From Eledone cirrhosa (taxonomy: Eukaryota): a stretch of 64,000 nucleotides of DNA. Shown here piece after piece: positions 1-64,000 of this stretch (its first letter is position 1; each line of letters begins with the position of its first letter). The notes under the pieces are model-generated. The model did not search any database, was not told where the DNA came from, and worked only from the letters and a program-made list of their open reading frames with translations. The translations under genes and the position numbers were made by a program. The stretch is taken from contig OZ024745.1 of NCBI GenBank assembly GCA_964016885.1, positions 5,084,001 through 5,148,000 of the forward strand, read 5' to 3'.

Positions 1-3000
1 CTTATCAAATTAGAACAAGTGGGGTGGAACTTATCAAATTAGACCAAGTGGGGTGGAACTTATCAAATTAGGCCAAGTGGGTGGAGCTTTTCAAATTAGA
101 CCAAGTGTGGTGGATCTTATCAAATTAGACCAAGTGGGGTGGAACTTATCAAATTAGACCGAGTGGGGTGGAACTTATCAAATTAGACCAAGTGGGGTGG
201 AACTTATCAAATTAGACCGAGTGGGTTGGAACTTATCAAATTAGACCGAGTGGGGTGGAACTTATCAAATTAGACCAAGTGGGGTGGAACTTATCAAATT
301 AGAGTGAGTGGGTTGGAACTTATCAAATTAGACCAAGTGGGGTGGAACTTATCTAATTAGACCAAGTGGGGTCGAACTTATCAAATTAGACCTAGTGGGG
401 TGGAACTTATCAAATTAGACCAAGTGGGGTGCAACTTATCAAATTAGACCAAGTGGGGTGGAACTTATGAAATTAGACCAAGTGGGGTGGAACTTATCAA
501 ATTAGTCTGAGTGGGGTGGAACTTATCAAATTAGACTAAGTGGGGTGGAAATTATCAAATTAGACCAAGTGAGGTGGAACTTATCAAATTAGACCTAGTG
601 GGGTAGAACTTATCAAATTAGACCGAGTGGGGTGGAACTTATCAAATTAGACCGAGTGGGGTGGAACTTATCAAATTAGCCCTAGTGTGGTGGAATTTAT
701 CAAATTAGACCAAGTAGGGTGGAATTTATTAATTTTAGGCCGAGTGGGGTGGAACTTATCAAATTAGACCTAGTGGGGTGGATCTTATCAAATTAGACTT
801 AGTGGGGTGGAACTTATCAAATTAGACCAAGTGGGGTGGAAATTATCAAATTAGACCGAGTCGGGTGCAACTTATCAAATTAGACCTAGTGGGGTGGAAC
901 TTATCAAATTAGACCGAGTGGGGTGCAACTTATCAAATTAGACCGAGTGGGGTGCAACTTATCAAATTAGACCGAGTGGTGTGGAACTTATCAAATTAGA
1001 CCAAGTGGGGTGGAACTTATCAAATTAGACCGAGTGGGGTGGAACTTATCAAATTAGACCGAGTGGGGTGGAACTTATCAAATTAGACCGAGTGGGGTGG
1101 AACTTATCAAATTAGACCGAGTGGGGTGGAACTTATCAACTTAGACCAAGTGGGGTGGAACTTATCAAATTAGAGTGAGTGGGTTGGAACTTATCAAATT
1201 AGACCAAGTGGGGTGGAACTTATCAAATTAGAACAAGTGGGGTGGAACTTATCAAATTAGACCAAGTGGGGTGGAACTTATCAAATTAGGCCAAGTGGGT
1301 GGAGCTTTTCAAATTAGACCAAGTGTGGTGGATCTTATCAAATTAGACCAAGTGGGGTGGAACTTATCAAATTAGACCGAGTGGGGTGGAACTTATCAAA
1401 TTAGACCAAGTGGGGTGGAACTTATCAAATTAGACCGAGTGGGGTGGAACTTATCAAATTAGACCGAGTGGGGTGGAACTTATCAAATTAGACCAAGTGG
1501 GGTGGAACTTATCAAATTAGAGTGAGTGGGTTGGAACTTATCAAATTAGACCAAGTGGGGTGGAACTTATCTAATTAGACCAAGTGGGGTCGAACTTATC
1601 AAATTAGACCTTGTGGGGTGGAACTTATCAAATTAGACCAAGTGGGGTGGAACTTATCAAATTAGACCAAGTGGGGTGGAACTTATCAAATTAAACCAAG
1701 TGGGGTGGAACTTATCAAATTAGACCAAGTGGGGTGGAACTTATCAAGTTAGACCTAGTGGGGTGGAACTTATCAAATTAGACCAAGTGGGGTGGAACTT
1801 ATCAAATTAGACCAAGTGGGGTGGAACTTATGAAATTAGACCAAGTGGGGTGGAACTTATCAAATTAGACTGAGTGGGGTGGAACTTATCAAATTAGACT
1901 AAGTGGGGTGGAAATTATCAAATTAGACCAAGTGGGGTGGAACTTATCAAATTAGACCTAGTGGGGTAGAACTTATCAAATTAGACCGAGTGGGGTGGAA
2001 CTTATCAAATTAGCCCTAGTGTGGTGGAATTTATCAAATTAGACCAAGTAGGGTGGAATTTATTAATTTTAGGCCGAGTGGGGTGGAACTTATCAAATTA
2101 GACCTAGTGGGGTGGATCTTATCAAATTAGACTTAGTGGGGTGAAACTTATCAAATTAGACCGAGTGGGGTGGAACTTATCAAATTAGACCAAGTTGGGT
2201 GGAACTTATTACATTAGACCGAGTGGGGTGGAACTTATCAAATTAGACCAAGTGGGGTGGAACTTATCAAATTAGACCGAGTGGGGTGGAACTTATCAAA
2301 TTAGACCGAGTGGGGTGGAACTTATCAAATTAGACCAAGTGGGGTGGAACTTATCAAATTAGAGTGAGTGGGTTGGAACTTATCAAATTAGACCAAGTGG
2401 GGTGGAACTTATCTAATTAGACCAAGTGGGGTCGAACTTATCAAATTAGACCTTGTGGGGTGGAACTTATCAAATTAGACCAAGTGGGGTGGAACTTATC
2501 AAATTAAACCAAGTGGGGTGGAACTTATCAAATTAGACCGAGTCGGGTGCAACTTATCAAATTAGACCTAGTGGGGTGGAACTTATCAAATTAGACCTAG
2601 TGGGGTGGAACTTATCAAATTAGACCAAGTTGGGTGGAACTTATCAAATTAGACCGAGTGGGGTGCAACTTATCAAATTAGACCGAGTGGGGTGCAACTT
2701 ATCAAATTAGACCGAGTGGTGTGGAACTTATCAAATTAGACCGAGTGGAGTGGAACTTATCAAATTAGACCAAGTGGGGTGGAACTTATCAAATTAGACC
2801 AAGTGGGGTGGAACTTATCAAATTAGACCGAGTGTGGTGGAACTTATCAAATTAGAACAAGTGGGGTGGAACTTATCAAATTAGACCAAGTGGGGTGGAA
2901 CTTATCAAATTAGAGTGAGTGGGTTGGAACTTATCAAATTAGACCAAGTGGGGTGGAACTTATCAAATTAGAACAAGTGGGGTGGAACTTATCAAATTAG

Positions 3001-6000
3001 ACCAAGTGGGGTGGAACTTATCAAATTAGGCCAAGTGGGGTGGAACTTTTCAAATTAGACCAAGTGTGGTGGATCTTATCAAATTAGACCAAGTGGGGTG
3101 GAACTTATCAAATTAGACCGAGTGGGGTGGAACTTATCAAATTGGACCAAGTGGGGTGGAACTTATCAAATTAGACCGAGTGGGGTGGAACTTATCAAAT
3201 TAGACCGAGTGGGGTGGAACTTATCAAATTAGACCAAGTGGGGTGGAACTTATCAAATTAGAGTGAGTGGGTTGGAACTTATCAAATTAGACCAAGTGGG
3301 GTGGAACTTATCTAATTAGACCAAGTGGGGTCGAACTTATCAAATTAGACCTTGTGGGGTGGAACTTATCAAATTAGACCAAGTGGGGTGGAACTTATCA
3401 AATTAGACCAAGTGGGGTGGAACTTATCAAATTAAACCAAGTGGGGTGGAACTTATCAAATTAGTCCAAGTTGGGTGGAACTTATGAAATTAGGCCAAGT
3501 TGGGTAGAACTTATCAAATTAGACCGAGTGGTGTGGAACTTATCAAATTAGACCAAGTGGGGTGGAACTTATCAAATTAGACCGAGTGGGGTGGAACTTA
3601 TCAAATTAGACCGAGTGAGGTGGAACTTATCAAATTAGTCCAAGTGGGGTGGAACTTATCAAATTAGAGTGAGTGGGTTGGAACTTAGCAAATTAGACCA
3701 AGTGGGGTGGAACTTATCAAATTAGAACAAGTGGGGTGGAACTTATCAAATTAGACCAAGTGGGGTGGAACTTATCAAATTAGGCCAAGTGGGGTGGAGC
3801 TTTTCAAATTAGACCAAGTGTGGTGGATCTTATCAAATTAGACCAAGTGGGGTGGAACTTATTACATTAGACCGAGTGGGGTGGAACTTATCAAATTAGA
3901 CCAAGTGGGGTGGAACTTATCAAATTAGACCGAGTGGGGTGGAACTTATCAAATTAGACCGAGTGGGGTGGAACTTATCAAATTAGACCAAGTGGGGTGG
4001 AACTTATCAAATTAGAGTGAGTGGGTTGGAACTTATCAAATTAGACCAAGTGGGGTGGAACTTATCTAATTAGACCAAGTGGGGTCGAACTTATCAAATT
4101 AGACCTTGTGGGGTGGAACTTATCAAATTAGACCAAGTGGGGTGGAACTTATCAAATTAAACCAAGTGGGGTGGAACTTATCAAATTAGACCAAGTGGGG
4201 TGGAACTTATCAAATTAGACCTAGTGGGGTGGAACTTATCAAATTAGACCAAGTGGGGTGGAACTTATCAAATTAGACCTTGTGAGGTGGAACTTATGAA
4301 ATTAGACCAAGTGGGGTGGAACTTATCAAATTAGACCAAGTGGGGTGGAACTTATCAAATTAGACCAAGTGGGGTGGAACTTATCAAATTAGACTGAGTG
4401 GGGTGGAACTTATCAAATTAGACTAAGTGGGGTGGAAATTATCAAATTAGACCAAGTGGGGTGGAAATTATCAAATTAGACCAAGTGTGGTGGATCTTAT
4501 CAAATTAGACCGACTGGGGTGGAACTTATCAATTTAGACCAAGTGGGGTGGAACTTATCAAATTAGACCAAGTGGGGTGGAGCTTATCAAATTAGACCAA
4601 GTGTGGTGGATCTTATCAAATTAGACCAAGTGTGGTTGAACTTATCAAATTAGACCAAGTTGGGTGGAACTTATCAAATTAGACCTAGTGAGGTGGAACT
4701 TATCAAATTAGACCAAATGGGGTGGAACTTATCAAATTAGACTGAGTGTGGTGGAACTTATTAAATTAGACCAAGTGGGGTGGAACTTATCAAATTAGAC
4801 CGAGTGGTGTGGAACTTATCAAATTAGACCAAGTGGGGTGGAACTTATCAAATTAGACCTAGTGGGGTGGAACTTATCAAATTAGACCAAGTGGGGTGGA
4901 ACTTATCAAATTAGACTGAGTGGGGTGGAACTTATCAAATTAGACCAAGTGGGGTGGAAATTATCAAATTAGACCAAGTGGGGTGGAACTTATTAAATTA
5001 GACCAAGTATGGTCGAACTTATCAAATTAGAGTATCTGTGGTGGAACTTATCAAATTAGACCAAGTGGGGTGGAACTTATCAAATTAGAACAAGTGGGGT
5101 GGAACTTATCAAATTAGACCAAGTGGGGTGGAACTTATCAAATTAGGCCAAGTGGGTGGAGCTTTTCAAATTAGACCAAGTGTGGTGGATCTTATCAAAT
5201 TAGACCAAGTGGGGTGGAACTTATCAAATTAGACCGAGTGGGGTGGAACTTATCAAATTAGACCAAGTGGGGTGGAACTTATCAAATTAGACCGAGTGGG
5301 TTGGAACTTATCAAATTAGACCGAGTGGGGTGGAACTTATCAAATTAGACCAAGTGGGGTGGAACTTATCAAATTAGAGTGAGTGGGTTGGAACTTATCA
5401 AATTAGACCAAGTGGGGTGGAACTTATCTAATTAGACCAAGTGGGGTCGAACTTATCAAATTAGACCTAGTGGGGTGGAACTTATCAAATTAGACCAAGT
5501 GGGGTGCAACTTATCAAATTAGACCAAGTGGGGTGGAACTTATGAAATTAGACCAAGTGGGGTGGAACTTATCAAATTAGTCTGAGTGGGGTGGAACTTA
5601 TCAAATTAGACTAAGTGGGGTGGAAATTATCAAATTAGACCAAGTGAGGTGGAACTTATCAAATTAGACCTAGTGGGGTAGAACTTATCAAATTAGACCG
5701 AGTGGGGTGGAACTTATCAAATTAGACCGAGTGGGGTGGAACTTATCAAATTAGCCCTAGTGTGGTGGAATTTATCAAATTAGACCAAGTAGGGTGGAAT
5801 TTATTAATTTTAGGCCGAGTGGGGTGGAACTTATCAAATTAGACCTAGTGGGGTGGATCTTATCAAATTAGACTTAGTGGGGTGGAACTTATCAAATTAG
5901 ACCAAGTGGGGTGGAAATTATCAAATTAGACCGAGTCGGGTGCAACTTATCAAATTAGACCTAGTGGGGTGGATCTTATCAAATTAGACCGAGTGGGGTG

Positions 6001-9000
6001 CAACTTATCAAATTAGACCGAGTGGGGTGCAACTTATCAAATTAGACCGAGTGGTGTGGAACTTATCAAATTAGACCAAGTGGGGTGGAACTTATCAAAT
6101 TAGACCGAGTGGGGTGGAACTTATCAAATTAGACCGAGTGGGGTGGAACTTATCAAATTAGACCGAGTGGGGTGGAACTTATCAAATTAGACCGAGTGGG
6201 GTGGAACTTATCAACTTAGACCAAGTGGGGTGGAACTTATCAAATTAGAGTGAGTGGGTTGGAACTTATCAAATTAGACCAAGTGGGGTGGAACTTATCA
6301 AATTAGAACAAGTGGGGTGGAACTTATCAAATTAGACCAAGTGGGGTGGAACTTATCAAATTAGGCCAAGTGGGTGGAGCTTTTCAAATTAGACCAAGTG
6401 TGGTGGATCTTATCAAATTAGACCAAGTGGGGTGGAACTTATCAAATTAGACCGAGTGGGGTGGAACTTATCAAATTAGACCAAGTGGGGTGGAACTTAT
6501 CAAATTAGACCGAGTGGGGTGGAACTTATCAAATTAGACCGAGTGGGGTGGAACTTATCAAATTAGACCAAGTGGGGTGGAACTTATCAAATTAGAGTGA
6601 GTGGGTTGGAACTTATCAAATTAGACCAAGTGGGGTGGAACTTATCTAATTAGACCAAGTGGGGTCGAACTTATCAAATTAGACCTTGTGGGGTGGAACT
6701 TATCAAATTAGACCAAGTGGGGTGGAACTTATCAAATTAGACCAAGTGGGGTGGAACTTATCAAATTAAACCAAGTGGGGTGGAACTTATCAAATTAGAC
6801 CAAGTGGGGTGGAACTTATCAAGTTAGACCTAGTGGGGTGGAACTTATCAAATTAGACCAAGTGGGGTGGAACTTATCAAATTAGACCAAGTGGGGTGGA
6901 ACTTATGAAATTAGACCAAGTGGGGTGGAACTTATCAAATTAGACTGAGTGGGGTGGAACTTATCAAATTAGACTAAGTGGGGTGGAAATTATCAAATTA
7001 GACCAAGTGGGGTGGAACTTATCAAATTAGACCTAGTGGGGTAGAACTTATCAAATTAGACCGAGTGGGGTGGAACTTATCAAATTAGCCCTAGTGTGGT
7101 GGAATTTATCAAATTAGACCAAGTAGGGTGGAATTTATTAATTTTAGGCCGAGTGGGGTGGAACTTATCAAATTAGACCTAGTGGGGTGGATCTTATCAA
7201 ATTAGACTTAGTGGGGTGAAACTTATCAAATTAGACCGAGTGGGGTGGAACTTATCAAATTAGACCAAGTTGGGTGGAACTTATCAAATTAGACCGAGTC
7301 GGGTGCAACTTATCAAATTAGACCTAGTGGGGTGGAACTTATCAAATTAGACCTAGTGGGGTGGAACTTATCAAATTAGACCAAGTTGGGTGGAACTTAT
7401 CAAATTAGACCGAGTGGGGTGCAACTTATCAAATTAGACCGAGTGGGGTGCAACTTATCAAATTAGACCGAGTGGTGTGGAACTTATCAAATTAGACCGA
7501 GTGGAGTGGAACTTATCAAATTAGACCAAGTGGGGTGGAACTTATCAAATTAGACCAAGTGGGGTGGAACTTATCAAATTAGACCGAGTGTGGTGGAACT
7601 TATCAAATTAGAACAAGTGGGGTGGAACTTATCAAATTAGACCAAGTGGGGTGGAACTTATCAAATTAGAGTGAGTGGGTTGGAACTTATCAAATTAGAC
7701 CAAGTGGGGTGGAACTTATCAAATTAGAACAAGTGGGGTGCAACTTATCAAATTAGACCAAGTGGGGTGGAACTTATCAAATTAGGCCAAGTGGGGTGGA
7801 ACTTTTCAAATTAGACCAAGTGTGGTGGATCTTATCAAATTAGACCAAGTGGGGTGGAACTTATCAAATTAGACCGAGTGGGGTGGAACTTATCAAATTG
7901 GACCAAGTGGGGTGGAACTTATCAAATTAGACCGAGTGGGGTGGAACTTATCAAATTAGACCGAGTGGGGTGGAACTTATCAAATTAGACCAAGTGGGGT
8001 GGAACTTATCAAATTAGAGTGAGTGGGTTGGAACTTATCAAATTAGACCAAGTGGGGTGGAACTTATCTAATTAGACCAAGTGGGGTCGAACTTATCAAA
8101 TTAGACCTTGTGGGGTGGAACTTATCAAATTAGACCAAGTGGGGTGGAACTTATCAAATTAGACCAAGTGGGGTGGAACTTATCAAATTAAACCAAGTGG
8201 GGTGGAACTTATCAAATTAGTCCAAGTTGGGTGGAACTTATGAAATTAGGCCAAGTTGGGTAGAACTTATCAAATTAGACCGAGTGGTGTGGAACTTATC
8301 AAATTAGACCAAGTGGGGTGGAACTTATCAAATTAGACCGAGTGGGGTGGAACTTATCAAATTAGACCGAGTGAGGTGGAACTTATCAAATTAGTCCAAG
8401 TGGGGTGGAACTTATCAAATTAGAGTGAGTGGGTTGGAACTTAGCAAATTAGACCAAGTGGGGTGGAACTTATCAAATTAGAACAAGTGGGGTGGAACTT
8501 ATCAAATTAGACCAAGTGGGGTGGAACTTATCAAATTAGGCCAAGTGGGGTGGAGCTTTTCAAATTAGACCAAGTGTGGTGGATCTTATCAAATTAGACC
8601 AAGTGGGGTGGAACTTATTACATTAGACCGAGTGGGGTGGAACTTATCAAATTAGACCAAGTGGGGTGGAACTTATCAAATTAGACCGAGTGGGGTGGAA
8701 CTTATCAAATTAGACCGAGTGGGGTGGAACTTATCAAATTAGACCAAGTGGGGTGGAACTTATCAAATTAGAGTGAGTGGGTTGGAACTTATCAAATTAG
8801 ACCAAGTGGGGTGGAACTTATCTAATTAGACCAAGTGGGGTCGAACTTATCAAATTAGACCTTGTGGGGTGGAACTTATCAAATTAGACCAAGTGGGGTG
8901 GAACTTATCAAATTAAACCAAGTGGGGTGGAACTTATCAAATTAGACCAAGTGGGGTGGAACTTATCAAATTAGACCTAGTGGGGTGGAACTTATCAAAT

Positions 9001-12000
9001 TAGACCAAGTGGGGTGGAACTTATCAAATTAGACCTTGTGAGGTGGAACTTATGAAATTAGACCAAGTGGGGTGGAACTTATCAAATTAGACCAAGTGGG
9101 GTGGAACTTATCAAATTAGACCAAGTGGGGTGGAACTTATCAAATTAGACTGAGTGGGGTGGAACTTATCAAATTAGACTAAGTGGGGTGGAAATTATCA
9201 AATTAGACCAAGTGGGGTGGAAATTATCAAATTAGACCAAGTGTGGTGGATCTTATCAAATTAGACCGACTGGGGTGGAACTTATCAATTTAGACCAAGT
9301 GGGGTGGAACTTATCAAATTAGACCAAGTGGGGTGGAGCTTATCAAATTAGACCAAGTGTGGTGGATCTTATCAAATTAGACCAAGTGTGGTTGAACTTA
9401 TCAAATTAGACCAAGTTGGGTGGAACTTATCAAATTAGACCAAATGGGGTGGAACTTATCAAATTAGACTGAGTGTGGTGGAACTTATTAAATTAGACCA
9501 AGTGGGGTGGAACTTATCAAATTAGACCGAGTGGTGTGGAACTTATCAAATTAGACCAAGTGGGGTGGAACTTATCAAATTAGACCTAGTGGGGTGGAAC
9601 TTATCAAATTAGACCAAGTGGGGTGGAACTTATCAAATTAGACTGAGTGGGGTGGAACTTATCAAATTAGACCAAGTGGGGTGGAAATTATCAAATTAGA
9701 CCAAGTGGGGTGGAACTTATTAAATTAGACCAAGTATGGTCGAACTTATCAAATTAGAGTATCTGTGGTGGAACTTATCAAATTAGACCAAGTGGGGTGG
9801 AACTTATCAAATTAGAACAAGTGGGGTGGAACTTATCAAATTAGACCAAGTGGGGTGGAACTTATCAAATTAGGCCAAGTGGGTGGAGCTTTTCAAATTA
9901 GACCAAGTGTGGTGGATCTTATCAAATTAGACCAAGTGGGGTGGAACTTATCAAATTAGACCGAGTGGGGTGGAACTTATCAAATTAGACCAAGTGGGGT
10001 GGAACTTATCAAATTAGACCGAGTGGGTTGGAACTTATCAAATTAGACCGAGTGGGGTGGAACTTATCAAATTAGACCAAGTGGGGTGGAACTTATCAAA
10101 TTAGAGTGAGTGGGTTGGAACTTATCAAATTAGACCAAGTGGGGTGGAACTTATCTAATTAGACCAAGTGGGGTCGAACTTATCAAATTAGACCTAGTGG
10201 GGTGGAACTTATCAAATTAGACCAAGTGGGGTGCAACTTATCAAATTAGACCAAGTGGGGTGGAACTTATGAAATTAGACCAAGTGGGGTGGAACTTATC
10301 AAATTAGTCTGAGTGGGGTGGAACTTATCAAATTAGACTAAGTGGGGTGGAAATTATCAAATTAGACCAAGTGAGGTGGAACTTATCAAATTAGACCTAG
10401 TGGGGTAGAACTTATCAAATTAGACCGAGTGGGGTGGAACTTATCAAATTAGACCGAGTGGGGTGGAACTTATCAAATTAGCCCTAGTGTGGTGGAATTT
10501 ATCAAATTAGACCAAGTAGGGTGGAATTTATTAATTTTAGGCCGAGTGGGGTGGAACTTATCAAATTAGACCTAGTGGGGTGGATCTTATCAAATTAGAC
10601 TTAGTGGGGTGGAACTTATCAAATTAGACCAAGTGGGGTGGAAATTATCAAATTAGACCGAGTCGGGTGCAACTTATCAAATTAGACCTAGTGGGGTGGA
10701 ACTTATCAAATTAGACCGAGTGGGGTGCAACTTATCAAATTAGACCGAGTGGGGTGCAACTTATCAAATTAGACCGAGTGGTGTGGAACTTATCAAATTA
10801 GACCAAGTGGGGTGGAACTTATCAAATTAGACCGAGTGGGGTGGAACTTATCAAATTAGACCGAGTGGGGTGGAACTTATCAAATTAGACCGAGTGGGGT
10901 GGAACTTATCAAATTAGACCGAGTGGGGTGGAACTTATCAACTTAGACCAAGTGGGGTGGAACTTATCAAATTAGAGTGAGTGGGTTGGAACTTATCAAA
11001 TTAGACCAAGTGGGGTGGAACTTATCAAATTAGAACAAGTGGGGTGGAACTTATCAAATTAGACCAAGTGGGGTGGAACTTATCAAATTAGGCCAAGTGG
11101 GTGGAGCTTTTCAAATTAGACCAAGTGTGGTGGATCTTATCAAATTAGACCAAGTGGGGTGGAACTTATCAAATTAGACCGAGTGGGGTGGAACTTATCA
11201 AATTAGACCAAGTGGGGTGGAACTTATCAAATTAGACCGAGTGGGGTGGAACTTATCAAATTAGACCGAGTGGGGTGGAACTTATCAAATTAGACCAAGT
11301 GGGGTGGAACTTATCAAATTAGAGTGAGTGGGTTGGAACTTATCAAATTAGACCAAGTGGGGTGGAACTTATCTAATTAGACCAAGTGGGGTCGAACTTA
11401 TCAAATTAGACCTTGTGGGGTGGAACTTATCAAATTAGACCAAGTGGGGTGGAACTTATCAAATTAGACCAAGTGGGGTGGAACTTATCAAATTAAACCA
11501 AGTGGGGTGGAACTTATCAAATTAGACCAAGTGGGGTGGAACTTATCAAGTTAGACCTAGTGGGGTGGAACTTATCAAATTAGACCAAGTGGGGTGGAAC
11601 TTATCAAATTAGACCAAGTGGGGTGGAACTTATGAAATTAGACCAAGTGGGGTGGAACTTATCAAATTAGACTGAGTGGGGTGGAACTTATCAAATTAGA
11701 CTAAGTGGGGTGGAAATTATCAAATTAGACCAAGTGGGGTGGAACTTATCAAATTAGACCTAGTGGGGTAGAACTTATCAAATTAGACCGAGTGGGGTGG
11801 AACTTATCAAATTAGACCTAGTGGGGTAGAACTTATCAAATTAGACTGAGTGGGGTGGAACTTATCAAATTAGACCAAGTGGGGTGGAAATTATCAAATT
11901 AGACCAAGTGGGGTGGAACTTATTAAATTAGACCAAGTATGGTCGAACTTATCAAATTAGAGTATCTGTGGTGGAACTTATCAAATTAGACCAAGTGGGG

Positions 12001-15000
12001 TGGAACTTATCAAATTAGAACAAGTGGGGTGGAACTTATCAAATTAGACCAAGTGGGGTGGAACTTATCAAATTAGGCCAAGTGGGTGGAGCTTTTCAAA
12101 TTAGACCAAGTGTGGTGGATCTTATCAAATTAGACCAAGTGGGGTGGAACTTATCAAATTAGACCGAGTGGGGTGGAACTTATCAAATTAGACCAAGTGG
12201 GGTGGAACTTATCAAATTAGACCGAGTGGGTTGGAACTTATCAAATTAGACCGAGTGGGGTGGAACTTATCAAATTAGACCAAGTGGGGTGGAACTTATC
12301 AAATTAGAGTGAGTGGGTTGGAACTTATCAAATTAGACCAAGTGGGGTGGAACTTATCTAATTAGACCAAGTGGGGTCGAACTTATCAAATTAGACCTAG
12401 TGGGGTGGAACTTATCAAATTAGACCAAGTGGGGTGCAACTTATCAAATTAGACCAAGTGGGGTGGAACTTATGAAATTAGACCAAGTGGGGTGGAACTT
12501 ATCAAATTAGTCTGAGTGGGGTGGAACTTATCAAATTAGACTAAGTGGGGTGGAAATTATCAAATTAGACCAAGTGAGGTGGAACTTATCAAATTAGACC
12601 TAGTGGGGTAGAACTTATCAAATTAGACCGAGTGGGGTGGAACTTATCAAATTAGACCGAGTGGGGTGGAACTTATCAAATTAGCCCTAGTGTGGTGGAA
12701 TTTATCAAATTAGACCAAGTAGGGTGGAATTTATTAATTTTAGGCCGAGTGGGGTGGAACTTATCAAATTAGACCTAGTGGGGTGGATCTTATCAAATTA
12801 GACTTAGTGGGGTGGAACTTATCAAATTAGACCAAGTGGGGTGGAAATTATCAAATTAGACCGAGTCGGGTGCAACTTATCAAATTAGACCTAGTGGGGT
12901 GGAACTTATCAAATTAGACCGAGTGGGGTGCAACTTATCAAATTAGACCGAGTGGGGTGCAACTTATCAAATTAGACCGAGTGGTGTGGAACTTATCAAA
13001 TTAGACCAAGTGGGGTGGAACTTATCAAATTAGACCGAGTGGGGTGGAACTTATCAAATTAGACCGAGTGGGGTGGAACTTATCAAATTAGACCGAGTGG
13101 GGTGGAACTTATCAAATTAGACCGAGTGGGGTGGAACTTATCAACTTAGACCAAGTGGGGTGGAACTTATCAAATTAGAGTGAGTGGGTTGGAACTTATC
13201 AAATTAGACCAAGTGGGGTGGAACTTATCAAATTAGAACAAGTGGGGTGGAACTTATCAAATTAGACCAAGTGGGGTGGAACTTATCAAATTAGGCCAAG
13301 TGGGTGGAGCTTTTCAAATTAGACCAAGTGTGGTGGATCTTATCAAATTAGACCAAGTGGGGTGGAACTTATCAAATTAGACCGAGTGGGGTGGAACTTA
13401 TCAAATTAGACCAAGTGGGGTGGAACTTATCAAATTAGACCGAGTGGGGTGGAACTTATCAAATTAGACCGAGTGGGGTGGAACTTATCAAATTAGACCA
13501 AGTGGGGTGGAACTTATCAAATTAGAGTGAGTGGGTTGGAACTTATCAAATTAGACCAAGTGGGGTGGAACTTATCTAATTAGACCAAGTGGGGTCGAAC
13601 TTATCAAATTAGACCTTGTGGGGTGGAACTTATCAAATTAGACCAAGTGGGGTGGAACTTATCAAATTAGACCAAGTGGGGTGGAACTTATCAAATTAAA
13701 CCAAGTGGGGTGGAACTTATCAAATTAGACCAAGTGGGGTGGAACTTATCAAGTTAGACCTAGTGGGGTGGAACTTATCAAATTAGACCAAGTGGGGTGG
13801 AACTTATCAAATTAGACCAAGTGGGGTGGAACTTATGAAATTAGACCAAGTGGGGTGGAACTTATCAAATTAGACTGAGTGGGGTGGAACTTATCAAATT
13901 AGACTAAGTGGGGTGGAAATTATCAAATTAGACCAAGTGGGGTGGAACTTATCAAATTAGACCTAGTGGGGTAGAACTTATCAAATTAGACCGAGTGGGG
14001 TGGAACTTATCAAATTAGCCCTAGTGTGGTGGAATTTATCAAATTAGACCAAGTAGGGTGGAATTTATTAATTTTAGGCCGAGTGGGGTGGAACTTATCA
14101 AATTAGACCTAGTGGGGTGGATCTTATCAAATTAGACTTGGTGGGGTGAAACTTATCAAATTAGACCGAGTGGGGTGGAACTTATCAAATTAGACCAAGT
14201 TGGGTGGAACTTATCAAATTAGACCGAGTCGGGTGCAACTTATCAAATTAGACCTAGTGGGGTGGAACTTATCAAATTAGACCAAGTGGGGTGGAACTTA
14301 TCAAATTAGACCAAGTTGGGTGGAACTTATCAAATTAGACCGAGTGGGGTGCAACTTATCAAATTAGACCGAGTGGGGTGCAACTTATCAAATTAGACCG
14401 AGTGGTGTGGAACTTATCAAATTAGACCGAGTGGAGTGGAACTTATCAAATTAGACCAAGTGGGGTGGAACTTATCAAATTAGACCAAGTGGGGTGGAAC
14501 TTATCAAATTAGACCGAGTGTGGTGGAACTTATCAAATTAGAACAAGTGGGGTGGAACTTATCAAATTAGACCAAGTGGGGTGGAACTTATCAAATTAGA
14601 GTGAGTGGGTTGGAACTTATCAAATTAGACCAAGTGGGGTGGAACTTATCAAATTAGAACAAGTGGGGTGGAACTTATCAAATTAGACCAAGTGGGGTGG
14701 AACTTATCAAATTAGGCCAAGTGGGGTGGAACTTTTCAAATTAGACCAAGTGTGGTGGATCTTATCAAATTAGACCAAGTGGGGTGGAACTTATCAAATT
14801 AGACTGAGTGGGGTGGAACTTATCAAATTAGACTAAGTGGGGTGGAAATTATCAAATTAGACCAAGTGAGGTGGAACTTATCAAATTAGACCTAGTGGGG
14901 TAGAACTTATCAAATTAGACCGAGTGGGGTGGAACTTATCAAATTAGACCGAGTGGGGTGGAACTTATCAAATTAGCCCTAGTGTGGTGGAATTTATCAA

Positions 15001-18000
15001 ATTAGACCAAGTAGGGTGGAATTTATTAATTTTAGGCCGAGAGGGGTGGAACTTATCAAATTAGACCTAGTGGGGTGGATCTTATCAAATTAGACTTAGT
15101 GGGGTGGAACTTATCAAATTAGACCAAGTGGGGTGGAAATTATCAAATTAGACCGAGTCGGGTGCAACTTATCAAATTAGACCTAGTGGGGTGGAACTTA
15201 TCAAATTAGACCGAGTGGGGTGCAACTTATCAAATTAGACCGAGTGGGGTGCAACTTATCAAATTAGACCGAGTGGTGTGGAACTTATCAAATTAGACCA
15301 AGTGGGGTGGAACTTATCAAATTAGACCGAGTGGGGTGGAACTTATCAAATTAGACCGAGTGGGGTGGAACTTATCAAATTAGACCGAGTGGGGTGGAAC
15401 TTATCAAATTAGACCGAGTGGGGTGGAACTTATCAACTTAGACCAAGTGGGGTGGAACTTATGAAATTAGAGTGAGTGGGTTGGAACTTATCAAATTAGA
15501 CCAAGTGGGGTGGAACTTATCAAATTAGAACAAGTGGGGTGGAACTTATCAAATTAGACCAAGTGGGGTGGAACTTATCAAATTAGGCCAAGTGGGTGGA
15601 GCTTTTCAAATTAGACCAAGTGTGGTGGATCTTATCAAATTAGACCAAGTGGGGTGGAACTTATCAAATTAGACCGAGTGGGGTGGAACTTATCAAATTA
15701 GACCAAGTGGGGTGGAACTTATCAAATTAGACCGAGTGGGGTGGAACTTATCAAATTAGACCGAGTGGGGTGGAACTTATCAAATTAGACCAAGTGGGGT
15801 GGAACTTATCAAATTAGAGTGAGTGGGTTGGAACTTATCAAATTAGACCAAGTGGGGTGGAACTTATCTAATTAGACCAAGTGGGGTCGAACTTATCAAA
15901 TTAGACCTTGTGGGGTGGAACTTATCAAATTAGACCAAGTGGGGTGGAACTTATCAAATTAGACCGAGTGGGGTGGAACTTATGAAATTAAACCAAGTGG
16001 GGTGGAACTTATCAAATTAGACCAAGTGGGGTGGAACTTATCAAGTTAGACCTAGTGGGGTGGAACTTATCAAATTAGGCCAAGTGGGGTGGAACTTATC
16101 AAATTAGACCAAGTGGGGTGGAACTTATGAAATTAGACCAAGTGGGGTGGAATTTATTAATTTTAGGCCGAGTGGGGTGGAACTTATCAAATTAGACCTA
16201 GTGGGGTGGATCTTATCAAATTAGACTTAGTGGGGTGGAACTTATCAAATTAGACCGAGTGGGGTGGAACTTATCAAATTAGACCAAGTTGGGTGGAACT
16301 TATCAAATTAGACCGAGTCGGGTGCAACTTATCAAATTAGACCTAGTGGGGTGGAACTTATCAAATTAGACCTAGTGGGGTGGAACTTATCAAATTAGAC
16401 CAAGTTGGGTGGAACTTATCAAATTAGACCGAGTGGGGTGCAACTTATCAAATTAGACCGAGTGGGGTGCAACTTATCAAATTAGACCGAGTGGTGTGGA
16501 ACTTATCAAATTAGACCGAGTGGAGTGGAACTTATCAAATTAGACCAAGTGGGGTGGAACTTATCAAATTAGACCAAGTGGGGTGGAACTTATCAAATTA
16601 GACCGAGTGTGGTGGAACTTATCAAATTAGAACAAGTGGGGTGGAACTTATCAAATTAGACCAAGTGGGGTGGAACTTATCAAATTAGAGTGAGTGGGTT
16701 GGAACTTATCAAATTAGACCAAGTGGGGTGGAACTTATCAAATTAGAACAAGTGGGGTGGAACTTATCAAATTAGACCAAGTGGGGTGGAACTTATCAAA
16801 TTAGGCCAAGTGGGGTGGAACTTTTCAAATTAGACCAAGTGTGGTGGATCTTATCAAATTAGACCAAGTGGGGTGGAACTTATCAAATTAGACCGAGTGG
16901 GGTGGAACTTATCAAATTGGACCAAGTGGGGTGGAACTTATCAAATTAGACTGAGTGGGGTGGAACTTATCAAATTAGACCGAGTGGGGTGGAACTTATC
17001 AAATTAGACCAAGTGGGGTGGAACTTATCAAATTAGAGTGAGTGGGTTGGAACTTATCAAATTAGACCAAGTGGGGTGGAACTTATCTAATTAGACCAAG
17101 TGGGGTCGAACTTATCAAATTAGACCTTGTGGGGTGGAACTTATCAAATTAGACCAAGTGGGGTGGAACTTATCAAATTAGACCAAGTGGGGTGGAACTT
17201 ATCAAATTAAACCAAGTGGGGTGGAACTTATCAAATTAGACCAAGTGGGGTGGAACTTATCAAATTAGACCTAGTGGGGTGGAACTTATCAAATTAGACC
17301 AAGTGGGGTGGAACTTATCAAATTAGACCAAGTGGGGTGGAACTTATGAAATTAGGCCAAGTTGGGTAGAACTTATCAAATTAGACCGAGTGGTGTGGAA
17401 CTTATCAAATTAGACCAAGTGGGGTGGAACATATCAAATTAGACCGAGTGGGGTGGAACTTATTAAATTAGACCAAGTATGGTCGAACTTATCAAATTAG
17501 AGTATCTGTGGTGGAACTTATCAAATTAGACCTAGTGGGGTGGAACTTATCAAATTAAACCAAGTGGGGTGGCACTTATCAAATTAGTCCAAGTTGGGTG
17601 GAACTTATGAAATTAGGCCAAGTTGGGTAGAACTTATCAAATTAGACCGAGTGGTGTGGAACTTATCAAATTAGACCAAGTGGGGTGGAACTTATCAAAT
17701 TAGACCGAGTGGGGTGGAACTTATCAAATTAGACCGAGTGAGGTGGAACTTATCAAATTAGTCCAAGTGGGGTGGAACTTATCAAATTAGAGTGAGTGGG
17801 TTGGAACTTAGCAAATTAGACCAAGTGGTGTGGAACTTATCAAATTAGAACAAGTGGGGTGGAACTTATCAAATTAGACCAAGTGGGGTGGAACTTATCA
17901 AATTAGGCCAAGTGGGGTGGAGCTTTTCAAATTAGACCAAGTGTGGTGGATCTTATCAAATTAGACCAAGTGGGGTGGAACTTATTAAATTAGACCGAGT

Positions 18001-21000
18001 GGGGTGGAACTTATCAAATTAGACCAAGTGGGGTGGAACTTATCAAATTAGACCGAGTGGGGTGGAACTTATCAAATTAGACCGAGTGGGGTGGAACTTA
18101 TCAAATTAGACCAAGTGGGGTGGAACTTATCAAATTAGAGTGAGTGGGTTGGAACTTATCAAATTAGACCAAGTGGGGTGGAACTTATCTAATTAGACCT
18201 TGTGGGGTGGAACTTATCAAATTAGACCAAATGGGGTGGAACTTATCAAATTAAACCAAGTGGGGTGGAACTTATCAAATTAGACCAAGTGGGGTGGAAC
18301 TTATCAAATTAGACCTAGTGGGGTGGAACTTATCAAATTAGACCAAGTGGGGTGGAACTTATCAAATTAGACCTTGTGAGGTGGAACTTATGAAATTAGA
18401 CCAAGTGGGGTGGAACTTATCAAATTAGACCAAGTGGGGTGGAACTTATCAAATTAGACCAAGTGGGGTGGAACTTATCAAATTAGACTGAGTGGGGTGG
18501 AACTTATCAAATTAGACTAAGTGGGGTGGAAATTATCAAATTAGACCAAGTGGGGTGGAAATTATCAAATTAGACCAAGTGTAGTGGATCTTATCAAATT
18601 AGACCGACTGGGGTGGAACTTATCAATTTAGACCAAGTGGGGTGGAACTTATCAAATTAGACCAAGTGGGGTGGAGCTTATCAAATTAGACCAAGTGTGG
18701 TGGATCTTATCAAATTAGACCAAGTGTGGTTGAACTTATCAAATTAGACCAAGTTGGGTGGAACTTATCAAATTAGACCTAGTGAGGTGGAACTTATCAA
18801 ATTAGACCAAATGGGGTGGAACTTATCAAATTAGACTGAGTGTGGTGGAACTTATTAAATTAGACCAAGTGGGGTGGAACTTATCAAATTAGACCGAGTG
18901 GTGTGGAACTTATCAAATTAGACCGAGTGGAGTGGAACTTATCAAATTAGACCAAGTGGGGTGGAACTTATCAAATTAGACCTAGTGGGGTGGAACTTAT
19001 CAAATTAGACCAAGTGGGGTGGAACTTATCAAATTAGACCAAGTGGGGTGGAACTTATGAAATTAAACCAAGTGGGGTGGAACTTATCAAATTAGACCAA
19101 GTGGGGTGGAACTTATCAAGTTAGACCTAGTGGGGTGGAACTTATCAAATTAGGCCAAGTGGGGTGGAACTTATCAAATTAGACCAAGTGGGGTGGAACT
19201 TATGAAATTAGACCAAGTGGGGTGGAACTTATCAAATTAGACTGAGTGGGGTGGAACTTATCAAATTAGACTAAGTGGGGTGGAAATTATCAAATTAGAC
19301 CAAGTGGGGTGGAACTTATCAAATTAGACCTAGTGGGGTAGAACTTATCAAATTAGACCGAGTGGGGTGGAACTTATCAAATTAGCCCTAGTGTGGTGGA
19401 ATTTATCAAATTAGACCAAGTAGGGTGGAATTTATTAATTTTAGGCCGAGTGGGGTGGAACTTATCAAATTAGACCTAGTGGGGTGGATCTTATCAAATT
19501 AGACTTAGTGGGGTGGAACTTATCAAATTAGACCGAGTGGGGTGGAACTTATCAAATTAGACCAAGTTGGGTGGAACTTATCAAATTAGACCGAGTCGGG
19601 TGCAACTTATCAAATTAGACCTAGTGGGGTGGAACTTATCAAATTAGACCTAGTGGGGTGGAACTTATCAAATTAGACCAAGTTGGGTGGAACTTATCAA
19701 ATTAGACCGAGTGGGGTGCAACTTATCAAATTAGACCGAGTGGGGTGCAACTTATCAAATTAGACCGAGTGGTGTGGAACTTATCAAATTAGACCGAGTG
19801 GAGTGGAACTTATCAAATTAGACCAAGTGGGGTGGAACTTATCAAATTAGACCAAGTGGGGTGGAACTTATCAAATTAGACCGAGTGTGGTGGAACTTAT
19901 CAAATTAGAACAAGTGGGGTGGAACTTATCAAATTAGACCAAGTGGGGTGGAACTTATCAAATTAGAGTGAGTGGGTTGGAACTTATCAAATTAGACCAA
20001 GTGGGGTGGAACTTATCAAATTAGAACAAGTGGGGTGGAACTTATCAAATTAGACCAAGTGGGGTGGAACTTATCAAATTAGGCCAAGTGGGGTGGAACT
20101 TTTCAAATTAGACCAAGTGTGGTGGATCTTATCAAATTAGACCAAGTGGGGTGGAACTTATCAAATTAGACCGAGTGGGGTGGAACTTATCAAATTGGAC
20201 CAAGTGGGGTGGAACTTATCAAATTAGACCGAGTGGGGTGGAACTTATCAAATTAGACCGAGTGGGGTGGAACTTATCAAATTAGACCAAGTGGGGTGGA
20301 ACTTATCAAATTAGAGTGAGTGGGTTGGAACTTATCAAATTAGACCAAGTGGGGTGGAACTTATCTAATTAGACCAAGTGGGGTCGAACTTATCAAATTA
20401 GACCTTGTGGGGTGGAACTTATCAAATTAGACCAAGTGGGGTGGAACTTATCAAATTAGACCAAGTGGGGTGGAACTTATCAAATTAAACCAAGTGGGGT
20501 GGAACTTATCAAATTAGACCAAGTGGGGTGGAACTTATCAAATTAGACCTAGTGGGGTGGAACTTATCAAATTAGACCAAGTGGGGTGGAACTTATCAAA
20601 TTAGACCAAGTGGGGTGGAACTTATGAAATTAGGCCAAGTTGGGTAGAACTTATCAAATTAGACCGAGTGGTGTGGAACTTATCAAATTAGACCAAGTGG
20701 GGTGGAACATATCAAATTAGACCGAGTGGGGTGGAACTTATTAAATTAGACCAAGTATGGTCGAACTTATCAAATTAGAGTATCTGTGGTGGAACTTATC
20801 AAATTAGACCAAGTGGGGTGGAACTTATCAAATTAAACCAAGTGGGGTGGCACTTATCAAATTAGTCCAAGTTGGGTGGAACTTATGAAATTAGGCCAAG
20901 TTGGGTAGAACTTATCAAATTAGACCGAGTGGTGTGGAACTTATCAAATTAGACCAAGTGGGGTGGAACTTATCAAATTAGACCGAGTGGGGTGGAACTT

Positions 21001-24000
21001 ATCAAATTAGACCGAGTGAGGTGGAACTTATCAAATTAGTCCAAGTGGGGTGGAACTTATCAAATTAGAGTGAGTGGGTTGGAACTTAGCAAATTAGACC
21101 AAGTGGTGTGGAACTTATCAAATTAGAACAAGTGGGGTGGAACTTATCAAATTAGACCAAGTGGGGTGGAACTTATCAAATTAGGCCAAGTGGGGTGGAG
21201 CTTTTCAAATTAGACCAAGTGTGGTGGATCTTATCAAATTAGACCAAGTGGGGTGGAACTTATTAAATTAGACCGAGTGGGGTGGAACTTATCAAATTAG
21301 ACCAAGTGGGGTGGAACTTATCAAATTAGACCGAGTGGGGTGGAACTTATCAAATTAGACCGAGTGGGGTGGAACTTATCAAATTAGACCAAGTGGGGTG
21401 GAACTTATCAAATTAGAGTGAGTGGGTTGGAACTTATCAAATTAGACCAAGTGGGGTGGAACTTATCTAATTAGACCAAGTGGGGTCGAACTTATCAAAT
21501 TAGACCTTGTGGGGTGGAACTTATCAAATTAGACCAAATGGGGTGGAACTTATCAAATTAAACCAAGTGGGGTGGAACTTATCAAATTAGACCAAGTGGG
21601 GTGGAACTTATCAAATTAGACCTAGTGGGGTGGAACTTATCAAATTAGACCAAGTGGGGTGGAACTTATCAAATTAGACCTTGTGAGGTGGAACTTATGA
21701 AATTAGACCAAGTGGGGTGGAACTTATCAAATTAGACCAAGTGGGGTGGAACTTATCAAATTAGACCAAGTGGGGTGGAACTTATCAAATTAGACTGAGT
21801 GGGGTGGAACTTATCAAATTAGACTAAGTGGGGTGGAAATTATCAAATTAGACCAAGTGGGGTGGAAATTATCAAATTAGACCAAGTGTAGTGGATCTTA
21901 TCAAATTAGACCGACTGGGGTGGAACTTATCAATTTAGACCAAGTGGGGTGGAACTTATCAAATTAGACCAAGTGGGGTGGAGCTTATCAAATTAGACCA
22001 AGTGTGGTGGATCTTATCAAATTAGACCAAGTGTGGTTGAACTTATCAAATTAGACCAAGTTGGGTGGAACTTATCAAATTAGACCTAGTGAGGTGGAAC
22101 TTATCAAATTAGACCAAATGGGGTGGAACTTATCAAATTAGACTGAGTGTGGTGGAACTTATTAAATTAGACCAAGTGGGGTGGAACTTATCAAATTAGA
22201 CCGAGTGGTGTGGAACTTATCAAATTAGACCGAGTGGAGTGGAACTTATCAAATTAGACCAAGTGGGGTGGAACTTATCAAATTAGACTGAGTGGGGTGG
22301 AACTTATCAAATTAGACCAAGTGGGGTGGAAATTATCAAATTAGACCAAGTGGGGTGGAACTTATTAAATTAGACCAAGTATGGTCGAACTTATCAAATT
22401 AGAGTATCTGTGGTGGAACTTATCTAATTAGACCAAGTGGGGTGGAACTTATCAAATTAGGCCAAGTGGGTGGAGCTTTTCAAATTAGACCAAGTGTGGT
22501 GGATCTTATCAAATTAGACCAAGTGGGGTGGAACTTATCAAATTAGACCGAGTGGGGTGGAACTTATCAAATTAGACCAAGTGGGGTGGAACTTATCAAA
22601 TTAGACCGAGTGGGGTGGAACTTATCAAATTAGACCGAGTGGGGTGGAACTTATCAAATTAGACCAAGTGGGGTGGAACTTATCAAATTAGAGTGAGTGG
22701 GTTGGAACTTATCAAATTAGACCAAGTGGGGTGGAACTTATCTAATTAGACCAAGTGGGGTCGAACTTATCAAATTAGACCTTGTGGGGTGGAACTTATC
22801 AAATTAGACCAAGTGGGGTGGAACTTATCAAATTAGACCAAGTGGGGTGGAACTTATCAAATTAAACCAAGTGGGGTGGAACTTATCAAATTAGACCAAG
22901 TGGGGTGGAACTTATCAAATTAGACCTAGTGTGGTGGAACTTATCAAATTAGACCAAGTGGGGTGGAACTTATCAAATTAGACCAAGTAGGGTGGAACTT
23001 ATGAAATTAGACCAAGTGGGGTGGAACTTATCAAATTAGACTGAGTGGGGTGGAACTTATCAAATTAGACTAAGTGGGGTGGAAATTATCAAATTAGACC
23101 AAGTGGGGTGGAACTTATCAAGTTAGACCTAGTGGGGTAGAACTTATCAAATTAGACCGAGTGGGGTGGAACTTATCAAATTAGACCGAGTGGGGTGGAA
23201 CTTATCAAATTAGCCCTAGTGTGGTGGAATTTATCAAATTAGACCAAGTAGGGTGGAATTTATTAATTTTAGGCCGAGTGGGGTGGAACTTATCAAATTA
23301 GACCTAGTGGGGTGGATCTTATCAAATTAGACTTAGTGGGGTGGAACTTATCAAATTAGACCAAGTGGGGTGGAAATTATCAAATTAGACCGAGTCGGGT
23401 GCAACTTATCAAATTAGACCTAGTGGGGTGGAACTTATCAAATTAGACCGAGTGGGGTGCAACTTATCAAATTAGACCGAGTGGGGTGCAACTTATCAAA
23501 TTAGACCGAGTGGTGTGGAACTTATCAAATTAGACCAAGTGGGGTGGAACTTATAAAATTAGACCTAGTGGGGTGGAACTTATCAAATTAGACCAAGTGG
23601 GGTGGAACTTATCAAATTAGACCAAGTGGGGTTGAACTTATCAAATTAGACCAAGTGGGGTCGAACTTATCAAATTAGACCAAGTTGGGTGGAACTTATC
23701 AAATTAGACCGAGTGGGGTGCAACTTATCAAATTAGACCGAGTGGGGTGCAACTTATCAAATTAGACCGAGTGGTGTGGAACTTATCAAATTAGACCGAG
23801 TGGAGTGGAACTTATCAAATTAAACCAAGTGGGGTGGAACTTATCAAATTAGACCAAGTGGGGTGGAACTTATCAAATTAGACCGAGTGTGGTGGAACTT
23901 ATCAAATTGGACCAAGTGGGGTGGAACTTATCAAATTAGACCGAGTGGGGTGGAACTTATCAAATTGGACCAAGTGGGGTGGAACTTATCAAATTAGACC

Positions 24001-27000
24001 GAGTGGGGTGGAACTTATCAAATTAGACCGAGTGGGGTGGAACTTATCAAATTAGACCAAGTGGGGTGGAACTTATCAAATTAGAGTGAGTGGGTTGGAA
24101 CTTATCAAATTAGACCAAGTGGAGTGGAACTTATCTAATTAGACCAAGTGGGGTCGAACTTATCAAATTAGACCTTGTGGGGTGGAACTTATCAAATTAG
24201 ACCAAGTGGGGTGGAACTTATCAAATTAGACCAAGTGGGGTGGAACTTATCAAATTAAACCAAGTGGGGTGGAACTTATCAAATTAGACCAAGTGGGGTG
24301 GAACTTATCAAATTAGACCTAGTGGGGTGGAACTTATCAAATTAGACCTAGTGAGGTGGAACTTATCAAATTAGACCAAATGGGGTGGAACTTATCAAAT
24401 TAGACTGAGTGTGGTGGAACTTATTAAATTAGACCAAGTGGGGTGGAACTTATCAAATTAGACCGAGTGGTGTGGAACTTATCAAATTAGACCGAGTGGA
24501 GTGGAACTTATCAAATTAGACCAAGTGGGGTGGAACTTATCAAATTAGACCTAGTGGGGTGGAACTTATCAAATTAGACCAAGTGGGGTGGAACTTATCA
24601 AATTAGACTGAGTGGGGTGGAACTTATCAAATTAGACCAAGTGGGGTGGAAATTATCAAATTAGACCAAGTGGGGTGGAACTTATTAAATTAGACCAAGT
24701 ATGGTCGAACTTATCAAATTAGAGTATCTGTGGTGGAACTTATCAAATTAGACCAAGTGGGGTGGAACTTATCAAATTAGGCCAAGTGGGTGGAGATTTT
24801 CAAATTAGACCAAGTGTGGTGGATCTTATCAAATTAGACCAAGTGGGGTGGAACTTATCAAATTAGACCGAGTGGGGTGGAACTTATCAAATTAGACCAA
24901 GTGGGGTGGAACTTATCAAATTAGACCGAGTGGGGTGGAACTTATCAAATTAGACCGAGTGGGGTGGAACTTATCAAATTAGACCAAGTGGGGTGGAACT
25001 TATCAAATTAGAGTGAGTGGGTTGTAACTTATCAAATTAGACCAAGTGGGGTGGAACTTATCTAATTAGACCAAGTGGGGTCGAACTTATCAAATTAGAC
25101 CTTGTGGGGTGGAACTTATCAAATTAGACCAAGTGGGGTGGAACTTATCAAATTAGACCAAGTGGGGTGGAACTTATCAAATTAAACCAAGTGGGGTGGA
25201 ACTTATCAAATTAGACCAAGTGGGGTGGAACTTATCAAATTAGACCTAGTGGGGTGGAACTTATCAAATTAGACCAAGTGGGGTGGAACTTATCAAATTA
25301 GACCAAGTGGGGTGGAACTTATGAAATTAGACCAAGTGGGGTGGAACTTATCAAATTAGACTGAGTGGGGTGGAACTTATCAAATTAGACTAAGTGGGGT
25401 GGAAATTATCAAATTAGACCAAGTGGGGTGGAACTTATCAAGTTAGACCTAGTGGGGTAGAACTTATCAAATTAGACCGAGTGGGGTGGAACTTATCAAA
25501 TTAGACCGAGTGGGGTGGAACTTATCAAATTAGCCCTAGTGTGGTTGAATTTATCAAATTAGACTTAGTGGGGTGGAACTTATCAAATTAGACCAAGTGG
25601 GGTGGAAATTATCAAATTAGACCGAGTCGGGTGCAACTTATCAAATTAGACCTAGTGGGGTGGAACTTATCAAATTAGACCGAGTGGGGTGCAACTTATC
25701 AAATTAGACCGAGTGGGGTGCAACTTATCAAATTAGACCGAGTGGTGTGGAACTTATCAAATTAGACCAAGTGGGGTGGAACTTATAAAATTAGACCTAG
25801 TGGGGTGGAACTTATCAAATTAGACCAAGTGGGGTGGAACTTATCAAATTAGACCAAGTGGGGTTGAACTTATCAAATTAGACCAAGTGGGGTCGAACTT
25901 ATCAAATTAGACCAAGTTGGGTGGAACTTATCAAATTAGACCGAGTGGGGTGCAACTTATCAAATTAGACCGAGTGGGGTGCAACTTATCAAATTAGACC
26001 GAGTGGTGTGGAACTTATCAAATTAGACCGAGTGGAGTGGAACTTATCAAATTAAACCAAGTGGGGTGGAACTTATCAAATTAGACCAAGTGGGGTGGAA
26101 CTTATCAAATTAGACCGAGTGTGGTGGAACTTATCAAATTGGACCAAGTGGGGTGGAACTTATCAAATTAGACCGAGTGGGGTGGAACTTATCAAATTGG
26201 ACCAAGTGGGGTGGAACTTATCAAATTAGACCCAGTGGGGTGGAACTTATCAAATTAGACCGAGTGGGGTGGAACTTATCAAATTAGACCAAGTGGGGTG
26301 GAACTTATCAAATTAGAGTGAGTGGGTTGGAACTTATCAAATTAGACCAAGTGGGGTGGAACTTATCTAATTAGACCAAGTGGGGTCGAACTTATCAAAT
26401 TAGACCTTGTGGGGTGGAACTTATCAAATTAGACCAAGTGGGGTGGAACTTATCAAATTAGACCAAGTGGGGTGGAACTTATCAAATTAAACCAAGTGGG
26501 GTGGAACTTATCAAATTAGACCAAGTGGGGTGGAACTTATCAAATTAGACCTAGTGGGGTGGAACTTATCAAATTAGACCAAGTGGGGTGGAACTTATCA
26601 AATTAGACCAAGTGGGGTGGAACTTATGAAATTAGGCCAAGTTGGGTAGAACTTATCAAATTAGACCGAGTGGTGTGGAACTTATCAAATTAGACCAAGT
26701 GGGGTGGAACATATCAAATTAGACCGAGTGGGGTGGAACTTATTAAATTAGACCAAGTATGGTCGAACTTATCAAATTAGAGTATCTGTGGTGGAACTTA
26801 TCAAATTAGACCAAGTGGGGTGGAACTTATCAAATTAGACCTAGTGGGGTAGAACTTATCAAATTAGACCGAGTGGGGTGGAACTTATCAAATTAGCCCT
26901 AGTGTGGTGGAATTTATCAAATTAGACCAAGTAGGGTGGAATTTATTAATTTTAGGCCGAGTGGGGTGGAACTTATCAAATTAGACCTAGTGGGGTGGAT

Positions 27001-30000
27001 CTTATCAAATTAGACTTAGTGGGGTGGAACTTATCAAATTAGACCGAGTGGGGTGGAACTTATCAAATTAGACCAAGTTGGGTGGAACTTATCAAATTAG
27101 ACCGAGTCGGGTGCAACTTATCAAATTAGACCTAGTGGGGTGGAACTTATCAAATTAGACCTAGTGGGGTGGAACTTATCAAATTAGACCAAGTTGGGTG
27201 GAACTTATCAAATTAGACCGAGTGGGGTGCAACTTATCAAATTAGACCAAGTGGGGTGGAACTTATCAAATTAGAGTGAGTGGGTTGGAACTTATCAAAT
27301 TAGACCAAGTGGGGTGGAACTTATCTAATTAGACCAAGTGGGGTCGAACTTATCAAATTAGACCTTGTGGGGTGGAACTTATCAAATTAGACCAAGTGGG
27401 GTGGAACTTATCAAATTAGACCAAGTGGGGTGGAACTTATCAAATTAAACCAAGTGGGGTGGAACTTATCAAATTAGACCAAGTGGGGTGGAACTTATCA
27501 AATTAGACCTAGTGGGGTGGAACTTATCAAATTAGACCAAGTGGGGTGGAACTTATCAAATTAGACCAAGTGGGGTGGAACTTATGAAATTAGGCCAAGT
27601 TGGGTAGAACTTATCAAATTAGACCGAGTGGTGTGGAACTTATCAAATTAGACCAAGTGGGGTGGAACATATCAAATTAGACCGAGTGGGGTGGAACTTA
27701 TTAAATTAGACCAAGTATGGTCGAACTTATCAAATTAGAGTATCTGTGGTGGAACTTATCAAATTAGACCAAGTGGGGTGGAACTTATCAAATTAGACCT
27801 AGTGGGGTAGAACTTATCAAATTAGACCGAGTGGGGTGGAACTTATCAAATTAGCCCTAGTGTGGTGGAATTTATCAAATTAGACCAAGTAGGGTGGAAT
27901 TTATTAATTTTAGGCCGAGTGGGGTGGAACTTATCAAATTAGACCTAGTGGGGTGGATCTTATCAAATTAGACTTAGTGGGGTGGAACTTATCAAATTAG
28001 ACCGAGTGGGGTGGAACTTATCAAATTAGACCAAGTTGGGTGGAACTTATCAAATTAGACCGAGTCGGGTGCAACTTATCAAATTAGACCTAGTGGGGTG
28101 GAACTTATCAAATTAGACCTAGTGGGGTGGAACTTATCAAATTAGACCAAGTTGGGTGGAACTTATCAAATTAGACCGAGTGGGGTGCAACTTATCAAAT
28201 TAGACCGAGTGGGGTGCAACTTATCAAATTAGACCGAGTGGTGTGGAACTTATCAAATTAGACCGAGTGGAGTGGAACTTATCAAATTAGACCAAGTGGG
28301 GTGGAACTTATCAAATTAGACCAAGTGGGGTGGAACTTATCAAATTAGACCGAGTGTGGTGGAACTTATCAAATTAGAACAAGTGGGGTGGAACTTATCA
28401 AATTAGACCAAGTGGGGTGGAACTTATCAAATTAGAGTGAGTGGGTTGGAACTTATCAAATTAGACCAAGTGGGGTGGAACTTATCAAATTAGAACAAGT
28501 GGGGTGGAACTTATCAAATTAGACCAAGTGGGGTGGAACTTATCAAATTAGGCCAAGTGGGGTGGAACTTTTCAAATTAGACCAAGTGTGGTGGATCTTA
28601 TCAAATTAGACCAAGTGGGGTGGAACTTATCAAATTAGACCGAGTGGGGTGGAACTTATCAAATTGGACCAAGTGGGGTGGAACTTATCAAATTAGACCG
28701 AGTGGGGTGGAACTTATCAAATTAGACCGAGTGGGGTGGAACTTATCAAATTAGACCAAGTGGGGTGGAACTTATCAAATTAGAGTGAGTGGGTTGGAAC
28801 TTATCAAATTAGACCAAGTGGGGTGGAACTTATCTAATTAGACCAAGTGGGGTCGAACTTATCAAATTAGACCTTGTGGGGTGGAACTTATCAAATTAGA
28901 CCAAGTGGGGTGGAACTTATCAAATTAGACCAAGTGGGGTGGAACTTATCAAATTAAACCAAGTGGGGTGGAACTTATCAAATTAGACCAAGTGGGGTGG
29001 AACTTATCAAATTAGACCTAGTGGGGTGGAACTTATCAAATTAGACCAAGTGGGGTGGAACTTATGAAATTAGGCCAAGTTGGGTAGAACTTATCAAATT
29101 AGACCGAGTGGTGTGGAACTTATCAAATTAGACCAAGTGGGGTGGAACATATCAAATTAGACCGAGTGGGGTGGAACTTATTAAATTAGACCAAGTATGG
29201 TCGAACTTATCAAGTTAGAGTATCTGTGGTGGAACTTATCAAATTAGACCAAGTGGGGTGGAACTTATCAAATTAAACCAAGTGGGGTGGCACTTATCAA
29301 ATTAGTCCAAGTTGGGTGGAACTTATGAAATTAGGCCAAGTTGGGTAGAACTTATCAAATTAGACCGAGTGGTGTGGAACTTATCAAATTAGACCAAGTG
29401 GGGTGGAACTTATCAAATTAGACCGAGTGGGGTGGAACTTATCAAATTAGACCGAGTGAGGTGGAACTTATCAAATTAGTCCAAGTGGGGTGGAACTTAT
29501 CAAATTAGAGTGAGTGGGTTGGAACTTAGCAAATTAGACCAAGTGGTGTGGAACTTATCAAATTAGAACAAGTGGGGTGGAACTTATCAAATTAGACCAA
29601 GTGGGGTGGAACTTATCAAATTAGGCCAAGTGGGGTGGAGCTTTTCAAATTAGACCAAGTGTGGTGGATCTTATCAAATTAGACCAAGTGGGGTGGAACT
29701 TATTAAATTAGACCGAGTGGGGTGGAACTTATCAAATTAGACCAAGTGGGGTGGAACTTATCAAATTAGACCGAGTGGGGTGGAACTTATCAAATTAGAC
29801 CGAGTGGGGTGGAACTTATCAAATTAGACCAAGTGGGGTGGAACTTATCAAATTAGAGTGAGTGGGTTGGAACTTATCAAATTAGACCAAGTGGGGTGGA
29901 ACTTATCTAATTAGACCAAGTGGGGTCGAACTTATCAAATTAGACCTTGTGGGGTGGAACTTATCAAATTAGACCAAATGGGGTGGAACTTATCAAATTA

Positions 30001-33000
30001 AACCAAGTGGGGTGGAACTTATCAAATTAGACCAAGTGGGGTGGAACTTATCAAATTAGACCTAGTGGGGTGGAACTTATCAAATTAGACCAAGTGGGGT
30101 GGAACTTATCAAATTAGACCTTGTGAGGTGGAACTTATGAAATTAGACCAAGTGGGGTGGAACTTATCAAATTAGACCAAGTGGGGTGGAACTTATCAAA
30201 TTAGACCAAGTGGGGTGGAACTTATCAAATTAGACTGAGTGGGGTGGAACTTATCAAATTAGACTAAGTGGGGTGGAAATTATCAAATTAGACCAAGTGG
30301 GGTGGAAATTATCAAATTAGACCAAGTGTAGTGGATCTTATCAAATTAGACCGACTGGGGTGGAACTTATCAATTTAGACCAAGTGGGGTGGAACTTATC
30401 AAATTAGACCAAGTGGGGTGGAGCTTATCAAATTAGACCAAGTGTGGTGGATCTTATCAAATTAGACCAAGTGTGGTTGAACTTATCAAATTAGACCAAG
30501 TTGGGTGGAACTTATCAAATTAGACCTAGTGAGGTGGAACTTATCAAATTAGACTGAGTGTGGTGGAACTTATTAAATTAGACCAAGTGGGGTGGAACTT
30601 ATCAAATTAGACCGAGTGGTGTGGAACTTATCAAACTAGACCGAGTGGAGTGGAACTTATCAAATTAGACCAAGTGGGGTGGAACTTATCAAATTAGACC
30701 TAGTGGGGTGGAACTTATCAAATTAGACCAAGTGGGGTGGAACTTATCAAATTAGACTGAGTGGGGTGGAACTTATCAAATTAGACCAAGTGGGGTGGAA
30801 ATTATCAAATTAGACCAAGTGGGGTGGAACTTATTAAATTAGACCAAGTATGGTCGAACTTATCAAATTAGAGTATCTGTGGTGGAACTTATCTAATTAG
30901 ACCAAGTGGGGTGGAACTTATCAAATTAGGCCAAGTGGGTGGAGCTTTTCAAATTAGACCAAGTGTGGTGGATCTTATCAAATTAGACCAAGTGGGGTGG
31001 AACTTATCAAATTAGACCGAGTGGGGTGGAACTTATCAAATTAGACCAAGTGGGGTGGAACTTATCAAATTAGACCGAGTGGGGTGGAACTTATCAAATT
31101 AGACCGAGTGGGGTGGAACTTATCAAATTAGACCAAGTGGGGTGGAACTTATCAAATTAGAGTGAGTGGGTTGGAACTTATCAAATTAGACCAAGTGGGG
31201 TGGAACTTATCTAATTAGACCAAGTGGGGTCGAACTTATCAAATTAGACCTTGTGGGGTGGAACTTATCAAATTAGACCAAGTGGGGTGGAACTTATCAA
31301 ATTAGACCAAGTGGGGTGGAACTTATCAAATTAAACCAAGTGGGGTGGAACTTATCAAATTAGACCAAGTGGGGTGGAACTTATCAAATTAGACCTAGTG
31401 GGGTGGAACTTATCAAATTAGACCAAGTGGGGTGGAACTTATCAAATTAGACCAAGTGGGGTGGAACTTATGAAATTAGACCAAGTGGGGTGGAACTTAT
31501 CAAATTAGACTGAGTGGGGTGGAACTTATCAAATTAGACTAAGTGGGGTGGAAATTATCAAATTAGACCAAGTGGGGTGGAACTTATCAAGTTAGACCTA
31601 GTGGGGTAGAACTTATCAAATTAGACCGAGTGGGGTGGAACTTATCAAATTAGACCGAGTGGGGTGGAACTTATCAAATTAGCCCTAGTGTGGTGGAATT
31701 TATCAAATTAGACCAAGTAGGGTGGAATTTATTAATTTTAGGCCGAGTGGGGTGGAACTTATCAAATTAGACCTAGTGGGGTGGATCTTATCAAATTAGA
31801 CTTAGTGGGGTGGAACTTATCAAATTAGACCAAGTGGGGTGGAAATTATCAAATTAGACCGAGTCGGGTGCAACTTATCAAATTAGACCTAGTGGGGTGG
31901 AACTTATCAAATTAGACCGAGTGGGGTGCAACTTATCAAATTAGACCGAGTGGGGTGCAACTTATCAAATTAGACCGAGTGGTGTGGAACTTATCAAATT
32001 AGACCAAGTGGGGTGGAACTTATAAAATTAGACCTAGTGGGGTGGAACTTATCAAATTAGACCAAGTGGGGTGGAACTTATCAAATTAGACCAAGTGGGG
32101 TTGAACTTATCAAATTAGACCAAGTGGGGTCGAACTTATCAAATTAGACCAAGTTGGGTGGAACTTATCAAATTAGACCGAGTGGGGTGCAACTTATCAA
32201 ATTAGACCGAGTGGGGTGCAACTTATCAAATTAGACCGAGTGGTGTGGAACTTATCAAATTAGACCGAGTGGAGTGGAACTTATCAAATTAAACCAAGTG
32301 GGGTGGAACTTATCAAATTAGACCAAGTGGGGTGGAACTTATCAAATTAGACCGAGTGTGGTGGAACTTATCAAATTGGACCAAGTGGGGTGGAACTTAT
32401 CAAATTAGACCGAGTGGGGTGGAACTTATCAAATTGGACCAAGTGGGGTGGAACTTATCAAATTAGACCGAGTGGGGTGGAACTTATCAAATTAGACCGA
32501 GTGGGGTGGAACTTATCAAATTAGACCAAGTGGGGTGGAACTTATCAAATTAGAGTGAGTGGGTTGGAACTTATCAAATTAGACCAAGTGGGGTGGAACT
32601 TATCTAATTAGACCAAGTGGGGTCGAACTTATCAAATTAGACCTTGTGGGGTGGAACTTATCAAATTAGACCAAGTGGGGTGGAACTTATCAAATTAGAC
32701 CAAGTGGGGTGGAACTTATCAAATTAAACCAAGTGGGGTGGAACTTATCAAATTAGACGAAGTGGGGTGGAACTTATCAAATTAGACCTAGTGGGGTGGA
32801 ACTTATCAAATTAGACCTAGTGAGGTGGAACTTATCAAATTAGACCAAATGGGGTGGAACTTATCAAATTAGACTGAGTGTGGTGGAACTTATTAAATTA
32901 GACCAAGTGGGGTGGAACTTATCAAATTAGACCGAGTGGTGTGGAACTTATCAAATTAGACCGAGTGGAGTGGAACTTATCAAATTAGACCAAGTGGGGT

Positions 33001-36000
33001 GGAACTTATCAAATTAGACCTAGTGGGGTGGAACTTATCAAATTAGACCAAGTGGGGTGGAACTTATCAAATTAGACTGAGTGGGGTGGAACTTATCAAA
33101 TTAGACCAAGTGGGGTGGAAATTATCAAATTAGACCAAGTGGGGTGGAACTTATTAAATTAGACCAAGTATGGTCGAACTTATCAAATTAGAGTATCTGT
33201 GGTGGAACTTATCAAATTAGACCAAGTGGGGTGGAACTTATCAAATTAGGCCAAGTGGGTGGAGATTTTCAAATTAGACCAAGTGTGGTGGATCTTATCA
33301 AATTAGACCAAGTGGGGTGGAACTTATCAAATTAGACCGAGTGGGGTGGAACTTATCAAATTAGACCAAGTGGGGTGGAACTTATCAAATTAGACCGAGT
33401 GGGGTGGAACTTATCAAATTAGACCGAGTGGGGTGGAACTTATCAAATTAGACCAAGTGGGGTGGAACTTATCAAATTAGAGTGAGTGGGTTGGAACTTA
33501 TCAAATTAGACGAAGTGGGGTGGAACTTATCTAATTAGACCAAGTGGGGTCGAACTTATCAAATTAGACCTTGTGGGGTGGAACTTATCAAATTAGACCA
33601 AGTGGGGTGGAACTTATCAAATTAGACCAAGTGGGGTGGAACTTATCAAATTAAACCAAGTGGGGTGGAACTTATCAAATTAGACCAAGTGGGGTGGAAC
33701 TTATCAAATTAGACCTAGTGGGGTGGAACTTATCAAATTAGACCAAGTGGGGTGGAACTTATCAAATTAGACCAAGTGGGGTGGAACTTATGAAATTAGA
33801 CCAAGTGGGGTGGAACTTATCAAATTAGACTGAGTGGGGTGGAACTTATCAAATTAGACTAAGTGGGGTGGAAATTATCAAATTAGACCAAGTGGGGTGG
33901 AACTTATCAAGTTAGACCTAGTGGGGTAGAACTTATCAAATTAGACCGAGTGGGGTGGAACTTATCAAATTAGACCGAGTGGGGTGGAACTTATCAAATT
34001 AGCCCTAGTGTGGTGGAATTTATCAAATTAGACTTAGTGGGGTGGAACTTATCAAATTAGACCAAGTGGGGTGGAAATTATCAAATTAGACCGAGTCGGG
34101 TGCAACTTATCAAATTAGACCTAGTGGGGTGGAACTTATCAAATTAGACCGAGTGGGGTGCAACTTATCAAATTAGACCGAGTGGGGTGCAACTTATCAA
34201 ATTAGACCGAGTGGTGTGGAACTTATCAAATTAGACCAAGTGGGGTGGAACTTATAAAATTAGACCTAGTGGGGTGGAACTTATCAAATTAGACCAAGTG
34301 GGGTGGAACTTATCAAATTAGACCAAGTGGGGTTGAACTTATGAAATTAGACCAAGTGGGGTCGAACTTATCAAATTAGACCAAGTTGGGTGGAACTTAT
34401 CAAATTAGACCGAGTGGGGTGCAACTTATCAAATTAGACCGAGTGGGGTGCAACTTATCAAATTAGACCGAGTGGTGTGGAACTTATCAAATTAGACCGA
34501 GTGGAGTGGAACTTATCAAATTAAACCAAGTGGGGTGGAACTTATCAAATTAGACCAAGTGGGGTGGAACTTATCAAATTAGACCGAGTGTGGTGGAACT
34601 TATCAAATTGGACCAAGTGGGGTGGAACTTATCAAATTAGACCGAGTGGGGTGGAACTTATCAAATTGGACCAAGTGGGGTGGAACTTATCAAATTAGAC
34701 CGAGTGGGGTGGAACTTATCAAATTAGACCGAGTGGGGTGGAACTTATCAAATTAGACCAAGTGGGGTGGAACTTATCAAATTAGAGTGAGTGGGTTGGA
34801 ACTTATCAAATTAGACCAAGTGGGGTGGAACTTATCTAATTAGACCAAGTGGGGTCGAACTTATCAAATTAGACCTTGTGGGGTGGAACTTATCAAATTA
34901 GACCAAGTGGGGTGGAACTTATCAAATTAGACCAAGTGGGGTGGAACTTATCAAATTAAACCAAGTGGGGTGGAACTTATCAAATTAGACCAAGTGGGGT
35001 GGAACTTATCAAATTAGACCTAGTGGGGTGGAACTTATCAAATTAGACCAAGTGGGGTGGAACTTATCAAATTAGACCAAGTGGGGTGGAACTTATGAAA
35101 TTAGGCCAAGTTGGGTAGAACTTATCAAATTAGACCGAGTGGTGTGGAACTTATCAAATTAGACCAAGTGGGGTGGAACATATCAAATTAGACCGAGTGG
35201 GGTGGAACTTATTAAATTAGACCAAGTATGGTCGAACTTATCAAATTAGAGTATCTGTGGTGGAACTTATCAAATTAGACCAAGTGGGGTGGAACTTATC
35301 AAATTAAACCAAGTGGGGTGGCACTTATCAAATTAGTCCAAGTTGGGTGGAACTTATGAAATTAGGCCAAGTTGGGTAGAACTTATCAAATTAGACCGAG
35401 TGGTGTGGAACTTATCAAATTAGACCAAGTGGGGTGGAACTTATCAAATTAGACCGAGTGGGGTGGAACTTATCAAATTAGACCGAGTGAGGTGGAACTT
35501 ATCAAATTAGTCCAAGTAGGGTGGAACTTATCAAATTAGAGTGAGTGGGTTGGAACTTAGCAAATTAGACCAAGTGGGGTGGAACTTATCAAATTAGAAC
35601 AAGTGGGGTGGAACTTATCAAATTAGACCAAGTGGGGTGGAACTTATCAAATTAGGCCAAGTGGGGTGGAGCTTTTCAAATTAGACCAAGTGTGGTGGAT
35701 CTTATCAAATTAGACCAAGTGGGGTGGAACTTATTAAATTAGACCGAGTGGGGTGGAACTTATCAAATTAGACCAAGTGGGGTGGAACTTATCAAATTAG
35801 ACCGAGTGGGGTGGAACTTATCAAATTAGACCGAGTGGGGTGGAACTTATCAAATTAGACCAAGTGGGGTGGAACTTATCAAATTAGAGTGAGTGGGTTG
35901 GAACTTATCAAATTAGACCAAGTGGGGTGGAACTTATCTAATTAGACCAAGTGGGGTCGAACTTATCAAATTAGACCTTGTGGGGTGGAACTTATCAAAT

Positions 36001-39000
36001 TAGACCAAGTGGGGTGGAACTTATCAAATTAAACCAAGTGGGGTGGAACTTATCAAATTAGACCAAGTGGGGTGGAACTTATCAAATTAGACCTAGTGGG
36101 GTGGAACTTATCAAATTAGACCAAGTGGGGTGGAACTTATCAAATTAGACCTTGTGAGGTGGAACTTATGAAATTAGACCAAGTGGGGTGGAACTTATCA
36201 AATTAGACCAAGTGGGGTGGAACTTATCAAATTAGACCAAGTGGGGTGGAACTTATCAAATTAGACTGAGTGGGGTGGAACTTATCAAATTAGACTAAGT
36301 GGGGTGGAAATTATCAAATTAGACCAAGTGGGGTGGAAATTATCAAATTAGACCAAGTGTGGTGGATCTTATCAAATTAGACCGACTGGGGTGGAACTTA
36401 TCAATTTAGACCAAGTGGGGTGGAACTTATCAAATTAGACCAAGTGGGGTGGAGCTTATCAAATTAGACCAAGTGTGGTGGATCTTATCAAATTAGACCA
36501 AGTGTGGTTGAACTTATCAAATTAGACCAAGTTGGGTGGAACTTATCAAATTAGACCTAGTGAGGTGGAACTTATCAAATTAGACCAAATGGGGTGGAAC
36601 TTATCAAATTAGACTGAGTGTGGTGGAACTTATTAAATTAGACCAAGTGGGGTGGAACTTATCAAATTAGACCGAGTGGTGTGGAACTTATCAAATTAGA
36701 CCGAGTGGAGTGGAACTTATCAAATTAGACCAAGTGGGGTGGAACTTATCAAATTAGACCTAGTGGGGTGGAACTTATCAAATTAGACCAAGTGGGGTGG
36801 AACTTATCAAATTAGACTGAGTGGGGTGGAACTTATCAAATTAGACCAAGTGGGGTGGAAATTATCAAATTAGACCAAGTGGGGTGGAACTTATTAAATT
36901 AGACCAAGTATGGTCGAACTTATCAAATTAGAGTATCTGTGGTGGAACTTATCACATTAGACCAAGTGGGGTGGAACTTATCAAATTAGAACAAGTGGGG
37001 TGGAACTTATCAAATTAGACCAAGTGGGGTGGAACTTATCAAATTAGGCCAAGTGGGTGGAGCTTTTCAAATTAGACCAAGTGTGGTGGATCTTATCAAA
37101 TTAGACCAAGTGGGGTGGAACTTATCAAATTAGACCGAGTGGGGTGGAACTTATCAAATTAGACCAAGTGGGGTGGAACTTATCAAATTAGACCGAGTGG
37201 GGTGGAACTTATCAAATTAGACCGAGTGGGGTGGAACTTATCAAATTAGACCAAGTGGGGTGGAACTTATCAAATTAGAGTGAGTGGGTTGGAACTTATC
37301 AAATTAGACCAAATGGGGTGGAACTTATGAAATTAGACCAAGTGGGGTGGAACTTATCAAATTAGACTGAGTGGGGTGGAACTTATCAAATTAGACTAAG
37401 TGGGGTGGAAATTATCAAATTAGACCAAGTGGGGTGGAACTTATCAAATTAGACCTAGTGGGGTAGAACTTATCAAATTAGACCGAGTGGGGTGGAACTT
37501 ATCAAATTAGACCGAGTGGGGTGGAACTTATCAAATTAGCCCTAGTGTGGTGGAATTTATCAAATTAGACCAAGTAGGGTGGAATTTATTAATTTTAGGC
37601 CGAGTGGGGTGGAACTTATCAAATTAGACCTAGTGGGGTGGATCTTATCAAATTAGACTTAGTGGGGTGGAACTTATCAAATTAGACCAAGTGGGGTGGA
37701 AATTATCAAATTAGACCGAGTCGGGTGCAACTTATCAAATTAGACCTAGTGGGGTGGAACTTATCAAATTAGACCGAGTGGGGTGCAACTTATCAAATTA
37801 GACCGAGTGGGGTGCAACTTATCAAATTAGACCGAGTGGTGTGGAACTTATCAAATTAGACCAAGTGGGGTGGAACTTATAAAATTAGACCTAGTGGGGT
37901 GGAACTTATCAAATTAGACCAAGTGGGGTGGAACTTATCAAATTAGACCAAGTGGGGTTGAACTTATCAAATTAGACCAAGTGGGGTCGAACTTATCAAA
38001 TTAGACCAAGTTGGGTGGAACTTATCAAATTAGACCGAGTGGGGTGCAACTTATCAAATTAGACCGAGTGGGGTGCAACTTATCAAATTAGACCGAGTGG
38101 TGTGGAACTTATCAAATTAGACCGAGTGGAGTGGAACTTATCAAATTAAACCAAGTGGGGTGGAACTTATCAAATTAGACCAAGTGGGGTGGAACTTATC
38201 AAATTAGACCGAGTGTGGTGGAACTTATCAAATTAGAACAAGTGGGGTGGAACTTATCAAATTAGACCAAGTGGGGTCGAACTTATCAAATTAGACCAAG
38301 TGGGGTGGAAGTTATCAAATTAGACCTAGTGAGGTGGAACTTACCAAATTAGACTGAGTGGGGTGGAACTTATCAAATTAGACTGAGTGGGGTGGAACTT
38401 ATCCAATTAGACGTAGTGGGGTGGAACTTATCAAATTAGACCAAGTGGGGTGGAACTTATCAAATTAGACCGAGTGGGGTGGAACTTATCAACTTAGACG
38501 AAGTGGGGTGGAACTTATCAAATTAGACCTAGTGGCTTGGAACTTATCAAATTAGACCAAGTGGGGTGGAACTTATCAAATTAGACCTAGTGTGGAGGAA
38601 CTTATCAAATTAGACCTAGTGTAGTGGAACTTATCAAATTAGACCAAGTGGGGTGGAACTTATCATATTAGACCAAGTGGGGTGAAACTTATCAAATTAG
38701 ATCAAGTGGGGTGAAACATATCAAATTAGACCTAGTGGGGTGGAACTTATCAAATTAGACCGAGTGGTGTGGAACTTATCAAATTAGACCGAGTGGAGTG
38801 GAACTTATCAAATTAGACCAAGTGGGGTGGAACTTATCAAATTAGACCTAGTGGGGTGGAACTTATCAAATTAGACCAAGTGGGGTGGAACTTATCAAAT
38901 TAGACCAAGTGGGGTGGAACTTATCAAATTAGACCAAGTGGGGTCGAACTTATCAAATTAGACCAAGTGGGGTGGAACTTATCAAATTAGACTGAGTGGG

Positions 39001-42000
39001 GTGGAACTTATCAAATTAGACCAAGTGGGGTGGAAATTATCAAATTAGACCAAGTGGGGTGGAAATTATCAAATTAGACCAAGTGTGGTGGATCTTATCA
39101 AATTAGACCAAGTGGGGTGGAACTTATCAAATTAGACCAAGTGGGGTGGAACTTATGAAATTAGGCCAAGTTGGGAAGAATTTAGCAAATTAGACCGAGT
39201 GGTGTGGAACTTATCAAATTAGACCAAGTGGGGTGGAACATATCAAATTAGACCGAGTGGGGTGGAACTTATTAAATTAGACCAAGTATGGTCGAACTTA
39301 TCAAATTAGAGTATCTGTGGTGGAACTTATCAAATTAGAACAAGTGGGGTGGAACTTATCAAATTAAACCAAGTGGGGTGGCACTTATCAAATTAGTCCA
39401 AGTTGGGTGGAACTTATGAAATTAGGCCAAGTTGGGTAGAACTTATCAAATTAGACCGAGTGGTGTGGAACTTATCAAATTAGACCAAGTGGCGTGGAAC
39501 TTATCAAATTAGACCGAGTGGGGTGGAACTTATCAAATTAGACCGAGTGGGGTGGAACTTATCAAATTAGACCAAGTGGGGTGGAACTTATCAAATTAGA
39601 GTGAGTGGGTTGGAACTTATCAAATTAGACCAAGTGGGGTGGAACTTATCAAATTAGACCAAGTGGGGTGGAACATATCAAATTAGACCGAGTGGGGTGG
39701 AACTTATTAAATTAGACCAAGTATGGTCGAACTTATCAAATTAGAGTATCTGTGGTGGAACTTATCAAATTAGAACAAGTGGGGTGGAACTTATCAAATT
39801 AAACCAAGTGGGGTGGCACTTATCAAATTAGTCCAAGTTGGGTGGAACTTATGAAATTAGGCCAAGTTGGGTAGAACTTATCAAATTAGACCGAGTGGTG
39901 TGGAACTTATCAAATTAGACCAAGTGGCGTGGAACTTATCAAATTAGACCGAGTGGGGTCGAACTTATCAAATTAGACCTTGTGGGGTGGAACTTATCAA
40001 ATTAGACCAAGTGGGGTGGAACTTATCAAATTAGACCAAGTGGGGTGGAACTTATCAAATTAAACCAAGTGGGGTGGAACTTATCAAATTAGACCAAGTG
40101 GGGTGGAACTTATCAAATTAGACCTAGTGGGGTGGAACTTATCAAATTAGACCAAGTGGGGTGGAACTTATCAAATTAGACCAAGTGGGGTGGAACTTAT
40201 GAAATTAGGCCAAGTTGGGTAGAACTTATCAAATTAGACCGAGTGGTGTGGAACTTATCAAATTAGACCAAGTGGGGTGGAACATATCAAATTAGACCGA
40301 GTGGGGTGGAACTTATTAAATTAGACCAAGTATGGTCGAACTTATCAAATTAGAGTATCTGTGGTGGAAATTATCAAATTAGACCAAGTGGGGTGGAACT
40401 TATCAAATTAAACCAAGTGGGGTGGCACTTATCAAATTAGTCCAAGTTGGGTGGAACTTATGAAATTAGGCCAAGTTGGGTAGAACTTATCAAATTAGAC
40501 CGAGTGGTGTGGAACTTATCAAATTAGACCAAGTGGGGTGGAACTTATCAAATTAGACCGAGTGGGGTGGAACTTATCAAATTAGACCGAGTGAGGTGGA
40601 ACTTATCAAATTAGTCCAAGTGGGGTGGAACTTATCAAATTAGAGTGAGTGGGTTGGAACTTAGCAAATTAGACCAAGTGGGGTGGAACTTATCAAATTA
40701 GAACAAGTGGGGTGGAACTTATTAAATTAGACCAAGTGGGGTGGAACTTATCAAATTAGGCCAAGTGGGGTGGAGCTTTTCAAATTAGACCAAGTGTGGT
40801 GGATCTTATCAAATTAGACCAAGTGGGGTGGAACTTATTAAATTAGACCGAGTGGGGTGGAACTTATCAAATTAGACCAAGTGGGGTGGAACTTATCAAA
40901 TTAGACCGAGTGGGGTGGAACTTATCAAATTAGACCGAGTGGGGTGGAACTTATCAAATTAGACCAAGTGGGGTGGAACTTATCAAATTAGAGTGAGTGG
41001 GTTGGAACTTATCAAATTAGACCAAGTGGGGTGGAACTTATCTAATTAGACCAAGTGGGGTCGAACTTATCAAATTAGACCTTGTGGGGTGGAACTTATC
41101 AAATTAGACCAAGTGGGGTGGAACTTATCAAATTAAACCAAGTGGGGTGGAACTTATCAAATTAGACCAAGTGGGGTGGAACTTATCAAATTAGACCTAG
41201 TGGGGTGGAACTTATCAAATTAGACCAAGTGGGGTGGAACTTATCAAATTAGACCTTGTGAGGTGGAACTTATGAAATTAGACCAAGTGGGGTGGAACTT
41301 ATCAAATTAGACCAAGTGGGGTGGAACTTATCAAATTAGACTGAGTGGGGTGGAACTTATCAAATTAGACTAAGTGGGGTGGAAATTATCAAATTAGACC
41401 AAGTGGGGTGGAAATTATCAAATTAGACCAAGTGTGGTGGATCTTATCAAATTAGACCGACTGGGGTGGAACTTATCAATTTAGACCAAGTGGGGTGGAA
41501 CTTATCAAATTAGACCAAGTGGGGTGGAGCTTATCAAATTAGACCAAGTGTGGTGGATCTTATCAAATTAGACCAAGTGTGGTTGAACTTATCAAATTAG
41601 ACCAAGTTGGGTGGAACTTATCAAATTAGACCTAGTGAGGTGGAACTTATCAAATTAGACCAAATGGGGTGGAACTTATCAAATTAGACTGAGTGTGGTG
41701 GACCTTATTAAATTAGACCAAGTGGGGTGGAACTTATCAAATTAGACCATCTGTGGTGGAACTTATCAAATTAGACCTAGTGGGGTGGAACTTATCAAAT
41801 TAGACCAAGTGGGATGGAACTTATCAATTTAGACCAAGTGGGGTGGAACTTATCAAATTAAACCTAGTGGGGTGGAACTTATCAAATTAGATCGAGTGGG
41901 GTGGAACATATCAAATTAGACCAAGTTGGGTGGAACTTATGAAATTAGACCAAGTGGGGTGGAACTTATCAAATTAAACCTAGTGCGGTGGAACTTATCA

Positions 42001-44904
42001 AATTAGTCCAAGTTGGGTGGAACTTATGAAATTAGGCCAAGTTGGGTAGATCTTATCAAATTAGACCTAGTGTGGTGGAACTTATCAAATTAGACCGAGT
42101 GGCGTGGAACTTATCAAATTAGACCTAGTGGGGTGGAACTTATCAATTTAGACCAAGTGGGGTGGAAATTATCAAATTAGACCTTGTGGGGTTGAACTTA
42201 TCAAATTAGACCAAGTGGGTCGAACTTATCAAATTAGACCAAGTGGTGTGGAACTTATCAAAGTCGAGTGAGTGGGTTGGAACTTATGAAATTAGGCCAA
42301 GTGGTGTGGAACTTATCAAATTAGACCTAGTGGGGTGGACCTTATCAAATTAGACCAAGTGGGGAGGATCTTATCAAATTAGACCTAGTGGGGTGGAACT
42401 TATCAAATTAGACCACGTGTGGTGGAACTTATCAAATTAGACCAAGTGTGGTGGAACTTATCAAATTAGACCAAGTGGGGTGGAACTTATCAAATTAGAC
42501 TGAGTGGGGTGGAACTTATCAAATTAGACCAAGTGGGGTGGAACTTATCAAATTAGACCAAGTGGGGTGGAGTTTATCAAATTAGACCAAGTGTGGTGGA
42601 TCTTATCAAATTAGACCAAGTGTGGTGGAACTTATCAAATTAGACCAAGTGGGGTGGAACTTATCAAATTAGACCTAGTCAGGTGGAACTTATCAAATTA
42701 GACCAAATGGGGTGGAACTTATCAAATTAGACCTAGTGGGGTGGACCTTATCAAATTAGAGCAAGTGGGGTGCAATTTATCAAATTAGGCCAAGTGGGGT
42801 GGAACTTATCAAATTAGACCAAGTGGGGTGGAAGTTATCAAATTAGACCAAGTGGGGTGGAACTTATGAAATTAGACCAAGTGGGGTCGAACTTATCAAA
42901 TTAGACCAAGTGGGGTGGAACTTATCAAATTAGACTGAGTGGGGTGGAACTTATCAAATTAGACCAAGTGGGGTGGAAATTATCAAATTAGACCAAGTGG
43001 GGTGGAAATTATCAAATTAGACCAAGTGTGGTGGATCTTATCAAATTAGACCGACTGGGGTGGAACTTACCAAATTAGACCTAGTGGGGTAGAACCTATC
43101 AAATTAGACCGAGTGGGGTGGAACTTATCAAATTAGACCGAGTGGGGTGGAACTTATCAAATTAGACCTAGTGGGGTGGAGCTTATCAAATTAGACTGAG
43201 TGGGGTGGAACTTATCAAATTAGACCAAGTGGGGTGGAACTTATCAAATTAGACCACGTGGGGTGGAACTTATGAAATTAGGCCAAGTTGGGTAGAACTT
43301 ATCAAATTAGACCGAGTGGTGTGGAACTTATCAAATTAGACCAAGTGGGGTGGAACTTATCAAATTAGACCGAGTGGGGTGGAACTTATCAAATTAGACC
43401 AAGTGGGGTGGAACTTATCAAATTAGACCAAGTGGGGTGGAACTTATCAAATTAGAGTGAGTGGGTTGGAACTTATCAAATTAAACCAAGTGGGGTGGAA
43501 CTTATCAAATTAGAACAAGTGGGGTGGAACTTATCAAATTAGACCAAGTGGGGTGGAACTTATGAAATTAGGCCAAGTGGGGTGGAGCTTTTCAAATTAG
43601 ACCAAGTGTGGTGGATCTTATCAAATTAGACCAAGTGGGGTGGAACTTATCAAATTAGAACAAGTGGGGTGGAACTTATCAAATTAAACCAAGTGGGGTG
43701 GCACTTATCAAATTAGTCCAAGTTGGGTGGAACTTAAGAAATTAGGCCAAGTTGGGTAGAACTTATCAAATTAGACCGAGTGGTGTGGAACTTATCAAAT
43801 TAGACCAAGTGGGGTGGAACTTATCAAATTAGACCGAGTTGGGTGGAACTTATCAAATTAGACCGAGTGGGGTGGAACTTATCAAATTAGACCAAGTGGG
43901 GTGGAACTTATCAAATTAGAGTGAGTGGGTTGGAACTTATCAAATTAGACCAAGTGGGGTGGAACTTATCTAATTAGACCAAGTGGGGTCGAACTTATCA
44001 AATTAGACCTTGTGGGGTGGAACTTATCAAATTAGACCAAGTGGGGTGGAACTTATCAAATTAGACCAAGTGGGGTGGAACTTATCAAATTAGACCATCT
44101 TTGGTGGAACTTATCAAATTAGACCTAGTGGGGTGGAATTTATCAAATTAGACCAAGTGGGGTGGAACTTATCAAATTAGACCAAGTGGGGTGGAACTTA
44201 TCAAATTAGACCAAGTGTGGTGGAACTTATCAAATTAAACCTAGTGGGGTGGCACTTATCAAATTAGTCCAAGTTGGGTGGAACTTATGAAATTAGGCCA
44301 AGTTGGGTAGAACTTATCAAATTAGACCTAGTGTGGTGGAACTTATCAAATTAGACCGAGTGGGGTGGAACTTATCAAATTAGACCAAGTGGGGTGGAAC
44401 TTATCAAATTAGAGTGAGTGGGTTGGAATTTATCAAATTAGACCAAGTGGGGTGGAACTTATCAAATTAGACCAAGTGGGGTGGAACTTATCAAATTAGA
44501 CCAAGTGGGGTCGAACTTATCAAATTAGACCAAGTGGGGTGGAACTTATCAAATTAGACCAAGTGGGGTCGAACTTATCAAATTAGACCTTGTGGGGTGG
44601 AACTTATCAAATTAGACCAAGTGGGGTGGAACTTATCAAATTAGACCAAGTGGTGTGGAACTTATGAAATTAGACTGAGTGGGGTGGAACTTATCAAATT
44701 AGACCAAGTAGGGTGGAACTTATCAAATTAGACCAAGTGGGGTGGAACTTATCAAATTAGACCAAGTGGGGTCGAACTTATCAAATTAGTCCAAGTGGGG
44801 TGGAACTTATCAAATTAGACCAAGTGGGGTCGAACTTATCAAATTAGACCTTGTGGGGTGGAACTTATCAAATTAGACCAAGTGGGGTGGAACTTATCAA
44901 ATTA
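1..44904 (+). repeat. 29-bp tandem satellite array, about 1,550 monomers, continuing beyond the left edge
   Basis: Consensus CTTATCAAATTAGACCAAGTGGGGTGGAA repeats head-to-tail in one orientation with no insertions seen. It carries recurrent variant monomers, including 28-bp and 30-bp ones, and ends abruptly at ...CAAATTA|CTGTTT. The ORF track shows no ORF here. Confidence 0.99.
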
Positions 44905-44941
44905 CTGTTTCGTAATATTCTAGTTATACCAAATATCTTCT
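44903..44941 (+). repeat. 39-bp direct repeat, left copy, at the junction between the two satellites
   Basis: TACTGTTTCGTAATATTCTAGTTATACCAAATATCTTCT is 36/39 identical to 48016-48054. Confidence 0.9.
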
Positions 44942-47900
44942 CCTGACTGTCAAGTAATAATGGGGTATGATCTAACATGTAGAATTTAATTTGTACTCCT
45001 GACTATCTAACATGTAGTGTTTAGTTAGTACTCCTGACTATCTAATATGTAGAGTGTAGTTAGTATTCCTGACTATCAAGTAATAGTGGGGTATGATCTA
45101 ATATGGAGAGTTCAATTAGTACCACTGACTATCAAGTAATATTGGGGTATGATCTAATATGGAGAGTTCAGTTAGTACGACTGACTATCATGTAATAGTG
45201 GGGTATGATCTAATATGGAGAGTTCAGTTAGTACCACGGACTATCAAGTAATATTGGGGTATGATCTAATATGTAGAGTTTAGTTAGTACTCCTGACTAT
45301 CAAGTAATAGTGGGGTATGATCTAACATGTAGAGTTTAGTTAGTACTCCTGACTATCAAGTAATAGTGGGGTATGATCTAATATGGAGAGTTCAGTTCGT
45401 ACAACTGAGTATCAAGTAATATTGGGGTATGATCTAATATGGAGAGTTCAGTTAGTACGACTGACTATCATGTAATAGTGGGGTATGATCTAATATGGAG
45501 AGTTCAGTTAGTACCACGGACTATCAAGTAATATTGGGGTATGATCTAATATGGAGAGTTCAGTTAGTACGACTGACTATCATGTAATAGTGGGGTATGA
45601 TCTAATATGGAGAGTTCAGTTAGTACGACTGACTATCAAGTAATATTGGGGTATGATCTAATATGGAGAGTTCAGTTAGTACCACGGACTATCAAGTAAT
45701 ATGGGGTATGATCTAATATGTAGAGTTTAGTTAGTACTCCTGACTATCAAGTAATAGTGGGGTATGATCTAATATGTAGAGTTTAGTTAGTACTCCTGAC
45801 TATCAAGTAATAGTGGGGTATGATCTAATATGGAGAGTTCAGTTCGTACCACTGACTATCAAGTAATATTGGGGTATGATCTAATATGGAGAGTTCAGTT
45901 AGTACGACTGACTATCATGTAATAGTGGGGTATGATCTAATATGGAGAGTTCAGTTAGTACCACGGACTATCAAGTAATATTGGGGTATGATCTAATATG
46001 GAGAGTTCAGTTAGTACGACTGACTATCATGTAATAGTGGGGTATGATCTAATATGGAGAGTTCAGTTAGTACGACTGACTATCAAGTAATATTGGGGTA
46101 TGATCTAATATGGAGAGTTCAGTTAGTACCACGGACTATCAAGTAATATTGGGGTATGATCTAATATGGAGAGTTCAGTTAGTACCACTGACTATCAAGT
46201 AATATTGGGGTATGATCTAATATGGAGAGTTCAGTTAGTACCACTGACTATCAAGTAATATTGGGGTATGATCTAATATGGAGAGTTCAGTTAGTACGAC
46301 TGACTATCATGTAATAGTGGTGTATGATCTAATATGGAGAGTTCAGTTAGTACCACTGACTATCAAGTAATATTGGGGTATGATCTAATATGGAGAGTTC
46401 AGTTAGTATGACTGACTATCTAATATGGAGAGTTCAGTTATTACGACTGACTATCAAGTAATAGTGGGGTATGATCTAATATGGAGAGTTCAGTTAGTAC
46501 CACTGACTATCAAGTAATAGTGGGGTATGATCTAATATGGAGAGTTCAGTTAGTACAACTGACTATCAAGTAATAGGGGGGTATGATCTAATATGGAGAG
46601 TTCAGTTAGTACTCCTGACTATCTAATATGGAGAGTTCAGTTAGTACGACTGACTATCAAGTAATAGTGGGGTATGATCTAATATGGAGAGTTCAGTTAG
46701 TACCACTGACTATCAAGTAATAGTGGGGTATGATCTAATATGGAGAGTTCAGTTAGTACGACTGACTATCAAGTAATAGTGGGGTATGATCTAATATGGA
46801 GAGTTCAGTTAGTACGACTGACTATCAAGTAATAGTGGGGTATGATCTAATATGGAGAGTTCAGTTAGTACCACTGACTATCAAGTAATATTGGGGTATG
46901 ATCTAATATGGAGAGTTCAGTTAGTACCACTGACTATCAAGTAATAGTGGAGTATGATCTAATATGATCTAATATGGAGAGTTCAGTTAGTACCACTGAC
47001 TATCAAGTAATAGTGGGGTATGATCTAATATGGAGAGTTCAGTTAGTACGACTGACTATCAAGTAATAGTGGGGTATGATCTAATATGGAGAGTTCAGTT
47101 AGTACAACTGACTATCAAGTAATAGTGGGGTATGATCTAATATGGAGAGTTCAGTTAGTGTCACTGACTATCATGTAATAGTGGGGTATGATCTAATATG
47201 GAGAGTTCAGTTAGTACCACTGACTATCAAGTAATAGTGAGGTATGATCTAATATGGAGAGTTCAGTTAGTACGACTGACTATCAAGTAATAGTGGGGTA
47301 TGATCTAATAGGGAGAGTTCAGTTAGTGTCACTGACTATCAAGTAATAGTGGGTATGATCTAATATGGAGAGTTGAGTTAGTACGACTGACTATCAAGTA
47401 ATAGTGGGGTATGATCTAATATGGAGAGTTCAGTTAGTACGACTGACTATCAAGTAATAGTGGGGTATGATCTAATATGAAGAGTTCAGTTAGTACCACT
47501 GACTATCAAGTAATATTGGGGTATGATCTAATATGGAGAGTTCAGTTAGTACCACTGACTATCAAGTAATAGTGGGGTATGATCTAATATGGAGAGTTCA
47601 GTTAGTACGACTGACTATCAAGTAACAGTGGGGTATGATCTAATAAGGAGAGTTCAGTTAGTACGACTGACTATCAAGTAATAGTGCTGTATGATCTAAT
47701 ATGGAGAGTTCAGTTAGTACGACTGACTATCAAGTAATAGTGGGGTATGATCTAATATGGAGAGTTCAGTTAGTACGACTGACTATCAAGTAATAGTGGG
47801 GTATGATCTAATATGGAGAGTTCAGTTAGTGTCACTGACTATCAAGTAATTGTGTGGTATGATCTAATATGGAGAGTTTAGTTAGTACCACTGACTATCA

Positions 47901-48011
47901 AGTAATAGTGGGGTATGATCTAATATGGAGAGTTCCGTTAGTACGACTGACTATCAAGTAATAGTGGGGTATGATCTAATATGGAGAGTTCAGTTAGTAC
48001 CACTGACTATC
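44942..48011 (+). repeat. 56-bp tandem satellite, about 55 units
   Basis: Consensus CTGACTATCAAGTAATAGTGGGGTATGATCTAATATGGAGAGTTCAGTTAGTAC(G/C)A, period 56 (e.g. 45181 to 45237). It includes 35-bp deletion units. Confidence 0.98.
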
Positions 48012-48015
48012 TTAC

Positions 48016-48054
48016 TACTGTTTGGTAATATTCCAGTTTTACCAAATATCTTCT
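48016..48054 (+). repeat. 39-bp direct repeat, right copy
   Basis: TACTGTTTGGTAATATTCCAGTTTTACCAAATATCTTCT, containing the 8-bp inverted repeat TTTGGTAA/TTACCAAA. Confidence 0.9.
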
Positions 48055-48237
48055 ACCAACCTATCTTACTAACTCTACTATTTATTCAGACAGAATCAAA
48101 TTATTAGAGTCTAGTTTACTGTTCTTGTTGATGTTGTTGTGACTTTTGTTGTTGATGTTATGGTAGTTTTTGTTCATTTATTTAAAAATAATACCATGTA
48201 TCTTATTTCCATTTTCTTTTCTTGCCTTGGAATTGTG

Positions 48238-48690
48238 TCTCCCACCATCTCCCACCACCTCCCACCACCATCTCCCACCACCTCCCACTGCCATCTCCCA
48301 CTCCCTCCCACAATCTCCCACTGTCTTCCACCATCTCCCACCATTTCCCACTGTCTCCCACCATCTTCCACCATCTTCCACCATCTCCCACCATCACCCC
48401 CTCTCCCATCACCTCCCACCACCTCCCACCATCTCCCCCATCTCCCACCTCACCATCATCTCCCACCATCTCCCATCATCTCCCACCATTTCCCACCATT
48501 TCTCACCCCACCCTATCTCCCACCATCTCCCACCACCACCACCTTCTACCACCATCTCCCACCACCATCGCCATCTCCCACCATTTTTCACCAGTTCCCA
48601 CCCACCCCCATCTCACACCACCACTGCCATCTCCCATCATCTCCCACCACCACCACCACCACCACCACCGCCATCTCCCACCATCTCCCA
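48238..48690 (+). repeat. Degenerate C-rich (CCACCATCTC)n-type low-complexity tract
   Basis: Read directly. It produces spurious Pro/His- and Gly/Trp-rich ORFs in all six frames. Confidence 0.95.
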
Positions 48691-48740
48691 CAGTGGTGTA
48701 TGATGATGTGGCTAACATGCCTCTATGTCTTTGTTTCTAG

Positions 48741-48884
48741 TTACAAACACTTGTAGTTGATCTGCAACAAGAGAAGCTGGAACTCCGTCGCCAACACTCC
48801 CATAACATAAAGAACATGTTAGATGAGACCAACACTAGATTGGAGAAAATGGAGGAAGCTTATCAAAAACAAAATGATGAAAAT
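48741..48884 (+). CDS. CEP112: CEP112-like internal exon A (144 nt, phase 0/0): LQTLVVDLQQEKLELRRQHSHNIKNMLDETNTRLEKMEEAYQKQNDEN
   Basis: Acceptor tctttgtttctAG and donor GTAAGT flank an open frame. The peptide matches the recalled vertebrate CEP112 segment QEKFDLQKQHTENIQELLEDTNVRLNKMESEY (recalled, not searched). Confidence 0.88.
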
Positions 48885-49175
48885 GTAAGTGAAATATTCT
48901 GTTTATTTAGGATTTCATTGACAGAAATATCTCAGTTGCTAATAAACTATTGAAAATGGATTTAATAACCTTTCAATAGTTAAATATTATTGCATTTAAG
49001 AAATCTTTATATCCAGTATTTTAATACTTTCTTCTTTCAATTTTGGAATTTTATTCTTTAAAATATGAATTTTCTTTCTATAAATGTTATATCAGTTATT
49101 TTTGCATTTTATTAATAATTATTTTACATAATTTTCAGAAGTTTTTTTTAGAAATTGCATTAACTATTAGTAAGG

Positions 49176-49254
49176 TCATCATCATCATCATCATCATCAT
49201 CATCACCACCACCACCGTTTTACGTCCAATTTTCCACGCTAGCATGGGTTAGAC
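49176..49254 (-). mobile_element. 3' tip of a (GAT)n-tailed SINE/RTE-related repeat
   Basis: (CAT)n followed by CGTTTTACGTCCAATTTTCCACGCTAGCATGGGTTAGA. This is the reverse complement of the motifs at 61169-61231 and 61932-61986. Confidence 0.7.
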
Positions 49255-51162
49255 TAAGGTATTTAATAAAATGTAATCAATATGGATGAGAATTTGTTCA
49301 ATGTTTTCCTGTCGCTTAAACTTAGATTTCTTTAATTGGCAGTATTGTTTCCCTGCCTCTCATTTAATTGCAGTTTTTGATGGAACAATTTTCTCCAATC
49401 TCTATAGTTAGCCGCGCAAGAAACCTTCAGGGTCCAGTTGTTACCATCTTCTTATAATTATTTGCTGAGAATGAAATATTTAGAATTTTTATATCAGCTA
49501 ATTTGACAGAATATTTGTATAATAGGAAGAGATATTTTAGAGTGGAGTTGATGAGTTTGGATAAATTTGTATGCTGTGGAGAGAAGAGGAATCTGGTGTC
49601 TTAGAATTGTCACAGAAAGAACTAATGATTATGTGGTTTAAAGTAGTTCTGGGAATAAATAGGTTAAGGTTGGGGGGGGGGGGAAATAAAGGGGTGGAGA
49701 GGGTGTAAGTTTTTAAGAAATAATAAATCACTTGGAAGGGAGAGAAGATATGTATTGACATGTATGTAGTAAGTTAGTGGAAAGAGTGAGGTGTAGTGTG
49801 TGTGTTTGGTGGGGTGATAGTGATGATGAGTTATATAAGTGGTGTGGAAGGTAAGGAATATAGGAGGAGGGAAGGGTAAAGTGGAAGGGGCAGGAGTTGA
49901 TAGTGAGTCAATGGCTAGAGTGAAGTGAAAGAGTAGCCAAGCAAAGAAATAGGTTGTTATATATATATATATATACTAGCAGAAGTACCCGGCGTTGCCC
50001 GGGTGTAAGTCGACCTTTGGTCTGTTAGAATGTGTGAAAGTTACTTCCCGCGCATCACAGGTTCAAAACTTCGAACTTCAATGGAAAAAAATAGGTTAGT
50101 AGACACAGGTGTGTAATTTATTAATTGTAGTTACACAGTGTATCGTTGAAATTGTTCTCTGCACGACTGACGGAAGTCAAAATCGCTTGATATTGAATGT
50201 TCAGTTAATTTAAAGCAGGGTGAAAATGTCGATTACTTTCAGGGTTTTTATTTTTTTACAATTTTTGCGCTCACATGTGCAGAAGAAGAATTAAAAGGGC
50301 CTTTATCTTAACCGCGGCATAATGGCGAGTCTTTTGTGACAGTTTTCAAGAATATAGGACGTTCCTGTAAAAAGTTTTCCTATGTGTAACTTTGCCTTGT
50401 TTTTTTGCGCAAAGTTGAGCCCCGCTTCAGTTTTATTGATTTTTTACATCAATGCGTGATCTCTGAAGTAGATTTGAGTAGCTAAAAACCTGTCCCGGTA
50501 AATTTGCTATAGGTGAAAAAAAGTTGATCAAAATTGTATCTAGGGTTATTACCCTTTGCCACAGCCTCAAGCCTCGTCTGACGGGATGTTGGTGATTCCT
50601 CCGTCAGCGCTTGTTGGCGACGAAGGCGAACATCAGCAAGCCTTGTCATACGTGATGTTGGTGACTCAACCAGCCGGGAAAGACGTCTATCAGCGAGTCG
50701 AGATTCGCGCTCAGCAGGTGTTTCCTAGAGAAAATTAATTAATTCTACTGGTTAGCTAAGCCAATGGCAGTGTCAATAGTAAATGAGAAAAGTCTAACAT
50801 GAACAAAAGGGAATCAAGGTAAGACAATAAATTTAATATAACTACGATTAGAATATTGTAGTTGCTTAAAAGTGGTGACAGTTAGGATAAACGCAGTACT
50901 TGCTAACATTAAGGGAGAATATTGCATAAAGGATTAATCAATTGTGAATGGACTCATACCAGAGAATGCCTAATTCGTTGTCTCAAAGCAATAGCTGTTC
51001 CTTTTTTGGAGGTAAGTCTTGAACGTTTCCGTGTGGGCATAACGACGTGTAACGAAGCTGTTAGGTTAGAGAGAGGTGATTAAATACAGAGAGAGATGAC
51101 ACCAGATTCGTTAGCATCGTTACTGGTGAATGAGAAGGTTTGGAAATATGATTACAATAACT

Positions 51163-51420
51163 TACCGAATTTTCTCGTCTATAAATTGCACTTAAAATAA
51201 TTAAATTTAATCAAAAAACAGCTCTGCGCTTTATACTCCGGTGAGCCTTATGTATAAATAATACAATGGTAATCAATCACGGCTCTAACAGAAGTAATAG
51301 ATCTAGACTAAAAGTAAAGAAGATAGCATTTTCTGGTTGGCCTTACACGCCGTTGCGTGGACCTGATTTTAAATGATACGCCTTATATCCTGGTGAGCCT
51401 TATAGAGCGGAAAATATCTA
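51163..51420. mobile_element. Degenerate Tc2/pogo-like MITE nested in the Helitron
   Basis: The left end TA-CCGAATTTTCTCGTCTATAA and the right end TTATAGAGCGGAAAATATC-TA are imperfect inverted repeats. The internal motif GGTGAGCCTTAT occurs twice. Confidence 0.45.
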
Positions 51421-52305
51421 TTGGAAAAGAATACGAATTCATGACCAAGGTGTGACAAAATAGGCGTCTATACAGCGCCTGAAACAAACTTGTCCAAAAC
51501 CCTAGGATTTTTCTCGTTAAGTATCCACCCAAAAGGAACCGTTTTTTAGTTACAAAAAATAACCAAAGTGTATAGTAGCTATATTTCTGACATATCATGC
51601 CAAAAAGAACAATATATTCAAAAAATGTTCTAAAGTACATTCAATCTCTCTTTTTAACCGATATCTTAATAAGCAAGTTATCGATTTTTTATTGGCTGTC
51701 AGTGTCTATCTGCATGCAGGTGTGCACGTGTGCGCAATTAATTGCAAATACGCTCATAACATTTAGTCGTAAGCAGAACAAAAAATGCCATTAGAGGTGG
51801 GCTAATAATGAAGACACAAACCCTGGTGAACTTACGTTTAAACACCCGAAAAGTTACTCACTTCCTGTGCAAAAGACTGTATTATAAATTAAGTAATTTT
51901 TTAGAATCTTTTGTTTAAAAAAGGAAAACATTGGTACGACGTAAATTTTTTTACTTGTATTGTATGTGTACAACACAACTTGGTCAACGTATTATTTAGT
52001 AATTTTTTTTTCAAAAAGCAGGATTATTTAAGACTGTTTGAAAATTTACTCACAGCTTTTAGGTTCACAAAAGACACCATTAAATTTGGTTCCCTTTTCA
52101 GATAGGGATAATACTGTATTTCCACTTGAATAAGGTGGAATATGAAAAGATAAACTCTTTAATGGTCGGTAGTTTACTGAGACAGCTGGGAAGACATGCA
52201 GCTGGCCATCCAATCAATAACGCAGGTCCTTATATGGGCATATGAAATTTATTTTTATTGCGCCAGATGTAAACTAAGAGTTCTTGTGTTCGAATTCACA
52301 TAAAA

Positions 52306-52383
52306 TTTCATTGGAATCGAAAAACATTCTGTCATATCGATTTTTTCATTGGAATCGAAAAACATTCTGCCATATCGATTTTT
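52306..52383 (+). repeat. 38-bp tandem duplication inside the Helitron
   Basis: TTTCATTGGAATCGAAAAACATTCTG(T/C)CATATCGATTT occurs twice. Confidence 0.9.
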
Positions 52384-53186
52384 CGAAAATTTCAAGTAGC
52401 CTATTCCACTCTACGCGTTGAGTTTTATATATGTGTGAGGTTTCATGAAAATTGGATGAATGGTGTAGCATGCAAGTTCGGTACACTAAACAATGTCCAT
52501 CTTCCCTTTATATATATAGATATATATATATATATATAGTGTTAAAAGAGAAGAGAGAGAGAGAGCAAGGCAAGAAGGAGCTTAATTAGTAGTGAGAAAG
52601 GTGTTTTCCCACATGAGTTTGTTGCTACACACACACACATACACACACAGGAATCTAATATTTCCAGCTTTTGTCCCTTAAAATATTAAACAGGTCCGCA
52701 GTGAATTGTAGGAGTTTATTGTGAGTTGAAACCTGACTCCCATTGACTGCAGACAATCAGGCTGACCTCCCCCCAATTATATATGGTGGAAGCTCCCCTA
52801 AATGAGTCCTACCTTTTTACAGCCTACACTTGCTGGTAAATACCTTGTAACAAAGATACCAATAGTTATATTCATACTAGATTAGAAAACAATGCAGTTA
52901 TTAATAAGAAGAGTTGAAATTAATGCATGAAGATTTCACAGCTCTAGCATCACTCCTTCATAGTCAGCCTATGAACTTTTAAGCTGACTTTCGTATTGTT
53001 TGCTGTTGTAGCTGCTTCCTATTGAAATTTCTAAGATATTATTTAAATGCTTCCTTTAACGTGACCTCCCCCTCTCCCTCTTCCCCCTCTCTCCCTCTTT
53101 CTCATACACACATGAAAGTTAATGTGTTATCTTGTATTTTAATAAGATTGAAAAGTTGAAGGTAAAGTTGAATCTGTGATCTGCTT

Positions 53187-53741
53187 CTGATCTCCTATAA
53201 TAACCACAACAGAACCTATAGGAATTCCTCTGATCTCCTATTATAACCACAACAGAACCTATAGGAATTCCTCTGATCTCCTATTATAACCACAACAGAA
53301 CCTATAGGAATTCCTCTGATCTCCTATTATAACCACAACAGAACCTATAGGAATTCCTCTGATCTCCTATTATAACCACAACAGAACCTATAGGAATTCC
53401 TCTGATCTCCTATTATAACCACAACAGAACCTATAGGAATTCCTCTGATCTCCTATTATAACCACAACAGAACCTATAGGAATTCCTCTGATCCCCTATT
53501 ATAACCACAACAGAACCTATAGGAATTCCTCTGATCTCCTATTATAACCACAACAGAACCTATATGAATTCCTCTGATCCCCTATTATAATCACAACAGA
53601 ACCTATAGGAATTCCTCTGATCTCCTATTATAACCACAACAGAACCTATAGGAATTCCTCTGATCTATTATAAGCACAACAGAACCTATAGGAATTCCTC
53701 TGATCTCCTATTATAACCACAACAGAACCTATAGGAATTCC
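53187..53741 (+). repeat. 43-bp minisatellite, 13 copies
   Basis: Unit CTCTGATCTCCTATTATAACCACAACAGAACCTATAGGAATTC, period 43 (53221, 53264, 53307 and onward), with one 40-bp unit. Confidence 0.97.
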
Positions 53742-54093
53742 ACATTTTATAAACTTTCTCATTTCTATTTTGCTACATAAAGCCATAGATCTTCATAATA
53801 TTGTTTCATTGAGTTAAATCTTTGGTTGTTTTTGATTTTGTTTCATAGTTGAGGCTATTTAAAGCACAACATATGAACACATGTGGTGACAAGTGAAATA
53901 ATATTATTGATTATATTTATGCTATTAACTTACAAACATTACAACTGACATTTCTTCATAGCCGAAATCAATACAGTTAATCCCTTATGGCTAGATATCA
54001 ATGACTTTGAACATTCAAACAATTGTCTTTCTATTCATTTACAGGAGTTGAGTAAAATATTGATTGAATTGATTGATTGATTTTATTTAACAG

Positions 54094-54248
54094 ATAAATA
54101 TGATCAAAGATCTGGAGGGAAGAGTTCAAGAGCTTCTTCTTGAAGCAGATTCAGTTTCTAAGAATCGGAATATTTTGGAAAGTGAAAACAAAGAACTTCA
54201 AATAACTCTTGCAAACCAAAATGAAGAAATTCAATCTTTAAAACAAAG
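54094..54248 (+). CDS. CEP112: CEP112-like internal exon B (155 nt, phase 0/2): INMIKDLEGRVQELLLEADSVSKNRNILESENKELQITLANQNEEIQSLKQ
   Basis: Acceptor ttttatttaacAG, donor AG|GTAATT, in frame with exon A. MIKDLEGRVQEL matches recalled CEP112 MIKELEARVQQL. Confidence 0.88.
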
Positions 54249-54342
54249 GTAATTAATCTGTATAGATTGTTGTATGAATTTATTGAAACTGAAACATAGC
54301 ATGCAATTATTTCTAGAAGCGTTTATTTTCATTATCAGTATT

Positions 54343-54515
54343 GGTAGAGGGTCGGACGCCATGCTTTGACGCATAGAGTTACGGCCCTTGCCATTCTGAG
54401 TTCAAATCCCGCCGAGGTTAACTTTGCCTTTCATCCTTACGGGGTCGATAAAATAAAGTACCAGTAATGCACTGGGTAATTGCTGGCCTTGTGCCAAACG
54501 TAGAAACAATTATTT
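54343..54515 (+). mobile_element. tRNA-derived SINE, short-tail type
   Basis: B-box-like GAGTTCAAATCCC followed by GCCGAGGTTAACTTTGCCTTTCATCC...GATAAAATAAAGTACCAG. Near-identical to the copy at 62423-62584. Confidence 0.8.
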
Positions 54516-54569
54516 TTTTTGCTGTTGTTGTTGCCCATTTTTGTAAACATTGCCACTTAGATGTTAAAT

Positions 54570-55480
54570 GATGTGGATATTTCAGTTAGGGAGCAGTCAA
54601 CAACATGTTGACAGAGGTCCCTCACTTCAACCTCACCTGTGTTTCCTGTAACTTTGTATCAATTTAGATTCTACACAGTCCTCTGTCAGATATACATCCT
54701 AATGCTCCGATCATCACTGGAATTATTAAAATCTTCTTCAGTCCCCACAACTTTCCAACCTCCTCAGTGGTTCATACTTCTCCATCTTTTCATGTTCATT
54801 ATTCTTCACTCTAATATTTCCTGGGACAGATATATCGATAATTTGAGCCTCTTTTTTCTTCTTGTTCACAACTAAAATGTCTGGCCCTTTTGCCTCAATT
54901 ATTCTATCACATTGAATGGTGAAATCCCACAAAAGCTAAAATTCCTCATTCTCTAATAACCTTTCTGGTCTTGGTTCATACCATTCAGTTGCTCTGATAA
55001 ACCCCTCATTTCTCGAATATCATCCAATTGATCTACCTGGCAACATTATCCTCTCGTTTTCTGTATTCACGCTATGCCAACTTAACACATTTACTTATAA
55101 TATGGCTGACAGATTCTCCTTTTGTTCTACACATTCTACATAATGATGATTTCAATGTTTTGTCAATATGATGTTTAATGTTAGTTCAAAGAGATTGTTT
55201 CTAGACACTACACACCAGATTCAGTACATCCTCTCAGACCATTTTTAAGCCATCACCAACTCTTTTCCCAATCAATGTCTACTTTATCTCTAGTGTATTG
55301 TCCATAGATTTATCCTTCCATTCCTTTTAACTTCAGATTTCACTCTCATCTTAGGTGTTATTGCAGCTGCAGTTTTAGTGTGTCAAGGTCTCTTACTTTT
55401 CACATGATCTTACCCTTTATAAGGAACCAAGCTAGGTTGTTTTCTTTGCATTTGACATAGTTTCCACAACTTAGTCCCTG
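54570..55480 (-). mobile_element. Decayed R4/Dong-like non-LTR retrotransposon 3' fragment (CCHC knuckle plus restriction-like endonuclease)
   Basis: The minus strand reads CRMCRTKGESVSHIISKCVKLA*REYRKREDNVAR* and then WDFTIQCDRIIEAKGPDILVVNK..IIDISVP..EHEKMEKY, with in-frame stops. Boundaries are approximate. Confidence 0.82.
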
Positions 55481-55778
55481 ACACCAACCAGTGTGATTTC
55501 TGAGGTTCCATACACAGATAAATGTATGACTAAGGAGTCCCATCTTCCCCAGTTTTCATACCAGAGTCATCTTTGTCCTAGACAGACTGCCACACAAGGT
55601 TGACGAATTTTGTCTACGCACACACATACATAAATATACACATCCATATACACAAAATTATTATATACACATACACTCACATAAGAACATGCATACACAT
55701 ATACATATGCAAACTTATGTATATACAGCTACCGTTTTGCTTTATATGCAATAAGTATATGCATGGATTGATGGTGTC

Positions 55779-56065
55779 ATAACTCCTGAGTACTGACAGA
55801 TGACGTTTCTAGGGAATTTCCAAACCCGGCGGAGCCCATCTCCTCTCCAGGCCTGAATACAGCAGATTTCTCCCAGAGAAGGACAGAATGAGAGAATGGA
55901 AGTGAGAGATATAGAGCAAGAATCAACCCCAGTACTAGACTGGTACTTTTTTTATTGACCTCAAAAGGATGAAAGGCAAAGTTGACCTCGGTGGGATTTG
56001 AACTCAGAGAACAGAGAATCAAAACGAAAAACGTAAATTATTCTAACCGACATTCTAATGACTGC
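55779..56065 (-). mobile_element. tRNA-derived SINE, long-tail type
   Basis: Reverse complement of the SINE core (GGATGAAAGGCAAAGTTGACCTCGGTGGGATTTGAACTCAG), plus a roughly 180-bp tail shared with 60062-60360. Confidence 0.75.
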
Positions 56066-56082
56066 CAATAAGTATATTTTTT

Positions 56083-56258
56083 GTGTGATGTGTGGCCTAT
56101 TGTCACACTTGATGATGAATTAATGGTCGTTTTCATTTTTGTTTTTGCTTCCCCCCCTTTTTTTTTTCTTTTCTTTCTCTCACTCTGGTTATATATTTTG
56201 TATTTGTTATGTTTATATTTGTGTTTATCAATGACAATACGTTCTTTTTATTTATTGA
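56083..56258 (+). mobile_element. CRE-like retrotransposon 3' tail fragment (copy 1)
   Basis: TGTGATGTGTGGCCTATTGTCACACTTGATGATGAATTAATGGTCGTTTT is homologous to 58223-58400 and to the reverse complement of 56345-56533. Confidence 0.75.
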
Positions 56259-57149
56259 TATAAATATATATAAATAACATTACAAAAACATAAATAATAT
56301 TACAAATTGCTCCCAATTCTTTCAGAATAACATTACAAATATATTGGCGTTGATAAACACAAATATAAACATAACAAATACAATTAACCATTGCTAGGAA
56401 CCTCACAAAAACACTAAAATATATCACCAGAGTGAAAGAAAGAAAAAAGAGAAAAACAAACAAAAAGGGGGTAAGTAAAAACAAAAATGACCATCAATTC
56501 ACCAGCAAGTGCAACAATAGGCCACACATCACAAGGGTCAACGAATATTTTCAGGCAAACAAATACGCTCGCAGGCACCTTCACGAGCATCACCTGTCAA
56601 CTCTGTAAGGCGAACTCCAAGAACTTCGCTGTGGGTGGCCCAACTCCACCAAACATCTCGAACACTACAGGCTGGAAAAAATAATTATTAGATAAATCCA
56701 GGTATTTCCGAATTTTATTCCATTCAGCAACAGAAGCAGTGACCACCACATCTACTGCGGCATCTGTGATGTGGAAGGGAGCAAAAGAGTCACTGACTGT
56801 GGTGTCCCAGGCGAGACACCTACCTCTCATCCAGGTATAAAGTGTAAGGCCATCTGGTCTTTTCCCGTCACTTCTAGATGATCCAGCTGGCTCCAGAACT
56901 GAGGGGATATTTACCCGAGCTAGGGCCCGCTTAATGATCTGGTTTAGCTCAGTGTGACGGGTGAAGGGACCAGTATTCAGGCAGCAGGACAAACCATGGA
57001 GGCTGATGGAGTGAAGGGACCTACCACAGCGACATCTCAGAACCCCAGAGACATCGGCTCCCACGCAAAGTGCAATGGAGATGCAGAGCTCATCCAGATT
57101 GAGAAGGCCACCAATGTTGGCCAGAAGCAGGGCATCAATCCAATCTTCC
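56259..57149 (-). mobile_element. 5'-truncated CRE-clade non-LTR retrotransposon (copy 2) with CCHC and RLE endonuclease
   Basis: ORF 56597-57064 plus in-frame upstream codons read DWIDA..ISIAL..CRCG..HGLSC..RH..KRPDGLTL..LAWD..AE..K..KY..FQPVVFEMFG. The coding region is disrupted near its C-terminus and is followed by an AT-rich tail. Confidence 0.85.
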
Positions 57150-57166
57150 TAGAACTTTCCGCTTGC

Positions 57167-57263
57167 AGAAAATAAGCGGCACCTAGAAAATAAGCGGCAC
57201 CTAGAAAATAAGCGGCACCTAGAAAATAAGCGGCACCTAGAAAATAAGCGGCACCTAGAAAAT
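57167..57263 (+). repeat. 18-bp perfect tandem repeat, 5.4 copies
   Basis: (AGAAAATAAGCGGCACCT)5 followed by AGAAAAT. Confidence 0.97.
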
Positions 57264-58090
57264 TGATCAGATGATTAAAATAGTTACAGTAATGTTCAGT
57301 ATTGAAATATTGTTGAGTAGTTTTACAACAATGATACGTTGAATGTTGAAATAGCATTTGTTCATTAATTTCCGTGTTTTCAAATTGACAATAACGCTAC
57401 AATCCGCCATCAAAATAATGTTTCTTTAAAACATTTGTATCTTCTTCTCAACAACAATACGTCTAATGTTTGTTCATTAACTTCAATGTTTTCAAAGTGA
57501 CAGCAAGCAACACTACAATCGATCATTATCATTATTTTTGTTGGATATCTGTACATTCACATGCATTTCCACTGGGTCTCATCCAGGGGCTTGGGGTGAG
57601 AACTTTTTTTATGACGCTTTTTTCTCAGCACCATAGATATCTAATGGTATTTTGTTGAGAGTCTGAGAAAGCAAGTAGCAATGAATCCTACACACATACG
57701 TAGAATATCGATAGACTCAAAAGGTCTATTTACAATATTTACAGATACAGTCAATTTAATTAGAGTATTTACAGGTTATGTGTTCTTTTTACAAATATTT
57801 GCACATTTGAAGACAGAATTGAATACTGTAATGGATAAAATACAACCTTTAATCTATGGATATTATTTTTATTGTTTATATTTTGTTTGTTCGTCTATTG
57901 ACCCATATGTGCAGAACATCCTGTAAGTTGTTTATCTACATTGTTACATGACAGTTTTTGTTGGACATTTAATATTGTTTTGTGGTTAAATGAAGCGATA
58001 TTCTGGTGTGCCAGTTGCCCCCATCTGTAGCCTTGAAAGGCTATATTTGTGTATATTTTCTAAACATACCTCTCAAATCATAGTGAACAA

Positions 58091-58121
58091 GATCCCACCA
58101 AGGTCAACTCTACCTTTCATC
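58091..58121 (+). mobile_element. SINE core fragment fused to CRE copy 3
   Basis: GATCCCACCAAGGTCAACTCTACCTTTCATC resembles the SINE core AATCCCGCCGAGGTCAACTTTGCCTTTCATC. Confidence 0.6.
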
Positions 58122-58468
58122 GATACCCATGAGGGTGCTTGGTTGTTTCAACACCTTAGCCTTGCCATCACCCGTAGTAATACTGCTAGCATATTGGCTT
58201 GCCTCAAAATATTCGTTGACCCTTGTAATGTGTGGCCTATTGTTGCACTTGCTGGTGAATTGATGGTCGTTTTTGTTTCCTCCCTTTTTTAAATTTTTTC
58301 TTTCTTTTCTTTCTCTAACTCTGGTCATATATTTTGGTGTTTTTGTGAGGTTCCTAGCGATGGTTGAATTTTTTATATGTTTATATTTGTGTTTATCAAC
58401 GTCATATTTGTAATGTTATTCTGAAAGAATTGGGAGCAATTTGTAATGTTATTTATATATATTTATAT
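58122..58468 (+). mobile_element. CRE-like retrotransposon 3' end (copy 3)
   Basis: Encodes DTHEGAWLFQHLSLAITRSNTASILACL, the typical CRE C-terminal LFQRLSLAI.R.NA.SI motif. The tail is homologous to copies 1 and 2. Confidence 0.82.
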
Positions 58469-58472
58469 TGTA

Positions 58473-58585
58473 AAGGTGTGTGGCTGAAGGATTAGAGAAT
58501 TGGATTCGCAATTATGAGGTTACGAGTTCCCAGACTGGATGATGCATTATGTCCTTGAACAGGACACCTTATTTCATGTTGCTCT
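58473..58585 (+). mobile_element. 5' part of a second tRNA-derived SINE family
   Basis: A-box-like TGGCTGAAGGATTAGA and B-box-like GAGTTC, followed by TGTCCTTGAACAGGACACCTTATTTCA. Degenerate. Confidence 0.5.
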
Positions 58586-58725
58586 TTCTGTCAGGAGTTG
58601 TGACTAGTAGATAGTATCAGCAATGGAAACATTGTTTCCTTGGTCCAATTTAACAAGTTCCACTCCAATCTGTAAGCAAATGAGGTCCGGGATCTTGTCG
58701 ATCGATTTCTACTAATATATTTATC

Positions 58726-58879
58726 GAAAGAGTTAATGACATAGACAGTGTCTTTCATTAGAAATATGGTAATGAAAGGGTTAAGGACATAGGTAGTGTC
58801 TTTCATTAGAAATATGGTAATGAAAGGGTTAAGGACATAGGTAGTGTCTTTCATTAGAAATATGGTAATGAAAGGTTAA
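58726..58879 (+). repeat. 48-bp tandem repeat (about 3 copies) with an internal hairpin
   Basis: Unit GGACATAGGTAGTGTCTTTCATTAGAAATATGGTAATGAAAGGGTTAA, with a 9-bp stem CTTTCATTA/TAATGAAAG. Confidence 0.92.
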
Positions 58880-58893
58880 ATGTTACATTTCAG

Positions 58894-59023
58894 TGAATCA
58901 AGCCTCTCAGAAAAACTCCAGACTTTGCAACAGCAACACGGTAAAAATATTTCAGAAATGGATGAACAGTTCAGAGCAAGTTATTTAAGCATGGAACAAA
59001 AACACGAACAACTTACCAACAAG
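58894..59023 (+). CDS. CEP112: CEP112-like internal exon C (130 nt, phase 2/0): (S)ESSLSEKLQTLQQQHGKNISEMDEQFRASYLSMEQKHEQLTNK
   Basis: Acceptor tttcAG, donor AAG|GTAAAA. Its phase completes the split codon of exon B. Coiled-coil composition, and the length fits the recalled vertebrate segment. Confidence 0.82.
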
Positions 59024-59795
59024 GTAAAATAGAAGGACTGTGGTTGTAATCTTTATTATATGATAGATATAGGACATAAAGGTAGGCTTCTTATTGCATT
59101 ATATAGGACAAGATGGGCTTCTTATTACAAACATAAAGAAAGGATACTGTTATTGTTGAGGGGTATTTGACAGCTACTTTTAGCAGGTTGAGAAGCTAAC
59201 ATGTAACTTTCCTTATTGAGTCCAACCAGAGAAGTGCAACAACAACAAGAAACCTACTAAACATATTTGTCAAAGGAACTGCCATAAATATTGACATCAA
59301 CTTCAATAAAAATTGAAACTGACTGCACTTCAGTAATATTCCCAGCGAGAAGAAATATTTGTGACATTATCAATATTTAATGTCATCCAGTACTAAATCA
59401 ATTGAAACCTTGTTTATTGATTATTTATTATTGAAGAATCATTATAATTAAGTCATTATAAAGTACCAGGCCTCTATCTTGCTACAAATATTCTGCTATA
59501 TTTTCATATTAGGCTCATTACATCACTAAATTTACATACCTTTTGTCATCTCATGACTAAATTGTTGAATACTTGGACAGATATCCAGATACTGGCAGAT
59601 ATATCAAACATTTTTACATATATACTGGCAGAAATAACATTTTTATACCTTAGATCAGACTTTAATTTTATAATCTTTATGGGAGGTATGGTCAGTTAAA
59701 ACCTTTGATGTAACAAATTAACTAAACCTAACTACAGATGAGGTTTAGATTTTGTTTCAACTTAAACCTGTGTCAAAATATATTCCTCTTTGTAG

Positions 59796-59888
59796 CTAAC
59801 AGAATCAAATATTGAACAAGAAAAATGTATCCTACAACTAAAAGAGAAACTTCAAGATGAAGAGAGTGAACGGCACAGACAAATTAAG
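59796..59888 (+). CDS. CEP112: CEP112-like internal exon D (93 nt, phase 0/0): LTESNIEQEKCILQLKEKLQDEESERHRQIK
   Basis: Acceptor ttcctctttgtAG, donor AAG|GTTATC. QLKEKLQDEESERHRQIK resembles recalled QLKQQLQESELQRKQQLR. Confidence 0.85.
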
Positions 59889-60061
59889 GTTATCTTTTAT
59901 TTAACCCTATTTTGGCTTTTAATGTTATACTAATTAGGATTGGTTATGAAAGTTACGTGAATCTAAGCCAGGTGAAGCCTCACTTAAAGAACCATCGGAT
60001 CACTTTCTCTTACTGGTACCATAAAAACACAGAAAACCTTTTCTGTTCTCTTCACTTGATT

Positions 60062-60360
60062 GTAGAGACAGTAGAACATCAGATGTTTTACAGTATTTCT
60101 TCTAACTCTCTCATCTCAGTTCAAATCCCACTGAGATCAACTTTGCTGTTCATCCTTTTGAAGTCGACATAAAAAGTACCAGTCAAATACTGGTGTCAAT
60201 TCTTCCCCTATATCTCTTTCTCACTTCCATTTTCTCACCTTCCCAATCTTTCTCTGGAAGAAATTTACTGTATTTGGATCTGGAGAGGAGATGGGCTCCG
60301 CCAGGTTTTAAGAAATGCCATATGTCAATGCAGCATTCCTCCGACTCCCTCGGGAGTTAT
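60062..60360 (+). mobile_element. tRNA-derived SINE, long-tail type
   Basis: CAGTTCAAATCCCACTGAGATCAACTTTGCTGTTCATCC...AAAGTACCAGTC plus the tail ...GGAGAGGAGATGGGCTCCGCC...GGAGTTAT. Inverted homologue of 55779-56065. Confidence 0.75.
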
Positions 60361-60495
60361 TGAACCATAAATAAAGAGTAAAGGAATTGTGGAAACTAAT
60401 GAGGGACATTGTTGTATATTGGGCTAAGATATTCTTTAAACATTTTTTATATATTCAATTGTGAAATTATTTTTCATATGTAAGCTTGAAACTTC

Positions 60496-60500
60496 ATATA

Positions 60501-60559
<59 letters not shown>

Positions 60560-60697
60560 TTATATATATATATATATATATATTGCAATGAAATATCTAT
60601 GATCGTCGGCAAATCACTGATGAGGGACTCATTTTATTACATGTTATCCATGCGCTACCTGCAGTATTTTTCTCCATATTTTATTATATATATATAT

Positions 60698-60771
<74 letters not shown>
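60496..60771. repeat. Two (TA)n microsatellites separated by a roughly 100-bp insert
   Basis: Read directly at 60496-60582 and 60685-60771. Confidence 0.95.
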
Positions 60772-60773
<2 letters not shown>

Positions 60774-60890
60774 AAAAGATAACAAGGACGATTGGTTACT
60801 CCTTCATTACATTTATTGGTTGGTGACGCGCGTTTCGCCACTGATCAGCTCGACGGACCCCTTAAAATGCTAGTAGAAAATGAATCTAAA

Positions 60891-61012
60891 CATCGAGTGC
60901 TCACCCGAGTGAACCTACATTAACTCCAAGTTACACTCCCTAGATATATATATAGTTGTAGGGTTGCAAGGTAAATGTGTCTGTAGGTGATATGCCGGTT
61001 GAGCACTCGATG
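60891..61012. repeat. Imperfect foldback 1
   Basis: 13-bp perfect arms CATCGAGTGCTCA/TGAGCACTCGATG, with inner arms ACCTACA/TGTAGGT. Confidence 0.7.
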
Positions 61013-61032
61013 CTTGCGTAGAGCAGAGTATA

Positions 61033-61137
61033 ATATTATATAGAACGAGGAATCAGTGTTGCATTATCTCACAAACATATGTAATATGTTAATAAATGGG
61101 ATATGATGCAACACTGATTCCTTGTTCTTTATAATAT
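61033..61137. repeat. Foldback 2, a roughly 105-nt hairpin
   Basis: ATATTATATAGAACGAGGAATCAGTGTTGCATTATCTCA pairs with TGGGATATGATGCAACACTGATTCCTTGTTCTTTATAATAT. Inner stem AACATAT/ATATGTT. Confidence 0.9.
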
Positions 61138-61168
61138 AGATATATATATACACACACACATATATATA

Positions 61169-61231
61169 TCTAACCCATGCTAGCATGGAAAATGGACGTT
61201 AAACAAAGATGATGAGGATGATGATGATGAT
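61169..61231 (+). mobile_element. 3' tip of the (GAT)n-tailed SINE/RTE-related repeat
   Basis: TCTAACCCATGCTAGCATGGAAAATGGACGTTAAAC followed by (GAT)n. Confidence 0.7.
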
Positions 61232-61247
61232 GACACACATATATATA

Positions 61248-61619
61248 TCTTAGTCTTAGTTCCTCCAGTCCCTTGTGAAACATTGGGCGACGAGCTTCCT
61301 CCACTTGATCCTGTCACTGGCGGCCCTTCTAGCACCTCTCCAGGTAATTCCCATCTCCCGCAGGTCCTCCCTGAATGTGCTCCGCCATGTTTTTCGTGGT
61401 CTTCCCCGTTCTCTCCTGCCACCCTCTGGTACCCAATCCATGGCACTATGAGCAGGTCGATCTGCCGGCAAACGAAGGATGTGGCCCGCGAACCACCGTC
61501 TCCTTTTATGGACAATGTCCCTTTACCTCTCCAATCCTGACCTCCTCATCACTTCCTCGTTGCTAACTTGGTCTCTCCATGAAATTTTCAATATGGTCCG
61601 AATGCAACGACGGTGTATG
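61248..61619 (-). mobile_element. 5'-truncated RTE-like LINE 3' end (about 370 bp)
   Basis: The minus strand reads RRCIRTILKISWRDQVSNEEV..RRRWFAGHILRLPADRPAHSAMDWVPEGGRRERGRPRKTW, ending in an (ACTAAG)n tail. Both flanks carry ACATATATATAT, a possible TSD. Confidence 0.85.
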
Positions 61620-61643
61620 TAACATATATATATATACACACAC

Positions 61644-61678
<35 letters not shown>

Positions 61679-61697
61679 CATACACACATATATATAT

Positions 61698-61983
61698 AAC
61701 CTCCCAGCCCCACACTGTAAATGTGGTTGGTGTTAGGAAGGGCATCCAGCTGTAGAAAACCCACCAGACAGTCCACGCTGTAATGTGGCCGTGTAGGCAA
61801 CACGGTAAAAACCTCCCAGCCCCACACTGTAAATGTGGTTGGTGTTAGGAAGGGCATCCAGCTGTAGAAAACCTGCCAGACAGTCCTATGCGAGCAAGAC
61901 AATCACTCTTGCCTCAAGTGGGAAAACCCCTGTCCAAACCCATGCAAGCGTGGAACACGGACGTTAAACGTTGATGATGATGA

Positions 61984-61986
<3 letters not shown>
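61698..61986 (+). mobile_element. 3' half of the (GAT)n-tailed SINE with an internal 112-bp-period duplication
   Basis: AACCTCCCAGCCCCACACTGTAAATGTGGTTGGTGTTAGGAAGGGCATCCAGCTGTAGAAAACC occurs at 61698 and 61810. The element ends GGACGTTAAACGTT(GAT)n. Confidence 0.78.
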
Positions 61987-62020
<34 letters not shown>

Positions 62021-62182
62021 CATCATCATCATCGTTTGGGTTAGATAGGTTTGTCCCATTTGAGGCAAGTTGGGTCGGATGACTGTGCATTAATGAGACT
62101 GAATCTGAATTATGAACTCTTTTTAGTGAAAATATATTGCTGCAGCACATCTACCAGTCATTAGTTATTCTAAATAATATAT

Positions 62183-62340
62183 GGTTGATGTTAGCAAGAA
62201 CATCTAGCTGTAGAAAGGGAGCTGAGATAGAGATCCATATGAGCAAGACATGGTCTCCTGACCTGACCTGACCTGACCTGACCTGACCTGTTCTGACAAC
62301 CCATCTAACCCAGCAAGACAAAGTCTCTGACCTGACCTGT
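62183..62340 (+). mobile_element. Degenerate copy of the same SINE body with a (CCTGA)n microsatellite
   Basis: GGTTGATGTTAGCAAGAACATCTAGCTGTAGAAA...GAGCAAGACA, with about 7 CCTGA units at 62257-62290. Confidence 0.55.
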
Positions 62341-62422
62341 TTCTTGACAATCCATTAGATGATGCTGAATGTCATAATATATTATATTTGGCTACACAAA
62401 AATATATTTTGATATCATTATC

Positions 62423-62584
62423 GGCAGAAGATCGGACGTCATGCTTAGACGCATAGAGTTACGGCCCTTTCCATTCTGAGTTCAAAACCCGCCGAGGTCA
62501 ACTTTGCCTTTCATCCTTACGGGGTCGATAAAATAAAGTAGCAGTAATTGCTGGCCTTGTGTCAAAAGTAGAAACAATTATTTT
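62423..62584 (+). mobile_element. tRNA-derived SINE, short-tail type
   Basis: Near-identical to 54343-54515, apart from a short deletion. Confidence 0.8.
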
Positions 62585-62593
62585 CTATTGTTT

Positions 62594-62930
62594 ACCACCA
62601 CCACCAACACCACCACCACCACCACCACACCACAACCACCGCCACCACACCACCATCACCACCACACCACCACCACCACCACCACACCACAACCACCGCC
62701 ACCACACTACCATCACCGCCACACCACCACCACCACCACCACCACCACCAACACCAACACCACCACCACCACTGCGACCATCACCACACCTACCATCACC
62801 ACCACCAACACCACCGCCATCAGCAAAACCACCACCACCACCACCACCACCACCACCACTGCCACCACCACCACCACCACCACTGCCACCACCACCACCA
62901 CCACCATCATCACCACCACCACCATCATCA
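62594..62930 (+). repeat. Compound (CCA)n trinucleotide tract
   Basis: Read directly. It is the source of the poly-Pro, poly-Thr and poly-Val ORFs. Confidence 0.96.
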
Positions 62931-63028
62931 TTTAATGTATGAAATCACAAATAAATCACTTGAACTGTTTCTATATTTGTTTTATTGATATAAAGTTTTG
63001 ATATTTTTTTACAACGGACATTTTCCAG

Positions 63029-63088
63029 GAATTAGAACAGTCCTACAAAACTGACAAGGTTCATCTTGAACAGCTCCATGATAAACAG
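63029..63088 (+). CDS. CEP112: CEP112-like internal exon E (60 nt, phase 0/0): ELEQSYKTDKVHLEQLHDKQ; the gene continues beyond the window
   Basis: Acceptor ttttccAG, donor CAG|GTAAAC. The 20 aa parallel recalled DQENKFQMEKSHLKHIYEKK. Confidence 0.83.
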
Positions 63089-63303
63089 GTAAACATTGTC
63101 TTATTACCTTAAACTACAATGTTACTAGAAACAATGGCCACCAAAACTACCAACACTGCAATCTGTATTATCTGGCTTTGCTGTTGATATTAACATATAT
63201 ATAAATAGACTAACTCAGGCAAGCATGGTAATATATATATATATATAAACGGAAAAAATGAATCGAAATTTCATTTCTCACTCTTAGTACGGCTGTTACT
63301 CAA

Positions 63304-63780
63304 ATATAAGTATGTATACGTACATACATATATGTATACAGACGTACAGTAGTATGTATATATATATATATACATGCACACATATATATATGTACGTATG
63401 GATTCACCGAACATTTATTATAATAACCCCGACCGATTAACTCACTCGATATGCAAATTAGGCTGCTCAGCTGTTAATATGCATAAGGAAAGTATATACT
63501 TTCAGACGTTCAATCATCTGGCAGGAAGGTATACGTTGCTGATGATAGCTAATAAGCTTGAAACTAGTACAGTGTTCCTTTGTCAGTGTTGAATAAATGA
63601 GCAACGATGGTTGCTAGACACTGTACGGCTTAATTCGGGATGTTTGTTTACAAACACACCGAGCATTATAATAAATGTTCGGTGAATCCATACGTACATA
63701 TATATATGTGTGCATGTATGTATATATATATATACATACTACTGTACGTCTGTATACATATATGTATGTACGTATACATA

Positions 63781-63787
<7 letters not shown>
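63304..63787. mobile_element. Foldback/MITE-like element with roughly 121-bp near-perfect terminal inverted repeats and a 240-bp core
   Basis: 63304-63424 is the reverse complement of 63665-63787 except for a 2-nt difference in a TA run. The element is followed by (TA)n. Confidence 0.8.
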
Positions 63788-63822
<35 letters not shown>

Positions 63823-64000
63823 TTCAAAATATTAACAAAATAGATATTCTTGTGATCAAGTATATTTTATTATACATATTTCAGAGGTACTGAGTTAACT
63901 TCAACAGTACATCCTCATCAGATAAAATAAGATGATGCATGACATACCCTGACATAGTAGATGGTTAAGATTCAGTCATGGTAGTGAGTAATATATGACA

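What the first reader, a model, noticed from the sequence alone, without database searches (positions are those of the whole stretch)
1..48884. A centromere-style satellite block of at least 48 kb appears to lie inside a CEP112 intron
Seen in the sequence: exon A (48741) starts at a splice acceptor in mid-protein, exons A-E splice into an intact 194-codon frame, and no exon-like sequence lies between position 1 and 48740. Established: vertebrate CEP112 has several hundred residues N-terminal to this segment, is a centrosomal protein and is linked to sperm formation. Drosophila Y-linked axonemal dynein genes (kl-3, kl-5) carry giant satellite-filled introns that need dedicated RNA-binding factors. 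Inference: Pol II must read through about 1,550 29-mers and about 55 56-mers in an intron roughly ten times longer than its neighbours (0.8-5.2 kb). This could be an independent case of satellite intron gigantism in a centrosome/sperm gene, acting as a transcription delay or an RNP scaffold. It is the strongest candidate for a novel system in this window.
Basis: partly seen in the sequence, partly recalled or inferred. Interest (0 to 1): 0.78.

Follow-up and report, generated by a model that had tools for sequence, protein, structure and literature searches.

The report
Private giant minisatellites inflate octopus introns
An 83-kb repeat array sits inside an intron of the octopus CEP112 gene, but it is one of many such arrays, each with its own unrelated repeat unit, crowding this chromosome end and other genes, so it likely reflects runaway local repeat growth rather than a sperm-gene timing device.

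Summary
The array is real and intronic. The upstream CEP112 exon lies 89,252 bp before exon A on the same strand, in phase, with no gap. The intron holds an 83.1-kb 29-mer array (2,866 copies) and a 3-kb 56-mer array.

It is not centromere-style: 1,358 of 1,359 genome-wide hits of its core lie in this one array, and it has no fixed higher-order period. It grew in place from the tail of a tRNA-type SINE, whose unamplified flank still borders it.

It is not special to this intron or gene. CEP112 spans 755 kb, and 7 of its 27 introns exceed 60 kb; this one is third largest. Their large arrays have different, unrelated units. A G-beta-5 gene 4.6 Mb away has a 28-kb intronic array. Across the first 10 Mb of this chromosome, 12 of 20 ten-kb samples are wholly array, against 5 of 66 elsewhere.

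The Drosophila Y-loop reading is not supported. What remains unusual is the scale: a domain of giant, single-locus minisatellites through which genes apparently still work. My paper searches found no description of this in cephalopods, and the scan had not noted it before. Splicing across this intron was not observed directly.

The parts
1..44904 (+). 3' half of an 83,115-bp single-locus 29-mer minisatellite array (whole array G000:C5:5045790-5128904, 2866 copies; begins about 38.2 kb left of the window); unit homologous to the tail of a tRNA-type SINE
44902..44940 (+). left copy of a 39-bp direct repeat (36 of 39 identical) that brackets the 56-mer block
   Evidence: coordinates read from the alignment
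44970..48011 (+). second array: 56-mer with 35-bp truncated units, about 3 kb; its likeness to the 29-mer is not above chance
   Evidence: (427 of 2000 shuffles score as high)
48015..48053 (+). right copy of the 39-bp direct repeat
   Evidence: coordinates read from the alignment
48238..48691 (+). degenerate CCA-rich simple repeat in the 3' end of the intron
48741..48884 (+). CEP112 exon A (13th of 28 mapped coding-exon hits); phase-0 acceptor closing the 89,252-bp intron; upstream exon ends at G000:C5:5043488
   Evidence: spliced to exon B in a contig of run X5
54094..54248 (+). CEP112 exon B
58476..58698 (+). unamplified copy of the SINE-like dispersed repeat whose tail gave the 29-mer; the seed reads on the minus strand at about 58639-58698 (51 of 60 identical to the array's left junction)
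58894..59023 (+). CEP112 exon C
59796..59888 (+). CEP112 exon D
63029..63088 (+). CEP112 exon E

Best explanation
The block is an 83-kb single-locus minisatellite inside an 89-kb CEP112 intron; it likely grew in place from a 29-bp piece of a SINE by repeated unequal exchange, as a tolerated passenger of a chromosome-end domain where many unrelated intronic repeats have expanded.

Step 1 (shown): a tRNA-type SINE tail lies antisense in the intron; its last ~25 bp remain unamplified and run straight into the first unit.
Step 2 (inferred): 29 bp of it were duplicated in tandem, and the rest of the element was lost at the right end.
Step 3 (pattern shown, mechanism inferred): the array grew by block duplications of irregular size, 1-4 kb, as unequal crossover or gene conversion would give.
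Step 4 (shown): the same inflation affects other introns of CEP112, its flanks and a G-beta-5 gene, each time with a different unit.
Step 5 (inferred): the intron is spliced out by its ordinary GT/AG sites, the protein is unchanged, and the cost is a longer transcription time that selection has not removed.
For: Intronic position: the upstream exon ends ...ECDKK, exon A begins LQTLV, phase 0-0, colinear with P0002 and P0003. There is no N in 864 kb and 28 exon hits lie in order on +.

Single locus: 1358 of 1359 exact 20-mer hits are in this array. The same holds for two other CEP112 arrays: 1009 of 1009 and 1894 of 1894.

SINE seed: left flank plus first unit match dispersed single copies at 92% (61 bp, L120), 85% (window 58.6 kb; L064) and 78% (L098). 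The element's other end carries Pol III A- and B-box matches (consensus motifs recalled). Part of it hits 45 of 193 stretches held.

Growth pattern: 163 distinct monomers, 5.2% mean divergence, no lag above 0.18 identity (baseline 0.087), and 29 identical runs of 40 or more units, longest 3741 bp.

Domain effect: 7 of 27 introns exceed 60 kb; 70% of intron DNA is in arrays of 1.5 kb or more; this intron would be 3.2 kb without them. The G-beta-5 intron of about 40.5 kb holds a 28.3-kb 47-mer array. Samples at least 90% array: 12 of 20 at C5 0.25-10.25 Mb versus 5 of 66 elsewhere, p=3e-6. Thirty large-array units have no BLAST hit to each other.
Against: A dispersed-repeat seed crossing an array junction was found for only 2 of 13 arrays (this one clearly, a 30-mer weakly), so SINE seeding is not the general rule.

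Chromosome-end enrichment is uneven: 0 of 18 samples at 5 Mb on other chromosomes, and 2 of 19 near far ends; 3 fully array samples lie in chromosome interiors. 'Chromosome end' alone therefore does not explain the domain.

Three of CEP112's long introns (160, 84 and 60 kb) keep 32-52 kb that is not array, and one 43-kb G-beta-5 intron is only 7% array, so arrays are not the only cause of long introns.

Neutrality is not shown, and large-array units have a biased composition, which may mean a filter acts. The domain holds an 18.5-kb duplicate at 98.9%, so assembly faults exist nearby.
Confidence: 0.78

Rival explanations
1. Y-loop-type programme: the satellite-filled introns are kept by selection to delay CEP112 transcription or to scaffold RNA-binding proteins in spermatocytes.
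For: The gene is 755 kb and 70% of its intron DNA is array. Mammalian CEP112 acts in spermiogenesis (PMC11443074, abstract). Drosophila kl-3 and kl-5 provide the precedent (PMC6508621, abstract).
Against: Array density equals the regional background (p=0.61). G-beta-5 and the flanks are affected alike. The units share no sequence that one protein could read. Introns are at most 160 kb of complex 15-60-bp units, not megabases of simple satellite. The sperm role is not shown in octopus.
Confidence: 0.07
2. A dedicated amplifying process (for example a recombination or repair pathway active in this domain) selects short repeats of a certain composition and expands them, so the domain is built by a sequence-biased mechanism rather than by drift alone.
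For: Units of 30 large arrays are richer in ACT/CTA/GTA trinucleotides than 74 small arrays (0.206 vs 0.126, p=8e-4). They almost never hold A4/T4 runs (1 of 30 vs 20 of 74, p=0.006). The domain is sharply enriched.
Against: The trinucleotides were chosen after seeing the data, and many arrays come from one locus. A3/T3 runs do not differ (p=0.14). The 29-mer itself holds an A3 run. Long-term mutation and homogenisation, or sequencing and assembly bias against homopolymers, could give the same skew.
Confidence: 0.2
3. Assembly artefact: the array is misjoined into the gene or inflated in length.
For: Repeat-rich region. A near-identical duplicate of half a gene lies on the same chromosome end. 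No read spanning the array could be examined.
Against: No N in 864 kb; exons complete and in order across seven large introns. The left junction is continuous with its SINE flank. The longest perfect internal repeat is only 3.7 kb. The units occur nowhere else in the assembly to be misjoined from.
Confidence: 0.06
4. Centromeric or pericentromeric satellite with the gene embedded in it.
For: Long homogeneous tandem DNA; a repeat-dense domain near one chromosome end could be the pericentromere of an acrocentric chromosome.
Against: Single locus, 83 kb, no shared family among 30 large arrays, no regular higher-order period.
Confidence: 0.04

Closest known systems
Transposon-derived minisatellites (human Alu-derived minisatellites; mouse SINE B1-derived VNTR family), review PMC9659126 (passages read)
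   Same: A short tandem unit copied from part of a SINE, with the unamplified flank still attached.
   Different: 83 kb and 2866 copies at one locus, far beyond the usual 0.1-20 kb of minisatellites (range recalled); inside a coding gene.
Subtelomeric VNTR enrichment in human genes such as PTPRN2 and DLGAP2, PMC7608644 (abstract read)
   Same: Many unrelated, locus-specific repeats with units over 15 bp, concentrated within megabases of a chromosome end and filling introns.
   Different: Here units are about 39% GC (human enrichment is for over 60% GC), arrays reach 50-116 kb and make up about 70% of the domain, and most other chromosome ends sampled are not enriched.
Drosophila Y-linked gigantic genes kl-3 and kl-5, PMC6508621 (abstract) and PMC11207136 (passages)
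   Same: Tandem DNA fills introns of a gene whose mammalian ortholog acts in sperm formation; Pol II would have to cross it.
   Different: There: megabase introns, simple satellites over 99% of the locus, Y-linked, with tested RNA-binding factors. Here: introns up to 160 kb, private complex units, neighbouring non-sperm genes alike, no evidence of a dedicated programme.
Enlarged introns in Octopus minor, PMC6279123 (passages read)
   Same: Intron enlargement contributes to octopus genome size.
   Different: That paper gives a mean intron of 5.4 kb and points to transposons; the passages seen do not describe giant intronic tandem arrays. Its supplements were not read.

Membership tests
CEP112 orthologs | N-terminal DUF4485 (PF14846) followed by long coiled coil; full colinear exon set | tested here: met
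   PF14846 in P0002 residues 11-91; P0002 maps from residue 1 to 991 in order on C5 +; name from O. sinensis record
Centromeric satellite | Family shared across chromosomes or forming very long arrays | tested here: not met
   1358 of 1359 exact hits in one 83-kb array
Centromeric satellite | Regular higher-order repeat (typical, not universal; recalled) | tested here: not met
   best global lag only 0.18 identity; local periods change from 76 to over 600 units
Centromeric satellite | CENP-A chromatin | not testable with these tools
   needs ChIP or cytology
Y-loop-type intron gigantism | Megabase introns of simple satellite, over 99% of the locus | tested here: not met
   largest intron 160 kb; arrays are 70% of intron DNA; units 15-60 bp
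Y-loop-type intron gigantism | Confined to a few germline genes | tested here: not met
   G-beta-5 intron with 28.3-kb array; regional density equal to CEP112's; only one other gene was examined
Y-loop-type intron gigantism | Satellite transcribed in spermatocytes and bound by dedicated RNA-binding proteins | not testable with these tools
   no run on record as RNA was listed
SINE-derived minisatellite | Unit of 10-100 bp homologous to part of a dispersed repeat, with flank continuity | tested here: met
   flank plus unit match four dispersed single copies at 78-92%; element has A/B-box matches
SINE-derived minisatellite | Locus-specific array | tested here: met
SINE-derived minisatellite | Copy number varies between alleles (VNTR) | not testable with these tools
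   no second haplotype held; indirect only: a 48-mer array has 67.7 and 45.7 copies in two copies of a duplicated block
Subtelomeric VNTR domain | Enrichment in the terminal megabases of chromosomes | tested here: inconclusive
   strong at the start of C5 (12 of 20), weak elsewhere (0 of 18 at 5 Mb, 2 of 19 near far ends); the true telomere position was not checked
Subtelomeric VNTR domain | GC-rich units (over 60%) | tested here: not met
   mean 39% GC in 30 large units

The most novel reading that the evidence does not exclude
This octopus has a roughly 10-Mb gene-bearing chromosomal domain in which a sequence-biased amplification process has blown up ordinary intronic minisatellites into private satellites of 20-116 kb, one unit per array, producing wholesale intron gigantism in normal genes: a natural factory for the birth of satellite DNA.
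Probability: 0.25. Interest if true: 0.7.

Novelty: new variant of a known kind. Interest (0 to 1): 0.42.

Why it matters
The origin of this satellite can be read directly: seed element, unamplified flank and irregular block duplications are all visible. Many independent arrays in one domain give a replicated test of which short repeats become satellites and what drives it. The gene also shows that several 60-160-kb tandem-repeat introns are apparently tolerated without any sign of special machinery, which is a useful control for claims that such introns are functional. It also warns that short-read cephalopod assemblies may have collapsed these arrays and understated gene sizes (inference). 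As a CEP112- or sperm-specific system it matters little.

Tried and rejected
1. RNA test of the junction across the array. No RNA holder was listed. Run X5 gave a contig joining exon A to exon B, but it starts 27 bases inside exon A, and X5 had no contig on the upstream exon. No verdict.
2. Relatives' DNA. X4 covered part of the upstream exon only; X6 gave short low-identity pieces. The array could not be dated.
3. The 56-mer as a derivative of the 29-mer: rejected, 427 of 2000 shuffles score as high.
4. Avoidance of sense-strand poly(A) signals as a filter: 7 of 8 intronic arrays have no sense AATAAA, but the 43-mer array has 309 and the 29-mer has 126 ATTAAA. Not general.
5. G-quadruplex pattern in the window's 29-mer array: 0 canonical matches.
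6. Coding potential of the unit: in the first six units five of six frames have stops, and the sixth is a plain repeat; no protein match in the intron.
7. Rfam on the seed element: one chance-level hit, 19 bits against a 71-bit cut-off. The SINE call rests on motif matches and dispersal, not on a library name.
8. A second giant domain at C5 89-100 Mb: 0 of 6 follow-up samples fully array. Not supported.
9. Neighbouring genes: of 10 candidate exons scanned, 3 hit Pfam (2 G-beta, 1 kinase C-terminal). Only G-beta-5 was mapped.
10. Paper searches that found no description of giant intronic minisatellites in cephalopods: (listings only). The library lacks most subscription papers, so absence is weak.
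11. Earlier scan notes: none on this genome or on look-alikes; word look-ups gave unrelated cases.
Full report
Observation. The window begins inside a 29-mer array (1-44904, 1548 copies) followed by a 56-mer array to 48011. Five exons from 48741 onward have canonical splice sites and join to 194 codons without a stop. Exon B is 80% identical to an Octopus sinensis CEP112-like protein (P0003) and to an unnamed 991-aa protein (P0002) with the DUF4485 domain. The organism is thus an octopod; I did not identify it further. The window is G000:C5:5084001-5148000, and exon A has one match in the genome.

The intron. In the fetched flanks the next exon upstream ends at C5:5043488 on the same strand. 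It ends ...ECDKK at a GT donor, and exon A begins LQTLV, phase 0 to phase 0, exactly as P0002 (ECDKK-LQTLL) and P0003 (ECDQK-LQTLL) read. The intron is 89,252 bp. The 29-mer array fills 83,115 bp of it (2866 copies), and 3.2 kb is not large array. There is no N in 864 kb. P0002 comes from a 3378-base contig, which fits a spliced transcript of a related animal, so the junction is probably used (inference). In this species a contig of run X5, not on record as RNA, joins exon A to exon B. The junction across the array itself was not covered.

The whole gene. Coding exons run from C5:4722020 to 5477308, 755 kb, as 28 hits in order (most boundaries are tblastn ends, so lengths are approximate). The median intron is 4.6 kb. 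Seven of 27 exceed 60 kb: 129, 61, 82, 89 (this one), 160, 84 and 60 kb. Their largest arrays have units of 28/32/60, 51, 44, 29, 21, 43 and 30 bp and lengths of 108, 55, 77, 83, 116, 27 and 7 kb. Arrays of 1.5 kb or more make up 527,912 of 752,279 intron bases. Arrays also lie outside the coding span: 40.7 kb and 12.4 kb upstream, and at least 7.7 kb downstream.

Not centromeric. An exact 20-mer from the unit has 1359 hits in the 3.0-Gb assembly, 1358 of them in this array. Two other CEP112 arrays behave the same: 1009 of 1009 and 1894 of 1894 hits are local. These are exact-match counts, so diverged relatives would be missed. The array has 163 distinct monomers, 5.2% mean divergence and no fixed higher-order period. 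It has 29 identical runs of 40 units or more, up to 3741 bp, at lags from 57 to 968 units. That pattern fits growth by block duplication of variable size (inference).

Origin of the unit. The one hit elsewhere is a single copy inside a dispersed repeat on C1. The 25 bases left of the array plus the first unit match it at 92% over 61 bp, and match three more single copies at 78-85%, one of them in this window near 58.6 kb. The full element is about 240 bp; part of it hits 45 of 193 stretches held; its far end has Pol III A- and B-box matches on the opposite strand (consensus motifs recalled). So the seed is the tail of a tRNA-type SINE lying antisense in the intron. The rest of the element does not follow the array on the right. 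The 56-mer is a separate array bracketed by a 39-bp direct repeat and is not detectably related to the 29-mer. Of 13 arrays tested against my samples, only this one and, weakly, a 30-mer showed a dispersed repeat crossing the junction.

Gene or region? I sampled 10-kb stretches at fixed positions and counted those at least 90% covered by arrays of 1.5 kb or more. On C5 0.25-10.25 Mb the count is 12 of 20, with mean cover about 73%. Elsewhere it is 5 of 66: C5 14-128 Mb 2 of 20, other chromosomes at 5 Mb 0 of 18, far ends plus C21 2 of 20, C1-C4 interiors 1 of 8. Fisher p=3e-6. Left out because they were chosen after seeing results: L120, L161-L172, L173-L180 (1 of 8 full, one more at 0.89) and L181-L188 (0 of 8). 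CEP112's own tiles (34 of 66) match the regional rate (p=0.61). A G-beta-5 gene at C5 9.76-9.85 Mb has an intron of about 40.5 kb with a 28.3-kb 47-mer array, while its other long intron (43 kb) is only 7% array. Thirty large-array units share no BLAST hit. Giant private arrays are therefore a regional property and occur at lower density genome-wide.

Composition. Among 122 arrays that passed filters (period 15-100, complex unit; 18 of middle size left out), 30 large ones are richer in ACT/CTA/GTA than 74 small ones (0.206 vs 0.126, p=8e-4, chosen after the fact) and rarely contain A4/T4 runs (1 of 30 vs 20 of 74, p=0.006). This is a lead, not a result.

How it most likely works. A SINE fragment was duplicated in tandem, and unequal exchange or conversion then expanded it to 83 kb in a domain where such growth is frequent or weakly opposed. 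Normal splice sites would remove it. The arrays add about 528 kb to the transcription unit, a few hours at a recalled Pol II speed of 1-4 kb per minute. No function is shown. The Y-loop model predicts gene specificity and some shared RNA feature; neither was found.

Comparison. Transposon-derived minisatellites are known (PMC9659126, passages), as are VNTR-rich genes near human chromosome ends (PMC7608644, abstract) and human introns over 100 kb (PMC11207136, passages). Drosophila kl-3 and kl-5 have megabase simple-satellite introns with dedicated factors (PMC6508621, abstract). Mammalian CEP112 acts in spermiogenesis (PMC11443074, abstract). Enlarged introns were reported in Octopus minor (PMC6279123, passages; supplements not read). 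Seven searches (listings only) found no report of giant private intronic arrays in cephalopods, within a library that lacks most subscription papers.

Verdict. Observation confirmed; interpretation partly supported. It works like a SINE-derived minisatellite in a VNTR-rich domain, at unusual scale. It fails the tests for centromeric satellite and for Y-loop-type gigantism that could be run. New variant of a known kind; interest 0.42. Open: read support for array length, splicing across the intron, age and polymorphism.

Noticed in passing
L171-L172 (G000:C5:1315003-1333515) versus L080/L161 (C5:9750566-9769076): The 3' half of the G-beta-5 gene is present twice on this chromosome, 98.9% identical over 18.5 kb; the shared 48-mer array has 67.7 and 45.7 copies. 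Retained haplotype or recent segmental duplication.
   Followed up: partly
G000 contig lengths: Four very large chromosomes (443, 416, 379, 379 Mb) beside much smaller ones (135 Mb and less), which suggests fusions; internal arrays might mark former ends.
   Followed up: no
window 53186-53741, 57167-57263, 58726-58879: Small intronic minisatellites (43-mer x13, 18-mer x5, 48-mer x3): the unexpanded form of the same kind of repeat.
   Followed up: no
L005:90-950 and 1040-1700: Two further short arrays (units of roughly 40-50 bp) sit between the upstream exon and the 29-mer array; the first resembles a common dispersed repeat also seen near window 49200.
   Followed up: no
P0003: The O. sinensis model starts in the exon just after the 82-kb intron and lacks the N-terminal ~360 residues of P0002; a long or collapsed intron there might have split the annotation.
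   Followed up: no
L081:1260-1541 and 4304-4477, minus strand (C5 10.25 Mb): Exons of an AGC-type kinase (Pkinase_C hit) with a probable coiled-coil exon, at the edge of the array-rich domain.
   Followed up: no
L151:1-7913 and L152 (C5:4709546-4721913): A 12.4-kb 20-mer array ends about 100 bp before the ATG; an acceptor-like site before the ATG suggests it lies in a 5' UTR intron.
   Followed up: no
window 56290-57160 and 58170-58460: Apparent decayed retrotransposon-like fragment and an inverted pair of similar stretches inside the B-C intron, seen by eye only.
   Followed up: no
L103, L119; L100, L124: Some small tandem units recur on different chromosomes (72-73-mer on C2 and C20; 28-mer on C5 and C4), unlike the private units of the giant arrays.
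   Followed up: no
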